A DNA stretch of 64,000 nt from a virus. Position numbers and translations under genes: made by a program. The notes below the pieces were generated by a model that did no database searches, was not told the origin of the DNA, and saw nothing but the letters and a program-made list of their open reading frames with translations. The stretch lies in the IMG/VR virus record IMGVR_UViG_3300017593_002054. The stretch is one strand, 5' to 3'. Positions 1 through 64,000 of the stretch are shown here, piece after piece; the stretch's first letter is position 1, and each line of letters begins with the position of its first letter.

Positions 1-356
1 TCCCAGCCAAGAATGCTACCAGATATTCAATCATCTTTTTCCTCCTTAATTCTTTCTTTCATCCATTTCTCCACTGCAATTTTGCATTCGGGCAGGCTTC
101 GGGGGTCATATAACACGTCAAATGCTTCATCCAGTGACTTGTAATGCCCATGCACAGTGCCACACATCGGGCATACATTGCGTCTCGGCTCCTGAATCCT
201 TATGATGATGTCCCCTCCGTTGTGAAGTGCAGCAAGGTTGCTTGCATAATCCTCCTTAGACATTATACCCTCTTTTCCGAGATAATCCAGAATGCTCTCA
301 AGCAGGGTTTTAACATCATTAATATCCTCTATTTCTATGCCAGCCATATTTATCTA

Positions 357-2147
357 TCAATCAACTTCTTCTCCTCTTTCCTCCTCTTCTTCCTCTTTCT
401 TACCCTTAAACTTTCTGAGTTTATCAATTGGAATTTTACGCTTGTAAGCCATTACCACAATTACAAGGAGAATTAATGCTGCAACAACACCCACGATATT
501 ATTCATTCCCCCTCCGCTCTTTCCATGGATTGTTATGGATGTGCTTGCCTCAGAATAATAGCCTTTTTCATCTGTTGTCAGAGTATATGTGCCTGTCGTC
601 TCAGGAACCCACAATCCTGTGCCGTCTGTCAATACAACGGTGCTTGGCTTTCCGCTTGGTGAACGAATGTTTATGTGGTCTATATCTGTGATAACTCCAT
701 CACTACCCATAACATACACCTGCAATTGCTGTCCTGTGGTTGCATCTGTCACCCTGTTGTCCTTTGCGTCATACACTGCTATTGTCGGCATCTCATAGAC
801 ATCGAAGGAGGCACCACCCGATGATGTGTCGGTGGTGGCTGATACAGTGTATTTGCCCTTAGAGGTCGGCTTGAATGTATATTCACCTGATGACGTGTCA
901 ACAACATGCTGCCCCCCGCCGTCTATCGTTATCGTTGCGCCTGCATCCGTCTTTATTGTCACATATGTGTTCACCATTGCTTTATCAGGAACAACTATAC
1001 TCATCTGCTTTTTGTTGACTGTTACATCTTTCTGAGCGGTCGCCCCATGATAACTTGCAATGAAACGGTAACTTCCTACCGTATCGAATGTGAAGTATAA
1101 CTGTCCCATTGTATTGGTGTTGTATTCAGTCATACCGCCGTCAGGCATGTAGACGGAGATTGGGCAATTGGGAACTGCATTTCCATCAGCCCTGACAGTT
1201 ATCCACTTCTTGTCGCCTATTGTCACCGTGGCAGTAACATCAATTGATAGCGATGTTTCCTCCTCTCCGCCTCCATCTTCAGCATTTACCTGAACGGTAG
1301 CATTTGCTGTCATGCCGTTGTATTCTGCGCTGAACTGCCATACGCCCTTTTTATCGAAATTGAGAGCTATCCTGCCGTTGTCATCTGTAATTTTAAAGTA
1401 GTTGTTGCCACCCGGCTCTGTAATATCCACTGTAGCATTTGGCACAGGTACGCTGTCAAGGAGAAGTGTCACATGGGAACTTGTGCCGACATCAAGGTTG
1501 TTGGGAGCTGACAATTCAAGATGTTCCGAAGGTTTTTCCCCTTCAATGGTGAATACCGTTCTTGTGTGAAATGTATCGCCGTTGAATACTGCCACAGCAT
1601 CACCGTAATCCTCAGCCGATAATTTGACAAATGCCATTCCCCATGTGATGATGAAATCATAGGCATTGCCCGAAGCAGGCACATAGACGTAGCCTGCACC
1701 GTTGACGTAGGGAGTGAGCAGGAAACCGACAGTGTCGCCGGGCTTGGGATTGTCATTAAGCATCTGGACTGTTATGTTGCCCATCATAGGAGTCAGCAAC
1801 ACAAACTGATTGAACTGGTTATTGCCCCATGTGTATGTGATGTAGCCGTGCTTGTCTTCCATCTGCGCTCCGATGGTGATTGTTTTGTTCTCAAACGGCT
1901 GTAATGTCACCGAAGGATAACTTATATACATATCAGATAGCACAGAGGATGGCTCTATGGTAACATTTATTGTCTTGTTCTCATCATTAGTCAGGGTTAT
2001 GTTTGTATTTGCCCAATCTCCATATTCTCCGTTCAATTCAACCCATGAAGGGCTGACAACAAGCGCTGATGCAGATGGCAGCGCCATCGTTCCGATCATT
2101 CCTAAAATTGCCAATACTATTACTGGCTTCCAACCAGATTTCATCAT
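357..2147 (-). CDS. Secreted, C-terminally anchored multi-Ig-like surface protein
   Basis: N-terminal signal peptide, repeated Thr/Val-rich beta-sandwich units (two with V(P)N..V...PGG...Y.T...G), C-terminal TM helix followed by YKRK and an acidic tail. Confidence 0.75.
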   Translation of the reverse strand: MMKSGWKPVIVLAILGMIGTMALPSASALVVSPSWVELNGEYGDWANTNITLTNDENKTINVTIEPSSVLSDMYISYPSVTLQPFENKTITIGAQMEDKHGYITYTWGNNQFNQFVLLTPMMGNITVQMLNDNPKPGDTVGFLLTPYVNGAGYVYVPASGNAYDFIITWGMAFVKLSAEDYGDAVAVFNGDTFHTRTVFTIEGEKPSEHLELSAPNNLDVGTSSHVTLLLDSVPVPNATVDITEPGGNNYFKITDDNGRIALNFDKKGVWQFSAEYNGMTANATVQVNAEDGGGEEETSLSIDVTATVTIGDKKWITVRADGNAVPNCPISVYMPDGGMTEYNTNTMGQLYFTFDTVGSYRFIASYHGATAQKDVTVNKKQMSIVVPDKAMVNTYVTIKTDAGATITIDGGGQHVVDTSSGEYTFKPTSKGKYTVSATTDTSSGGASFDVYEMPTIAVYDAKDNRVTDATTGQQLQVYVMGSDGVITDIDHINIRSPSGKPSTVVLTDGTGLWVPETTGTYTLTTDEKGYYSEASTSITIHGKSGGGMNNIVGVVAALILLVIVVMAYKRKIPIDKLRKFKGKKEEEEEERGEEVD

Positions 2148-2182
2148 GATTGTAAATGTTTAAAGGGTATATAAAAATTTGC

Positions 2183-2204
2183 TTGTATCACACAGGTTTA
2201 AATA
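2183..2204 (+). promoter_or_regulatory. TGTATCAC-TATA promoter motif copy 1
   Basis: TTGTATCACACAGGTTTAAATA; ATG at 2226 is 21 nt downstream. Confidence 0.8.
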
Positions 2205-2225
2205 TGAGAATTAAGATTAAAGAAT

Positions 2226-2630
2226 ATGGAGTTACCCGAATTGAATACAGGAGAGTGTGAAGAAGTAGAGTTGGCTATTAAAGATATTGCAGATATTTGT
2301 TCTGAGCTTGGAGGAATATTTGATGTGGAAGAGCTTGCTGATGGTGCATCTGCCTTTTGCAATCTACGGGACAAAATGAATTTAAACTTTAAGTATGAGA
2401 TAAAACCACATGAGCCCTGTAAGTCTAAATTAGAAATCGAAGCGGGAAGCTATCGTGATAAACCAGAGTTCCAAATATTGATTGGAGAACCCACCATTTA
2501 CTATGATGATGACGACAAAAGGATGGTGGTAGAATCTAGAGAAATACATGCATCTCTTAGCAAATATGGCAGACTTAACATTATTGATAGCGCACTGGAT
2601 AATTATTATAGAAGACAATCACAATACTAA
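2226..2630 (+). CDS. Hypothetical acidic protein
   Basis: 134-aa ORF directly behind motif promoter. Confidence 0.7.
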   Translation: MELPELNTGECEEVELAIKDIADICSELGGIFDVEELADGASAFCNLRDKMNLNFKYEIKPHEPCKSKLEIEAGSYRDKPEFQILIGEPTIYYDDDDKRMVVESREIHASLSKYGRLNIIDSALDNYYRRQSQY

Positions 2631-2719
2631 TTGCTATATAAATTGGTTCTCTATCCTTCTTTGGCTTCTGGTTGCTATAAAAGGTGAAACCATTATATAT
2701 TACTTTTCGTTTATTTTTT

Positions 2720-3682
2720 ATGGAAAGATGGCTGTTGCCACTGATTGCTGTCATGCTGATACCTGTTGCGAGCGCAGGGGGAGATGGAGGGGGAACTGTA
2801 GAAGGTTTTGCTGAGATAACAGGCGAACCTTACTCAGGCGTTGTAGGCGTGCCAATAAACTTTACGTCAGTCATAACAGGCGGTGTTGCACCATACACAT
2901 GGAACTGGTCATTCGGTGACGGAGGATATGGCAATACACAGAATGTGAGTCATAACTACACGGCGCCAAGCGCATATACTGTAACGCTAAATGTCACAGA
3001 TGCTACGGGCAATTACTCAATAGATAGAATAATATGCAATGTGTATGACATATCAAATAATCCACCGGTTGTCGATTTTTCATGGAGCCCGCTATATCCT
3101 GTTGCTGGTCAACTTGTTAAATTCACTGACTTATCTCATGATTATGATGGTAACATTGTATCATGGAACTGGGATTTTGGAAACGGAAAACATGATAGTT
3201 TCAGGAATCCAACTACAAGGTATAACGAGGCTGGCATATATGTTGTGAAGCTTACAATAACAGATAATGACGGCGCATCATCGAGCATTACAAATATGGT
3301 AACAGTATATGATAAAGAACAGCCTGAAGTCAACTACACGCTGATTGTATATGTAAGCAATACACATGATAACCCTATAGCAAATGCAAAGGTATCAATA
3401 TCAAATGAAACAGGAGTTACACACCAAGGTTACACAAATGAAAACGGTAGCATAAAATTTTATGATATATCAGGGTACACCGTTATAACGGCAGAGAAAA
3501 AGGGATATACGGCTCACTCAACAGAGTTATACATTGATAAAGATACATCTGTTGTAATAACACTTGAAGGGAAGGCAGCACCGCAATGGTGGATTATAGT
3601 GCCGATAATGCTGGTTGCAGTTATCGGAGGTTACATATATAAGAAAAAGGCAATAATTGTATCACACAGGTTTAAATATTAA
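2720..3682 (+). CDS. PKD-domain surface protein (2 PKD + carboxypeptidase-regulatory-like domain + TM)
   Basis: Signal peptide MERWLLPLIAVMLIPVASA (start chosen at 2720); WNWSFGDG and WNWDFGNG PKD motifs; C-terminal TM + KKK. Confidence 0.85.
   Translation: MERWLLPLIAVMLIPVASAGGDGGGTVEGFAEITGEPYSGVVGVPINFTSVITGGVAPYTWNWSFGDGGYGNTQNVSHNYTAPSAYTVTLNVTDATGNYSIDRIICNVYDISNNPPVVDFSWSPLYPVAGQLVKFTDLSHDYDGNIVSWNWDFGNGKHDSFRNPTTRYNEAGIYVVKLTITDNDGASSSITNMVTVYDKEQPEVNYTLIVYVSNTHDNPIANAKVSISNETGVTHQGYTNENGSIKFYDISGYTVITAEKKGYTAHSTELYIDKDTSVVITLEGKAAPQWWIIVPIMLVAVIGGYIYKKKAIIVSHRFKY
3657..3678 (+). promoter_or_regulatory. TGTATCAC-TATA promoter motif copy 2 (inside 3' end of upstream CDS)
   Basis: TTGTATCACACAGGTTTAAATA, identical to copy 1; ATG at 3699. 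Confidence 0.8.
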
Positions 3683-3698
3683 TATCAGTTTTATCAGC

Positions 3699-4211
3699 AT
3701 GGTAGAACATATTGATAAACAGAGTGCAGATAAAATATTCCGGATTTTGGATAAAAGATTTGGAAAGGATAGATGGAGCGCTGGTGTTTATATACCCTAC
3801 TGGCACAAAAACGATGATGGCAATATTGTAATAAAAGTGGATATCGGCGGAAAGAAAGTAGAAAGTATGCCCGAAGCTGACTTTTATCAGGAATATTTTA
3901 GCATACATGAGACAAGAAAGCTTGAGATTTCTCCTGATGGAAATATTGTAAAAGATATGGCGGAATTAAAAGTTGAAGACTACCCAAAGCCAGCATCTAA
4001 AGTAAAATGTCGTATAGATACTATATTCGGTTTAGAATGTGAAGTTGATGATAAATACTTCTATGACGATGCGCACCGTTTAGATTTTGATGGAGAAGTT
4101 GATATTGACCCTGATTTTATCGGAAAGTTGAATGTTGATATCGAAGCGTACTTAAAAGAGGGATATTGTGAAGTAATGCCGGGTAACACACTACGGTGTT
4201 ATAAATCATAA
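3699..4211 (+). CDS. Hypothetical protein with C-terminal 4-Cys beta domain
   Basis: ORF after motif; VKCR..GLECEV ... YCEV..GNTLRC pattern shared with 30845, 32713, 33925. Confidence 0.65.
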   Translation: MVEHIDKQSADKIFRILDKRFGKDRWSAGVYIPYWHKNDDGNIVIKVDIGGKKVESMPEADFYQEYFSIHETRKLEISPDGNIVKDMAELKVEDYPKPASKVKCRIDTIFGLECEVDDKYFYDDAHRLDFDGEVDIDPDFIGKLNVDIEAYLKEGYCEVMPGNTLRCYKS

Positions 4212-5285
4212 CTTCTTAACTATTATTGCTACAATAATTACTACAATTATCCACTGCCACACTCTGAGTATCCAGAATTTCTGCATATACCAGTGTTCTG
4301 ATGGATTGGGCATCATATTTCTTATGTTTACAATCTGAGAGTATGTGGCGCTCATGCCGTCATTGTCAGTGACTTTCAGTGTTATTCTGTGTAATCCTGT
4401 TTCGTTATAGACATATTCTGCAACAACACCCATGTCATCATACATCCCGTCATCATCAAAGTCCCACTGGTAACTCACAACCTGTCCATCTGGATCATAT
4501 GACTTGGAAGCATTGACGGTAACATCGTTATACCATGCAGTATATGTGAATAGCGCAACAGGGGATTTACCAATCGCAATGTTGATGTTAAGAGAATGGC
4601 ATCGTGAGGGGTGCATTGCGCCACCGCTTCCTCCTCCCCCTGTCGTGTTTATTGCAATTATTATGGGTATGTGAAATGTCCCGGAATATAAACTCACCTT
4701 TGTTCCTTTAGGATGATGAACTGCAATACTGCCAAAATCACCGTGTACCAATCCTGAGAATGATGTATCATTTTTGCTGTTATACTTTATGTATTCATCC
4801 TCTATTTTAACAACTCCGGATATGGGAAATGATGATACATCATAGCACTTCATGGAAGCATCATCCGGCAGCAAATCCTCCGAAAGCTGGGTTTCTATGA
4901 CTGTCGGATAGTACACAACTGCTTTCATCTCTGCGGTGGTGAACGCCTGCACCTGCACTTCCTGTGATGGATTTGGATTATTAACATGGCTGGCAACCTG
5001 TATCCAGTCAGATGACAGGTCTGGTCGTAAGTATAAGTCCATATACCACCCCGAACCGTCAATGAGCCAGGGGGAATAGTCATCTCCCACCACTTTCAGG
5101 TAGATGTTGCCTGTGATGTTGATTTTGAAATCGCTTGTGGTCTCAACCACTCCGCTCAGGTCTCCCATTTTGCAGTAAATGTTGTCACTGGTATACTTCT
5201 TTTCAAACCACCATGCATTGGCAGACGGCAGAATGAATAATGCCAGTATGATTAGAATTAGCCACTTCTTACTCATCTCAATCAC
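4206..5285 (-). CDS. Secreted PKD-domain protein with C-terminal TM
   Basis: Signal peptide; SKSYDPDGQVVSYQWDFDDDG PKD motif; TM + KKL. Confidence 0.8.
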   Translation of the reverse strand: MIEMSKKWLILIILALFILPSANAWWFEKKYTSDNIYCKMGDLSGVVETTSDFKINITGNIYLKVVGDDYSPWLIDGSGWYMDLYLRPDLSSDWIQVASHVNNPNPSQEVQVQAFTTAEMKAVVYYPTVIETQLSEDLLPDDASMKCYDVSSFPISGVVKIEDEYIKYNSKNDTSFSGLVHGDFGSIAVHHPKGTKVSLYSGTFHIPIIIAINTTGGGGSGGAMHPSRCHSLNINIAIGKSPVALFTYTAWYNDVTVNASKSYDPDGQVVSYQWDFDDDGMYDDMGVVAEYVYNETGLHRITLKVTDNDGMSATYSQIVNIRNMMPNPSEHWYMQKFWILRVWQWIIVVIIVAIIVKKL

Positions 5286-5335
5286 CTTTATTTATGAACA
5301 TGATTGTTATACCTACTGATTTAATTTCACTTACA

Positions 5336-5479
5336 TTACTTGACATTTTCTGCCTCCAATCCAGCCTTCAGCAGATGGCGGGCGCCATCGCTCCAGTTCT
5401 TATAACCGTTACTCTTGCAAAAGTCACATATACTGTCATACAATTCCTGTGATAATCTTAGCGTCTTTCTAACTTCCAC
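5336..5479 (-). CDS. Small ribbon-helix-helix regulator (not in ORF track)
   Basis: GTG start, MEVRKTLRLSQELYDSICDFCKSNGYKNWSDGARHLLKAGL; TATATAAA ~22 nt upstream. Confidence 0.65.
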   Translation of the reverse strand: MEVRKTLRLSQELYDSICDFCKSNGYKNWSDGARHLLKAGLEAENVK

Positions 5480-5518
5480 AATTGGTAATTGTCAGACACT
5501 TTATATACATTTCTATTT

Positions 5519-6532
5519 TTACGATGGTGATGTCACAGTGAATGTGAATGACTGGGAGTAATTGCCAACCGGTGTAGCAGCAGGAATGTCTATCTCATGT
5601 TTCACCCATGATATTACCTGAGATGATTCTCCATGAGTTACCGTCATCTCGCTCGGATTCTGACCTGTGCCTGCCGATGACCAGCCACCGACAGATGCAG
5701 GTGTTGCTGCTTCGCCTTCAAAAACTTCCAAGTTGGTTAATGGTATGGTATTGCTTCCATTTACCAGATTTGCACCATTCCATGTTACTGTTACGCCGGC
5801 ATTAGCAGTTCCATCATTTGTCGCTTTCAAATAATTTTTTGAGGGGACATCTGTATCCCCTGAGCTTGCTGACCAGTTACCCCAGTAGTAATCTGTCGTA
5901 TTCTGGCTGCCGTCTGATGCATAATATGCCTGCAATACATCAACATCGGCATAGTTGTATACAGTAACCGTATCTGTATCAGTCGCCGTACTGCCTGCCG
6001 AATCCTTTATCTCTGCCTGCCATGTGTATACATTTGATGTGGCAGCGCCATTCGCCGGGTCATCTCCATTATCAAACGTATGCTTGAATTTAAATGTCAG
6101 ATAACCATTGTCAGCCGTTCCATTATCATATCCGTGTATTGAATTTTCCTGAAATCCCGGGTCTGATGAATTGCTACGGTCTGAGGAAGATATCTGATGA
6201 CTCATCCATGCAGTTCCATCTTCCAGCGTTCTGCCCTCAGTTATGCTCACATTAATCCAAGTCATATCATCCTCACCGTTTGCATCGTATACAACAACAG
6301 TTACCTCTATGTAGTCATCACCGTCATCATTTAGCTCGGATGTGGGTGAACCTCCTGTGGTGTGATAATTTGTTTCAGTCCCCTGATTTGGATAACTTTG
6401 AATGCTGATAGAAATAACCTGTGGCGCAGTATTTGTAACATTACCGCCACCAGTTAGCGCCATTACCGAAGGCAAAGCTGGAGATATTACAATGATTGCT
6501 ATAAGTATGGCTATAAGCGCATTACTCTTCAT
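5519..6532 (-). CDS. Secreted protein, WxL/TasA-pilin-like C-terminal domain; paralog of 7457-8728
   Basis: Signal peptide, no C-terminal TM; WGNWSA..GDT.V..KATN.G block and GNYSQSFTFTVT terminus shared with 7457-8728. Confidence 0.55.
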   Translation of the reverse strand: MKSNALIAILIAIIVISPALPSVMALTGGGNVTNTAPQVISISIQSYPNQGTETNYHTTGGSPTSELNDDGDDYIEVTVVVYDANGEDDMTWINVSITEGRTLEDGTAWMSHQISSSDRSNSSDPGFQENSIHGYDNGTADNGYLTFKFKHTFDNGDDPANGAATSNVYTWQAEIKDSAGSTATDTDTVTVYNYADVDVLQAYYASDGSQNTTDYYWGNWSASSGDTDVPSKNYLKATNDGTANAGVTVTWNGANLVNGSNTIPLTNLEVFEGEAATPASVGGWSSAGTGQNPSEMTVTHGESSQVISWVKHEIDIPAATPVGNYSQSFTFTVTSPS

Positions 6533-6538
6533 TATATT

Positions 6539-7444
6539 TCAAATACGCCTTTTGTTTATAAATGTATGTGATACGGCAATTGCAATTGCAATCAGTATTA
6601 CAGAAAATCCGGGTGTACTGTTTCCCTCTATGTGCATTTTCACGGTGTATGATGATTGAGCATTATCATCATCCCATACTGTGAGAGTGACATTGTAATC
6701 CCCTGATTTTTTATATTCATGGACTGGATTTTGCTCACTGCTCGTTATTCCATCACCGAAGTCCCATGACCATGAGATTATGGTGCCATCCATGTCAACC
6801 GATTTGTCATAAAACTGTATGGATTCCCCGGCATCTGCAATGTTGCTTTTCACAACAAACACGGCATCTGGTGGCTTGTTGTTTCTGACAGATATTATTT
6901 CAGTTTTGTTGCTGCTGGCATTATCATCATCCCATACTGTGAGAGTAATGTTGTAATTGCCGGGTTCTATGAATGCATGAGTGAAGTATTTATCATATGA
7001 TGTGACTCCATCACCAAGTTGCCATCGCCATCGTATGATAATGCCATCTGGGTCGTATGATTTATCAGTGAATATAATCGGGTCGAATGGCTTGGTATAG
7101 TCGTCATTCCATGTGAAATGCACCACAGGGGGCGTGTTGTCTACCTCTATTGTTATATTGTACTGGTATACTGCCGACCGGTTATCTATAACTGTCAGAA
7201 TGACGGTGTAATTTCCGTTGTCAGAGTAGCGGTGATATGGTGATGGTTCAGATGAAAAGTTACCATCGCCAAAGTCCCACAGGTAGGATACCGGCACTAT
7301 GGATGCATTGATTGAGAAGTGGATGCTTGTTGTTGTTGTTGGATTTTCGGGAATGTATGTAAAAGATATGGCGCAGGCGGATGGAATTAACATGGCTGAT
7401 ATCAATGTTAGCATGACTATTGACTTCACAGTAATATATCGCAA
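6539..7444 (-). CDS. Triple PKD protein with PGF-CTERM-like sorting signal
   Basis: Three W.(F/L)GDG PKD repeats; ends STPGF + hydrophobic helix + KRR, the archaeosortase A signal pattern. Confidence 0.8.
   Translation of the reverse strand: MRYITVKSIVMLTLISAMLIPSACAISFTYIPENPTTTTSIHFSINASIVPVSYLWDFGDGNFSSEPSPYHRYSDNGNYTVILTVIDNRSAVYQYNITIEVDNTPPVVHFTWNDDYTKPFDPIIFTDKSYDPDGIIIRWRWQLGDGVTSYDKYFTHAFIEPGNYNITLTVWDDDNASSNKTEIISVRNNKPPDAVFVVKSNIADAGESIQFYDKSVDMDGTIISWSWDFGDGITSSEQNPVHEYKKSGDYNVTLTVWDDDNAQSSYTVKMHIEGNSTPGFSVILIAIAIAVSHTFINKRRI
6555..6576 (-). promoter_or_regulatory. TGTATCAC-TATA motif copy 3, embedded in the upstream CDS
   Basis: CCGTATCACATACATTTATAAA on minus strand; ATG at 6532 is 22 nt downstream. 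Confidence 0.75.
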
Positions 7445-7456
7445 TTAAATATATAA

Positions 7457-8728
7457 CTATGTTGCAGTCCATGTGAATGACTGGGTGTATGTTCCTGATG
7501 GCACTGCACCAATATTTTGTATCTCATAATATAACCACAATGTTGATTGGGCGGGCACAGTTACCTGAAATGTATTATCACTGTCAACGGCTGAGAATAC
7601 CCAGTTGAATGAGCCGAATTTAAATTCCGAAACCAAACCAATAATAGTGATTGAATTGAATTTCATTCTTGCCCGTGTGACGACTTGTGTAGATCCTATG
7701 GGCAAGTCGTTCCATGCATCGTGGGTTATGGTTCCATTATATATGTTGTGCCATTCCCCTGAATAGTATACATCAACAGTTACATTTGCATCAAGTCTGT
7801 TGGAACCGTCATAGTCGCATGCATATAGTCTTACGTTGTTGCATGATATAGAACTATTTAAATACCACACAATGTAACTACCTGCGTAGTGGTAGTCTAT
7901 AGTTGCACCATCATGTATATTGTCGTTGTATGTCTTGTCTATGCTAGAGTAAACGCCATCTGGGTCATCAGCCCATTCCGGAGATGTATCAGATGCGTTT
8001 TTGGGGCTGTTTGCTACACCGTAAACATACCGTATGTTGTTACTAATATCAATCTGATTAGTACCATTTGAAAAATATCCAGCATTCCATGATATAGTTG
8101 CAGTTCCATCAGCGCTTCCATTGTTTGTTGCCTTGATGAATGTCTGGGTTGCATCGCTGTAGTTTCCTACATTTGTGTCGCCGGGATTTGCTGACCAATT
8201 ACCCCATTTATGTGATACAGCATTGCCATCACAATTATATATGTTCTGGTCGCAGATGACATTTGCAGATTTAGCTATTTCGAAGGTGTGATTGCTTGCA
8301 GAATGGTTGAACGTGAGTACACCTGTTGCGTTTGTGGATTGAGCTTTCCAGAATGTGCCGTCAACCAATATTGAGTATTTCTCGCTGGTGTTAAGCCCTC
8401 CTATGGTATGGTTTACCTCGGTAGTTGCGCCCGTCGTGTTTATCATGTATTTTATGTCATTCGGCGGATTGTATATGTCAAGGTATACTGTTATGCTTCC
8501 TGCATCAGGTATATGCTTCAGTATGTTGCCGTTAAAGTATAAGGCGGTGCTTTCCACCCTTATTGAAGTCAGCGTGAGAGTTGTATTGACCGTGTACTGG
8601 GTGCTCAGACCGCTTGGGGAAAGATGGGTTCCTACCCCCACGTTCATGGCATTGACAGTTGATATGATTGATATAGCCAGAAACAGGCAGGCGATTGCCA
8701 AGATAAATTTATGTCTCGGTTTCATCAT
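7457..8728 (-). CDS. Secreted protein, paralog of 5519-6532 with an inserted ~120-aa beta domain
   Basis: Signal peptide; WGNWSANPGDTNV..FIKATNNG; C-terminus VPSGTYTQSFTWTAT. Confidence 0.55.
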   Translation of the reverse strand: MMKPRHKFILAIACLFLAISIISTVNAMNVGVGTHLSPSGLSTQYTVNTTLTLTSIRVESTALYFNGNILKHIPDAGSITVYLDIYNPPNDIKYMINTTGATTEVNHTIGGLNTSEKYSILVDGTFWKAQSTNATGVLTFNHSASNHTFEIAKSANVICDQNIYNCDGNAVSHKWGNWSANPGDTNVGNYSDATQTFIKATNNGSADGTATISWNAGYFSNGTNQIDISNNIRYVYGVANSPKNASDTSPEWADDPDGVYSSIDKTYNDNIHDGATIDYHYAGSYIVWYLNSSISCNNVRLYACDYDGSNRLDANVTVDVYYSGEWHNIYNGTITHDAWNDLPIGSTQVVTRARMKFNSITIIGLVSEFKFGSFNWVFSAVDSDNTFQVTVPAQSTLWLYYEIQNIGAVPSGTYTQSFTWTAT

Positions 8729-11364
8729 ACCTCCGCATACCAGTCAAAGGAAAGTTTGGTATTGTTTGATGGGGCTGTTGAAAATGTGATGGTGAATGTA
8801 GTAGATGATTTTGCAGATACCCACCAAGTGGCAGATGCCATGCTTGAATTTGTTGGAGTAACTAAAACAATAGATGGAGTTGCACCAAATGATGTTGGAA
8901 ACGATATTGAGAATGATGTGTTTGTTCCATCTCCTGTTATTTCAGATGAACCTGAGTTTTCGGTGGTGTAACCGATATTGCATTTTATAACTACATTTAC
9001 ATTATTGCCACCATCATTAAACTTTAGATTACCTATTGCCAAGAATTCATTTTCCAATAAGTAGATATTATTACAATAAACATATCTAATACCATATCTT
9101 GCAATACCATCCAGCATGTTATTACTAACAGTCGAGTTATACACATAATTCAACTGCATCCCATCATAATTTGTTGTGTTCCGTATAATGTTATTTGATA
9201 TCATACAACTATGTGTGTATATTGTTGTGTCATACACAGAACGAGCCACAAATATTCCATTTGATACTGAATCTTTAATTATATTACCACTAACAATTAC
9301 TCTATTAGCACCTGATATACGAATTCCAGTATCAAAATTTTCTATTATATTTCCTTTCACAACTATATCTTGTATTTCATATGCTGGACTTGGATTGTCA
9401 ACTGGTTTATATACATGTATTCCATCTTGTTCTCCATTCCCAATTATGCGATTATTTGCAATTACTGTTTTATCTCCAGGATGTGTCCATATACCAGAGC
9501 CATGACAATCTCCAATATAATTCCCCACTATTGTAGCCCCATTATTACCTGTGCTTATGGCTGGTTGCGAAAGTCCACTACTACAATTATTGATTACATT
9601 GTTAGATATCACATTTCCATGTCTTATACCACCGCTCTTTGAATCTTCAATCCAATTCCCTATAACCTGCCAATACTGATTTCCGCCATGAGTATGAATC
9701 GCAGCAAAATATCCGCTGCAATTCCTAATTATATTATTATGTATTAATATTTTACCCTCAGTAAGCAAACCACTTATACTCTCACTACCTGTATTGAGCA
9801 AAAGACAACTATCTATCTCTATATCATCTGCGTATTTAAGTATCCCTATACCTATGCCTGAAGATAGAAAATCTGCTGTGCTACTACTGGGCGGACTTGT
9901 ATCATCATTTTGATTAGAACCATTTATACAAAGATTTCTAATTATTATTTTACTTGCTGTTTTATTTGCATCAGTATCATTTCCTATCACTATTACAGGA
10001 AAAGTGCCATCTGGTTTTAGGATTGCTCCCCAGCTTTCACCTTCTACAACAATATTTTTCTTTGCCTCAATATGTAAATATGTTGAAGTATGATAGATAC
10101 CACCCTTTATAATTATATTACCACTATTTAAAATATCAATTGTATTTTGTATCACTGTTGTTGCGTTTCCTGAATAATCAATTTTACCTGTCGAGCCATT
10201 CATTGCATAAACATTAGTTCCATCAGTCCAAATGATATATGATGCTGGATATTTCAAGTTGAATGCTGAAATGTTGTTAACAGTTAGATTATATGGGCTT
10301 ATGTCAATGTCAGAATTTGCATTTGAACCATCCAGTTTCAAAAATTGGTCGCTGAAAATCTCCAAATTTATGGGTATTTCCCAGTGGGACTTTGAAGTGC
10401 CATTGAAATATATTTCAATATCAGGTGCAGAACCGCTGCCAGATACATCGGCATAGATTTTACCCACAACATATGAACCATCAGCAAGGGTGTAGTCATC
10501 GCTGAGTGTTAATGTGATTATATAGGAGTTCTTTGAATTTAATATTTCATTACTGATGACAGAAGTAGCAATCACGTTCTCTGTGGTATCTGATTTCCTT
10601 TCTATCAACTTCCAGTATAGCCTCAACGTCTTTGTTCCGCCTGTCTTTTCGGCGTAAATATGCCAGTTATACACCCCTTTTATGAGTTTGCTCATGGATG
10701 TATCTGGAGAAATCCATCCAGCGATGTAATCATCATCAGCAAGTCCTGTTTTTGTAACTGAATCTTCGCTACCTGATGGTGGAGATAACTGTGTTAATTT
10801 GTAATCTGAAATGCCTGATGAATTGCCTATCATATAGTATCTTGCACCCAGTGATGTCACAGCATGGTCTACATACTCTCTATCAACTATATGATGCAAG
10901 TCAGTTAAATTCGGTCTATCAGAAGCATAATGCCACAGGTCGTCAGAGGCAAGATAGGAAACAAGCGTGCCGTTATGCCACATCTCCAGTTGGTCTGATG
11001 TTGAGTTATATTTGTATTCATAGTCATAATTTGCACCCCATGTTAAATTACCTGAATTTGGAAGTTTTACCCAATCTGTTGCTAGAAACTGGTCGGTTAT
11101 GTTGGTAGAACCCCATGAAGGATTGCCTTCATATTTATACCATCTTATCCAATCATTGGCTGTCCAGTTTGCTGTGAGTTGCTCTACTGTCGTTCCATGC
11201 TCTTGTGCATACTCTTGCAAACTGCCAAAAATGGTAGATGGGTAGTTCCCTGATTGCGGTTGCGTGCCCATTTGGTTATTAAAAATCATCGGGCTTACAG
11301 ATATGGACAACATCACAGTTACTAATATAACTGCCAGCGTATTGCCCCTAAATTTTCCTGACAT
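8725..11364 (-). CDS. Membrane-anchored right-handed beta-helix (tailspike/pectate-lyase-like) adhesin
   Basis: N-terminal hydrophobic helix; YPASYIIWTDG..YAMNG.TGKI.Y..NA..VIQ..ID neck; I.GN.I / I.NN.I repeats; C-terminal P..VLVTP..WVS..STTFTI.F..AP small beta domain. Confidence 0.75.
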   Translation of the reverse strand: MSGKFRGNTLAVILVTVMLSISVSPMIFNNQMGTQPQSGNYPSTIFGSLQEYAQEHGTTVEQLTANWTANDWIRWYKYEGNPSWGSTNITDQFLATDWVKLPNSGNLTWGANYDYEYKYNSTSDQLEMWHNGTLVSYLASDDLWHYASDRPNLTDLHHIVDREYVDHAVTSLGARYYMIGNSSGISDYKLTQLSPPSGSEDSVTKTGLADDDYIAGWISPDTSMSKLIKGVYNWHIYAEKTGGTKTLRLYWKLIERKSDTTENVIATSVISNEILNSKNSYIITLTLSDDYTLADGSYVVGKIYADVSGSGSAPDIEIYFNGTSKSHWEIPINLEIFSDQFLKLDGSNANSDIDISPYNLTVNNISAFNLKYPASYIIWTDGTNVYAMNGSTGKIDYSGNATTVIQNTIDILNSGNIIIKGGIYHTSTYLHIEAKKNIVVEGESWGAILKPDGTFPVIVIGNDTDANKTASKIIIRNLCINGSNQNDDTSPPSSSTADFLSSGIGIGILKYADDIEIDSCLLLNTGSESISGLLTEGKILIHNNIIRNCSGYFAAIHTHGGNQYWQVIGNWIEDSKSGGIRHGNVISNNVINNCSSGLSQPAISTGNNGATIVGNYIGDCHGSGIWTHPGDKTVIANNRIIGNGEQDGIHVYKPVDNPSPAYEIQDIVVKGNIIENFDTGIRISGANRVIVSGNIIKDSVSNGIFVARSVYDTTIYTHSCMISNNIIRNTTNYDGMQLNYVYNSTVSNNMLDGIARYGIRYVYCNNIYLLENEFLAIGNLKFNDGGNNVNVVIKCNIGYTTENSGSSEITGDGTNTSFSISFPTSFGATPSIVLVTPTNSSMASATWWVSAKSSTTFTITFSTAPSNNTKLSFDWYAEV

Positions 11365-11438
11365 GATTATAAAATGCAGTAATGCTTAAAAAACTTTGCT
11401 ATGGAAAACATTATTTACCCCAAAACAGATACATTATC

Positions 11439-12053
11439 ATGGCGCAATGGAAGAAATTGCTGTTCAACCACGATGTTTCTGATGTTGAAGGGGAAGTGTG
11501 GAAATTCAGCTTCGGCAAAGCCATCGTATGGGCTATTTTCTTTCTTTTCATATCCATCACGGTGTACGGAATGTATTTCACAAAGAGCCCCGGTGACTTC
11601 TTCAGGACTGTCATACTGTATATGATAATAATATCGGTGGCGGTGGTCACAATCCTTATCAGCGCCAGAACCATATCTAGAGGAAAAGAACTGCTGACAA
11701 GATTTCTGCTTATATTCATTTCACTGGTGTTTGTTTATGGGGTTGCCGGCATGATATTCAACGAAATGGGGATATATCCTTTTTACATGGGATTTACTAC
11801 ATGGATTGTGCTGACGGCACTGGCAGGATATGGCGCCACAAGGGATTATATTTTCAACGGAAAGATTGATAGGCATGATCTGTTTTACTGCCTTCTGGTG
11901 TTTGTAATTATCGTTGGAGGTAACTTCCCGATAACAGGCAATTCAGGAGTCATAGAAAACATCGATGTTCTTGTGAATAGAATTATGGATTATATTCCTA
12001 TGTTGACGCATGTGATGGGCAGGATTCCTGTCAACAATACAACTGTGCCGTGA
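11439..12053 (+). CDS. Multi-pass membrane protein
   Basis: Five or more hydrophobic helices; start chosen at ATG 11439. Confidence 0.7.
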   Translation: MAQWKKLLFNHDVSDVEGEVWKFSFGKAIVWAIFFLFISITVYGMYFTKSPGDFFRTVILYMIIISVAVVTILISARTISRGKELLTRFLLIFISLVFVYGVAGMIFNEMGIYPFYMGFTTWIVLTALAGYGATRDYIFNGKIDRHDLFYCLLVFVIIVGGNFPITGNSGVIENIDVLVNRIMDYIPMLTHVMGRIPVNNTTVP

Positions 12054-12163
12054 TTCAAAAGGTAGCCAATAGAATGTGGCAGTAATTATTTATAAGATTT
12101 ACTGTTTTTGGACATTTATCCATAAAGTTCACCCGTCTATGAATGCCCGTTGCACGGCATAAT

Positions 12164-12592
12164 TTACCATTCCCCCATTTTAGTTATGATTCTGCTATAT
12201 CTGCCGGGGTCGTTCTTCATTTCTTTTTTAAGGGTACTGAGTATATCTCTCCTTGCATATCGTGCCTGACCGGAAGTTATTATGCCTTTCCTATAGAGCA
12301 ATCTTATGCCCGATACTGAGATAATGTATTTCTTTGGACCATACGGGTAGGTTTCTATTGGATATACATATCTGCACCTATTAGTGTTGGCAAGGTATTG
12401 CAACTGACCTTTCAGGCTGTCAATTGTCGGTAGGATATTTCGTATCTCGTCAATATCCCATATCTCGCTTATGGTGAGTGCTCCCCAGCCATAGTGATCA
12501 TACATGACTTTCAGCACTCTCAGCCACTTGGGGAGGGGGCGGGGAGGGCGACTAGCACGATATTCTTGCGCCATGAGAGTATAATATTGCAA
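12164..12592 (-). CDS. Putative winged-helix DNA-binding protein
   Basis: ALTISEIW..SLKGQLQYLA..KKYIISVSGI pattern; basic; adjacent to candidate origin. Confidence 0.5.
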   Translation of the reverse strand: MQYYTLMAQEYRASRPPRPLPKWLRVLKVMYDHYGWGALTISEIWDIDEIRNILPTIDSLKGQLQYLANTNRCRYVYPIETYPYGPKKYIISVSGIRLLYRKGIITSGQARYARRDILSTLKKEMKNDPGRYSRIITKMGEW

Positions 12593-12699
12593 TTACTTAT
12601 AAGTATTACGCCGTGAGGTAATGCCGAGTTTTCAAAACCTGATTTCTCAATCCCATGTTAGTTTACATTACGAGCATAAATGGTTTATAAGTAATTATG

Positions 12700-12965
12700 A
12701 TAACTCTGGAGAGAGGTATATATATACCTCCTACAATGTAGCTGGAAAAAGTATAGGGCATGTGAAAAATCGCTATATTTAATAAGCGAAAAGTATAAAT
12801 ATATATAATATATATAATATATATAATATATACATACATAAAGGTATATTTATACCCTTGCACTAACGTTTATATACTACATCGTATAACTTTCATAATA
12901 TATAAATTAATAGATATATTTATATACAACATAGAAAAATTGGGTTTTGAGGGTATACCTTTTTT
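12700..12965. other. Candidate replication origin
   Basis: AT-rich intergenic region; perfect palindrome GAGGTATATATATACCTC (12713-12730); TATATATAA x3 (12800-12826); further GGTATA/TATACC inverted sites near 12841 and 12950; near cdc6. Confidence 0.5.
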
Positions 12966-13034
12966 CAATTTACATTGTAGGGTGGATATACATACAACTC
13001 GCCCGAACATACGTAAATGTAAGGCAAAAAGTTT

Positions 13035-14393
13035 ATGAGTTTGGAAATGCTCCATTTTTGAGGTCATACTGTTAACCTCAATGGGTGACTCACGGCACCC
13101 TCTATCCCGTCTGCGCTCCATTTCTGAAATGCTTTCGGGATTGCTTTTCTTATTATGTTGTATCCTGCATTCACATCGGCGTTCACTATCAGTCCTTTTG
13201 CCGTTCTGAATAGCCCTCTGGATATTCTCTTTCCCATGTAAGGTTCTCTATGTTCTATTGGTTCATTGTCAAAAAATGAGCATTTTGATGTGTGTGCTTC
13301 ATCTTGGATAATGATATCTATGCCTTCCTCTTCTACTTTGTATTGGATTTTCTCTATGAGTTTGTATAATGGTATGCCTACAAATGTCTGATTGTTTCTT
13401 CTGCCCATATTTACCCTCTGTTTCCAGTCTTTGTTGTATCCTATGACCAATGTTCCAATATCATGCTCCACGCACCATTTTGCTATAACCCTGCTTACTT
13501 TGTGGAAGAAGTCGTTCAGCTTGCGTTCCCGCTTCACCGACAGTTTCTTTGCTTTTTTTCCTGTTCTTACTTTTTGTTTTGCATAGATGCTTTGTAATCT
13601 TGCCATCTCTTTGTTGAAATATTGGTTGATGCTCTTTGCTACCCCACCCTTAACAACAATCGGCTTCTCTCCGATGTTGTTTACCATGGTTATGAGGTTG
13701 CGAACTCCAATATCAATTCCCGCAATCCTATCCTTATTCCTCTTCGGCAGGTTTATCTTTTTCTCATATACTATTTCAAGCAGATATCCCACTCCTTTCG
13801 GGATGATTCTTACCTCCCTCAAACTTATTTTCTTGCCTTTACCTCCTTTACTTTCATCAATTCTTCCCAGTCTTGTTTTCACCTCCAGTCCTACCATCTT
13901 CGGTAGGATTAACCATCCATTTCTCAACTTTGCCTGCTGATTCGTGAATACGAGCATAAACTCGCCATCCTTTCTTTTGTAATGTGGCATTCTTGGTTGC
14001 TCCTTGAACTTATCAGGATGAGCCTTCCATTCTTTCATTGCCCTAAAAAATGCCTTCCAGTTCCTATCCAGAATTTTTAATGTCTGTTGTGCAGTCTGTG
14101 CCGGCAGTTCCTTGTAGTTCTCAGATGTTTTGAGTACGCCAGCCAATTTATTGTATCTTAACCACTTGCCCGATAGAAATAACTCCTGACGGATAATATA
14201 GTTTGCCTCATTGTAGAGATTCTTGGAGAGATGGCACAGCCTGCCTATTTTATCATTGGGTTTCAACCATATCCGTTCCGTTCGTTTCACCACCTGCTCG
14301 GCTTCCACAATCATAAACATGAATAAGTATATAAGGGTATAGGGGAGGGAAAGAATGCTATTTAAACCCTCCGATTGAAGGATTTCTGAACTG
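13035..14393 (-). mobile_element. IS200/IS605 family, tnpB-only (IS1341-like) element
   Basis: Left end CAGTTCAGAAATCCTTCAATCGGAGGGTTT shared with the copy at 36276, both preceded by TTAT; right end approximate. Confidence 0.8.
13064..14320 (-). CDS. tnpB: TnpB RNA-guided endonuclease
   Basis: N-terminal HTH (LCHLSKNLYNEANY), RuvC-I IAGIDIGVRN, RuvC-II QDEAHTSKCS, RuvC-III NADVNAGYNI. Confidence 0.95.
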   Translation of the reverse strand: MFMIVEAEQVVKRTERIWLKPNDKIGRLCHLSKNLYNEANYIIRQELFLSGKWLRYNKLAGVLKTSENYKELPAQTAQQTLKILDRNWKAFFRAMKEWKAHPDKFKEQPRMPHYKRKDGEFMLVFTNQQAKLRNGWLILPKMVGLEVKTRLGRIDESKGGKGKKISLREVRIIPKGVGYLLEIVYEKKINLPKRNKDRIAGIDIGVRNLITMVNNIGEKPIVVKGGVAKSINQYFNKEMARLQSIYAKQKVRTGKKAKKLSVKRERKLNDFFHKVSRVIAKWCVEHDIGTLVIGYNKDWKQRVNMGRRNNQTFVGIPLYKLIEKIQYKVEEEGIDIIIQDEAHTSKCSFFDNEPIEHREPYMGKRISRGLFRTAKGLIVNADVNAGYNIIRKAIPKAFQKWSADGIEGAVSHPLRLTV

Positions 14394-14519
14394 ATAACTC
14401 AGAAAACCCAATTGCGTAACTACATTGTAGTATCCTTACCAAAATCTATATATAGCCATATTGCATTATGGCTTTTGATGACGAAAAGTATTGGGGATAT
14501 CAAAAAACTGACTGATTTT

Positions 14520-15680
14520 ATGGATAACAAGGACAGCATATTCAAAAATGCCACTGTTCTCACCGAAGAATATATCCCTGATAAATTCTTATACAGAGAG
14601 GATGAAATACATCAGATATTTTTTAACATATCCGCATTCTTTCACGGAATAAAGCCAAACAATATGCTGATACTCGGTCCGCCAAGTAGCGGTAAGACCC
14701 ACATAATGCAAGCAATAACCGATACACTCAATGAGGAGGCGGTCAGAAAGGATATAAAAGTCAAATATATATATGTCAATGTTGGCAATGCGTCTCTGCC
14801 CGGCGCCCTGTCCGATACTGCCCGTGAGATGGGTATGATTATCAGCAAAAAGCTTGGTCTGTCCATAGCCGGCATAATAAAGAGGAATATGAATGGATAT
14901 AAGTATTGCTTTGTGTTTGATGAATTTGACAGACTGAAGCCCACCAAGGAATACAGAAATCCATATGATTACCTGTTAAATATATTTTCAAGGATGGGCA
15001 GTGGCGTATGCGTGGTTGCCATTGCAAACAACAAAAACATTATGAATAGAATAGAACCACCAACAAAATCGTCATATTCTCCGATTCAGATGTATTTCAG
15101 GGCGTATAACGCCAGCGAGATTACTGAAATTCTCAAATATAGATGCAATGAGGCGTTTGAAAGTGAAATCATTGATGAATCTGTCATAGAAAGATTCAGC
15201 GCATGGGTGTACAAGACAGGACTGGATCTCAGAACAGCATTCAAGGTATTGCTCAATGCGGGCTACATGATTGTTGACAGCAAAAAAACCAGCATAACAT
15301 TTGAGGATTTGAGCACAGCATTCAAGCGGGTGGAGAAAGATATGTTGCATGACATGTTATCCAAATTCAATGATACGGAAATATTGCTCATCCACTCGGT
15401 GGCAACGGCGCAGAAATACAACAGTGGTATGGATGTGGAGAAAAACATAGTTTACAACGTGTACACCAAGATATGCAACGAGATAGGAAATGTGCCGTTG
15501 ACATGGCGCCATCTCAATACATATATATTCCCGAATCTCGAATTGCAGGGAATAATAAAAAAGGATGTCAGAGGCAAGGGTATGGGTAAGGGTACGGCAA
15601 CATTCTTTTCGCTTGACGGCGCCGAGCCCGATGAAATCACCAGCATAACGACTGAAGAGATAAATAGGAGGATAAGATGA
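14520..15680 (+). CDS. cdc6: Cdc6/Orc1 replication initiator
   Basis: LTEEYIPDKFLYREDEI, Walker A GPPSSGKT, Walker B FVFDEFD, C-terminal wHTH; start uncertain (14478 or 14520). Confidence 0.9.
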   Translation: MDNKDSIFKNATVLTEEYIPDKFLYREDEIHQIFFNISAFFHGIKPNNMLILGPPSSGKTHIMQAITDTLNEEAVRKDIKVKYIYVNVGNASLPGALSDTAREMGMIISKKLGLSIAGIIKRNMNGYKYCFVFDEFDRLKPTKEYRNPYDYLLNIFSRMGSGVCVVAIANNKNIMNRIEPPTKSSYSPIQMYFRAYNASEITEILKYRCNEAFESEIIDESVIERFSAWVYKTGLDLRTAFKVLLNAGYMIVDSKKTSITFEDLSTAFKRVEKDMLHDMLSKFNDTEILLIHSVATAQKYNSGMDVEKNIVYNVYTKICNEIGNVPLTWRHLNTYIFPNLELQGIIKKDVRGKGMGKGTATFFSLDGAEPDEITSITTEEINRRIR

Positions 15681-15819
15681 CTGGGAGAGTATTTACGAAG
15701 GAAGAATGGAAGAAAGAATATCAGGCGTTACATAGTCTTTCTGGTATAATTGTTTCTGATGAGGATGCAGAAGACGCATTTCGGAGAGAGATATTTGTGG
15801 GATTGATTGAGGAGGTAAA

Positions 15820-16137
15820 ATGAATAGAAAAGTAAAATGGGTAATTGCGGGCATACTGGTTGCCAGTATACTGTTTTCTTCCATATATGTATACAACATA
15901 TACAAGCCAGAAGATATATATTTGGAAGGAACAGTTGCAGGTGTATGGATACACCAAAATACTGCTGTTATTGCAATTGCAGCAAATGAAAAATATTATA
16001 CATTTAGATGTTATCTCACATGGGGCATAGTGTTATTGCAATATTCAAACGAAAGCCAGCTATACCGCTTTCATTTGACAAAATCAAAATCAGACGAATG
16101 CTATAATCTATATTTTGAGGAGGTCGAGCAAAAATGA
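15820..16137 (+). CDS. Small membrane-anchored hypothetical protein
   Basis: N-terminal TM, GGAGG RBS. Confidence 0.6.
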   Translation: MNRKVKWVIAGILVASILFSSIYVYNIYKPEDIYLEGTVAGVWIHQNTAVIAIAANEKYYTFRCYLTWGIVLLQYSNESQLYRFHLTKSKSDECYNLYFEEVEQK

Positions 16138-16461
16138 AAGGATGCACTACATGTAAACACTACAAATCTGAATATCATCCTCTATATGAACAATCTTTTT
16201 TGGTTTGCAAGCATCCAAAAAGAGATGAGAGATGGGATGTAGGATGGGGTCTAACAGAAGATTGTCCTTATTGGGAAGGAAAGCAGGAGGTCGAGCAAAA
16301 ATGATAGAACTTCCAGAATGCAAATACCAGTGTGATTGTCAGCAATGCTATTACACTGGGAAAAGATGCAAGCATCCAGAAATTTATCATAAGTATGACA
16401 AACAACCATTCTGTTCAGAAATATTGTTAAAAGGAGAATGCCCTGAAGGTAAGGAGATAAA

Positions 16462-16761
16462 ATGAAATGCCCTACTTGTGGTAGAGAAGTAAGGACTACT
16501 ATCGGAAAAAGATGCCGATCTTGCTTATCGGAAATAGAATACTTCTATATGACAAAATACAGTGGAAGAATACATATTTCAATAAAAACAGCATTGAAAG
16601 ACTATAGTTGTTCATGCTGTGGTAATATAATACGAAAAGGCGAAAAATATGAGCATTCCAAAAGATATACTTCCAGATACAATTCTAAAACAAATCCATA
16701 TGAAACCATAAGATTGTGTATGAATTGTGTAAATGCGTTGCAGGAGGTAAAGATAAAATGA
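16462..16761 (+). CDS. Zinc-finger protein
   Basis: CPTC..CRSC and CSCC..C..C pairs. Confidence 0.6.
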   Translation: MKCPTCGREVRTTIGKRCRSCLSEIEYFYMTKYSGRIHISIKTALKDYSCSCCGNIIRKGEKYEHSKRYTSRYNSKTNPYETIRLCMNCVNALQEVKIK

Positions 16762-17223
16762 AGGATATAATAATTAATGGAGAAACAGTCGGGGCTGTTT
16801 ATATATATAAGGAAAAAGGTAAAAATAAAATTATGTTCTTACCAAAAAGCAAAGAGGATAAAGCAATTACATTCAGAAGCACAACAGGGCTACTCAATTA
16901 TCTTCGCAAACTTGGTGTATCCCATGATGACGTAATAGCAACTTGTTTGTATGTTGGGGCTAAATTGTTACAATTGAAAAAGGATAAAATGAGAGCAGAA
17001 ATCCAAGAATTTGCTGAAGCGATGGAAAAGGAAATGCAAAGACATGACCCTGAGAAAGGAGATAGTTGGAAATCAATGCCTATTAAGGATTTGGAAGAGA
17101 TATTGGAAGGTGTAATAGAAGATTACCGATATGCTGGTGATTACTGGGAGGAAATGGAAGAATTAATTGATGTTGCAAACGTTGCCATGATGTTATGGCA
17201 TCGTTATAAGCAGGAGGTAAATC

Positions 17224-19293
17224 ATGAATCCAGATAGAAACCTACAAACCCTTGAGGAAGAATGGTATCGTGTGCTGTTTGACCATTTCAAAGCCGAGAT
17301 AGAGGATGCTGCACTGCGTGGCAATAAAAGCGTTACATTGAGCTGGCAGACCCTTGCAGGCTATGATATAAACCCGGACCTTGCTGACTTCACACTGCAA
17401 AAGCCCTACCTCTCATTGTTTGCAGCAGAAGAAGCGTTGAAGCGTATAGATGTTGCTGCTGACCCGAACCCTCTAAAATATGTCCGGCTTGTTGACCTTC
17501 CGGAGCATGCCAAGAGAAGAATATCGGACATACGGGCTGCAAGCCTCGGCAAGCTTATTTCAGTTGACGGCATAGTGAGAAAAATAACCGAAGTCAGACC
17601 CAAAGTAACAGATGCAAAGTTCCAGTGTTTGAAATGTGGTGCCGTGATAAGCGTTGCCCAGCAATCATCCGAGGAACTGAAAGAGCCCGCATACTGTTAT
17701 GAAGACCAGGGCGGATGCGGAAGGGGGACAAAATTCAAACTGCTTGACGAAGAAAGCAACTACATAGATACGCAAAAAATATTGTTGCAGGAAAATCCTG
17801 AAGGGCTGAGAGGAGAGCCTCAGAACCTCACCATATATGCAGATGATGACCTTGCAGGGCTTGTAATGCCCGGCGACAGGGTGACAGTTGTGGGTATTCT
17901 TCACGGCATGACGAGGTATGCAGGAAAGAAAAAGCTCACCACGCTGAGAAAAGTCCTTGACGCTGTTTCATTTGTCCACAAGGAATATGCATTTGAGGAA
18001 ATAGAAGTCAGCCCCGAAGAGGAGAAGATGATCAAGGAAGCATCCAGCAAACCCGACATATATGATTTGTTCGTGCAGTCCATTGCCCCGACAATATATG
18101 GTATGGACATAGAGAAACATGCATTGCTGCTGCAACTGTTCGGCGGTGTGCCCAAAGAGATGCCTGACGGCACAAGGATAAGGGGGGATATCCACATACT
18201 GCTTGTCGGGGATCCCAGCACGGCTAAAAGCCAGTTGCTTAAAAGTATAGCCAACATTGCGCCGAGAAGTATGTTCACATCCGGCAAATCCAGCAGCGCA
18301 GCAGGGTTGACCGCCTCTGCCGTCAGAAGCGATGATTTCGGGGAGGGTAAGTGGACACTTGAGGCTGGTGCCCTCGTGCTTGCGGATATGGGCACTGCAA
18401 TCATTGATGAGATAGATAAGATGCGCCCGCAGGATAGAGATGCGCTTCACCCGGCGATGGAACAGCAGGAGATTTCGATAGCAAAAGCAGGGATAAACGC
18501 AACGCTTAAAACAAGATGTGCAGTTCTGGCTGCTGCCAACCCCAGTTTGGGCAGATTTGACATATTCAAAGACATAGTGGAACAGATAAACCTGCCTTCC
18601 ACGCTGTTATCACGTTTTGATTTGATATTTCCGATTACGGACAGACCGAATGTTGAGAGGGACAGCAGGCTGGCAAGCCACATACTGAAGGTTCACAGGA
18701 TAGGCGAGACAAGGGGCACAAATCTGGACAGCGACATGATAGAGGCAACTGACGAAATCACTCCACTGTTCGACAGGGACTTCATAAGGAAGTATATATC
18801 TTTCGCAAAAACTCACATAAAACCCGTTTTGACGCAGGAGGCAGAGGATGCAATAAAGGACTTCTATCTTCAGTTGAGGGCAGCATCAAATTATGACACG
18901 GGCATTGCCATTGCTCCACGTCAGATTGAGGCGATGGTAAGGCTGGCTGAAGCTTCGGCAAGGGTGCGCCTGTCATCTCTTGTGACCAGAGAGGATGCTG
19001 AGAGGGCGATAAATCTGATGAAATATTACATAAAGATGGTGGCGATGGAGGATAACTACATGGATATAGACAAGATTGAGACAGGGATAGCGCATAAGGG
19101 AAGGGGCAGATTGCAGGCATTGGAGGAAGCGATAAAGGCATTGGAGGAAGAATACGGTTATGCAAGCATGGACAAACTTCTCATATGGGCGAGAGAGCAT
19201 GGGTATGAGGAATACCTTGAACAGGACTTGGCGCACATGAAGCAGATGGGAAAACTGTTTGAGCCAAAGAGTGGGAATTATAAGAGGACATAG
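17224..19293 (+). CDS. mcm: MCM replicative helicase
   Basis: Zn finger CLKC..C..GC, Walker A GDPSTAKSQ, IDEIDKM, AAANP, SRFD arginine finger, C-terminal wHTH. Confidence 0.97.
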   Translation: MNPDRNLQTLEEEWYRVLFDHFKAEIEDAALRGNKSVTLSWQTLAGYDINPDLADFTLQKPYLSLFAAEEALKRIDVAADPNPLKYVRLVDLPEHAKRRISDIRAASLGKLISVDGIVRKITEVRPKVTDAKFQCLKCGAVISVAQQSSEELKEPAYCYEDQGGCGRGTKFKLLDEESNYIDTQKILLQENPEGLRGEPQNLTIYADDDLAGLVMPGDRVTVVGILHGMTRYAGKKKLTTLRKVLDAVSFVHKEYAFEEIEVSPEEEKMIKEASSKPDIYDLFVQSIAPTIYGMDIEKHALLLQLFGGVPKEMPDGTRIRGDIHILLVGDPSTAKSQLLKSIANIAPRSMFTSGKSSSAAGLTASAVRSDDFGEGKWTLEAGALVLADMGTAIIDEIDKMRPQDRDALHPAMEQQEISIAKAGINATLKTRCAVLAAANPSLGRFDIFKDIVEQINLPSTLLSRFDLIFPITDRPNVERDSRLASHILKVHRIGETRGTNLDSDMIEATDEITPLFDRDFIRKYISFAKTHIKPVLTQEAEDAIKDFYLQLRAASNYDTGIAIAPRQIEAMVRLAEASARVRLSSLVTREDAERAINLMKYYIKMVAMEDNYMDIDKIETGIAHKGRGRLQALEEAIKALEEEYGYASMDKLLIWAREHGYEEYLEQDLAHMKQMGKLFEPKSGNYKRT

Positions 19294-19350
19294 CCCAAAA
19301 TATCTGATGGTAGTTGGGGACATTGATATACCCGCCCAAAGCGAAAGTTT

Positions 19351-19369
19351 TAATACCAATTTGGTATTA
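19351..19369. promoter_or_regulatory. Palindromic operator candidate
   Basis: TAATACCAA-T-TTGGTATTA, 16 nt upstream of the HTH gene start. Confidence 0.5.
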
Positions 19370-19385
19370 TAGTTGAAGGCATAAA

Positions 19386-19724
19386 ATGAAAGATATAACT
19401 CTCTCAAAATTGTTTGGAGACTGTCCCAATGTTAAAATATTAGAATGTTTTGCAGATAATTACAAAGAGGATTTGTCAATAGAGGATATAGTATACATGA
19501 GTGATGTGCCAAGAACTACCGTCTATAGAAAAATCAGAAGATTGTTAGAAGATGGAATAATCAAAAAAACAAACCATTATGGAAAAACGCAACTGTATGC
19601 ACTTAATATGGAAAATGAAATACCTAGGGTGCTCGTATATCTGGAAACAATACTTGCACAAAGGGAATTAGAAAAAACGATGATGAAAGAAGGTGCAGCA
19701 GTCAATAGAGAAGACGTTTTGTAG
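19386..19724 (+). CDS. Winged-helix transcription regulator
   Basis: LSIEDIVYMSDVPRTTVYRKIRRLLEDGII..GKTQLY. Confidence 0.85.
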   Translation: MKDITLSKLFGDCPNVKILECFADNYKEDLSIEDIVYMSDVPRTTVYRKIRRLLEDGIIKKTNHYGKTQLYALNMENEIPRVLVYLETILAQRELEKTMMKEGAAVNREDVL

Positions 19725-19923
19725 ATAACTTTATAAACTAATTTTGCATTATATTACCGAGAAGGTGGCAGGAGACCTGAAGTTTTTTTACGATCACCTT
19801 CAAACCCCCTCCTGCTACCTGCCTCCCCATGGTGTTATCATTGATGAAAATGCCACTGTGCTAATCTGTTATCAATGATAGAATCGTTATCTTTATATAT
19901 CATTAAAGTCGATTGACGATTGC

Positions 19924-20571
19924 ATGAACCGAACAACCACAATATTCGTAATAGCAATATTGGCTGGTGCTGCCGGGGCTGGCATAGTATGGGGATACTA
20001 TGAACTTCCCGGTGGAGCACTCGACCAGGCAGAACAACAGGCGTATAGCCAGGGATACAACGTTGGTACATCATCGGCAACACGATATGTGCCTCCGGCG
20101 AACATTGACTTCAGTATATCTCCGACAACTTTGAACTACACTGCTGCTGTAAACGCAAGTGACGATGTTGCAAGTGCGACATACGAAAATGCAACTATAA
20201 CCATAGAGAACAAAGAGGACACAGGCAGTGCAACAGTGAGAATAACACTGAAAGTAGCTAACGAAGACGATGGATTACCTGATGCCCTCGAAAAGGATGA
20301 GTTCCAGGTATACATACACAGCACAGAGGGCGACACATGGCTCTTTGGCAGCAGCGAGTCTGACGGAGAATACCACAGTGGTGGCTATCAGTTCACCATA
20401 CCTGCCAACACGGTAAAGACATTGACACTTGCAACCATGATGTCTGCGTGCAACGATGTGTTTGAGAACGGCAAGACATATGGCATAACAGTCTACCTGT
20501 ATCAGGTGGGCGCAGGCGTCAATGGAGCAGGAACGGTGATAGACTCTGAGAAGCTGACACTGACAACCTAA
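19924..20571 (+). CDS. Membrane-anchored Ig-like protein, candidate abundant structural protein
   Basis: N-terminal TM, beta-rich body, standalone gene followed by strong terminator. Confidence 0.55.
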   Translation: MNRTTTIFVIAILAGAAGAGIVWGYYELPGGALDQAEQQAYSQGYNVGTSSATRYVPPANIDFSISPTTLNYTAAVNASDDVASATYENATITIENKEDTGSATVRITLKVANEDDGLPDALEKDEFQVYIHSTEGDTWLFGSSESDGEYHSGGYQFTIPANTVKTLTLATMMSACNDVFENGKTYGITVYLYQVGAGVNGAGTVIDSEKLTLTT

Positions 20572-20582
20572 GACAGCCGGTC

Positions 20583-20618
20583 GAGGGAGTGGTACCAGCC
20601 ACTCTCTTCCCCTTTTTT
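20583..20618 (+). terminator. Hairpin + poly-T terminator
   Basis: GAGGGAGTGG/CCACTCTCTTC stem then TTTTTT, running into motif copy 4. Confidence 0.7.
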
Positions 20619-20638
20619 GTATCACACACATTTATAAA
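20617..20638 (+). promoter_or_regulatory. TGTATCAC-TATA motif copy 4
   Basis: TTGTATCACACACATTTATAAA; ATG at 20660. Confidence 0.85.
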
Positions 20639-20659
20639 GTCAATTGAGATTAATTTTCA

Positions 20660-22303
20660 ATGGATAAGAAAATCGTAATCGTGGCATTATCATTCTTAGT
20701 TATGTTTGCGCTTATTGCAACAGTGGTATTACCCATGATATTTGTAAAGACATATGACAGGGTTGACCGTGTTGCGCCTTCGGAGGGTTATGGGGATGTC
20801 AATGGCGATGGATTGGTGAGTGTTTACGCCTCAGCACCAGATTTGATATACATACACAACTATTACATTCAATACCCGGACTGGGATGTCAATGGCGATG
20901 GTCAGGTAAATGATGCGGACACGCAAGCCATAACAGCCGTATGGGATCAGATAGGTGCCCCCCACTGGATAAAAGAGGACATAAACTGGGATGGAAAAAT
21001 AAGCATACTTGATATTGCATTTATCGGTCAGCATTGGGGTGAGTCATATACCAACCCAAACTCACAGGACAGATTAGCCGTGATGAACATATCATTTTCG
21101 CAGTCAGAATTTGAAAGACGTGCCGATGTGGACGGCAACGGCATCATAAACAGTGTTGATGAGAATTATTTGATACAGTATGCCACTGGGGCGATAGATA
21201 AGTTCCCCGTGCAGAATGATACGGAATTAGTTGCTGGATTTTCTTACCCCTCTACAATAAGGGCTGGTGTATCAGCACAATTTACTGACACGTCTACTGG
21301 AACCATTGTCTCATGGTCATGGAACTTCGGTGACGGCACAACCAGCAGTGAGCAAAATCCAACTCATACATATGAAAGCGCTGGCACATATACTGTAACT
21401 CTTACTATATCAAATGGAATAACAAGCGATAGCGTATCCCACACAATAACTGTTTATGGCAATACCCCGCCGGTCGCAAAAATAACGCTTGATATAACCA
21501 ACCAGCTTGACTGTTATATAAACGAATCAAGAACATTTGATGCATCATCATCATACGACCCGGATGGCTATATAACAAAATATCATTGGGACTTCGGCGA
21601 TGGCATAACTACTGATACAACCGTGCCATCGGCAACCCATACATATACATCACTGCATGAGCCCTATGGTTACACACTCACATTGACCGTATATGACAAT
21701 GATGGCTTGTTCAATCAAGATGCAGCTCACGTTGTTATGCATAACACATCATACAACCCTCCGTCAGCATCATTTACATACCAGATTAGCGGACTGACAG
21801 TATCTTTCACCGATACATCCAAACCGTCTGGCACAAGAACGCTGACCGGTTGGAACTGGGATTTTGGCGATGGAACAGCAAGCAGTGAGCAAAATCCAAT
21901 TCACACCTACTCCGGCTATGGCACATATACTGTAACTCTGACTGTAACAGATAACCTTGGCGCAAGTAGCACATGTAGCAATGTTATCCAGCTTCAGGAG
22001 GGGTATTACAGTTTATCTGTTACAGTGGATGGAAAAGGAATAGTATCGCCCTCCAGTGGCTCCTATCCTTATGGTACTACGGTAACGGTAACTGCTATGC
22101 CTGCATCCGGCTGGAAATTCGACCACTGGTCAGGGGATGCATCAGGTACCGACCCGACAATAACTGTTACTATGGATGGCAACAAGGTAATCACTGCGCA
22201 TTTCGTCAAGACACGCATACCTGTGGTTGCCGTGATGCTACCGTTTGGACTGGCTGCTGTCGGTGCAGGATTATATTACAAGAAAAAAGGAGGATGGAAA
22301 TGA
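20660..22303 (+). CDS. Surface protein: dockerin-like + 3 PKD + InlB-B-repeat-like + TM
   Basis: GDVNGDG, DVNGDGQV, DINWDGKISILD, DVDGNG Ca-loops; W.(F)GDG x3; PASGWKFDHWSGD; TM + KKK. Confidence 0.85.
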   Translation: MDKKIVIVALSFLVMFALIATVVLPMIFVKTYDRVDRVAPSEGYGDVNGDGLVSVYASAPDLIYIHNYYIQYPDWDVNGDGQVNDADTQAITAVWDQIGAPHWIKEDINWDGKISILDIAFIGQHWGESYTNPNSQDRLAVMNISFSQSEFERRADVDGNGIINSVDENYLIQYATGAIDKFPVQNDTELVAGFSYPSTIRAGVSAQFTDTSTGTIVSWSWNFGDGTTSSEQNPTHTYESAGTYTVTLTISNGITSDSVSHTITVYGNTPPVAKITLDITNQLDCYINESRTFDASSSYDPDGYITKYHWDFGDGITTDTTVPSATHTYTSLHEPYGYTLTLTVYDNDGLFNQDAAHVVMHNTSYNPPSASFTYQISGLTVSFTDTSKPSGTRTLTGWNWDFGDGTASSEQNPIHTYSGYGTYTVTLTVTDNLGASSTCSNVIQLQEGYYSLSVTVDGKGIVSPSSGSYPYGTTVTVTAMPASGWKFDHWSGDASGTDPTITVTMDGNKVITAHFVKTRIPVVAVMLPFGLAAVGAGLYYKKKGGWK

Positions 22304-23856
22304 AGGATAAGACATTGATGGTAATTGCGGTCGCAGTTGTGCTATCAGTTGCAACCATAGTAGTGGCATCTAATACAGGTTTTCTACAGATAATGAGAGT
22401 CAGACCCCCTGTCAACACATATAACACGACAGCAACTCTCATAAGCCCTGGCATAGGTCAGTCAGTATCATTGCCCGTTGACGTCCAATTCAGTGTTTAT
22501 ACGGAAGCGCCCAATCCTTACTATGCCATATACTTTACATATGTTATTGATGGACAGACGCACAACTATATAAAGCCACATACGGCGTTGCCACAGGATG
22601 GCATCGTATCATATTCATTCAATCCAGCCGAGTTGTATGGAAGAGCTATATGGGTTGACTGGTATGTGTTGATGTACAACAATGATACCCGTATATGGAA
22701 TAATGAAGATGCACACTGGGCATTCAGTGTTAATGGCGGTAGTCCTCCGCCTCCTCCCAATTACATCACCCTGAATTACTATCTAACAAATATGTTTCCC
22801 TCAAGCTATGATGCTTCATCACTGCCAAGAGCGCCAGATTTTACCGGACCGGTTGGCTACTGGTACATTGATACTGATAATGAACATTTGATATACCGTT
22901 ATCCTGACGAAGTGGATGACGGCATATGGACAATTGATTTGAAGCCATCATATGACGGTGGTACAATATGGAAGAATAATGGGGCAGTCACAGAGATGCC
23001 ATATACAGTTGCCAATAAATCAATAGATATGCTATATGTGCCGTATCAGAATAAACTTCCAGTTGCATCATTCACTTTTACCCCTGAGAGCATTATTGCA
23101 GGTCAGCCTGTTTACTTTGACGGTTCGGCAAGTTATGACCCTGACGGCACAATAGTCGGCTGGAACTGGGACTTCGGCGATGGATATAAGATTTCTGGTC
23201 CAAATCATCCCACGGTGAACCATACATACTCCGAGGGAGGAACATACATCGTTACATTAGAAGTCGTGGACAACGTGGGCGGAACCGGTAGCACATCCAA
23301 GACAATAAGTGTTGAACACACCTATTTGCTGACAGTCGTTACAAGCGGAGACGGCTCCGTATCAGTATCTCCATACTCGCCTGATAACAAATATGTTGAA
23401 GGCACTGAAATAACACTGACAGCAACGCCTTCAGCCAACTGGGTATTCGACCATTGGGAAGGCGGAGTGAACGGAAGCCAGAATCCCACTTCATTCAAGA
23501 TAAGTGGAGATACGGTAGTCACTGCCTATTTCTCAGAGAAGCAACAGTATACCGTCACTGTGAGCGCAGAACCAACAGGCGGAGGAATAATTACGCTAAA
23601 GCCTTCGGGGGGCACATATGATGTGGGCAATAACATAGCGGTTACTGCTATTCCAAACAACGGCTACCGGTTCGACCATTGGTCTGGCGATGTTACAGGT
23701 ACGCAAAATCCAGTAGTTTTGACAATAGATGGAGACAAGACGATAGTTGCACACTTTGAAAAGACAAAGGGCAATCAGATGTATTTCCTGCCTTTCTTGC
23801 TTGCAATAGGACTGCTTGCAGTTGCATATGTTGTGTATAAGAAACAAAATGGATGA
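22294..23856 (+). CDS. Surface protein: PKD + 2 InlB-B-repeat-like domains + TM
   Basis: SYDPDGTIVGWNWDFGDG; WVFDHWEG and YRFDHWSGD; TM + KK. Confidence 0.85.
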   Translation: MEMKDKTLMVIAVAVVLSVATIVVASNTGFLQIMRVRPPVNTYNTTATLISPGIGQSVSLPVDVQFSVYTEAPNPYYAIYFTYVIDGQTHNYIKPHTALPQDGIVSYSFNPAELYGRAIWVDWYVLMYNNDTRIWNNEDAHWAFSVNGGSPPPPPNYITLNYYLTNMFPSSYDASSLPRAPDFTGPVGYWYIDTDNEHLIYRYPDEVDDGIWTIDLKPSYDGGTIWKNNGAVTEMPYTVANKSIDMLYVPYQNKLPVASFTFTPESIIAGQPVYFDGSASYDPDGTIVGWNWDFGDGYKISGPNHPTVNHTYSEGGTYIVTLEVVDNVGGTGSTSKTISVEHTYLLTVVTSGDGSVSVSPYSPDNKYVEGTEITLTATPSANWVFDHWEGGVNGSQNPTSFKISGDTVVTAYFSEKQQYTVTVSAEPTGGGIITLKPSGGTYDVGNNIAVTAIPNNGYRFDHWSGDVTGTQNPVVLTIDGDKTIVAHFEKTKGNQMYFLPFLLAIGLLAVAYVVYKKQNG

Positions 23857-24229
23857 ATACACCATTGATGATGCCATAAAAGTGGTTAATAGGATGAAGC
23901 ATTCAAAAATGAAGGCAGGTATTGTGGGCTCTATAATTAAATCTGGTTTTTCAGAACATGATATTGACATAACAGTTGTATGCGGTGTTTTACCTAAAGA
24001 TTTGATAGAGGATGAACTGTTTGATTACATATCTAAAGGTATTAGTGAATGCCAAACCAAGATAGAGCGAATTTTTAATGCCAAATTATATGAAACAGGT
24101 ACCGAACAGGGCTTTCCACAATACTTATTTGGGTATGTAAAAGTAGATGACAAGGTAATTCCAGTTGACTTCATCCCGATATTTGAGGGAGAGGAAGAGG
24201 AGGAAGAGGAATTTTTTAACTCGCCCTGA
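23850..24229 (+). CDS. Pol-beta-superfamily nucleotidyltransferase-like protein
   Basis: IVGSIIKSGFSEHDIDI (hGS..DhD) and distal PVDF; start chosen at 23850. Confidence 0.65.
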
Positions 24230-24243
24230 AAAGCGCATAAAAG

Positions 24244-24265
24244 ATGTATCACACACATTTATAAA
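24244..24265 (+). promoter_or_regulatory. TGTATCAC-TATA motif copy 5
   Basis: ATGTATCACACACATTTATAAA; TTG at 24284 / ATG at 24293. Confidence 0.8.
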
Positions 24266-24283
24266 CACTCTAAATATTATTCT

Positions 24284-25312
24284 TTGATAAAGATGAAATT
24301 AGGACTTGGCAGAAGCATACTTGTAGATATGTTTGTAGCTCATCCCATAATTATGGCTATACTGTTGATTGTATTGGGTGCGATTGCGCTGATATTCATA
24401 AAATACATTCTGGCAATCATCATGGTGGTATTCATACTTGCTGCCATAATCTTTGCAATAATCGGCATACGGAAAACAAATGCGCCCATATCAATTGAAT
24501 GGAAGGTCATACTCGTGGTGGGCATAACCGTTACGCTTGTGCTGGCTGCCTTCTCTGTGAATAAGATGGTGGGCATTGAATGGACAGGTGATGTGCCGGG
24601 GGATGGATGGTCGTGTTCTGTTACAAATGCGCATCCGGTTGATTGGGAAGATGCAACAGCGCCACCCGTGTTTACCGCCACCATAGATACCGACTGCCCC
24701 AATGCATATGTTTCGTTCGAGTATTCAACAGATATAGGATACTTTGTGTCGTCATCAGAGGCAGGGGGATATACATATGTGGGTGATGGCATTCATACCG
24801 TGACATACAGCCCTGCTGACCATGGTCATACCTCTGACGAGTTCACAACAGGCGCAGTATATAAATGGACAATTGTTGTGTGGAATTATGATAATGTTAC
24901 CGGTCGAGGTGCAGCCATATGGCAGAAAGACCAGTTGCCCGGCAGTTACAATGACTACTGGTATTACCGTATTGGAGAGGGGGGAAATGGCGGAACTACT
25001 CATGAATTGACTGTAACTTTAAGCCCGCCTGAAGGGGGAAATGTAACTCTGAACCCGGCTGGTGGTATATACGATGCAGGACAAAATGTAACTCTTGTCG
25101 CAATAGCTAACCCCGGCTGGAAATTCGACCACTGGGGCGGAGCTGTAATAGATACCCACTCAACAGTCACAATAACTATGCCTGCCCAAGATGTCAATAT
25201 CACTGCATATTTCGTGCGTGAAACATCATATATATGGTATCTGGCTGGTGGAATAATATCACTCGGACTTATCACAACTGGTGTATTGATATATAGGCGG
25301 AGGAGAAAATGA
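24284..25312 (+). CDS. Membrane protein with extracellular domain and InlB-B-repeat-like domain
   Basis: Three N-terminal hydrophobic helices, PGWKFDHWGG, C-terminal TM + RRRRK. Confidence 0.75.
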   Translation: MIKMKLGLGRSILVDMFVAHPIIMAILLIVLGAIALIFIKYILAIIMVVFILAAIIFAIIGIRKTNAPISIEWKVILVVGITVTLVLAAFSVNKMVGIEWTGDVPGDGWSCSVTNAHPVDWEDATAPPVFTATIDTDCPNAYVSFEYSTDIGYFVSSSEAGGYTYVGDGIHTVTYSPADHGHTSDEFTTGAVYKWTIVVWNYDNVTGRGAAIWQKDQLPGSYNDYWYYRIGEGGNGGTTHELTVTLSPPEGGNVTLNPAGGIYDAGQNVTLVAIANPGWKFDHWGGAVIDTHSTVTITMPAQDVNITAYFVRETSYIWYLAGGIISLGLITTGVLIYRRRRK

Positions 25313-27192
25313 ATATGGTTTACAGACCTTATGAGGAAGTATGGCATCCGGGAGACCCCAAAAAAGAGAAAATGATAATTGCTGTCGGCATAGTGACTGC
25401 CATCATGCTCACCATCATTGTTGCAGCAGGATGGGGATACATACTGGGTGTACTGTATGAGCCGGATACTGAAACGCATCCATATAATTACGACCCAGGC
25501 TTGCCGGGATTTACAAAATTCTCACTTACCGGATGGTATTATGATTCAACTGAAGGAAACAGCAACGAACTGTTGCAGCAGTCAAAATATATAAGTTGCT
25601 TCAAGTCTGGAGGTCACAGCGAGGAGATAACATTCGCCGGTAAATTGATAGGAAGTGGTATTCCAACCACAACACCGCCAGTTATAAACTGGTACAGGTA
25701 TACTGTTTATCTTGATGATAATGGAGATTGGAGTAATCCCGATTATACCAGCCCCGGTGACAACCCCGGAAAGATTTACTGGAAAAATACGGCAACAGGC
25801 ATGAACCCCGGTAAAGTCACATTAGACCAGCAAATATTGGATGGGGACAACTATATCCCATCATATAACATAGAGATTGAGGACCCGTACATCGGTTTCA
25901 TCAGGGTTAAACTCGAAGTGGATATAACGGGGCTTGGTTATCATGAAACCATGACCATATATGATGAGGCATCATTCCTTGACGGCTCAGGCAGTGTGGT
26001 AGTTCTGCCAAATCCTGCGACTGGCGGGTATGTATTTGAGGAGGGGGAACAGGTGACATTTCAGGTTTCTACCGGGTATAGCGGGCAGTCAGTAGGTCAG
26101 CCTGACAAAGGATGGGAATTGAGAATTGTTAAGCCAGACGGATCTAACTATACGGGTCAGGGGTACCCAAAGAGCATATCTGACAATCTTGACAATGCAA
26201 AGTTTTATTTCACCGTGCCGACAGGCGCATGGAATCCAAGCGGATATAATACTTGGAAAGTGGAGTTGTATAATACTATTATCAATCAGGGCAATGATGA
26301 GTTCTTCACGATAGATACGAGAGAAAAGGCACCAACAATGCAGGACATACAGATTTCTGATGTGAACCCACAGATGAACCAAGCGGTGACTGTTACATTG
26401 ATTGGAACGCCGAATGAAAATACAAACTCACAGATTAAGGAGTTTGAAGTAGATTTGTATTATGGATTGCCACATCAGGCAACATACTATATTTATGAGG
26501 ATACAAGATTTTCAGCCACAAACAACAGGGCAACATTCACATTCACACCATCACAGGCAGGACACATCACCATAGAGGCATTCTGTGTTGACTATGAAGG
26601 CAGGCAGAGCGAGGAAATGGTTAAGGGCATTGATGCATCAGGTGAGCCACCGGTAGGACTGGATTACGGACCGGGGCAGGTGTACAGATACCAATTGGAT
26701 GAGGATATAAGCTATCCGATATTCCCCGACTATAAGCCAGAACTTGTGAGGTATACATTTAGAGATGCTGGTGGTAAAACGATATATGTAATATCTCATA
26801 GCCCGACAAGGCAGAAAACAGGTCAGAGCGGAGGAAACCAGTACTGGCATGTGACAGACAGCGTGGCATTTGTCATCCCGGCATGGGCTAAGACAGGAAC
26901 ATGGACAATGGTAATCCAGATATGCGATAAGGATGCTTGGGTAATATCAGACCAGACATTGGCGACCAGAAGCGAATCATTCAATGTGATAAAGGGAAGC
27001 ATAGCCCAAAACCTGCTTGCACCGTTATACCTCCATAAACATCTGTTGTTATGGGATGTGAACTGGAAGTTGCCATGCCCGCTTGTATGGATAGGTATAG
27101 TCATAACAATTGTCGCTCTGGTGGGCATTGCATTCTATCAGAGAGAAAAGATATCTGCCGGCGTAAAGGAGTTGAAAAGGCGAAAATACTAA
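25309..27192 (+). CDS. Large membrane-anchored beta-rich surface protein
   Basis: N-terminal and C-terminal TM, multiple Ig-like segments, basic tail. Confidence 0.7.
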   Translation: MNMVYRPYEEVWHPGDPKKEKMIIAVGIVTAIMLTIIVAAGWGYILGVLYEPDTETHPYNYDPGLPGFTKFSLTGWYYDSTEGNSNELLQQSKYISCFKSGGHSEEITFAGKLIGSGIPTTTPPVINWYRYTVYLDDNGDWSNPDYTSPGDNPGKIYWKNTATGMNPGKVTLDQQILDGDNYIPSYNIEIEDPYIGFIRVKLEVDITGLGYHETMTIYDEASFLDGSGSVVVLPNPATGGYVFEEGEQVTFQVSTGYSGQSVGQPDKGWELRIVKPDGSNYTGQGYPKSISDNLDNAKFYFTVPTGAWNPSGYNTWKVELYNTIINQGNDEFFTIDTREKAPTMQDIQISDVNPQMNQAVTVTLIGTPNENTNSQIKEFEVDLYYGLPHQATYYIYEDTRFSATNNRATFTFTPSQAGHITIEAFCVDYEGRQSEEMVKGIDASGEPPVGLDYGPGQVYRYQLDEDISYPIFPDYKPELVRYTFRDAGGKTIYVISHSPTRQKTGQSGGNQYWHVTDSVAFVIPAWAKTGTWTMVIQICDKDAWVISDQTLATRSESFNVIKGSIAQNLLAPLYLHKHLLLWDVNWKLPCPLVWIGIVITIVALVGIAFYQREKISAGVKELKRRKY

Positions 27193-27425
27193 TCGGCTGC
27201 CTCAAAGTAGGGACAGTTATGTTCATGCTCTATTCCATGCTTGGCAGGATTGCAGTCATCAGGTATTTTTATCTTTATGCCCATTTTGGTAATTTGCTTG
27301 ACGTACACTTTTTCTTTCTCCGTGATACCGTCAGGCTTATCAAACACGCACCAGTAACCGTTCTTATCTCCGTTCCAGTGTAGGCAGTCTATACATTTTA
27401 CCATGAATAACAGAGATGAAGTCAT
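27189..27425 (-). CDS. Small Cys-rich protein
   Basis: CIDC..C..C..C; preceded by motif copy 6. Confidence 0.6.
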   Translation of the reverse strand: MTSSLLFMVKCIDCLHWNGDKNGYWCVFDKPDGITEKEKVYVKQITKMGIKIKIPDDCNPAKHGIEHEHNCPYFEAAD

Positions 27426-27443
27426 AATATAATGTTTTCTGTG

Positions 27444-27465
27444 TTTATATATGCAGGTGATACAA
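27444..27465 (-). promoter_or_regulatory. TGTATCAC-TATA motif copy 6 (variant)
   Basis: TTGTATCACCTGCATATATAAA; ATG at 27425. Confidence 0.65.
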
Positions 27466-27517
27466 TTAGTAATTATTATGAAATAGTAACCCTTATATAC
27501 CTCCTTTGCATTACAAT

Positions 27518-27670
27518 ATGGGTGATAAAATAGTAAAGAAGGTGACTATAAGCATTCCTGAAGCAATGCTGGAAGATGTGAATAAAGAGATAGAGCGAAA
27601 GAAGTTCTCATCGCTGTCTGAGTTCATCAGGCACACGATAAGGAGATACTTTGAAGAGGAGGAAAAATGA
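27518..27670 (+). CDS. Ribbon-helix-helix (CopG-like) regulator (not in ORF track)
   Basis: MGDKIVKKVTISIPEAMLEDVNKEIERKKFSSLSEFIRHTIRRYF; stop overlaps next ATG (ATGA). Confidence 0.85.
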   Translation: MGDKIVKKVTISIPEAMLEDVNKEIERKKFSSLSEFIRHTIRRYFEEEEK

Positions 27671-28791
27671 GAGCAACAGGAAGCAAAATGGAAAGAAATG
27701 AAGTGAAGCCATTGCAGTATCTTTGCAGGCATTATGTGGATGTGCAGCAGGTAAGAATAGGTCTGGAACACCGTATTAGAAGTGCAACTAATGAATATAT
27801 AATACGAAAGCTGGGAGAAACCCTCAACATGAACGCTGAACAGCTTGAAGCCAAAAAACTCATAGAAAAAATACCGATGACAGAAAAATACATGGTAACA
27901 GGCAAAGGTAAGAAGATGTTTGATGACATGCTTGAAAAACACATAATAACAAGGGATGCAAACGTGGAAGAATTGCTTGAGATGCTTGGGCAGTACAGAA
28001 AGAGGATGCATAAAGAAGAAAAAACAATAGTCAGTGAGGCTCAGCGCCTTCTCGGCGGAATGGCATTGTTTGAGTGGTGTGATGGCGTAAAAGGTCTTGC
28101 CACCATATCTGCAATGCAGTTTATTGGGTACATCGACATAGGTGTGCCGACCTCCGGGCATGCAAAATCCTATCTTGGGCTGGTTCCAGGCGCTGAGATG
28201 AAAAGCGGTGCCAAAACCAAAGTCAACTGGGAAGCAAAGGGAAAAGCATTTCTGTTTGCAAGGAATGTGATAATGAAAAAAGACCCATATTACACTGCTC
28301 TGTACCGAGCCAAGAAATATTACTATGCACATTACAGCAAATATGCACCAGCTCTTGAAGATCCCAGCAAGTGCCCGGAATACGAATCATGCAGGGGCAA
28401 ACTTGAAAAGGCAGCAAAAAGAATGAATAGGGAAACAAAGAAGATGCCATGCAAGATGCACATAGACGGCTTGGCTAAGAGATGGCTGGCAGGATTGCTG
28501 ATATCACATATGTGGGAAGTATGCCGGATGGAAAGGGGGGGGAAATATGTGCCGTACGGTGAGAATGCCAAGGGATGGGATATTCCTGTGCATAAGATGC
28601 ACATACCTCCAAAGCCCAAAGATGAGGAGGCACAGAAGGAGATACTGGAAATCGCCGTTCCACTGTTGCAGCATGGTATTGTTCCAACGGTAAATCTTGC
28701 CAACAAAAAGGAGAGAAAGGAAATACTTAAATACATCAAGGAGTTAAGAAACAAGAGCAATAGAATATTCCACAGAGATGAAGCCTGCTGA
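27667..28791 (+). CDS. Nop-domain / IS110-like protein lacking RuvC; TasA-like RNA-guided DNA-binding protein
   Basis: Begins at coiled coil (LQYLCRHYVDVQQVRIGLEHRI) with no DEDD domain; GVKGLATISA..SYLGLVP..KSG; DPYY..Y; H..AKRWLA; dual-repeat array starts 3 nt after the stop. Confidence 0.8.
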   Translation: MRATGSKMERNEVKPLQYLCRHYVDVQQVRIGLEHRIRSATNEYIIRKLGETLNMNAEQLEAKKLIEKIPMTEKYMVTGKGKKMFDDMLEKHIITRDANVEELLEMLGQYRKRMHKEEKTIVSEAQRLLGGMALFEWCDGVKGLATISAMQFIGYIDIGVPTSGHAKSYLGLVPGAEMKSGAKTKVNWEAKGKAFLFARNVIMKKDPYYTALYRAKKYYYAHYSKYAPALEDPSKCPEYESCRGKLEKAAKRMNRETKKMPCKMHIDGLAKRWLAGLLISHMWEVCRMERGGKYVPYGENAKGWDIPVHKMHIPPKPKDEEAQKEILEIAVPLLQHGIVPTVNLANKKERKEILKYIKELRNKSNRIFHRDEAC

Positions 28792-28794
28792 ATT

Positions 28795-37232: not shown

Positions 37233-38376
37233 TAAGCGCATCCCAGCTCTGCCAGGGGTATTCCCTCCTGATGATGTCCTCGATGTCAGCTTCCATAATA
37301 GTAAAATGGAAAGACATATAAATACATGGCTACCCCCCGAAAACTATATAAACATGATATGCATTCATATTATTATGAAGTTTACAATGTCTGAAGATAT
37401 ATTTCCTGAATGGATGCGTGGACGGATAAAGAAATTTCACATAACTGCCAGCAGGTTAAAAAGCACAATCGAAATAGAATTTTACCCAGAGAAGGAGAAA
37501 AAGGTGAAAGATGATTAAAGGTAGCGACATTGTTTGGTGGATAATAATGGTTGCTTTTGCATTTCAGGCAATTAGTTCTCTGACCAACGATATATGGGTA
37601 GCCATCCAAGGCACGTTATTTCTCATAGGCACAATATCAGTATCCATGATAATTGCCATTCATATTATAGAAAAAGAAATAGGATATAACGAGAAGGAGG
37701 AAACATGAAAATCGAAAGAATACCTGATGATGTATTGTTATTGCGAGCGCATCTTGCAGAAGCGACAACACCAGATGGCAAAAAAATAGACATATCTCTT
37801 GCAGGAAGTAATTTAATCGTTGAAATAGACCACAAATTTTACAGTGTCAGCATAGAAAGCATAGTAAAAGATGTAATTGAGTTTGCAAATAATAAGGAGG
37901 ATTAAGATGGAGGAAAAATTATCTTTAAAAGAGCATTTGAAACGTATGGTGAATAAGGCAAGCACGATGGGATGGAATACCAAGCAAGTGCATGATGCGA
38001 TAGACAGGATTGTTGATGAGCATAAAGCGGAATTGGAAATAGATATACGCAATATTATAAGGCAAGGGTGAAGGAATGAAAGTAGAGGTAATCGTAGGTA
38101 TATGTGAAACGTGCAAATTCTATCATGTGGACTATTTTGACCCTTCGCCCGGCGGTGTAGCGCTATCCCCTGGCGTCATGGAGGATAGATATTGTGAAAA
38201 AGAGGATGAAGTCATGCTCACGGTAGATGACAAAGATATTGGAACAGATGAAAACCATCAATGCCCCTTCTGGCAACCAGCATTCAAATGGTGTAAGAGG
38301 CACAAGACATGGTATATGGGGGAATGTGATAAATGCTTGGATGAAATGGCTGAAGAATTGAGATTGGGTGATTAAA

Positions 38377-38502
38377 ATGCCAACAATAAGTGTGTATGTA
38401 TCTGAAGAGATTTATGACAAACTGAGGGATAAAGGAAAGGCTGAAGGGAAAAAAGCGAGCGCCATCGCCCAGGCAATACTGGAAGATTGGGCAACGAGGT
38501 AA
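38377..38502 (+). CDS. Small RHH regulator (not in ORF track)
   Basis: MPTISVYVSEEIYDKLRDKGKAEGKKASAIAQAILEDW. Confidence 0.7.
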   Translation: MPTISVYVSEEIYDKLRDKGKAEGKKASAIAQAILEDWATR

Positions 38503-39011
38503 AAATGGTATTATTTGTAGCCGAAAAGCAAAAATGCGAGATATGCGGAAAAGAATTTGAGTATGCCACCTATGGTGAGCCAGTTGATATTCATAGTGTA
38601 TATGATGTCGAGACAGGCAAGTCGGTGGGCATAGAAATGGCAGGCATATTCATCTGCGATGGATGCTTCCCAAAACTTGTGAGATGGGCAATTAGAAAGT
38701 ATAAAATGGGAGATTTAAGAGGAGACACATTAATCGGGTGAAAGAATGAATGAAGCAACAAAGATGACAATTAGTATATTCGTCAGCATACTTGCAATTA
38801 TTATGGGGGTGATAAGTGGAATTGCCGGCTTATACATATACATTTTCTATCACTTGGTGCCAACTTTAAATATCATAGCATGTATCGTTGGAGGAATGGT
38901 TGGCATAATAGGCATATACTTGGAGATAAAATGGAGGAGATTAGATGCGGAAGATTTATAAACACATCTGCGCCCCCCGTCTGCTTAAATTCGTATTGGA
39001 GGTATATTACT

Positions 39012-39887
39012 ATGGTTGAACTGGATAAGTTTGAGAAGGAAATACCAGAGGACATGCAGGAACCGTTGATGGTAAAGATGGGATTCGATATGCACAGTAG
39101 CAACAAGCTGTGGAGAAAGACTGTCAGACTTGGCAATAAGGATGTTACGCTGTGGGTAGACTTCCGTGGTTCAAACAAGCCCAAATACTGGACTCAGCCC
39201 AAAATAGGCGATGTAAAGTCTCTGGGTGAGATAATGGCACTGGAGGCAGTCATGGATGGGACTCTTGATGCCAAGGAATGGGATGTAAGCAAGCCGATAA
39301 CGGTAACTAAGCCAGACGGCAGTGAAATTACCATCAGCCTGTACAAGAATGATAAGAAGAAAGAGAAAAAGGAGGATAGGAATAAGATGAAAAAAAGTGA
39401 AGCAGAAGAGCCAGAACTGAAAGAGCCTGAGATTGTGGAGATGATTCCTGTGACAAAGATGGAGATTTCTGTAGCGGAAGCAAAGCGACAGATGCAGCAG
39501 TTGCAACAGTTTGTAGATGAAGTCATGGAGAAAGATGTCGACTACGGTGTAATAGAAGGCACAAACAAGTCATCACTGTGGAAGTCGGGAGCGGAAAAAC
39601 TGTTGAATGTGCATGGCATGTCCGCCGAGTTTGATCTTAGAGATAAGGTGGAGGACTGGGAAAACGGGTTTTTCTACTACCGGTATAAATGCATAATAAA
39701 ATCGAGAAAATACAATGAAATCATCGCTGAATGTGAAGGTTCATGCAACAGCAAGGAGAGGAAATATAGAAATCAGGATCCGTATTCCATAGTGAATACA
39801 TTACAGAAGATGGCTCAGAAGCGTTCATTGGTGGGAGCGACATTGATTGCCACACGGACAAGCATGAAGTTTGTTGATGCCGAATAA
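39012..39887 (+). CDS. Putative single-strand annealing protein (Rad52/Sak-like fold)
   Basis: DYGVIEGT.K.SLWK.GAEKL..ECEGSCNSKERKY..NTLQKMAQKRSLVGA pattern of phage annealases. Confidence 0.55.
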   Translation: MVELDKFEKEIPEDMQEPLMVKMGFDMHSSNKLWRKTVRLGNKDVTLWVDFRGSNKPKYWTQPKIGDVKSLGEIMALEAVMDGTLDAKEWDVSKPITVTKPDGSEITISLYKNDKKKEKKEDRNKMKKSEAEEPELKEPEIVEMIPVTKMEISVAEAKRQMQQLQQFVDEVMEKDVDYGVIEGTNKSSLWKSGAEKLLNVHGMSAEFDLRDKVEDWENGFFYYRYKCIIKSRKYNEIIAECEGSCNSKERKYRNQDPYSIVNTLQKMAQKRSLVGATLIATRTSMKFVDAE

Positions 39888-40031
39888 AATGATTGAGGAG
39901 AGAATACCACGGGCGGGGGCGCCTGACCATGAAGTAGATAGCAGTTGGGATACCATTGATTTTATACAGGCGGTTATGCACATAAGATTGAGAGAAGGAA
40001 AGAGAATATTTGAAAGTTGGATAAGGTGAGG

Positions 40032-40706
40032 AATATGCTAAATAAACAACACGGAAATATGTATCCCTGGATAACTCACACTTGGAATCCTATCAGAGGT
40101 AGATGTCCCCATGACTGCATCTACTGTTACATGAAATCAATGCGATGGGACATCGGGGAGCTACGGCTCGCAGAAAAGGAGCTGCATACCAATCTCGGCA
40201 AAGGTAACACCATTTTTGTCGGCAGTTCAACCGATATGTGGGCAGATGAAGTGCCAAACGAGTGGATACTGAAAGTCCTGCAACATTGTTCAGAATATCC
40301 AGATAACACATATCTTTTCCAGAGTAAAAACCCTCATAGGTTTGCAATATACTTTGATGATTTGCCCCAAAACACTATTCTGGGAACTACAATAGAAACA
40401 AATAAGGAGGATATAATAAAAAAAGTATCAAAAGCACCGTCCCCTGCGAATAGATATATGCACATGCTAAATGATTTTCCAAGAAAGATGGTATCAATTG
40501 AACCTATTATGGATTTTGATTTGGACATTATGATACGGTGGATTGAAGATATTGAGCCAGAATTTGTATCAATTGGGGCAGACAGCAAAAATCACAACCT
40601 TCCAGAACCCCCAGCATGGAAGGTAGAGCAACTCATAAAAAGCCTAAAGGAATTTACAGAAGTAAAAATAAAGGATAACCTGAGTAGGATATTGGAGGTA
40701 AAATGA
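40032..40706 (+). CDS. Phage Gp37/Gp68-like (DUF5131) radical-SAM-like protein
   Basis: TWNPIRGRCPHDCIYCY (Cx3Cx2C), IFVGSSTDM, VSIEPIM. Confidence 0.8.
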   Translation, partial: NMLNKQHGNMYPWITHTWNPIRGRCPHDCIYCYMKSMRWDIGELRLAEKELHTNLGKGNTIFVGSSTDMWADEVPNEWILKVLQHCSEYPDNTYLFQSKNPHRFAIYFDDLPQNTILGTTIETNKEDIIKKVSKAPSPANRYMHMLNDFPRKMVSIEPIMDFDLDIMIRWIEDIEPEFVSIGADSKNHNLPEPPAWKVEQLIKSLKEFTEVKIKDNLSRILEVK

Positions 40707-40957
40707 AATTTAAATGCAAGGTGTGTAATGGAACCGGGCTAATTCCCAATACTGATTTTGAGATATGCCGTTCTGCTGAATTTAGGGAATGGGTTGGAAT
40801 TAAGGAAGGTGACTGTGAACACTGTCCAGAGCACTTCCGCAACTTGTGCAAGAAAGGTGAACAGATAGTTTGCTATAATTGCAATGGCAATGGATATATG
40901 GAAATTGATGAGAATTTGTGGGAAATAATAAAGGAGAAAAATGAAAATACACTTTAA
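40703..40957 (+). CDS. DnaJ-type zinc finger protein
   Basis: CKVCNGTG and CYNCNGNG. Confidence 0.7.
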   Translation: MKFKCKVCNGTGLIPNTDFEICRSAEFREWVGIKEGDCEHCPEHFRNLCKKGEQIVCYNCNGNGYMEIDENLWEIIKEKNENTL

Positions 40958-41196
40958 GAGAGACAACTACAGAGTATCTGATCCTGTTATATGGGTATAT
41001 GGCAGAGGTTATCACCTTGGTATAGTTCAGGAAATAGGAAAGCGGAAAGCCAAAATAAAGACAACCCAAGGAGAAGTTATATGGCTGAACAAGAACCGTG
41101 TTCATCCGATTAAAGATGAAGCCTTGAAGCATAAAGTGCTGAGAATTATGAAGGGGTTACGTTAAGCATAAATACGGATGACAGATATAGATATGG

Positions 41197-41745
41197 ATGC
41201 CAGAATATGAAGGATGCCCGGTTAAAAAATCTAGAACTGCCGTAATAATTGCCATAATAATTATTGTATACCTGCTTGCGCCGTCATATATCATTGCATT
41301 TGCCATAAAGATGCCATTTCCCTATGTTTTATTTCCGCCGGTTGGGAAGGAACTTATGTATGACGCAGACAATTACAGTTGCTATGAACAGAGCTGTGAA
41401 GTTGAGAAAGTATTGGAGGCGCACGGCATCCATGTATACGGCATGAGCGGGTACAAGGCAAAGGAAGCGTTGTTGCTAATCAATAAAAGCACGGGACAGA
41501 TAGATTATGACTTGAAAGGATATGACTACGGTCATCGGTGGGTATTGATTGACTTCGGCATATTTAAGATGCCATTTGATGCCACCATGATGCTGCCCAT
41601 TTCAACAGAGTGGTTCCCAACATATCACTTCCCATTTTCGTTTGACAGAAGATACCAAGTGGTCATCAGGGATGAGGGCGTGTGGGATGGTACGCATGAA
41701 ATCTATAGAAACAACCAAACGCTGGATAATATCATAATTCAGTAA
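41197..41745 (+). CDS. Membrane-anchored protein, possible transglutaminase-like Cys protease
   Basis: TM then NYSCYEQS..GHRWVLID..FDAT (Cys-His-Asp spacing). Confidence 0.4.
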   Translation: MPEYEGCPVKKSRTAVIIAIIIIVYLLAPSYIIAFAIKMPFPYVLFPPVGKELMYDADNYSCYEQSCEVEKVLEAHGIHVYGMSGYKAKEALLLINKSTGQIDYDLKGYDYGHRWVLIDFGIFKMPFDATMMLPISTEWFPTYHFPFSFDRRYQVVIRDEGVWDGTHEIYRNNQTLDNIIIQ

Positions 41746-41784
41746 TTACAAAAAGATTATATACTTGATTTACAATATATTATT

Positions 41785-41990
41785 GCTCAGACTTCATGGA
41801 GTTGGCAGGAAGTAGGGTGAAAAACCCCGAAGTTAAACTGTCACCCATGAGGAATGAGGGCGCAGGAGCGGTTAAATATCCCTCCGTTCCGCAGTTCCGA
41901 TCAGACGTGTTCGGGGGGCGACTGCGGTGAAGGGGGAGGTTGCAGGGTGTCTCCCCCAAGGAGTTAAGAAGTTTGCCCTCACCCTGCATA
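41785..41990 (+). ncRNA. Candidate structured noncoding RNA
   Basis: GC-rich island between convergent genes; stems CCGCAGT/ACTGCGG and TGCAGGGTG/CACCCTGCA; ATTATATA box ~22 nt upstream. Confidence 0.4.
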
Positions 41991-41993
41991 ATT

Positions 41994-42875
41994 CTAATAA
42001 TTCCTGATTGTCTTTACAATCCTGTCTACGTCTTCTTTTGATTTTGCCATCCTTGCTATTTGTATCGCTGCCCTAGGGTTCCTGCTTCCGAGCCTGTCAA
42101 CAATAACATCAGATATATACAACGCCATATCAGGATCAACCTTATCCTTCAGTATGCCCCCGATTACATCCATTGCCTTAACCCTGTCATATTCCGGCAG
42201 ATGAAAGATGAAGGGGTCAAACCTTTCTAAAATGGGCTCCGGTATGTTTTCATCAGAGTTACCAGCAGCAAACACATATGTAGGCATCTCTATATCAACT
42301 CTGGCTCTCGATGTGGTTTTCACATATCTGCCCTCAGACATGACGGTCAGCAATGCAGCATAATCCTTTCCATCCATTTTCTCAAATTCATCCATGAGCA
42401 GATATTTGGGTCTCTTTTCTATCAGCACCTTGCCTATTCCCATCTTGGTGGCGATGGCGCTGTCAACATATGCGGAGCGGGGCAGTCTCTCAAGGCTGTA
42501 AAGCAAAATTGATTTGGCTGACGATGGTTTGCCTATGAGCAGGATATGCACGGGAGCGCTTGCCTTTATAGCCATCCAGAATATCTCCTTTATGTCATCC
42601 AGCCCTATTATCCCATCGAACAGGTCGGCAGGTATCTCCATATTCTCATTGACTTCAACATGGCTGTCCATCAGTTTCCCTGCCTTATTTCTTGCTTTCT
42701 CTGTTGTATGGTATGTCGGATTCATGCGCCCTCCGCCTACCCTTTTCACAAATCCCATCTTTATGAATCGCCTGATGACCGGGTAACTGGTAATGTGCAT
42801 GACATCTTTAAGTCTCCAACTGCCATGCTTTAGTTCATACTCTATAAGGTTGGACAGTGCCCTGCCGGCTTCCAT
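41994..42875 (-). CDS. wHTH-AAA+ ATPase (MCM/MoxR clade)
   Basis: Walker A GKPSSAKS, Walker B LMDEFEKM, FAAGNS, ILERF; N-terminal wHTH. Confidence 0.8.
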   Translation of the reverse strand: MEAGRALSNLIEYELKHGSWRLKDVMHITSYPVIRRFIKMGFVKRVGGGRMNPTYHTTEKARNKAGKLMDSHVEVNENMEIPADLFDGIIGLDDIKEIFWMAIKASAPVHILLIGKPSSAKSILLYSLERLPRSAYVDSAIATKMGIGKVLIEKRPKYLLMDEFEKMDGKDYAALLTVMSEGRYVKTTSRARVDIEMPTYVFAAGNSDENIPEPILERFDPFIFHLPEYDRVKAMDVIGGILKDKVDPDMALYISDVIVDRLGSRNPRAAIQIARMAKSKEDVDRIVKTIRNY

Positions 42876-43186
42876 GATAAAGTATCGCTTACTCGCTTAA
42901 AATATTTGCTATCAATCTTCTATGGTAATTTTACTCTCAAAATCTCCAAGCTCTTCATCATCCAGCGTTAATTTTGTTTTCAACTCCCATTCATTTTCTG
43001 AAATACGGCAATATGTAACCTCTCCCTTTAGTGTTGCATCGGCAACTTTTCCGTTGTGCGAGTAGTGCATACACTTCCCAACAGGTATGTTTTTAAGTTC
43101 TGCCAGAGAAGGTTCTGCCATTTTTATGACATCATTTCCACTTCTTATTTCCATATATGTAAATCGGGTTACGAAATATAAACTTA

Positions 43187-43208
43187 TTGTATCACATAAG
43201 TTTTTTAA
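43187..43208 (+). promoter_or_regulatory. TGTATCAC-TATA motif copy 13 (variant)
   Basis: TTGTATCACATAAGTTTTTTAA; ATG at 43230. Confidence 0.7.
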
Positions 43209-43229
43209 CTGCTTCACGTTTTACATTCA

Positions 43230-43862
43230 ATGAACCGTTCAGAAATCTCCTCAGTTCTTGGTATATCCGGGATTGAGCGTGACCACCTTATTGATGCCCT
43301 CAAAAGGCAGGGTGTCGACTGGCAGGCTATTGATTGGAGAACGGTGGGGGAGGATATCAAGGACTACAGCAATAAATATGAAGCAATCTGGGATAAGTTA
43401 CAAAATGAGTATGGGGTGTCTTATCCTGCGGAGTGGAGATATAAGGATTACCCGAAGTATAAGCAACAGGAATATGAGTTCAATGCTGAAACGCTGAAAG
43501 AATATTTGAAGGAGAGCGAGGATGTCAGCTATTACAATCAGGTGATGAATGCATTATGTCTTGGAACCGAGCCAGTCCCGCAGGAAATAGATGAAGCCAT
43601 AGGATACACCGGCAGGGAGCGGAAGGCATTTCTCGAAGTGTTGTGCAGGGGGTATGGAATGCAGTATGAAAGCACAGGATGGGAGAAAGTGGATAGGGCG
43701 GTGGACAATTACAGGAGAGGAATAGAACGGTTTGGAGTAGACTCATACATAAGGTGTGGGGAAAAGGAAGGCTGGTATGCGGTGGCAGAGTGCCTCCATG
43801 ATACAAAGAAGGCTACTCTGAGCATTGACAACATGGTAAAGTGTTATGGCAGAAGTGCATAG
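43230..43862 (+). CDS. Hypothetical protein whose C-terminal ~55 aa is paralogous to 44451-44633
   Basis: NYRRGIERFGVDSYIRCGEKEGWYAVAECLHDTKK. Confidence 0.75.
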   Translation: MNRSEISSVLGISGIERDHLIDALKRQGVDWQAIDWRTVGEDIKDYSNKYEAIWDKLQNEYGVSYPAEWRYKDYPKYKQQEYEFNAETLKEYLKESEDVSYYNQVMNALCLGTEPVPQEIDEAIGYTGRERKAFLEVLCRGYGMQYESTGWEKVDRAVDNYRRGIERFGVDSYIRCGEKEGWYAVAECLHDTKKATLSIDNMVKCYGRSA

Positions 43863-43883
43863 TGTATCACATACCTTTATAAA
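43862..43883 (+). promoter_or_regulatory. TGTATCAC-TATA motif copy 14
   Basis: GTGTATCACATACCTTTATAAA overlapping upstream stop; GTG at 43904. Confidence 0.85.
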
Positions 43884-43903
43884 CATTTGGTGAATTAATA
43901 TTT

Positions 43904-44368
43904 GTGAATAGGAAGCCATCTAAAAAAACTGAGACAATACATATAAGATTGCCAAAGAACGGGGATGGTATGGTAAACAAGGAGTATCTATGCAAGGTTG
44001 CAGAGGAACTCAGTAAGGAAGAAAATGAGGATATAAACATATCTGAAGTTGTGCGCCGTGCGATTGGCATAATAATACCGGCTATGGACAAAAACTTAAA
44101 CTTACATCAGATTGCAAACATCATTGTTGCCGATGACGATATTGCCAGAGAAATGAAGAATATAAAACTCTCTGACATACTTGACGATATGGATAGAAAG
44201 GGCATAAGGGGGGATATATCGTTGCTGGACGTATACCGGATAGCACTGAGTAATGGTTTGAGATATGCATTTGAAAACTATCCGTTCAACAGATTACTGG
44301 TCGAGATATACAAAAAGTCGCTTAGCGATGATATTGAAGAACGCATGGAAAAACCCATTGTAACGTGA
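43904..44368 (+). CDS. RHH-like DNA-binding protein
   Basis: TIHIRLP..YLCKVAE..INISEVVRRAI. Confidence 0.6.
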   Translation: MNRKPSKKTETIHIRLPKNGDGMVNKEYLCKVAEELSKEENEDINISEVVRRAIGIIIPAMDKNLNLHQIANIIVADDDIAREMKNIKLSDILDDMDRKGIRGDISLLDVYRIALSNGLRYAFENYPFNRLLVEIYKKSLSDDIEERMEKPIVT

Positions 44369-44422
44369 TGTATCACATAGATTTATAAAGAATGATAAAA
44401 GTGTATCACATACATTTATAAA
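44368..44422 (+). promoter_or_regulatory. Tandem TGTATCAC-TATA motifs, copies 15 and 16
   Basis: 44368-44389 and 44401-44422, 33 nt apart. Confidence 0.85.
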
Positions 44423-44450
44423 TAACCATTTGTTTTATATTCGGATTAAA

Positions 44451-44633
44451 ATGAAAAGCAAGGAAACAGCAATAAGGAATTATGAGGCAGGCATCAAACG
44501 CTTCGGAGTGGACAACTACGCCGTCTGCGGAGACAAAGAAGGCTGGTATGCGGTGGCAGAGTGCCTCCATGAAGCCAAGAAAGCTTCAATCTCCGTAGAG
44601 GGCATGGTTTCAAGGTACAGAGACGCTGCATAA
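44451..44633 (+). CDS. 60-aa helical protein with double promoter
   Basis: MKSKETAIRNYEAGIKRFGVDNYAVCGDKEGWYAVAECLHEAKK. Confidence 0.75.
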   Translation: MKSKETAIRNYEAGIKRFGVDNYAVCGDKEGWYAVAECLHEAKKASISVEGMVSRYRDAA

Positions 44634-44721
44634 GCGCTCTGTCCTCATGTCCTCCATGAAGCGTAGCTCAAAGTAGCCCCAACGCCTCCCTCATCTGAAA
44701 AGGGGCATCTTCCCCCACGGT

Positions 44722-44762
44722 GAGGGAAACTATTAAATAGTTTCCCTCGATTATTTTTTTGA
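44722..44762 (+). terminator. Perfect 12-bp hairpin + poly-T
   Basis: GAGGGAAACTAT-TAA-ATAGTTTCCCTC then T-run. Confidence 0.75.
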
Positions 44763-44846
44763 TGTTGATGAATTTGAGCAGTGAGGAAGCCGAACTCATA
44801 AAACTTATAAGAAGCAATAAGTTGATAAAAAAGGGGGTGATGCGAT

Positions 44847-45182
44847 ATGCCAACTCGGCTAAAGGAAATTTTTGATGGCACTGATATAGACAAACTCGAT
44901 CAGGGTGTCGTGCTGAAGGCAGTATTGCCTCATATAAAGGAGATACCAAAAGAGGATGTCGACGAACTGATGAATCACTTACCTCCAGATGGAAAACTTA
45001 TAGTGATGAAAAAGCGTTGTGATGTCGGAGATAAATTTGCGTGCATGGCATACGATGTGGTAATTAATGGTGATGTGAGTGCGCCTGCGGGGTCGCCCAA
45101 GCATCTTGGTCTAAAGGGACTGTGGTATAACGAGAAGAACGAGACTGCAAAGATGATGCTTGAGAAAGTGGGAGAGTTGTAG
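44847..45182 (+). CDS. Hypothetical protein
   Basis: 111-aa ORF, GGGGTGA RBS. Confidence 0.6.
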   Translation: MPTRLKEIFDGTDIDKLDQGVVLKAVLPHIKEIPKEDVDELMNHLPPDGKLIVMKKRCDVGDKFACMAYDVVINGDVSAPAGSPKHLGLKGLWYNEKNETAKMMLEKVGEL

Positions 45183-45183
45183 T

Positions 45184-45205
45184 TTGTATCACACAGGTTT
45201 ATAAA
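45184..45205 (+). promoter_or_regulatory. TGTATCAC-TATA motif copy 17
   Basis: TTGTATCACACAGGTTTATAAA; ATG at 45227. Confidence 0.85.
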
Positions 45206-45226
45206 GATAATAAGCGATAATATTAC

Positions 45227-45853
45227 ATGAATTTGCTTAGCGATGCCGAGTATCTGAAGGTAATGGAGTGGCTCTCAACTTTCTCTGCAGGAGGTCTGGA
45301 AGAGTTTTATGACGATATGCTGAAGCCGGATATACTGCCACGAGCCACCCGTGAGCAGAGGGAGAGATTATACAAGAGATTTATGATGTTCTACCGGGTG
45401 AAAACTAAGGCTATGGGAAGAAAAATGAGGAGCGATATAACGGATATGTCAAATTGGATCAATGTTGGCAGACCAACTTATGTATCTGAGCTTGAAGAAA
45501 AAGCTGTTAAAGTATACCTAAACAAGGCAGATACCATAAAAGAGCTTGATGATTATTACCAGTGGGTAGTTGAACATGTATTTCCTCGTGCAACACCGAA
45601 ACAAAAAAAGAGAATAATGACTGCATATGATTTAAAGTTGGTGAGGCTTGAAAGAGAAAGGGAAATGGCAGAGGCGAGCAGAAAAGCGATGGAAATGGTG
45701 AAAAAAACACCAAGACCAGAGAGGGGGCAGGAAGTTACAATGGATGGCACCAAAGGAGTTGTTACCGACAGAAGTGTTACAACACCTGAAGTAGAAGTCA
45801 GATGGGAGGATGGCACATCTTCATGGATACATCCAAAATATTTAAAGTGGTAG
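45227..45853 (+). CDS. Hypothetical protein with duplicated helical unit and C-terminal SH3-like barrel
   Basis: LEEFYDDM..PRATREQ / LDDYYQW..PRATPKQ repeat; RGQEVTMDG.KGVV..VEVRWEDG. Confidence 0.55.
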   Translation: MNLLSDAEYLKVMEWLSTFSAGGLEEFYDDMLKPDILPRATREQRERLYKRFMMFYRVKTKAMGRKMRSDITDMSNWINVGRPTYVSELEEKAVKVYLNKADTIKELDDYYQWVVEHVFPRATPKQKKRIMTAYDLKLVRLEREREMAEASRKAMEMVKKTPRPERGQEVTMDGTKGVVTDRSVTTPEVEVRWEDGTSSWIHPKYLKW

Positions 45854-46020
45854 TTTAATCCCAGAAACCCCGGAATGTAAAAAATCGCCCATCATTTTCT
45901 GTGGATGTCTCATCTAAATTTCTGTGTGATACGATACAGGACAGGTAGATAACCTCTCTGGTTGGAAGCCAGTAAAAAGTAGCCCAGAGAGGTCTACCTC
46001 AATCTTAAAACAGCCGAGAG

Positions 46021-46042
46021 TTTATAAATCTGTGTGATACAA
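46021..46042 (-). promoter_or_regulatory. TGTATCAC-TATA motif copy 18 (no ORF downstream)
   Basis: TTGTATCACACAGATTTATAAA on minus strand just after stop at 46045. Confidence 0.75.
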
Positions 46043-46381
46043 CCTCATACCCAGTTTATATCTACATACTCCTTTACAATGCCAATCATTTCCTCGTATG
46101 TGTGCGTGCGCCTGACTCTCCTCTCACACTCGTTTGCATCAGCAGGTCTGCCTGCCATCACTAATGCCCTTCTCACCTTTGACATTATGTAAAACAAATT
46201 TCTCTCTCCCTGATGCAATGTTATTAATGGCTTCATGATATCAACCAATGGGGGACAGGGAAAGGAAAAAGGAGGTTTTGAGAGAAATGCCCAAATTCCT
46301 TTCCCTATATGTAAATGCAAAAGTGTATTTATATTTTTCATAACCTTTAAATAACTATATCTGTTACTTATAAGATGAGAA

Positions 46382-47458
46382 ATGCCCAAGGTTAAAGTGG
46401 TATGTGACCGGTGCGGAAAGGAATTTTACAAATATCCAAGCAGGGTTAGCAAGAAAAATTATTGCTCAAGGGAATGTTATAATAAATCACGCATTGGTGA
46501 TAATAACCCTAACTGGAAGGGGGGATTGGTTACATTGTATTGTGAAAATTGTGGTAAGCCATTTAAAGTTAAGCCCTATCTTGTTGGTAAAAGGAAGTGT
46601 TGCTCAAGGGAATGCCAAGCTGAGCTGAATAAATCAAAGTTTGCCGGTGAGAATAACCCTAATTACAAAGGCAAGATAGCCAAGGTATGTCCTCAGTGTG
46701 GCAAGACATTTTATGTTTTTCCAAGCAGATATTCGGGTAAAAAAGAGAAAAAATATTGTTCTAAGGAATGCATGATTGAGTCGCACTATACCGTAAGGCG
46801 TTGTCGTCAATGCGGTAGAGAATTTAGAGTAAGGAAGGGAGATAAAAGCAAATATTGCTCTAAAGAGTGCCGTATAAAATCAAGAATAAAGACAGTTACT
46901 AAGTTATGTGAATGGTGTGGTAAGCCCATGGTGGTTAAACCCAGCGTGGCAAAGAGGCAACGTTTCTGTTCAGTAGAATGTAAACATAAATGGTTTGCAT
47001 CCGGTGTGGTTAGGGGCAGTAATAACCCAAGATGGAATGGCGGAAAAGTAACCCTATACTGCGAATATTGCGGTAAGCCATATCAAGTGCCAAGACACAG
47101 AGCAAGCGATAGCCACTTCTGTTCATATAAATGCAAATATGCTGGGCGTTCTGGCAAAAATAGTCCTAACTGGAAGGGGGGAAGACCAAAATATCGTGGT
47201 GCTAACTGGCAAGAGCAACGTGAAAAAGCATTGGCAAGAGATGATTATATCTGTCAGTTGTGCGGAAGTAAAGAATACTTGGTTGTTCATCACATAGTGC
47301 CATTCCACTCGTTTGATGATTATAGAGAAGCAAACCGACTTGATAACCTAATTACACTATGCCAAGTATGTCATGGGAAAGTGGAACATGTTGAGGAATA
47401 TAAGCGTAAATTGCAGGTTAAGATTCGTTCCTGTAACATTTTGCAAGAATGTGAATAG
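46382..47458 (+). CDS. HNH endonuclease with six N-terminal zinc-finger repeats
   Basis: Six CxxCGK..(Y/F/C)CSxxC units, four N(N/S)P.(W/Y).G linkers, CQLC..VHH..N..TLCQVCH. Confidence 0.9.
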   Translation: MPKVKVVCDRCGKEFYKYPSRVSKKNYCSRECYNKSRIGDNNPNWKGGLVTLYCENCGKPFKVKPYLVGKRKCCSRECQAELNKSKFAGENNPNYKGKIAKVCPQCGKTFYVFPSRYSGKKEKKYCSKECMIESHYTVRRCRQCGREFRVRKGDKSKYCSKECRIKSRIKTVTKLCEWCGKPMVVKPSVAKRQRFCSVECKHKWFASGVVRGSNNPRWNGGKVTLYCEYCGKPYQVPRHRASDSHFCSYKCKYAGRSGKNSPNWKGGRPKYRGANWQEQREKALARDDYICQLCGSKEYLVVHHIVPFHSFDDYREANRLDNLITLCQVCHGKVEHVEEYKRKLQVKIRSCNILQECE

Positions 47459-48695
47459 CCCTCTTTACGTCATCCACTGTTACATCCCTATAATTCAGGC
47501 GTGCAATTGACCGTGCAACTCTCCATATGCTTTCAATGTGCCGTATGTCGGTTCTTCCTGTGCTGTGTATATACTCGTTTATCCAATCGGCTCCTGCTTC
47601 TCTGACCTCATCAGATATCTTAGATTCTCTGCTTCTTATCCATTTCAGGTATTTCATAAATAGTTCTGTTTCTTTCTCCTTTGGCTTGCCCATCGTGAGG
47701 GATCTATACCTTGCTATTGTCTTTGCATCCTCAACGCTATACTTGCTTATGTGAAATCTGAAATCCCACCTGCCGAGTTGCTCTGGCGTAAAGCATGATA
47801 CGTCATTGGCTGCTGCTATTATTATGACTTCGGCAGGATATTCCCCCTCAACATCTCCCGCTTGGAAAGGCACTATCCCCTCTTCGCCGGAACTCAGTAC
47901 GGCATCACGGTGGTATTTTTCTGCTTTATCTAATTCGTCAATTGCTACCACGCTTTTATGATATCTTGGTAAAAACCCAGGGCTACCATCTTTCAGGCTG
48001 ACAGACAATCCAGCTCTTGTTGAGCGTGTTCCTGATGTATACCCACCGCCTAACTTCTTAATCCATCTCAATATCGGCGTTTTTCCTGTGCCACTGCTGT
48101 CTTTTCCATAAAATAGTACCTGCACTCTCCACCGGTCGCCATGTTCATCCCAATGCGATGCAAGAGCCAGCAACACCGCCTTCTTTTCATCTTCCATTTT
48201 TACCACTTTCGGGCATACATAGTTATAGAAATAATCAAGCCCATCATGTTCTCTCAGTATCTCTTTAAATTTCTGTATGTCCTCTTCTTCTACCGTTACG
48301 TTCTCAAGGAAATGAGATTTAAAAGTGGTGCTGGCTATCTGCTCTCTCTCCCCCTCAACCTCATCCAATGCAACCTCAACTATATCGTAACTGTCTGCCA
48401 ACGCATAGTGATGGTATTGATTGCTGTAATACCCCTGTGTAATAACACCTTCCTGCAGCAGTTGATTCAGGAGCCCGCCGTTAAGCCCTTCTATGTCATC
48501 CATCTGCCATCCCCACTTGCCATCAATGCTGTCCTTCGGGTGTTCCTTCTCCCATTCAATGATGTTGTGCAACACCTGTATATACCTGTCTGCACTCTCC
48601 TTTTTCATCAGAGCATCAATCTTCTTCTTCATAACTTCTATTCTTAACTCATTTGTTATTAACATTTTACTCACCTTAACCTCAATCCGCAACAA
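47418..48695 (-). CDS. wHTH-fused MCM-like AAA+ ATPase lacking the MCM N-terminal domain
   Basis: GTGKTP, STRAGL, IDELDKA, IAAAND, GRWD; N-terminal wHTH resembling 41994-42875. Confidence 0.8.
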   Translation of the reverse strand: MLRIEVKVSKMLITNELRIEVMKKKIDALMKKESADRYIQVLHNIIEWEKEHPKDSIDGKWGWQMDDIEGLNGGLLNQLLQEGVITQGYYSNQYHHYALADSYDIVEVALDEVEGEREQIASTTFKSHFLENVTVEEEDIQKFKEILREHDGLDYFYNYVCPKVVKMEDEKKAVLLALASHWDEHGDRWRVQVLFYGKDSSGTGKTPILRWIKKLGGGYTSGTRSTRAGLSVSLKDGSPGFLPRYHKSVVAIDELDKAEKYHRDAVLSSGEEGIVPFQAGDVEGEYPAEVIIIAAANDVSCFTPEQLGRWDFRFHISKYSVEDAKTIARYRSLTMGKPKEKETELFMKYLKWIRSRESKISDEVREAGADWINEYIHSTGRTDIRHIESIWRVARSIARLNYRDVTVDDVKRAIHILAKCYRNES

Positions 48696-49077
48696 TTACA
48701 GAATAACCTTCGGTTGCCTTCAAACCCATGCTTAAAAGGTCTGCATCCGCATCTCGGACATTTGTTGCTTTTGCTAACATTCTCCCTCCCAATCATATCT
48801 CGTTGAAATGCTTTCATCCAGCATTCCCAACCTTTCATCTGTCTCCCTTATGATATTCTCTATCTGCTTCTGCCATTTATTCCATACGTTGTGCGGAATA
48901 TCTATGATTATTTTCATTTAACCACTTCTCCACTTTGGCAATTCTACTGCATCATTATCTATATAATCGGGTAACCACTTTGGCAATCTAATTACACTAA
49001 TTACAGTATCGAATGTCCTTCTCCTTCCACACACAGAACATATATTTCTCCATTCTTCCATCTTTATCCCTCTTATC

Positions 49078-49746
49078 CTAACCTAAATAACTATTTAACA
49101 GTTTTTCCATCTCACTCATCCCTGGCATTGTTATAGTTGCCTTCTGTAACTCTGATATTGCCTTCCTCATTGATCCGCCACTCCTGACAAAAATCTCATG
49201 CAAATCCACATCGCTTATGCCTTCCTGCTGTAAAATGAAATTTAGCCGAGCTATAATGTCATCCTCTCTCAATCGTGAAAACTCAAATGACGTGCATCTG
49301 CCCTCCTTTATTGGCGGTATAATCTTTGAAACATCGTTGCATATCATAATCACCCTGCAATTGTGTTTGTATTTCTCAAGGGGTGTTTTTAGGGCATTCT
49401 GGCTATCAAATGTTATTGCATCTGCCTCATCGAGAAGCAATATTTTGAAAGGACCATCTCCCCATGAAGCATACCGCATGAATGGGATTATTTTCTGCCT
49501 CACCATGTCTATTCCTCTGTCATCGCTGGCATTCATCTGTTTATAGTTTATCTCAACTTCATCTCCCAGCAATTCCTTTACAAGGATGTTGGCTATTGTC
49601 GTCTTCCCGGTGCCATGAAATCCGTAAAAAAGAAGATGTGGCATATCCTCTGGATGCTTCAGATATTCCCTGCACGCCTTAACCACATTTTTGTTGCCCA
49701 TAACCTCATCAAGAGATTTCGGCTTATATTTTTCCAGCCAATCCAT
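49078..49746 (-). CDS. rfcS: Replication factor C small subunit-like protein (short)
   Basis: WLEKYKPKSLDEV, GFHGTGKT, NASDDRGID, LLDEAD, IMICN; only 222 aa. Confidence 0.85.
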   Translation of the reverse strand: MDWLEKYKPKSLDEVMGNKNVVKACREYLKHPEDMPHLLFYGFHGTGKTTIANILVKELLGDEVEINYKQMNASDDRGIDMVRQKIIPFMRYASWGDGPFKILLLDEADAITFDSQNALKTPLEKYKHNCRVIMICNDVSKIIPPIKEGRCTSFEFSRLREDDIIARLNFILQQEGISDVDLHEIFVRSGGSMRKAISELQKATITMPGMSEMEKLLNSYLG

Positions 49747-51310
49747 TTACATCACCTATTACATTATTAAATATCAATCTGAAGTTAAGTTTGGGTTTCC
49801 TGTAAAGAATGTCGATATCATCGCATCCTGTTATTTCCTTCAGTTTTTCAAGTAACGAAAGAGATATGCCACTGTTTCTTACATCATGCCAATCGGTGCA
49901 TATCGTAACAAAAATTCCCTTATCCATCACGTTTTCATCAATGCTAAACTCACTTTCACAATCTATCAACTCCCGTGCTTTTTTCACCATTTCTAATACA
50001 TCCTCTATATCCATTTTACTCATCTTTTACCTCAAAATTATGGCTTCGCCTTTTTTTATCCCTTCCCTTTCAAGTTCTATGATAAATGCGTTCAGCAATC
50101 TTTTGTTAATTCTTAACATCTTGCAACCTTTTTTTAGTTCATTTAGTGATGGATATTTAGCAACCTTGTATGGAAAGAAAAGGTAAATACTATGATTATA
50201 CTCTCTCGTTATTGTTCCATCAAAAAACTCGGCAACCGTTATACTTCCCTCTGGAAAAAGGTTTATGTGCTTCTTTGGTGGAACGTAATGAATGTATGAT
50301 TTAACATCCTTCATCGAGTTTATACAATCTGGATCTGGTTCATACTGTATTATAAATGTTCCAACTGGATATTTTTCGTTGTATGCCTTAACCCTCTGTT
50401 CCATTATGAAATGCTTTGCATCTTTTAACGTGCTAAATTCCCCTCTTTCGTTATTTATCTCTACTGTTATTTTCATTTTCATTACATCACCACATAATCC
50501 TCCGAATTGTAAAATGGGCATTTCGCTCTTATTTTCTCTGGACAAATATTACAAAAACCGCAACACTCACTCATTCTTTCACCCTTGCCTCAAAATTATG
50601 GGCTTCCCCTTCTTTTGCATCGTGCAATCTATCCTTTGCTTTCTCGATTGCTTCATCCTCGCTTGTCGCCATCACTTCTATGTAAAATCCGATATCGAAG
50701 TTTACCGCATATTTCTTCTGCTGTTGTATCGGCACAACTGCAATCGGCATGACATCATAATTTCCATCATCAGGTGTTTCTAATCCCTGTGCCTTCAAAA
50801 ACTCCTGCTTCGCTTTATCGTTTAAGTCATCAAAATATATCTCAAAATTTTCCTCACTCATTTTCTACCTCCTTTATACATTTCCATTCACAAAATCAAG
50901 TTCTGCAAGCACTTTATCTGCTATCGCCTTTGTTTCATCACCAGTTAATGGCTCGTCTTTCCACAGATGTCTTATGCTCTTAACAAAATCCTCTATTTCT
51001 TTATCTATATTCATATTCCAGCCCCCGATATTACATCATTCTTGTAGAAATCATGCAGTTCTTCACACAGTTTCTCCCATTCCTTTTTGCATTTCTCCGA
51101 GCAAACTATCGTTCCGTCTGGCAGTTCAATCCAATAGTCCAAATCCTCTTTACCACAATTCTCGCAATACATCTTTACCTCCTTAATATCTCATAGTCAT
51201 CGCTTCCACATGCAGGACAACCAACATACATTTTTCCCTCGTTGTAATCATATTCTGCCATATACACTTTATTACACTTTAGGCATCTTACTTCTATTAA
51301 TTCTTCCATC

Positions 51311-52270
51311 CTATTCGCCTCCAACAAATCTTTTAAAGGTGGGAAATCTCTTCTCACCTTCATATAGCGGTTTTTTCATCTGCATTTCAATCATAAACTC
51401 TCCGTCTGTTTCCCATCGCTCAATCGCTTCCCTGCTGTTTCCTCCGTTTATCGCCACCCTGTATGTTTCGTTATCGCTGTCTATGACAGTTACAGTTACC
51501 CCTCCATCGGTATGCTCTAAATCAATCACTTTAACCTGCTTTTTAATGTAATATCTCCACTTTTTCCAAGCCCCGCTTCTCTTCGTTCCGTTTCTGCCCC
51601 CATCCTCATAAATGCTGTCTGGATTTTTCCATACAATCCCTTCGGTATTCGGTATCTGCAAAACCGTTTTTGGATTATCATAGAATGGTAAAACCCTGAC
51701 ATACTGCTGTAAGTAATCTGGAATTTTTATCCCCTTCAGAATTTCAACTACTTCCGAGAGTTTACGGTATATCATGTCCTCCCCATTCCATTCAAGTATG
51801 TGGAATATGTTGTATGTCGCTGGCATTTTATTAGCCAAATATTTTATCCTGAAAGGCACATCTACCTGTCTTACTTCAAATCCATGCTCGAAATTCCACA
51901 CGCCATTGACTCTTACTGCCATCTCACCATCCAGTATAACCCGACCATCGAAATGATTTACCTTTATTATCTCCCTGATGGCATTTACCACTTCTGGGTA
52001 TCGGTATGCTCTCTGGATATGCTTGCTACTCCACATATAGATGCTGTGGTTATCATTGCCTATCTCGGCAATAATCCTCCCTCCATCTATCTTTTCTTGG
52101 TATAAGTTGCCATCTGCATCTGTGGGTGGCTCTTTCACCAGTTTGCACTCCATCGGATTCTGAATCTTATCCCATATCATTTTTCCTCGCATGACAAAAA
52201 TAACACTCCTTTTCCACGTTCTCGATGTGTGCATAAGATTTCTTACATATTGTGCAGTAATATCCCCCAT
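51311..52270 (-). CDS. ATP-dependent DNA ligase (compact, LigD/phage-type)
   Basis: Motif I EKIDG, III ILDGEM, IIIa YNIFH, IV EGIVWK, V WKKWR; start uncertain. Confidence 0.85.
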   Translation of the reverse strand: MGDITAQYVRNLMHTSRTWKRSVIFVMRGKMIWDKIQNPMECKLVKEPPTDADGNLYQEKIDGGRIIAEIGNDNHSIYMWSSKHIQRAYRYPEVVNAIREIIKVNHFDGRVILDGEMAVRVNGVWNFEHGFEVRQVDVPFRIKYLANKMPATYNIFHILEWNGEDMIYRKLSEVVEILKGIKIPDYLQQYVRVLPFYDNPKTVLQIPNTEGIVWKNPDSIYEDGGRNGTKRSGAWKKWRYYIKKQVKVIDLEHTDGGVTVTVIDSDNETYRVAINGGNSREAIERWETDGEFMIEMQMKKPLYEGEKRFPTFKRFVGGE

Positions 52271-53628
52271 CCTTCTTTTCTACTATCATTTTTCCTCCTG
52301 AATCATATTCAGTATGCCCTTCCATTTCTTTATCATTTTGCGATGGTATTTCCTTTCTGATTTATCCGTAGAAAATTCTATGTAGTCCTCGTAGTCGTCA
52401 ATAATCTGCTTTATTGCATACTTAACGATTACCTCTATGTCAGTTGGGTGTAAATTAGCCATCATCTCTGCAATGCCTTCCTGATCAATTATGTTGTCCT
52501 CGTTATGAAATAATCTAATATGTTCCTCTAATTCCTCTTCCGTGCTGAATTTTGCTGTGCAGTATATACACTCATAGGGTGTAAATGTATCGCCCATTTT
52601 AATCACTCTCCATTATGTCCACTACTTTCATTCTGTCGTTGTTCAGCATCTCCATGTCTGCGAGATAATTCCACAAGTCGGAGATATTGCCATGCTTTAA
52701 ATCAATGAGAATTGTTACCTTCATTTTATCAACTCTGGATTTTCCAAGTGGGTATGCACTCTCTTTTCTACTGCATCAAATCTGAAATGCTTGAACATCT
52801 GCATTATTGTTGCCATACCCATTGTGTATGTCTGCCCATTTGCCATGACTTTTACATAAGCATCCCCATGAAATGTATAAGGCATACCGAGATCCTTTCC
52901 CTCTATTTTCTCGCTCATAATTATACCTCCGCAACAACAACCTTTCTTAACTCGGTATTTGTAACTTCCCTGCCACAATTACTGCAAAAGTATCTTACCT
53001 CTATGTCTTTCACAAATTCATCGGTTATGCACTCGCCATTATCTGTTATCGTTACCATGTCTGTTATCTTTCTGATAAATCCGTCATTGCCACAATGCGG
53101 ACACACCAATTTTATATTTTCTGCCATTTTTATCATCTCCTTTAGTTTGAGTGGGGTTTTATACGGTATGGCTGGATTACCCCCAACCATGCCATACCGA
53201 GAGTGGGGTTTGCCTGAATTTTCAACCGATGCAATGCCATGAAGCCCTACGACATGGCATCCATCAGTTCCCCTAAACATGCTTGTTTACATTTACACGC
53301 TAAAGGGCTTCGGGATGGGGATAAGGGATAACCCCTTATCCTTTCCAAATATATGGGAAAGAGAACCATCAGGCATACATTACCTCTTCTATGAGATTAT
53401 TCAGCTTCCTTCTCAATGTTAATATCTGTGCCTCATGGTATTCTAACTCCTGCTCTATTCTCTCTATTTCCTCTGCCTTACCCAGAATCTCACCCATCTA
53501 TCTCACCTGCTCAAACTCTTTTTCACTTACCGTTATATCCCATTCGGGGTGTTTTTCCTGCAACTCCTTTTCGATTGCTTTAACATCAACGCCATGCCCA
53601 TGTATTGTTAGGAATAGATAATGGCTGT

Positions 53629-54369
53629 TCATACTACCTCCAAAAATGCAATCGCTTCATCGTCTATCTTGGCATCGACTTCCTCTTTCGCCTTCACTTC
53701 CACATGCCCACCATTCATTTTCAGTTCTATGAATTTCATGTAATCCTCGCCCTGTGTGTCCGTTTCCGTTGCCACCGAGAGCAATCTGTCTGTGGTTTGG
53801 TTATCATGCTGAACGATCCCCAGTTGTTTTGCAGGTTTTATCAGATTTTGGCTCACCAGTTCGCATAAAACTATTCTGTCATGTGCTGGAATCAAAAGTC
53901 CTGCCCTGTTCCTGCCATAATACCCATACCTGCACAACAGCCCTACGCCTTTCGCTATCATGTAGTTGTATATCTTTGCCATCACCATCATGTATTTGTC
54001 GTTGTCATTGTTGTATATCTCATATTTATCTCCGATTGAAAGAAGGTTTACGCTCAATTCCATGAGCGGTATCTCTCCGTTCTCATCTATTCGGATGACT
54101 TTATCGACAGCATTCTGCATGAATGCCTTTCTCTCTGCCTCTTGGAATATTACGCCTGTGTCCTCATCCCTTCGCAATGTTAAATCGCCCCTGTCATAGT
54201 TGCTGTGGCAGTTTAGACATTGATATACCTGCCTTACCTCCCCCTCGCACTTCGGACATACCATTTTTGCCTTTATGCCATATCCTGAAAGCCCCCTGCC
54301 CGATGTTGCCTTTTCTAACCTGACAGGCATATCTATCGTTTTCCATGAAAGCCGATATTTAAGAGCCAT
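53629..54369 (-). CDS. Ku-like DNA end-binding protein
   Basis: PVRLEKAT..C..C..C..C..GVIF..VIRID..KYEIY..GLLCRY..GRNRAGLLIP..IVLCEL follows the order of the prokaryotic Ku core. Confidence 0.6.
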   Translation of the reverse strand: MALKYRLSWKTIDMPVRLEKATSGRGLSGYGIKAKMVCPKCEGEVRQVYQCLNCHSNYDRGDLTLRRDEDTGVIFQEAERKAFMQNAVDKVIRIDENGEIPLMELSVNLLSIGDKYEIYNNDNDKYMMVMAKIYNYMIAKGVGLLCRYGYYGRNRAGLLIPAHDRIVLCELVSQNLIKPAKQLGIVQHDNQTTDRLLSVATETDTQGEDYMKFIELKMNGGHVEVKAKEEVDAKIDDEAIAFLEVV

Positions 54370-56314
54370 TTTCCCCCTCCATCACTTCAATTCTTCTTAC
54401 ATCTCTATTCCATCTTGCTTTATCCTTGCTCACTTTATCCCTGCACTCCTCAAATGTCCATGCTTCATTATCGACAAAAATCGCACTACCGAGTGATGCC
54501 TTACTCATTCCGAATCCGCCAACAGCCCTGCCATATATGTATCCATCGGCACTTTTACAGGTTGGGGAATTTCTTTGTTTCTCTGATAATCTCAATCGGA
54601 TTATCTCACCTTTCTTTAGATCCCTGTCCACATCTGCCCATTTTTTCCATTCCATCTTACCACCCCCTGTATATCCAATCGGTAACGTAATCTATCGCTA
54701 TCTCTTGATTGAGTGTCCTTTTCTCTTTCCCTGACGATGACGTCAGGATTATCTCCATTCCCTCTACGGAAATAGTTAATTTGCCCATTTGATCACCTTC
54801 ACAACTATAATGCAAAAAGGGTATATAAAATTTGCCATAATAATTCATACCAAAAATAAAAAGGGGAAGAGAGGGCATAAAACCCTTCACGGAATGCCAT
54901 ATTTCGCATGAAAATCCCTACTTTTCGTTAGCGATTTCTGCCTCTTTTACTGTCTGTGCAATCCATCCAGATCCACCCCAACCATACCATGCCACAAGTT
55001 TATACCCTTTTGGTAATGCTTCCTGAATTAAATCATCTCCCTTGCGTATCGCTTGCCAAGATGAATATTTACTGCCACCAGCAACACATATAGGAATATT
55101 AATAAAAAATGTGTATCTGTTGTATTCCAATACCTTTTTTACTTCATCATCAAGTGTTTCTTTATTCAATGGACTATTTGCAATTTCCGAACGACAGATT
55201 TTCATTTCTTCTGTCCATTTCAATTTTTCATTTGCCATTTTATATTTCCTCCATATTCTTATTTGGAGGGATTCCGCCCTCCTCCGTTTCTTTGTATGCT
55301 TTTAGCAACTCGGCAACCACAACCCCGAAGGGTATGCTTTTCTGCCTTTCCTCCGATAGTTTATTTCTGATTTTCAGCAGTTCCATGTATGTGTTCTTAT
55401 CAACTCCAATTGATGGCATTTACTCCTCCTCCACTATATACCAGCCATGTATTTTGTCGTTGTATGTTCCGCTTCCCCATTTTGCTATGCCATGCTCATA
55501 CGCTTCCCTGCCTGTCTTAAATGATTCTCTCGGTGGGATGAAGCCCTGCCTTATCATATTGTCGCTCAATTTTATTCTATACATTGTTATATCCTCCACT
55601 GTTCTCCGTAATTTTTTATTAAAGATTTATATTCTTTCCTGTAATAATCGCTCATGGGATAGTATTGTCTTGCAAGCCCCCGCAATGCACAGTATAATAC
55701 AACCTTCGCCAGCCCATAAGTGCCTGCTTCCTCCTTTGAAGCATCCACATAACCGCTCTCTATGATGTTGTTTACTTCCTTCTTTAGATATTTCTTAAAT
55801 TCCTCTTGCTCTATCAATTCATCTACTTTCTCTTTTAGTTCTTTAACTTCCATTTTCACCTCCATACTCAAATAGTGATTTTTCTTTCCTTTCCTCTCTC
55901 TTGTCCATAATATTTTTAATTTCTCTCATGGCATCCAATAGTGGGTGTTCTATCTCTCCCCCTCTCTTTGTATAAATTAAACGCTGTATATCCTTTAATA
56001 TATATTGTTCGTAGTCAGTTAGTCCTCTGTCCAATACTTCTTTTAGGTAATCGGGCAATTCCATTTCCCTTTTCTGCATCACTTTTGCTGTCAGATATAG
56101 ATAGATGTTTGTATTCTCGCTACTCATGGGTTGTGTCAATGCTTCCGTATAAAGATATAATACCGTTTCAGCATCTCCGACAGTTTCGCCTCCTTTCATA
56201 ATATCGGCAAGTCCATAAACTAATCGTTCTGCCCTAACTTCATCCAGTAACCATTCTGGTATTGTTTCAGCCCATCCCCTATTAGCTACCACCAGTTTAT
56301 TTCCGCTCATCTCA

Positions 56315-56839
56315 TTACTCCATCTTTACTAAAAGCCCTTCTTCATAGGTATTGATATTGCCCCAGTTCTCTTTTGGCACTTTCCATATTTTGTATTTAC
56401 CGTATTGTTGCTTCAGATATTCAATGCTGTTATATCCCCATTCTGCCATGTCAGGCATGGAATAGAGCCGAGCATAGCAAAATATTTCATCTCCGTTTTT
56501 CTCCGTTATAAAATATAAATCTCCGTTGTAACTCTCCCATATTTCGATAACAGGATCTCCCTTGCCTTTAACTTTCCATACTGCTTTTTCGTTCTCTGCC
56601 TTTAAGTCATCCCTTGCCTTTAACCGTTCTGCTTCCCCTTCCGTTATAACCCTGCCAGTTCTGGGGTATATTCCTCCTCCATCACTAACGTAATACCACT
56701 TTCTATTATGGATATTTCGGATTAGTGAATAGCCGATTTTTTTACCCTTCGCATATCCTACTCCTGTTTCCTCGTTTACTTCCGTAACCTCGACAGGATT
56801 TTTTAAGCCCTCAAGGTATATTAGCTGTCCTTTCTCCAT
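56315..56839 (-). CDS. Phage-type hypothetical protein
   Basis: WES..G..YF..AEWGY..I.YL pattern. Confidence 0.5.
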   Translation of the reverse strand: MEKGQLIYLEGLKNPVEVTEVNEETGVGYAKGKKIGYSLIRNIHNRKWYYVSDGGGIYPRTGRVITEGEAERLKARDDLKAENEKAVWKVKGKGDPVIEIWESYNGDLYFITEKNGDEIFCYARLYSMPDMAEWGYNSIEYLKQQYGKYKIWKVPKENWGNINTYEEGLLVKME

Positions 56840-57299
56840 TCTTATCCCTCCTTTTTTGGGATAATTGTATATCCCTCATTCGCAAGTAATTCGCTCATGC
56901 AATCGCCACACAGCCCGCCAATCTCCGCATACTCTTTCATTGCTTCTTCTTCGTTTTCAGCCATGAGATAGAGATTAGTTACTTCCCAGTTACAACTTCC
57001 GCATTTCTCATCATGTGCCACTATATACAGCTTCATATTTTTACCTCACTCTTGGAATTAAAAGACCTTTTGCATCCATAATCCAATAAAATAATGCAAT
57101 CAATTGGCTTGAAAATCTATGATACCCTTCTTCTTCAATATCTATATTTGTCATCTTCATTTTAACACCATGCCCCTGTTCTTTCGTCATATTCCGTTTC
57201 GCTCATTATCTCCTTCAATCGCTCATACTCTATTTCTATTTTCTCAATCACCTTTTCTGTTTCCTTTTCTTTATTCAATTTGATCACCTTCATTATTGT

Positions 57300-57575
57300 A
57301 ATGCAAAAAGCATATTTAAATCTTTCCATTTCTTAAATCATCAAGTTATCAAATTTTAAAATTTAAAATTTTTTATTTTTTTTGTTTTTTAATTTCAAAA
57401 TTGTAAAATTCTGCTCATATCTGCTTTTAACCTGTTATTTTTAATTTTATTACAGTAAAATTAAAGAGAATTTTATACTATATTATCTATATTATAGAAG
57501 AAAAAAAATTAAAAAAAAATTTTTTTAAATTTATCTAACATTATCACCGTTAGATTTATGTATGCAATTTTGTTA
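57300..57575. other. Extremely AT-rich divergent intergenic region with inverted repeat
   Basis: Long A and T runs; ATCTAAC-N9-GTTAGAT at 57533-57555. Confidence 0.6.
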
Positions 57576-57937
57576 ATAAAATATGGCAGATTACCACCTC
57601 TCACGGCGAGAAATTGAATATTTGAAAAGCCCAAAAGCATTTGGCAAAAAGCATGGCAGGGATTATGCCTACGTTATCAAAAACAGGATTACAAAAAAAT
57701 ATCGTGAGATGAAAGCAACAATCGAATTTATCGAGAGCCACATAGATCCAAAAACCCTGCAAAAGTTGTTACATCCAAAATCCCCAGATTGAGAAAATTT
57801 AACGGAATGGCATATTTGCAACGAAAAGTAGGGGTTTTCATGCTCAAAATGGCAATTACTTTTTAAATGAGAGCGGAGAGCATGGAGTAATGAAAAATTT
57901 GGCAAGTAATCAAGACTTCCATGCTCTCCATGATGCA

Positions 57938-58471
57938 TTACTTACCACATCCTGTGGTCTTATAAAATCTCCGCAAATCTTTAAGTAAATCGTTAAGATA
58001 GACTTCTATGTTATCCATTGTAAATCGCTTTCCTACAGCGTTCATCCATTCCTCCTTCCTAGGAAAAGACTCTCCAAATGATCGTTCTACGGAATCAAAA
58101 ACGTTGGTCAGATATCGCTCCAATCCGTACTCACTGATTGCTATCTTCCCTGCCTTGATCCACTGTTCATCTGTAATCACCGCCGGGTATGGCCCGATTC
58201 CAGTGTAAATGGGATTGCAGATAATACTCTCTACATCTGAGAGCGGACTTATCCCTTCTCTCTGTCCCTTGGGACGAACTGTTATCTCATTACCACTATC
58301 GGATATGAGCTCTACACGGTTGCCGTGCACGAGATTGTTGTACCGTATCCAAGAAATCGGCAAAATAATACCATAACTATTTCGACCAATGCGTACAATC
58401 TTTCTATAATCTTTATAGCCCATGTTGATAATACTATCAACAGCACTTTTAAATAGTTTGCGTGCATGCAT
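57938..58471 (-). CDS. AbrB/MazE-type DNA-binding domain protein
   Basis: RKIVRIGRNSYGIILPISW..L..G..VEL. Confidence 0.7.
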   Translation of the reverse strand: MHARKLFKSAVDSIINMGYKDYRKIVRIGRNSYGIILPISWIRYNNLVHGNRVELISDSGNEITVRPKGQREGISPLSDVESIICNPIYTGIGPYPAVITDEQWIKAGKIAISEYGLERYLTNVFDSVERSFGESFPRKEEWMNAVGKRFTMDNIEVYLNDLLKDLRRFYKTTGCGK

Positions 58472-58591
58472 GTAAGTGCATGCATGCTAACTAATCGCAA
58501 GGGGGAATATCGGGAAAAGGAAAAACATTTATATACAAAAAGTGTTATAAAGTGTGAAAAAAATGGCTCTACATTAAATAAAACAAAACTT

Positions 58592-59353
58592 TCAAAGGTA
58601 TTGATATGTGCCTTTATCCATATAGTAATCCAAAAGATGTCTAAATACAAATTTACCATTTGGATTTAAATCTCCAAGAATAAAATTCCTCTTAAGGAGA
58701 TATGAGACAACGCCCAACATTCCACTGCCAGCTAGAGGATCAAATATTAAATCTCCCTTATTTGAAAAGTGTTCTAATAGGCATTGAAGGAGCGCAAATG
58801 GGAGCCTTGTGGGATACTTAGGCATATTCATTTTATAATCTCTCTTGAAGTTAAGCGTGGTTAAGTTTGGTTCACCATTTTTACAGTGATGGGTTGAGCA
58901 CCTGTTGTTATAGTGCCATCTTTTTCCTTTAGTAACCCAATATATCTCATAGACATTATGGGCTGGTCTCTTTTTGCATGCTGGTGCAAAATTATAAGTC
59001 CAATATAACTTTCCTCTTAACCTCAATCCTTTAAAACTCAGTATTTTATCATGGATAATGCCACTATTATTCCAACCAGAAAATATCAATGCTTGACCAT
59101 TTTCTGCCAAGTTGTAAAAAATACATTCCAATAATTGTTGTATTTTTTCGCCATATTCTTCTACCGCCCATTCCATATACCCATCTACTACATTATTTAC
59201 ATTTCTATTATAGTTTCCATTTTTCCCACTAAATTTAATCCCAAATGGCGGGTCTGTAATAATCAAATCAGCATTAACATTCTCCCAACTGGACATATCT
59301 TTGATTTTATATCTATCTAATAAAACATTCAAAATTCTTTTACTATTTTCCAT
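58592..59353 (-). CDS. Orphan N6-adenine/N4-cytosine DNA methyltransferase (beta class)
   Basis: IITDPPF precedes IFDPLAGSG; no neighbouring restriction nuclease recognised. Confidence 0.9.
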   Translation of the reverse strand: MENSKRILNVLLDRYKIKDMSSWENVNADLIITDPPFGIKFSGKNGNYNRNVNNVVDGYMEWAVEEYGEKIQQLLECIFYNLAENGQALIFSGWNNSGIIHDKILSFKGLRLRGKLYWTYNFAPACKKRPAHNVYEIYWVTKGKRWHYNNRCSTHHCKNGEPNLTTLNFKRDYKMNMPKYPTRLPFALLQCLLEHFSNKGDLIFDPLAGSGMLGVVSYLLKRNFILGDLNPNGKFVFRHLLDYYMDKGTYQYL

Positions 59354-59722
59354 TTCTCACCTCTTTCTCAACCTCCTTTTCATACTCATGCAGTAATGGG
59401 CAATTTTCAAAACTGCATTCTTCATATCTTTTATTAATAGTACAAATTCTATAATCTGCCCACCTATGGATACAATTTTTTGCTATATATTCTTTCCATT
59501 TTTCTTCATTCCATTTCATTTTCGCTCAACCTCCTTGTTTTTACGATGCAATGTTAACACCCCCTCTTATTTTTGTGTCTTCTTTATTTTTCCCGCTCTG
59601 TCTGTTGTTTGCCTTCTCAAGTTGATTTAAGCAGAATCGTATCTTGTCAAGTAAATCACCCGATTGTGGCACTTCTCTATCAATATCCATTTTTCACCCC
59701 TTTAAATACATATTTGCTTTTT

Positions 59723-60727
59723 TCATTTTCTTTCCTCCAACCTATGTTTAAACTCCCTCTCCAGTGGAATCATGTAATGCTTGTGTTCTGCAACATAAAT
59801 TATCAATTCATCCGGGTATTCCTTGTATATCTGTGTTATGTCCATGCCCCTGACCTTATGCCCCTGCCATATCTTGGTAAATTTGTCATCCAGCGTTATA
59901 CCGAACTTTTCTTTTATGTCCTCATCGTTTATCAACCTCTTATCCATATATGTTGAAAAGGTGTGCCTGAAATGTTTTGTTGTTATGTGCATGCCCATTG
60001 CCTTGTTGTATTTACGGCTTGTTCCTCCCTGCACTCTATGCCACAGGGCTTCCGGCGTCATATTCAGTATGCCCTTCCTCTTGGTGTAGTCAAATATCTT
60101 TATAGTGAAGTCATCAAGCCCTATACGCCGTTTAACCTTCCTTCCTCTGGTCTTCTCTGTTCTTACCATAACCAGCTTTCCCTGTCTCTCGGCGTGCCTG
60201 AACTCCCCTATCCTTCCGCCGAACCAAGCAAGAATCCAGGCAAGGCAAAAGTCATCAAATGATACAATGCTCAGATATTTTTTCAAATCGTCTATCGTTA
60301 AAAAACCCTCTCCAGATAGCTCTTCCATTACAGGTCTCTTTACACCTGCTATCCTTTCCCACCTTTCCACTTCCATATACATCCGTTCCAGCCCTCCCTC
60401 CTTTATCCACTTTGATTTGTTGTTGGTAATCATCCACTTTGCATAGCTCTGTACCACGCTTATGAAAGTGTTTATAGATGAGGCATGTTTATCCTCCATC
60501 TCCTCCCGTATATATCTTTCTACATCCCTCTTGTCCATATCCTCGAATGACTTATTATGATCCTTCAGCCACTTCTCAAGGTTAATGAGATGACTGAAGT
60601 AGGATGACATGCTTCCTTCCCTGACAGTGTCGTTCAGGTATTCATCATAGCGGTGCCTGCACTCATTGCAGTATTTTGATGTATGCCTGCCGTCAAACTC
60701 TTTCCCGCAGAAGGCACAGGTGGTCAT
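59723..60727 (-). CDS. Tyrosine recombinase/integrase with N-terminal zinc finger
   Basis: GGRIGE (R), KHFRH (HxxR), WQGH, IYKEY (Y); SAM-like N-terminal domain; CAFC..CNEC. Confidence 0.88.
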   Translation of the reverse strand: MTTCAFCGKEFDGRHTSKYCNECRHRYDEYLNDTVREGSMSSYFSHLINLEKWLKDHNKSFEDMDKRDVERYIREEMEDKHASSINTFISVVQSYAKWMITNNKSKWIKEGGLERMYMEVERWERIAGVKRPVMEELSGEGFLTIDDLKKYLSIVSFDDFCLAWILAWFGGRIGEFRHAERQGKLVMVRTEKTRGRKVKRRIGLDDFTIKIFDYTKRKGILNMTPEALWHRVQGGTSRKYNKAMGMHITTKHFRHTFSTYMDKRLINDEDIKEKFGITLDDKFTKIWQGHKVRGMDITQIYKEYPDELIIYVAEHKHYMIPLEREFKHRLEERK

Positions 60728-60749
60728 ATTCCCTCCGCTCTATGTAGTA

Positions 60750-60822
60750 TGGGCTGGATAGGATTTGAACCCATGACATCAGGTTTTGGAGACCTGCGTT
60801 CTACCAACTGAACTACCAGCCC
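60750..60822 (-). tRNA. trnW: tRNA-Trp (CCA), intronless, no encoded CCA end
   Basis: Cloverleaf: GGGCTGG/CCAGCCC acceptor, GTTC/GAAC D-stem, CAGGT-CTCCAAA-ACCTG anticodon arm, TTCAAAT T-loop. Confidence 0.95.
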
Positions 60823-60824
60823 CT

Positions 60825-61790
60825 TCATTTTCTACCCTCTTTCTCTAATAGTGTGCAATGCTTGGAGTAAGTCCAATATGGGCAAACCGAGCAAGTGTCA
60901 TACTTGTCATATTTGCTGCATACTTTTTTTCGCACATCGTCAATGGTTTGAAAGCCTTGATTTCTTGCGTAATCTGTGAGTTTAACCTCTTCCACCTTTT
61001 CAACAATAGAAATCCACCAACATTCAGTTCCCTTTATAATATCCCCATTATCCAATTTTATTACTGGAATATTGTAAATTATATCCTTGCCAGAAGGGAA
61101 GGTATTTTGCAGTTCAAACGGTTCATGCTCTATGATTGTTCCCTTTCCAAGTATTTTATCCTGCTTTCCGTTTAGAACTAACACCCTTTCCCCCACTTCG
61201 TTGATATTTACTTTGCGTATTTTGGCAATACCGTATTTTTCGTTTATTCTATTATATCTCTGTAGCGTAATTTCATCCAACTTTTCCATCCTTTCATCCG
61301 AAATTAGACTGTCATCTTCGGATGCCTTCTTTGCAAGTTTTTTGGCATATTCATATGAATAATCAGGTATATCTGTAACCTTAAATCGAATTACCATAAA
61401 TTCCACATTCTCAATGTCGCCATACGTCTCTTGGAATATACCAAAAAATTCTTTGGGAGTTAAACCGTCTCGTTTTATGATTTCATGCAACGTATACTCT
61501 GATACAGGATACCAACCACTGTAAATGGTTGGGGGATACGGTTCTTCAAATGCAAATATCCAATATCTTCTTCTATATACCATAAACTTTATCTTGAATA
61601 TCTCCGTCAACTCTGCATCGGCAATCTTGAAACACTCCTTAGTCCGTTGCTTCCAGTATAACTGCAACTTCTTGATACGTTTAATCTGGTCATACCGCTT
61701 GGCGTTGAATGGGCGTATTGTCTGGTCTTTGATACCGTCAATAATCATCTGCGGAAATTCTGGCTTTTTACTGAATGATATTGCTACCAT
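60825..61790 (-). CDS. ASCH-domain fusion protein
   Basis: ISFS..I..G.K.QTIR..LQLYW..R..C..I..A..T..I..DG..F ASCH pattern at N-terminus. Confidence 0.65.
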   Translation of the reverse strand: MVAISFSKKPEFPQMIIDGIKDQTIRPFNAKRYDQIKRIKKLQLYWKQRTKECFKIADAELTEIFKIKFMVYRRRYWIFAFEEPYPPTIYSGWYPVSEYTLHEIIKRDGLTPKEFFGIFQETYGDIENVEFMVIRFKVTDIPDYSYEYAKKLAKKASEDDSLISDERMEKLDEITLQRYNRINEKYGIAKIRKVNINEVGERVLVLNGKQDKILGKGTIIEHEPFELQNTFPSGKDIIYNIPVIKLDNGDIIKGTECWWISIVEKVEEVKLTDYARNQGFQTIDDVRKKVCSKYDKYDTCSVCPYWTYSKHCTLLEKEGRK

Positions 61791-61791
61791 T

Positions 61792-62100
61792 TTATCCCTT
61801 CATCACCCATTTGAATAACAATCCAACTACATAGATAAGCGTTACGATGGTAAACACAATGGCAGCATAATAACTGCTGATTATTGCAACAACAACCAGC
61901 ATGGCATACACAGCAATAGCACGTCTGTCATGAATCAGCGAGGACAGATAGCCTGTAAGAATTATAAACAGCATAAACGATATGGCGCCTACCATCTTCA
62001 GGCTTACATCTTTCCCCATCATGGAATACACTGCAAAGGCAAACAATGCCAGCGCAACGAATGCAATCAGAGGTTTTACCTCATATTTCTCCATTCTCAT
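61792..62100 (-). CDS. Small membrane protein
   Basis: Three to four hydrophobic helices. Confidence 0.6.
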   Translation of the reverse strand: MRMEKYEVKPLIAFVALALFAFAVYSMMGKDVSLKMVGAISFMLFIILTGYLSSLIHDRRAIAVYAMLVVVAIISSYYAAIVFTIVTLIYVVGLLFKWVMKG

Positions 62101-62310
62101 ACAGTATCACCTTCTCTATGAGTATATATGAAATGGTCTATGAGTTCAAATATGCTTGAGAATGACTTTTTGCAAATTTCGCAATGCCCTCCTTCATCCC
62201 CCGCTTCTCTCCACTCTGCCTGCAAAGTGTTGGGATTTATACGATATATCATATTACCTCTTATGTCTATTTTTGCCTGATTTCCTAACTTAGTTATTAC
62301 TCCTCTCATG

Positions 62311-62715
62311 TTACCAACTTATCTTTATAATCGTTTCCGGTCTATCGTCACCTGCATGATACACCTTCTTACTTGTCTTTTTCCACACCTGCCTGTCATC
62401 AAGGAGTGCCACTCCCTGCAATCCATCTAACACTGACTTTTCAAGATTATCAAGGTCTGGCTGGTTGGCACACGGCACTTCCGGCATGGGTTTCCTTTTC
62501 CACATCATGCGCTTAGGTCGGGGCATTTTGAATTCAAGTTCAACAGGCTCGGCTATAGGATGGTCAAATTGCTGGTACGCAACCATCTTTACAAAATCCT
62601 CAAAATGCTGTGTGGTTTTTGGTGTATAAAATCCATGCTTTCCCTTTCGTGGTCGTGCCTTCGGGACTGCTTTTGCCGGAATGACTATTGTTTTAGTGGG
62701 CATTATTTCCTCCAT
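62311..62715 (-). CDS. rusA: RusA-family Holliday junction resolvase
   Basis: PKARPR, PDLDNLEKSVLDGL, DDRQV. Confidence 0.9.
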   Translation of the reverse strand: MEEIMPTKTIVIPAKAVPKARPRKGKHGFYTPKTTQHFEDFVKMVAYQQFDHPIAEPVELEFKMPRPKRMMWKRKPMPEVPCANQPDLDNLEKSVLDGLQGVALLDDRQVWKKTSKKVYHAGDDRPETIIKISW

Positions 62716-63113
62716 TGATTTCCCTGAGTAATTCTAATACCCTATCAACTGCTTCATCTGGGTTATACCTGTTTTCACCTTCATCATGGGTGGAGGGGAA
62801 GGAAAAAGGAGAAATAGAGGTGCGTCCATGCTGCCTATTCCTTCCCCCTTCTGTTATAACAGAAAAACTATCTCCATCAAAATATCCGCCAAGTTCTTCC
62901 ATCAGTTCACATAACTCTTCGACTGTTGTTCTATCCCCATCTATTTTTATTTCCATCATTCCACCTTTACCCTTATAATTATTCCGTCTCCCTCTTCAAA
63001 TGCTTCCAGCCATCTGATTTTACTCGGGTTGCCCGCCCAATTCCTGAACTCCTTGGGCAGCATTGTCATGCCATTTTTCTGGATGCTTGTTGTTTTTACG
63101 ATGTCCACTTTAT

Positions 63114-63383
63114 TCATAATTTCACCTTATCCAACGGAATTACATTTTCCGGTAGTTTTTTATTTTTGCTTCCTTTTGGTCTGCCACGCTTTTTGTATGG
63201 AATAAAATAAACGCCATTTATATGACCGCAGCACTTGCATCTATCAACAACGTATTTGCCATCCACCAAGTGATGTTCCTCTACTCTTTTCATGCAATCA
63301 GGGCATAGATAAACGTCTAAGTCATCATGTATTTCACAGAAAGGAGAATATTCACCGCACATTGCACAAATGGCATCATACAT
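63114..63383 (-). CDS. Zinc-finger + AT-hook microprotein
   Basis: CAMC, CPDC, CKCC; KKRGRPKGSKNKK. Confidence 0.65.
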   Translation of the reverse strand: MYDAICAMCGEYSPFCEIHDDLDVYLCPDCMKRVEEHHLVDGKYVVDRCKCCGHINGVYFIPYKKRGRPKGSKNKKLPENVIPLDKVKL

Positions 63384-64000
63384 TTATTCGCCTTCCCTAT
63401 AGCCAATAATTTCATTCGCTGCACTTGCAATTGCGATATCCTCTGATAGTTCATTCATTGCTTTTCTTGCTTCATTTACACCAAATATACCCAACGCAGT
63501 ATTGATTTCAAAACGTTTATCTGCAACGTCAAATTCCACTTTTGAAAATCTATCGGTCTTATATCTAAGGAAGCATGTTTCTATTCCATCGGACAACTCT
63601 GTAAATGTTGCATTTATGCCAAATCCATCAAAGAGTCGCTCCAATTTCTTTTTTTGCTCTTCTGTAAACATTAGTCACACCCCTTTCATCACTCCCTGAG
63701 TGCTTCTATAAGTTCTGATATGTATATCTCCCTTCCACAGTGTCTGCATCTCACGGTTGTATGCCCATCTGTGTCTGTGTTAAACTCCATTATTCCCTTG
63801 CATCTCTGATACGGAGAGCAGTTGTGATAAACTATTTCACCAGATATTTCTATACTTTCACTCATGATTTTCACCTTTTACAGACGGAGGCATCCATAGG
63901 AATGCCTTAACCGTCTTCAATACCATAATGCAAAATCATTATAAAAACTTTATGGTAGTTATAACTCTTACTCCCAACCAGATTGTTTCAAGGCAACTTT

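Follow-up and report, generated by a model that had tools for sequence, protein, structure and literature searches.

The window (the whole 64,000-nt stretch of DNA analysed here) covers the greater part of a self-replicating DNA element of ~85-90 kb from sediment archaea, which probably represents a family of autonomous, capsid-less elements without recognizable capsid or conjugation genes. Given the lack of recognizable shell and mating genes, the ~40% of its coding sequence specifying secreted or membrane proteins, and the presence of relatives elsewhere, the element may spread by an undescribed route. Vesicle-like spread is tentatively proposed as the leading mode, by analogy with haloarchaeal plasmids, and to the complete chain of events including this step we give a probability of roughly 0.4. 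Newly found are the surface module, which recurs in relatives that showed no capsid genes, the promoter motif ahead of many of its genes, and the filament model.

Element genes sit on contigs of 85,411 and 89,916 bp, the latter being the longest in all look-ups; the total of ~70 kb proposed in the first-pass annotation is thus too small, and its balanced replichores would instead be arms of ~35 and ~51 kb. Recovery of 18.5 kb of flanking sequence beyond the window brought 82.5 kb into view, leaving a gap of 3-7 kb. Codon-scored gene calls across window and flanks confirmed the three-block strand layout that had been described, with turns at 12.8, 14.4, and 47.4 kb: left of 12.8 kb there are 26 minus- versus 6 plus-strand genes (88% of coding bases leftward), from 14.4 to 47.4 kb 47 plus versus 8 minus (88% rightward), and right of 47.4 kb 52 minus versus 3 plus (98% leftward). 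On each of four blocks of 50-200 kb, genes from the two arms occur together. The 85,411-bp scaffold, in which 48,256 bp precede window position 1, would end inside the second IS copy. Blocks and coordinates are together what a permuted circle with ~3 kb missing would give, such that the element is likely circular; the single circular replicon suggested earlier is in this way supported indirectly. No long terminal or tandem repeats were seen in the element. As the gap is flanked by a GT2 gene and a sulfotransferase gene, glycan genes are expected there.

Pfam and clamp-loader family matches verified the presence of all four replication genes named in the first pass, i.e., Cdc6, MCM, RFC, and ligase (Table 1); the tyrosine recombinase with its tRNA-Trp had gone unmentioned there. 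The MCM-like ATPase at the convergence point also weakly matches an Altiarchaeum virus MCM. An origin near 12.8 kb, as had been surmised, fits the archaeal Cdc6/MCM replicon features of this region: cdc6 lies by the AT-rich tract with its flanking inverted repeats, a third repeat copy occurs at ~14420 ahead of cdc6, the element has its own MCM, and an AT-rich repeat tract is likewise found upstream of cdc6 in a relative (L018, below). The cumulative GC skew has its peak at 47.46 kb, is flat across 0-16 kb, and stems from codon positions 1+2, with counter-oriented genes retaining at four-fold sites the sign of the strand that encodes them (+0.134 versus +0.048; Fisher p=0.24). The skew is a coding-strand effect instead of one inverting at origin and terminus, and the terminus formerly placed at 47.4 kb is thus unsupported, this being a point of transcription convergence.

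Table 1. Features of the element, in window coordinates
Feature	Position	Strand	Remarks
Core surface module	357..12053	mixed	runs on ~3.5 kb left of window
Motif-1 promoters, TGTATCACAYA-NN-TTTAWAAA (TGTATCACA-TATA)	2184..46041	mixed	16 matches vs 0.01 expected
337-aa secreted two-Ig-domain protein, motif-1 promoter	5519..6532	-	predicted donor-strand head-to-tail filament subunit
Four-TM membrane protein, most widely conserved core gene	11439..12053	+	13 full-length relatives
Putative winged-helix protein adjoining origin	12164..12592	-	similar ORF at matching place in L018 (by eye)
Predicted replication origin	12700..13010		AT-rich tract for unwinding at 12780-12940, flanked by inverted CTACAATGTAG / TACATTGTAG repeats
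IS605-type tnpB copy, inserted in the origin-cdc6 interval	13064..14397	-	PF01385/PF07282
Cdc6/Orc1 initiator	14478..15680	+	Pfam Cdc6_lid, Cdc6_C, AAA
MCM helicase	17224..19293	+	Pfam MCM E 2e-93
Second surface cluster	19924..27192	+	215-aa anchored, three PKD/repeat proteins, 627-aa two-TM protein (TM scan, Pfam)
RHH gene, nuclease-less Tas-like protein, TIGR-like array	27518..29450	+	16 edge repeats counted = 16 units
Membrane-anchored subtilisin (S8)	29494..30852	+	matches proteases annotated as S8
Second, broken IS605 tnpB copy	36272..37232	+	inverted partner of 13064..14397, 94-99% identical
Short MCM-like AAA+ ATPase	41994..42875	-	Pfam MCM E 5e-8
HNH-domain gene	46382-47458		sole 'terminase small subunit' match (PHROGs)
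Virus-like early arc	47418..64000	-	RFC, ligase, Ku-like ORF, N6/N4 methylase, integrase, tRNA-Trp, RusA, many small ORFs
Second MCM-like AAA+ ATPase, at transcription convergence point	47418..48695	-	Pfam MCM E 2.5e-14
RFC small subunit	49078-49746		AAA/clamp-loader families
ATP-dependent ligase	51311-52270		
Tyrosine recombinase with element-borne tRNA-Trp(CCA) before it	59723..60822	-	recombinase 59723-60727, tRNA 60750-60822

Searches of 92 unannotated ORFs against PHROGs, Pfam, and NCBIfam (E<=1e-4) returned no capsid, portal, large terminase, polymerase, VirB4, or relaxase. Across the 82.5 kb, profile searches and a Walker A scan agreed with the first pass in recognizing no capsid or conjugation module: VirB4/HerA, relaxase, virion hallmark, and host housekeeping genes were not recognized, the canonical Walker A motifs belong only to Cdc6, MCM, one MCM-like ATPase, and RFC, and no DNA-packaging motor was identified. 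More specifically, the conjugative markers VirB4/TrbE and VirD4/TraG had neither family match nor Walker A motif there; Caudoviricetes markers (HK97 capsid, portal, large terminase) were found neither in the 82.5 kb nor on the MAG contig described below, and no caudoviral head-tail or housekeeping genes were recognized in the 18.5 kb of flanking sequence. Spindle MCP, jelly-roll MCP with A32/FtsK ATPase, and pleolipoviral spike gave no profile matches. The PHROGs 'terminase small subunit' match was rejected, as it covers the HNH domain only. The gap could not accommodate a complete head-tail module.

The core surface module comprises, within the window, a 596-aa anchored Ig-repeat protein, PKD proteins, the secreted paralogues of 337 and 423 aa, an 879-aa beta-helix protein, and the 204-aa four-TM protein; outside it are a 315-aa TM and coiled-coil protein, helical proteins of 104 and 192 aa, a 140-aa thioredoxin-like protein, and a 251-aa putative double-wHTH protein. 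Its gene order is near-identical, at 23-52% identity, in two distant elements, L018 (an SRR22214790 contig, 21 of 62 kb of which was covered by reading) and L019 (a GCA_905333615.1 contig). The full-length relatives of the four-TM protein, counted among 50%-identity representatives, share 27-53% identity with it, and it has no phage match. One orthologue (E=2e-61) is encoded on a 56.5 kb contig of a Thermoplasmatota MAG (G681:C72), alongside 596-aa and 251-aa orthologues, 627-aa homologues (E 1e-20), an S8 homologue (E 4e-66), and a weak 215-aa match (HH prob 10%); capsid, terminase, and Walker-A ATPase genes are absent from this contig. The second MCM of the same MAG (C143) was rejected as part of a missing half of this contig, being chromosomal. 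A second S8 domain ends a 1517-aa protein in the left flank (PF00082 in L008), and glycosyl- and sulfotransferases are also encoded. IMG/VR relatives of the MCM have only MCM and methylase in common with the element.

The 337-aa protein, one of two covered by structure prediction, is predicted to form a donor-strand head-to-tail filament. It has 16 homologues (45-96% identity) and was not found on the MAG contig; its monomer model is all-beta (pLDDT 82.7). The best PDB matches are CfaB pilin fusions, none close (TM 0.34-0.40, best Z 8.5), with no capsid fold in PDB or BFVD. Modelled as two copies, it scored 0.56 versus 0.02 for the best control. Of 30 solved homo-pairs 20 attain the mark applied, as does 1 of 23 single chains, and the protein may pass it through likeness to solved donor-strand pili. 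In the model, residues 25-35 of one copy, part of a conserved N-terminal peptide that is disordered in the monomer, insert into the C-domain of the next. Runs shared at least 11% of their contacts, pLDDT was at least 86, and one of three runs scored 0.03. Invariant residues are enriched at the interface (14/42 versus 33/271), a count that is tied to the alignment used. Archaeal threads (PMC9715654) and bundling pili (PMC9245690), cannulae, TasA, and bacterial CfaB pilin share the signal peptide, the Ig-like folds, and such an inserted peptide, but the subunit here would have two Ig domains and be encoded by a mobile element, whereas the known ones are chromosomal. For the second protein, the 315-aa TM and coiled-coil protein, only a poor model was obtained (pLDDT 52.9), with which an Atlas search was uninformative; Atlas searches likewise yielded no usable result for the proteins of 251 and 192 aa. 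A CdvA/ESCRT identity was rejected, as a 12% match with three sequences was lost with deeper alignments (32 CdvA and 22 CdvB sequences; HH prob 0.3% and 0.2%; 12 of 60 shuffles equal or above).

Motif-1 promoters lie mostly 41-43 nt ahead of the ATG and head surface, protease, and small unknown genes. The motif also precedes the 337-aa orthologue in both L018 and L019, and the regulon is kept across elements of 41-49% GC. Several early-arc operons start instead at a TATA-N-TTGCATTA promoter, a class that also heads cdc6, TIGR-Tas, and small early ORFs. A motif scan of IMG/VR yielded one match, in a giant-virus contig, rejected as chance.

A Thermoplasmatota host, weakly favoured in the first pass, is moderately supported by two genes. 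The MCM is 53% identical to a chromosomal MCM beside PolD-sized genes in Thermoplasmatota genome G681, 46-47% to those of two other Thermoplasmata MAGs, and 38-42% to those of most other archaea among the matches listed; the N6/N4 methylase shares 72.5% identity with a gene of a Thermoplasmatota genome. In a poorly sampled MCM tree the element forms a long branch whose place near Thermoplasmata lacks firm support. One match of 42 bp to host-class genomes (window 44-64 kb searched) was rejected as a CRISPR spacer, being a ribosome-binding-site/start stretch.

We propose the following sequence of events. Cdc6 would bind the inverted repeats round the AT-rich tract and load the element MCM, with synthesis by host polymerase and primase aided by the element's RFC, ligase, RusA, and Ku-like proteins. 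The two promoter classes may separate in time a replication and defence set (TATA-TTGCATTA) from a structural set (motif-1). About 25 secreted or anchored proteins, encoded by the element, would remodel a patch of host membrane to hold the modelled donor-strand filament, PKD/Ig/beta-helix adhesins, and the four-TM and TM coiled-coil proteins; these could be matured by the S8 proteases and decorated by the element's own glycosyl- and sulfotransferases. DNA might finally exit in membrane-bound, protein-coated particles, as for pR1SE, and adhere to a new host.

The model for this last step is the pR1SE/apHPV group of haloarchaeal plasmids, which spread in vesicles that they encode themselves (PMC10818511). 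The capsid-less circular form, two secreted/membrane clusters, S8 protease, PKD-like domains, replication by MCM or Cdc6, and integrase of the element parallel their plan; one example, pHALXA03 (68.8 kb), likewise has Cdc6, MCM, short MCM, and glycosyltransferase. In phmmer/hmmsearch comparisons with pHALXA03 only, however, no homology was found to core ORF6, 8, 9, 17, 21, 23, or 24, the matches being restricted to S8, MCM, Cdc6, and a marginal 66-aa match (E 0.002). The two S8 proteins match ORF7 (E 6e-10), within a generic family, and the VirB4/HerA-like ORF25 has no counterpart in 82.5 kb. The host phylum also differs, and the promoter regulon and predicted filament are undescribed for those plasmids.

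It is also possible that the element is an adhesion/biofilm plasmid or mini-chromosome, the filament and adhesins staying on the cell and attaching it to neighbours or minerals. DNA would then pass by cell contact or fusion via an unrecognized membrane channel of four-TM and TM coiled-coil proteins, maybe with the short MCM-like ATPases or a host motor as drive, or mostly vertically. Most anchored proteins indeed resemble host-type PKD/NosD surface proteins, the MAG contig bins with a host genome, and the 337-aa C-domain is related (HH prob 90.8%) to a secreted protein adjoining rpoE on Thermoplasmatota chromosomes, which fits a cell-surface role too. Borgs and Methanoperedens mini-chromosomes are large archaeal extrachromosomal DNAs with surface proteins and without identified virion proteins. 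These traits recur in circular, unclassified MGEs of ANME-1 (PMC9894754), but the element differs from all of these in its evidence for a Thermoplasmatota host and is far smaller than Borgs. Donor-strand filaments are reported as structures of the cell surface or of biofilms in archaea and Bacillus (PMC9715654, PMC9245690, PMC9674648). Against this reading, VirB4, coupling protein, and relaxase are all missing from the profile and Walker A scans, the early arc, tRNA, TIGR-Tas-like locus, and paired promoter classes suggest an infection-like programme, and the many variants at 90% identity carried by short contigs point to a mobile population that is diverse.

The element might also be a genuine virus of spindle-shaped, pleomorphic, or tailless type, with a capsid protein that is too divergent to recognize or lies in the gap; we consider this improbable. 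In favour are the tRNA, the two promoter classes, the integrase, RusA, HNH, and DUF5131 genes, the densely packed small early ORFs, and several small hydrophobic or helical motif-1 genes (33573-33920, 44451-44633). Glycosyltransferases, common in archaeal viruses, also count towards this reading. Bicaudaviridae genomes are large and encode integrase, TnpB, glycosyltransferases, and AAA+ ATPases as well as numerous membrane proteins. The element shares all of these with such large spindle viruses (tepeuvirus PBV144), and from the Pescadero Basin a spindle-shaped virus with a genome of 72.6 kb has been described (PMC9894754). Here, however, no spindle-type capsid protein is recognized, Cdc6, MCM, RFC, and ligase are the element's own, and the surface proteins are host-type PKD. 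Moreover, PHROGs, Pfam, and NCBIfam gave no virion match, two hydrophobic candidates, the four-TM protein among them, have no phage match, IMG/VR queries did not retrieve the element, and the gap lies between GT2 and sulfotransferase genes of a kind that L018 carries inside the element. Less likely than not is a new infectious class of archaeal element with a virus-like genome and early/late promoters but without capsid or type IV secretion, in which a glycosylated membrane particle or a bridge between cells, made of host-type PKD adhesins and donor-strand filament, would move 85-90 kb of DNA among Thermoplasmatota with no known packaging motor.

Very unlikely is an integrated island or provirus remnant in a Thermoplasmatota chromosome, with the contig ends marking where it meets host genes for glycosylation: the integrase does adjoin a tRNA, and Logan contigs from two runs break at two identical points with host-like GT2 and sulfotransferase genes at their ends, but integrase and tRNA lie inside the element, flanked on either side by its genes, no att duplicate was found within the element, no housekeeping gene was recognized in 82.5 kb, the longest contig reaches 89.9 kb, the coordinates fit a permuted circle, and the origin-like region is intact. 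No att partner was found either, the tRNA-Trp being at most 77% identical to tRNAs of 301 sampled host-class genomes.

Almost nothing has been described of the mobile DNA of sediment Thermoplasmatota, and a description of this family was not found in the literature searched, whose coverage was incomplete. Transfer in self-encoded particles without a capsid has been shown for the haloarchaeal pR1SE family alone; were the vesicle-like reading true, a second, non-homologous family with its conserved surface module, promoter regulon, and candidate filament would mean that this mode of spread arose more than once, or that another route exists. The capsid-less plan would also explain how such elements escape virus databases. 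The four-TM, 337-aa, 596-aa, and 627-aa proteins, with the promoter motif, provide markers for further members.

TIGR-Tas systems are defined by a Nop-domain Tas protein and a tandem interspaced array (PMC12045711). The Tas-like protein here has no Pfam or PHROGs match, and the array spacers have no target in the element itself, L018, or L019. A metagenome scan matched two short contigs.

The central idea of the first-pass annotation, that the window belongs to a large archaeal element with no recognisable capsid, survives and gains family-level support from relatives. Two of the 16 homologues of the secreted 337-aa protein led to loci on contigs of SRR22214790 and GCA_905333615.1 (L018 and L019, respectively) that have 11-12 genes in common with the element, in nearly the same order and at 23-52% identity; the former is a 62 kb contig (contig 458) also encoding Cdc6, RusA, a glycosyltransferase, and a sulfotransferase. 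Among the 13 full-length relatives of the four-TM protein, one lies on a 56.5 kb contig (G681:C72) of a Thermoplasmatota genome. Relatives of the 596-aa, 251-aa, 627-aa, S8, and 1517-aa proteins are encoded there too, but neither capsid, terminase, and Walker-A ATPase genes nor core housekeeping genes were found on it. Neither the element nor its surface module had a match in IMG/VR, INPHARED, or PLSDB. Large capsid-less elements of Thermoplasmatota are a real and apparently undescribed family.

A Thermoplasmatota host, previously a weak suggestion, is now likely. The element MCM shares 53% identity with the chromosomal copy in the genome bearing the related contig and 46-47% with those of other Thermoplasmata MAGs, whereas most other archaea, in a sample that is biased, stand at about 38-42%; one element methylase matches a gene from the same class as that genome at 72.5% identity. 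The MCM tree was not decisive on host, and no CRISPR spacer match for the element was found. The sample label SPET22-1 suggests an origin in the vent sediments of the Pescadero Basin studied by Speth et al. 2022.

Codon-scored calls on the window and recovered flanks gave 143 genes in 82.5 kb and bore out the described strand layout: 88% of coding bases point leftward on the left side of 12.8 kb, 88% point rightward between 14.4 and 47.4 kb, and past that point 98% are again leftward. The Cdc6, MCM, RFC, and ligase genes are real, and the gene set further includes RusA, an HNH gene, two methylases, a pair of short MCM-like ATPases, a tyrosine recombinase behind tRNA-Trp, two S8 proteases, two copies of IS605 tnpB, and one TIGR-like array. 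Secreted or membrane-bound products number about 25 and take up ~40% of coding, and three or four thioredoxin-like genes perhaps have a role in the disulfides of secreted proteins.

Coordinates of features in the element and its relatives (window positions unless a contig is named)
Feature	Coordinates	Observation
Small Cys-containing beta-rich proteins	2226-2630, 3699-4211, 30845-31243, 32695-33153, 33925-34299	Two are paralogues (E 2e-19); three under own motif-1 promoter; no family match for any of the five
AT-rich tract	12780-12940	Between inverted CTACAATGTAG/TACATTGTAG repeats
Minimal nucleotidyltransferase-like domains	23849-24229; C-terminus of 34301-35677	Homologue on G681:C72, 9306-9698 (E 5e-8)
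TIGR-like locus	27518-29450	RHH, nuclease-less Tas-like gene, 16-unit array; class-2 promoter
60-aa protein	43230-44633	Preceded by two tandem motif-1 promoters; recurs as C-terminus of 210-aa protein (E 3e-22)
Motif-1 copy	46021-46041; 46045-46236 (-)	Points leftward into end of 208-aa gene, near convergence point; no ORF follows at the usual distance; may be a promoter for an antisense or small RNA
Ku-like ORF (putative first-pass label)	53629-54369	No Pfam match at E<=0.05
tRNA-Trp(CCA), intron-less	60750-60822	<=77% identity to tRNAs of 301 sampled host-class genomes
Thioredoxin fusion, left-flank locus L008	716-1423	Fused to ferredoxin-thioredoxin reductase catalytic domain
RNA-guided transposon genes inside relatives' module	L019 12875-14089; G681:C72 14430-15803, 44036-45241	TnpB 60% identical to the element's; two IscB/RRXRR copies
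Separate integrated element (L115)	G681:C85 41-49 kb	Integrase, MCM (46% to the element's), methylase (closely related to the 182-aa one of the element, E 6e-64), resolvase-like gene

The layout had been read as a circle of ~70 kb with balanced replichores. That total is contradicted by the contigs on which window proteins lie, the longest of them 89,916 bp, and by an 85,411-bp ENA scaffold (ERZ23499183 scaffold_27) that also carries such proteins. Overlapping loci (99.9-100% identity) supplied 12,260 bp of left and 6,220 bp of right flank, in which leftward orientation continues and genes are element-like (surface proteins, thioredoxins, methylase), the outermost being a GT2 at one end and a sulfotransferase fragment at the other, in the same orientation. 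Base 48,257 of the scaffold is window position 1, so that, if collinear, the scaffold would stop within the second IS copy, at window ~37,155. The unseen gap would be ~2.9-3.0 kb if the first 48,256 bp are the remainder of the circle, or up to 7.4 kb if the 89,916-bp contig is taken. For either arm, genes turn up in four 50-200 kb blocks, matching the permuted-circle prediction. Assembly coordinates and block distribution together suggest that the element is probably circular; the junction would lie outside the sequences seen.

An origin near 12.8 kb is plausible, as the AT-rich tract, inverted repeats, and cdc6 follow the usual archaeal origin plan: a third CTACAATGTAG/TACATTGTAG copy lies upstream of cdc6, with an IS605 copy inserted in between, and in a relative a tract of AT-rich repeats likewise lies upstream of cdc6, facing the same surface module. 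With arms of ~35 and ~51 kb, the replichores would not be balanced; this and the skew traits leave a terminus at 47.4 kb, which is where transcription converges, unsupported. Cumulative GC skew is flat over 0-16 kb, contrary to its use as a replication signal; it originates at codon positions 1 and 2, and at four-fold sites counter-oriented genes keep their own-strand sign.

The promoter TGTATCACAYA-NN-TTTAWAAA (motif 1) occurs 16 times versus 0.01 expected, mostly 41-43 nt upstream of ATG; three elements encode the 337-aa orthologue, and in each of them the motif precedes that gene. A second class, TATA then TTGCATTA, is found in front of cdc6, early operons, and the TIGR-Tas-like operon; we infer early/late timing of the two classes. 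A motif match in a giant-virus (NCLDV-like) contig was dismissed as chance and unrelated. The 60-aa protein is a candidate abundant DNA-binding or particle protein. Nuclease-less TasA is reported as a transcription repressor in a preprint (bioRxiv 10.64898/2026.09.09.750476); the array here had no target in the element or two relatives.

As to spread, the closest working model is provided by pR1SE and the apHPVs, haloarchaeal plasmids spreading in self-encoded vesicles, in which, as in the element, an S8 protease and two surface-protein clusters accompany MCM or Cdc6 (PMC10818511). However, the element has none of the specific core in common with the one member compared, pHALXA03, and the apHPV VirB4-like ATPase has no recognised counterpart in the 82.5 kb. 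By analogy, the element may function in the manner of an apHPV while not belonging to that group, and we put spread in a vesicle-like particle at roughly 40%. An ESCRT-like budding machine was tested for and rejected.

Set beside the secreted load and the filament predicted below, a contact or biofilm element is a possible alternative; profile searches of the 92 unannotated ORFs returned no VirB4, coupling-protein, or relaxase family match. A virus with an unseen capsid is improbable: divergent archaeal capsids can escape profile searches, and structure models cover two proteins, but the same 92 ORFs gave no capsid, portal, large terminase, or polymerase family match, the sole head-and-packaging match was rejected as an HNH domain, and Walker A motifs occur only in replication AAA+ proteins. 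The absence of recognisable virion or T4SS genes holds across the 82.5 kb. An integrated island, despite the recombinase behind tRNA-Trp, is very unlikely, that tRNA appearing from its sequence to be element-borne rather than an att site. Vesicle-like spread is retained as the leading reading; that the family has a new mode of spread is possible but less likely than not.

The 337-aa protein (5519..6532, -) is predicted from modelling to be a filament subunit. Its monomer model has two Ig-like domains, best but weakly matching CfaB pilin fusions, and a disordered invariant N-terminal peptide; in the two-copy model, residues 25-35 enter the C-domain of the next copy. This model scored 0.56 versus 0.02 for the best control, with one of three runs at 0.03, contacts shared between runs at least 11%, and pLDDT at least 86. 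Of the solved homo-pairs, 20 of 30 attained the score mark, as did 1 of 23 single chains; these figures are only rough because the alignment used was our own, and likeness to solved donor-strand pili may contribute to the score. A distant 345-352-aa relative is found on Thermoplasmatota chromosomes, one copy beside rpoE. At three chromosomal loci (L056, L057, and L059), a secreted two-domain protein of this size is paired with a 455-aa C-terminally anchored protein, a candidate undescribed host filament operon.

Follow-up and report, generated by a model that had tools for sequence, protein, structure and literature searches.

A promoter-operator repeated across an archaeal mobile element and possibly read by a chromosomal helix-turn-helix protein

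The window analysed here, a single stretch of DNA of 64,000 nt, carries 18 copies of a near-identical 21-base signal, which are listed in Table 1 together with the genes that follow them and with other features of the locus. The element to which the window belongs encodes Cdc6, three MCM-type ATPases, a ligase and an integrase. It is probably larger than 100 kb; about 48 kb lie outside the window, are mostly unseen, and could encode a factor of the element's own. No capsid or packaging gene was recognised in the element, and a scan of about 70 of its ORFs found no TFB or TBP; a weak TFIIB match was rejected as a MazG-like domain. There are four element-encoded DNA-binding candidates. The winged-helix protein in Table 1 is the only TrmB-like protein of the window and scores below the TrmB gathering score; its gene has its own canonical BRE (GCGAAAG)/TATA promoter and lacks the repeated signal. 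The 154-residue protein encoded downstream of copy 14 has an N-terminus that looks RHH-like by eye, without support from Pfam or PDB.

Table 1. Copies of the repeated signal, the genes they precede, and other features of the window. Spacing is counted from the end of the TATA box.
Feature	Coordinates	Strand	Sequence noted	Spacing to start	Gene(s) or remark
Copy 1	2184..2204	+	TATA variant TTTAAATA	21 nt, ATG 2226	134-aa protein
PKD protein	2684-3682				downstream of copy 1 gene
Copy 2	3658..3678	+		20 nt, ATG 3699	170-aa protein
Copy 3	6555..6575	-	CGTATCAC	22 nt, ATG 6532	secreted 337-aa protein, 5519-6532
Winged-helix protein, 112 aa	19386..19724	+			HTH_IclR/TrmB-like; possible alternative trans-factor
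Copy 4	20618..20638	+		21 nt, ATG 20660	PKD/dockerin/Flg_new surface-protein operon, 20660-24229
Copy 5	24245..24265	+		27 nt, ATG 24293	Flg_new protein and 627-aa Ig-like protein, to 27192
Copy 6	27444..27464	-	TATA variant ATATATAAA	18 nt, ATG 27425	78-aa Cys-rich protein
RHH_1 protein	27506..27670	+			divergent from copy 6; possible alternative trans-factor
Copy 7	29453..29473	+		20 nt, ATG 29494	S8 subtilase and 132-aa protein, to 31243
Copy 8	31245..31265	+		22 nt, ATG 31288	161-aa HExxH metalloprotease-like protein
Copy 9	31846..31866	+		22 nt, ATG 31889	182-aa Cys-rich protein
Copy 10	32439..32459	+		38 nt	zinc-ribbon gene 32498-32662; AGGAG Shine-Dalgarno
Copy 11	32672..32692	+		20 nt, ATG 32713	146-aa protein and 4-TM protein 33154-33531
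Copy 12	33532..33552	+		20 nt, ATG 33573	hydrophobic 115-aa protein and two more genes, to 35677
Copy 13	43188..43208	+	TATA variant TTTTTTAA	21 nt, ATG 43230	210-aa protein
Copy 14	43863..43883	+		20 nt, GTG 43904	154-aa protein, 43904-44368
Copies 15 and 16	44369..44422	+		upstream of ATG 44451	tandem pair 33 nt apart; 60-aa protein
Copy 17	45185..45205	+		21 nt, ATG 45227	208-aa protein
Predicted small structured RNA	45885..46000	-			start about 22 nt after the copy 18 TATA box
Copy 18	46021..46041	-			followed by no ORF; ahead of predicted hairpin RNA
AbrB/MazE-type DNA-binding-domain protein	57938..58471	-			possible alternative trans-factor
Integrase	59723-60727				far from motif clusters

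Searching the window for TGTATCAC-N5-TTTATAAA with up to two mismatches gave 18 matches, compared to 0.13 expected and a maximum of 2 in 100 shuffles. The sites are those of the initial annotation, whose coordinates begin one base earlier, with the leading T included. The most over-represented 9-mer of the window is TGTATCACA; four stray TGTATCAC words occur inside genes, without a TATA box and at chance level. Comparison of the 18 copies shows positions 1-9, 11, 14-21 and 34 to be invariant or nearly so, with random flanks. T is found at position 34 in all copies and at position 33 in 15 of them, and the full grammar can be written as TGTATCACAYA-NN-TTTATAAA, T at +33/34, then the start codon. 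Every copy is oriented with its gene, and the TATA box is perfect in 14 of the 18. It ends 18-22 nt before the start codon in 13 of 16 protein genes, as had been proposed for most copies, the other three spacings being 27, 28 and 38 nt. The signal thus has the features of an archaeal core promoter: an A/T-rich TATA box of 8 bp, roughly 20-25 nt ahead of the start codon and co-oriented with it. Each copy is very probably a complete promoter for a leaderless or nearly leaderless mRNA, a reading well supported by the geometry, the orientation, the conservation in diverged relatives described below and the leaderless spacing.

The 11-bp sequence TGTATCACAYA, which contains the dyad TGT-N3-ACA, abuts and overlaps the BRE position. 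It had been suggested that TGTATCAC sits where the BRE is expected. This is partly so, but the BRE is the 5-7 nt beside the TATA box, and TGTAT lies farther upstream; immediately ahead of the TATA box stand the six bases C-A-Y-A-S-N, in which A occurs only at -5 and -3. Elsewhere in the element, genes have TATA boxes with no such upstream element.

Twelve of the copies form two clusters (31245-33552 and 43188-46041) ahead of small single genes, which gives several single genes of one genome a common sequence around a strong promoter. In six cases a copy abuts the stop codon of the gene before it (31243, 32437, 33531, 43862, 44368 and 45182), which agrees with the initial annotation, as do the shared downstream blocks: GTCAATTGAGATT occurs at copies 4 and 12, which have 39 nt in common, and GAATGAGAG at copies 9 and 10, alongside GAATGGGAG at copy 11. 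Copy 6 stands back-to-back with the promoter of the RHH_1 gene. No copy with up to two mismatches occurs at 14.4-19.3, 37-41 or 47-64 kb, again as reported. The motif had been proposed to mark surface and effector genes; the set of genes behind it is mixed, six units beginning with secreted or membrane proteins and about 10 with small soluble proteins. PADLOC and Pfam gave no matches for the small motif-driven proteins.

Copy 18 is predicted to drive a conserved hairpin RNA rather than a protein. The candidate RNA contains a 58-nt hairpin at 45943-46000 and has a T-run near 45885, and its fold has z = -4.4. Its 11-bp consensus stem contains two compensatory pairs relative to the related element L080; a search of Rfam gave no match.

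The motif has been retained at orthologous sites in diverged relatives known from metagenomes of hydrothermal sediment. In five orthologous promoter pairs, taken from relatives whose proteins are 37-57% identical, the motif is 88% identical, compared to 27% for the sequence upstream and 32% downstream. Copy 3 is conserved in L033, copy 4 in L068 and L092, copy 14 in L080, and copy 18 in L080, L071 and L087; copy 7 has an orthologous counterpart in L035, whose protease shares 53% identity. The tandem layout of copies 15 and 16 is retained in L080, L071 and L009, with a spacing of 32-34 nt. Among exact matches in metagenomes, a start codon follows at 17-24 nt in 26 of 72, compared to 1 of 28 control hits (exact matches in genomes and viral contigs).

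Whole units of promoter and gene come and go between relatives. L032 lacks the units of copies 8, 9 and 10 and has a single, different gene there. At this place the window carries four additional genes, of which three are preceded by a motif promoter of their own. Beyond a swapped segment of 1.8 kb, the sequences of L032 and the window become homologous again precisely with the first base of copy 11. L035 has no internal promoter-gene units here: the genes for its protease, for one further protein and for the membrane protein make up one operon with Shine-Dalgarno coupling. Neither L071 nor L087 has the unit 45183-45942, which starts with copy 17 and stops 8 nt away from an inverted, degenerate copy. 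Three indels between relatives start or stop within 0-10 nt of a motif copy, and their opposite ends lie inside genes or at gene ends, not at the motif. Genes with their own promoter thus stand between genes that are direct neighbours in relatives, and the comparisons partly support a moron-like rather than an integron-like turnover. These observations could also be read as a primarily recombinational role, in which the motif is an integron-like or homology-driven site of cassette exchange and only secondarily a promoter. The breakpoint at copy 11, the two copies that bound the unit 45183-45942, and the uninterrupted operon of L035 are what such a role would predict. However, breakpoints near the motif are expected for any gene-level indel, because the intergenic space consists almost entirely of the motif, and the fixed spacing from TATA box to start codon and the T at -10 are explained only by transcription. 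Integron-type cassettes were rejected: the repeat lies at the 5' end of each gene, fused to its TATA box, and the integrase is 14 kb from the nearest cluster. We therefore regard a primarily recombinational role as very improbable. Of the gene-cassette unit proposed in the initial annotation, the gain and loss of promoter-gene units with breakpoints at the motif stands; integron-like machinery is lacking, and some breakpoints fall within genes.

The element's MCM is closest to those of Thermoplasmatota (52-58% identity), and within one order of this phylum the motif stands at the head of a conserved chromosomal operon for two proteins, a small membrane protein and a helix-turn-helix (HTH) protein of about 142 residues. 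This arrangement was found in five genomes (G001, G003, G005, G020 and G014), and the promoter-operator is therefore not element-specific in the strict sense originally proposed. Across the 39 genomes of the order, which includes G001 and G002, there are 13 motif matches, compared to 3 for a reversed control. The HTH protein is confined to this order (6 of 197 genomes of its class); the operon was found in 5-6 of the 39 MAGs, which are incomplete. The motif is not equally common at the promoters of candidate hosts: their genomes have 0-2 matches per genome of 1-2 Mb. In about 240 kb of DNA from G001 and G002 only seven perfect-TATA promoters occur at leaderless distance, none with the upstream element, and no stretch fetched from 185,579 species genomes has more than one exact copy. 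The order that carries the operon is the probable host clade of the element, with the reservation that the element's MCM is only 54% identical to those of G001 and G002; a search of CRISPR spacers found no link to a host.

The C-terminal helix-turn-helix of the protein is invariant across genomes. It gives weak hits to HTH_23 and HTH_38; in the structure model it forms three helices of pLDDT 67-86, the model as a whole being poor (pLDDT 56.5). The HTH gene also carries a perfect-dyad variant of its own, P2 (TTTGTA-T-TACAAA), centred 9 nt before the TATA box as in the element copies, where the motif is a dyad with arms of only 3 bp and not the perfect palindrome. The arms of P2 are 4-7 bp long, with a compensatory CGTA-T-TACG in G001, and the palindrome and the ATG of the HTH gene behind it are 21-23 nt apart in G020, G014, G001, L150 and L151. 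A dyad thus overlaps the HTH gene's own promoter and is conserved with the gene, which would be a classic layout for autoregulation. The operon is found in chromosomal gene contexts (L7Ae/S28e/L24e/NDK, GlnA, PurC, and S17e with riboflavin genes). Its neighbourhood differs between close relatives, and it could therefore be what is left of an integrated element, as an immunity region, and not a host gene.

The dyad symmetry, together with the perfect palindrome and its compensatory change at the regulator gene, indicates a dimeric specific binder, and a dedicated sequence-specific factor probably reads the motif. The best candidate is the chromosomal HTH protein, since the motif heads its operon and its gene has the perfect-dyad variant; we make this identification tentatively, at somewhat below an even chance. 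The reading that we favour overall, and consider reasonably likely, is that of a host-type promoter-operator which has been multiplied on the element. The TATA box TTTATAAA, the T(T) at about -10/-11 and the start codon some 20 nt past the TATA box would constitute the promoter, and TGTATCACAYA would be the operator of the DNA-binding protein. The element would have placed this unit before a small RNA and 16 transcription units for proteins, which lie in its accessory modules: surface proteins, a protease and many small proteins. In archaea, a dyad overlapping the BRE more often means repression. Because the dyad here overlaps the BRE position, we consider it somewhat more likely that the factor blocks TFB/TBP than that it recruits them. 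The accessory genes of the element are probably wired to the chromosomal regulator; if this is true, about a quarter of the window answers to one factor.

Three other readings of the promoter deserve comparison with this one. The motif could be an extended strong core promoter or BRE variant, TGTATCACAYA, read by the host's general TFB/TBP with no dedicated factor, maintained because high expression is selected for, and spread by duplication. The many perfect TATA boxes, the tandem copies before a 60-residue protein, which suggest selection for strength, and the promoter blocks of up to 39 nt common to unrelated genes, which indicate copying, would all be expected of such a sequence. However, it should then be common at highly expressed host genes, whereas candidate hosts almost never use it and all seven perfect-TATA leaderless promoters of G001 and G002 lack it; the dyad and the compensatory palindrome also point to a specific binder, and we consider this explanation improbable. 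A private late promoter class, as first envisaged, would have an element-encoded activator (wHTH, RHH, AbrB-type or a TFB paralog) bound at TGTATCAC upstream of a weak BRE. There is precedent in the activators TFB-RF1 and TrmBL1, which bind upstream of BRE/TATA (PMC4158304, PMC4706686). The CAYASN at the BRE position is not a canonical purine-rich BRE, the element does encode wHTH, RHH and AbrB-type proteins, the replication modules lack the motif, and several units encode secreted, membrane or protease proteins. Nevertheless, the same promoter-operator heads the Thermoplasmatota chromosomal operon and so does not belong to the element alone, the ORFs scanned include no TFB or TBP, and some 10 of the 16 units code for small soluble proteins that are not virion-like. 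L009, another element, has the motif before a small gene that is followed by a D5-type primase-helicase, and with no capsid or packaging gene recognised the term 'late' has no anchor. A late class is therefore unlikely, although less so than general-factor use.

A slightly better, though still doubtful, case can be made for an early or anti-defence promoter resembling that of SIRV2, which would fire on entry, drive fast-evolving small genes, and then be silenced by an Aca-like repressor of the element's own, such as the RHH-like protein 43904-44368, itself under the motif and conserved in L080. The 12 clustered copies before small single genes and the gain and loss of units between close relatives are consistent with this, and comparable virus-specific consensus sequences occur in archaeal viruses (PMC11065993). 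Against it, the motif also drives large surface-protein operons and the protease, the small proteins have no PADLOC or Pfam matches, and the RHH character of 43904-44368 is a reading by eye. It also leaves unexplained the chromosomal HTH operon with its motif and perfect-dyad variant.

The SIRV2-type system is nevertheless among the closest known parallels. In these Sulfolobales viruses, consensus sequences lie around a strong BRE/TATA promoter before small unannotated single genes, in some cases with inverted repeats that overlap the BRE; the virus-encoded regulator is the Aca8 wHTH repressor, and its gene is always preceded by the same sequence (Nat Commun 2024, PMC11065993). Both systems have many copies of a strong BRE/TATA promoter with genome-specific flanks before small genes of fast turnover, and both have a regulator gene preceded by the same sequence, of which the clear case here is the chromosomal HTH gene. 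They differ in that the sequence is another one, the best candidate regulator and its operator copy are chromosomal and in Thermoplasmatota, and large surface-protein operons and a predicted small RNA also lie behind the motif. The halovirus HF2 has nine repeats, of class I (58 bp) and class II (29 bp), which are exclusively intergenic, carry promoters as shown with a reporter, and keep both their sequence and their position in related viruses (Viruses 2021, PMC8707807). It shares with our element the repeated intergenic promoter sequences in archaeal mobile DNA, conserved among relatives. The sequences and lengths are different, the spacing to the start codon is fixed here, with transcripts that are probably leaderless, and no shared host operon or candidate factor has been described for HF2.

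The motif also resembles the TGM (TATCAC-N5-GTGATA), the TrmBL1/Tgr operator of Thermococcales; sites of the TrmB family act by their position relative to BRE/TATA (PMC4158304, PMC4706686). The left half-site, TATCAC, occurs unchanged in the motif with 5 nt after it, and the element encodes a small TrmB/IclR-like winged-helix protein. However, the TATA box takes the place of the right half-site (TTTATA instead of GTGATA), the full palindrome is absent from the window, all matches requiring two mismatches, and the dyad is TGT-N3-ACA or, in the host operon, TTTGTA-T-TACAAA. The motif was rejected as a TGM/TrmBL1 operator, having only the left half-site and a candidate factor that is not TrmB-like but has an HTH of a different type, and the resemblance is probably coincidental.

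In its gene turnover the element recalls phage morons, which are genes with their own promoter inserted between conserved genes, and the promoter-stem-loop modules of T4. Here too, accessory genes with their own promoter lie between conserved neighbours, whole units are present or absent among relatives, and the recurrence of one promoter sequence provides short homologies for exchange; the difference is that all units share one promoter-operator. Temperate viruses provide a further parallel in their repressor-operator sets, such as the F55 sites of SSV1 and the stoperators of mycobacteriophages, where a single DNA-binding protein has numerous short sites spread over a mobile genome, in the direction of transcription and frequently just behind stop codons. 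The putative binder of the present motif differs from these in not being encoded in the seen part of the element. Stoperators, moreover, are sites without promoters, whereas every site described here is fused to a TATA box at a fixed spacing.

The window was searched for the pattern TGTATCAC-N5-TTTATAAA with up to two mismatches, which gave 18 sites where shuffled sequences led us to expect 0.13; these are exactly the 18 sites of the initial annotation, numbered 1–18 here along the window. The most over-represented 9-mer of the window is TGTATCACA. Alignment of the copies gave the extended consensus TGTATCACAYA-NN-TTTATAAA, with T at position 34 in all 18 copies and at position 33 in 15 of them, 12–13 nt past the TATA box; the bases 5′ of motif position 1 are random. 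Four further TGTATCAC words without the TATA box are all intragenic, a number at chance level. Every copy is oriented towards a gene, and in 13 of the 16 protein-coding cases the TATA box lies 18–22 nt before the start codon; the remaining spacings are 27–28 nt (two cases) and 38 nt (one case, with an AGGAG Shine-Dalgarno sequence). As had also been noted, six copies abut the preceding stop codon (gap 0–2 nt), and there is no copy in the Cdc6/MCM block, the block at 37–41 kb or the long minus-strand operons at 47–64 kb. About 25 protein genes, in 16 transcription units, and probably one small RNA belong to the regulon.

The TATA box of an archaeal promoter is centred about 24–27 nt upstream of the transcript start, and a W/T-rich spot is usual near −10. 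This geometry puts the transcript start at or just before the start codon, and we therefore read the motif copies as promoters of leaderless mRNAs. The initial annotation had proposed a promoter with leaderless spacing, and the TATA box, the −10 T, the fixed distance to the start codon and the gene-directed orientation all bear it out. Its placing of TGTATCAC at the BRE position stands in part: CAYASN is next to the TATA box, but TGTAT lies farther 5′. Other genes of the element have a TATA box at the same distance without TGTATCAC (for example, 357–2147 and 19924–20571), so that the 11-bp element comes on top of the basal promoter; a canonical BRE, GCGAAAG, is seen at the winged-helix gene at 19386. 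Shine-Dalgarno sequences precede 4 of 16 motif-led and 9 of 23 operon-internal genes, a contrast that is too weak to use with gene starts as crude as these. About 240 kb of G001 and G002, genomes of the Thermoplasmatota order considered below, yielded just seven promoters of leaderless type with a perfect TATA box, a number from which no BRE consensus could be drawn. The cis-element is sharply defined, running for about 43 bp from the operator through the start codon.

A scan of metagenome contigs for the exact pattern found 66 loci, many of them from Guaymas-type hydrothermal sediment projects and many encoding homologs of window proteins (26–98% identity). An ORF-opening start codon lies 17–24 nt downstream of 26 of the 72 exact matches in metagenomes; in species genomes and viral contigs this is so for 1 of 28, and that one is genuine. 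The proteins of the diverged locus L080 are 37–57% identical to those of the window at 42–47.7 kb. This locus keeps the motif at the minus-strand RNA promoter and before the orthologs of 43904 and 44451, the latter of which has two copies in tandem, spaced by 32 nt; another locus, L035, keeps it before the S8 protease gene. Ungapped comparison of five orthologous promoter pairs gave 88% identity for the motif itself, 27% for the 30 nt upstream of it, 45% for the spacer and 32% for the sequence beyond; judged from such alignments, the 21-mer is under strong purifying selection. Two metagenome contigs of 32% G+C (L050 and L082) carry an exact motif, without T34, 21 nt before a Trp/Tyr-type tRNA synthetase gene, a match that could be fortuitous or reflect a distant use of the motif.

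Copy 18 (46041, minus strand) probably drives a small structured RNA. It has no ORF downstream, and a 58-nt hairpin (fold z = −4.4) starts about 22 nt past its TATA box. The hairpin is also kept in two related loci, L071 and L087; in L080 its pairing is held by two compensatory changes, and the loop segment GGCUUCCA is unchanged. A search of Rfam gave no match to it. The predicted RNA lies antisense to and downstream of gene 45227–45853. Coordinates are collected in the Table.

Table. Coordinates of features in the window and in related loci and genomes
Feature	Location	Strand	Remarks
Full TnpB	window 13064–14320		
DUF5131/radical-SAM-like protein	window 40017–40706	+	69%-identical DNA match in G038, a MAG of the same order
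Predicted hairpin RNA	window 45885–46000	−	counterparts L080:4010–4074 (−) and L071:141–201
AbrB/MazE-domain protein	window 57938–58471	−	
RusA resolvase	window 62311–62715	−	
Small membrane protein + HTH operon	L141 (G001:C267) 1986–2682; L139 (G020:C65) 1516–2222		also L145, L147, L148, L150, L151
~80-aa Cys-rich genes	L142 (G007:C117) 1003–1294; L143 (G002:C37) 1130–1416		

The repeats had further been suggested to mark gene cassettes. Whole promoter–gene units do differ between relatives, with some breakpoints at the motif, but the opposite ends of these indels are within genes or at gene ends, and no integron-like recombinase arrangement is present. On the 3′ side of the protease gene, L035 has a plain Shine-Dalgarno-coupled operon, a third locus (L032) has one different gene, and the window has four additional genes, of which three have a motif copy each; homology to L032 restarts precisely with base 1 of copy 11. 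The unit 45183–45942 (copy 17 and its gene) is absent from L071 and L087, and its end is 8 nt from a degenerate inverted copy; L071 is also without copy 14 and its gene, the right breakpoint being at the tandem pair formed by copies 15 and 16. Copies 4 and 12 have promoter blocks of up to 39 nt in common before unrelated genes, which indicates that promoters get copied around, and the intergenic space in these regions is almost entirely motif. The picture, drawn from sequence comparison, is one of moron-like turnover, in which accessory genes would bring or gain the promoter-operator they have in common; the repeat may also allow homologous exchange. The close relative L052 (136–422) lacks a segment of about 950 bp with a truncated TnpB (OrfB_IS605; window 36241–37074) and has instead a motif copy, 33 nt from the point where homology breaks off.

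In 185,579 species genomes, no fetched stretch contained more than one exact copy, and the motif is therefore not a common host promoter. Two single-copy matches were in Thermoplasmatota MAGs. One, L009 (G002:C188, 352–2509), is a mobile fragment with a tandem motif (32-nt spacing), a 74-aa gene and a D5_N/DUF5906/Pox_D5 primase-helicase gene; in other elements the motif can thus head a unit leading into a replication gene. The other, L013 in G001, has the motif directly after the genes for L7Ae, S28e, L24e and NDK. Among the 39 genomes of this order, a search with up to two mismatches gave 13 matches, against 3 for the reversed control; outside the order, matches were at the control level, mostly with a broken core. 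The motif was thought at first to be element-specific, which has to be given up, as it also heads a chromosomal operon in Thermoplasmatota genomes. In four of them (G001, G003, G005 and G020), it lies 21–23 nt before a gene for a hydrophobic protein of 47–59 residues, followed by a gene for a protein of about 142 residues, and G014 has the same operon under a TATA variant of the motif. A complete 142-aa gene and a motif at the operon head go together in five of five genomes.

The 142-aa protein is 50–66% identical between genomes and has an invariant C-terminus, TIRxIASxFNRSKRIVH. It matches HTH_23, HTH_38 and SpoIIID weakly, and the Atlas contains HTH-type look-alikes, which we treat as leads only. 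The AlphaFold model is poor overall (pLDDT 56.5), with values of 67–86 for the three C-terminal helices. Searches with the operon family gave no match in PDB or PADLOC and only the weak HTH matches in Pfam. Among 197 genomes of the class the protein is confined to this order, a large protein collection contains about six homologs, and neither the window nor the related metagenome loci encode one. The promoter before the HTH gene (P2; seen in G020, G014, G001, L150 and L151) carries a perfect palindrome, TTTGTA-T-TACAAA, with arms of 4–7 bp, which in G001 takes the compensatory form CGTA-T-TACG. Its centre is 9 nt before the TATA box and the ATG is 21–23 nt past it, the same geometry as in the element's motif; the element copies retain the inner dyad TGT-N3-ACA, its pairs being complementary in 18, 18 and 16 of the 18 copies. 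When the gene for a DNA-binding protein carries a dyad on its own promoter, this is a signature of autoregulation by a dimer. On this sequence evidence, the 142-aa HTH protein is our leading candidate for the factor acting at the 18 copies. The operon has chromosomal surroundings, but these vary even between close versions (NDK, PurC, GlnA, S17e/riboflavin, thioredoxin), so that the HTH module may itself be mobile, or the relic of an integrated element. A third motif-led family in the same order consists of Cys-rich proteins of about 80 residues, 43% identical, on short contigs.

The window encodes Cdc6, a full MCM, two short MCM-type ATPases, an RFC-like ATPase, an ATP-dependent ligase and a DNA methylase, together with RusA, TnpB copies, a tyrosine integrase adjoining tRNA-Trp, and many surface proteins with PKD/Flg_new/dockerin domains; no capsid, packaging or conjugation genes were recognised in it. 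Integration at the tRNA-Trp beside the integrase was considered and set aside, as the window has no att-like repeat of the tRNA. An 85-kb metagenome scaffold is 99.93% identical to the window over 16.5 kb and runs about 48 kb farther left; if the two are collinear, the element would be larger than 110 kb. The 4.5 kb left of the window (L128 16533–21014) contain no motif copy; there the minus-strand operon of small unannotated genes goes on. The MCMs closest to that of the element are from Thermoplasmatota (52–58% identity), as are the nearest look-alikes of an Ig-like surface protein, the latter being a lead only. Plasmid, phage and IMG/VR collections held no related record, and in a search for a host link through CRISPR spacers the short matches in G015 and G023 were not within repeat arrays. 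For the motif-driven proteins, Pfam, PHROGs, PADLOC, PDB sequences and the Atlas gave few matches; the leads are an S8 protease, PKD/Flg_new/dockerin domains, a HExxH metalloprotease-like match and Ig-like leads. The surface protein 6539–7444 differs in PKD-repeat copy number between the window (6722–6916) and L033, which is 91% identical.

With its right arm the dyad covers the BRE position, where a bound factor would hinder TFB/TBP, and this arrangement leads us to prefer, by a little, repression by the candidate factor over activation. Archaeal regulators lying over the BRE/TATA box act in this way, for example TrmB at the TM promoter, and binding farther upstream can activate, as with TrmBL1, Ptr2 and TFB-RF1 (PMC4158304, PMC4706686). 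An activator assisting TFB would fit the motif promoters too, since the BRE of the copies is non-canonical. About 70 ORFs of the element were scanned for TFB/TBP and none was found. A weak Pfam TFIIB match at 16716–17237 (E = 0.012) is spurious: the C-terminal ~75 residues of this protein belong to a large family of ~80-aa proteins (419 matches), whose profile matches PDB 2p06 (AF_0060), which we take to be a MazG-like domain, probably an NTP pyrophosphatase. The 159-aa protein of this ORF (window 16758–17237) is directly upstream of the MCM gene. Four DNA-binding candidates of the element itself could instead, or in addition, be what binds the motif: its TrmB/IclR-like winged-helix protein, its AbrB-type protein, the RHH protein transcribed divergently from copy 6 and the RHH-like protein whose gene follows copy 14. 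The TrmBL1 operator of Thermococcales (TGM, TATCAC-N5-GTGATA) was rejected as a model: the left half TATCAC-N5 is identical, but the motif has no such palindrome and the dyad of the host operon is in a different register, so that we treat the resemblance of the half-site as coincidence.

The initial annotation had proposed a temporal, probably late, promoter class with a dedicated activator. In six motif units the first gene encodes a secreted or membrane protein (PKD/dockerin/Flg_new, S8 protease, hydrophobic small proteins), and about ten units encode small soluble, often Cys-rich, unannotated proteins; small single genes form two dense clusters at 31.2–33.6 and 43.2–46.0 kb. By analogy, a serious rival reading for part of the regulon is that these clusters are of the early or anti-defence type, since they resemble those of Sulfolobales viruses, in which the genes have in common a regulatory sequence specific to the virus and a winged-helix repressor turns them off (PMC11065993). 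The small proteins 30845–31243 and 33925–34299, each the second or later gene of a motif-driven unit, look paralogous by eye, with a D-x-Y-N-P-(W/F) segment and a Cys-rich C-terminus. A wider and rather doubtful proposal makes the small membrane protein and HTH module a self-contained switch for immunity or eavesdropping. The HTH protein, as a dimer, would bind its own promoters and all 17 motif units of incoming elements of this family at the dyad that overlaps the BRE, so that the host, or a domesticated relic, might silence a quarter of a >100-kb element at once; or the element might tie its surface-remodelling genes and the small RNA to a host membrane signal. The repeat would also be a portable 5′ end recruiting accessory genes to the regulon.

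To our knowledge, almost nothing is known of transcription control in marine-sediment Thermoplasmatota and their mobile elements. What is gained here is a defined cis-element with a regulon of 16 protein units and a small RNA on a very large element, and a named candidate binder that is limited to one order and has a textbook autoregulatory palindrome. A vague promoter motif thereby becomes a factor and site pair that a single recombinant protein and a handful of oligonucleotides would suffice to test. Should the host encode the factor, archaea would offer a clear example either of a mobile element that wires its accessory genes to a host switch or of a host that uses a shared operator to silence an element. 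The motif is also of practical use as a probe, to retrieve fragments of the element family from metagenomes and to link the family to its probable host clade.

Repeated, genome-specific promoter or regulatory sequences are already known in archaeal viruses: the SIRV2-type early sequences (PMC11065993) are of this kind, as are the intergenic repeats of HF2 (PMC8707807), which were shown to be promoters. Beside these, the novelty lies in the motif as such, carried by a Thermoplasmatota-associated element of unusual size; in its sharing, as read from sequence, with a chromosomal autoregulatory operon that supplies a candidate factor; and, probably, in a motif-driven structured RNA.
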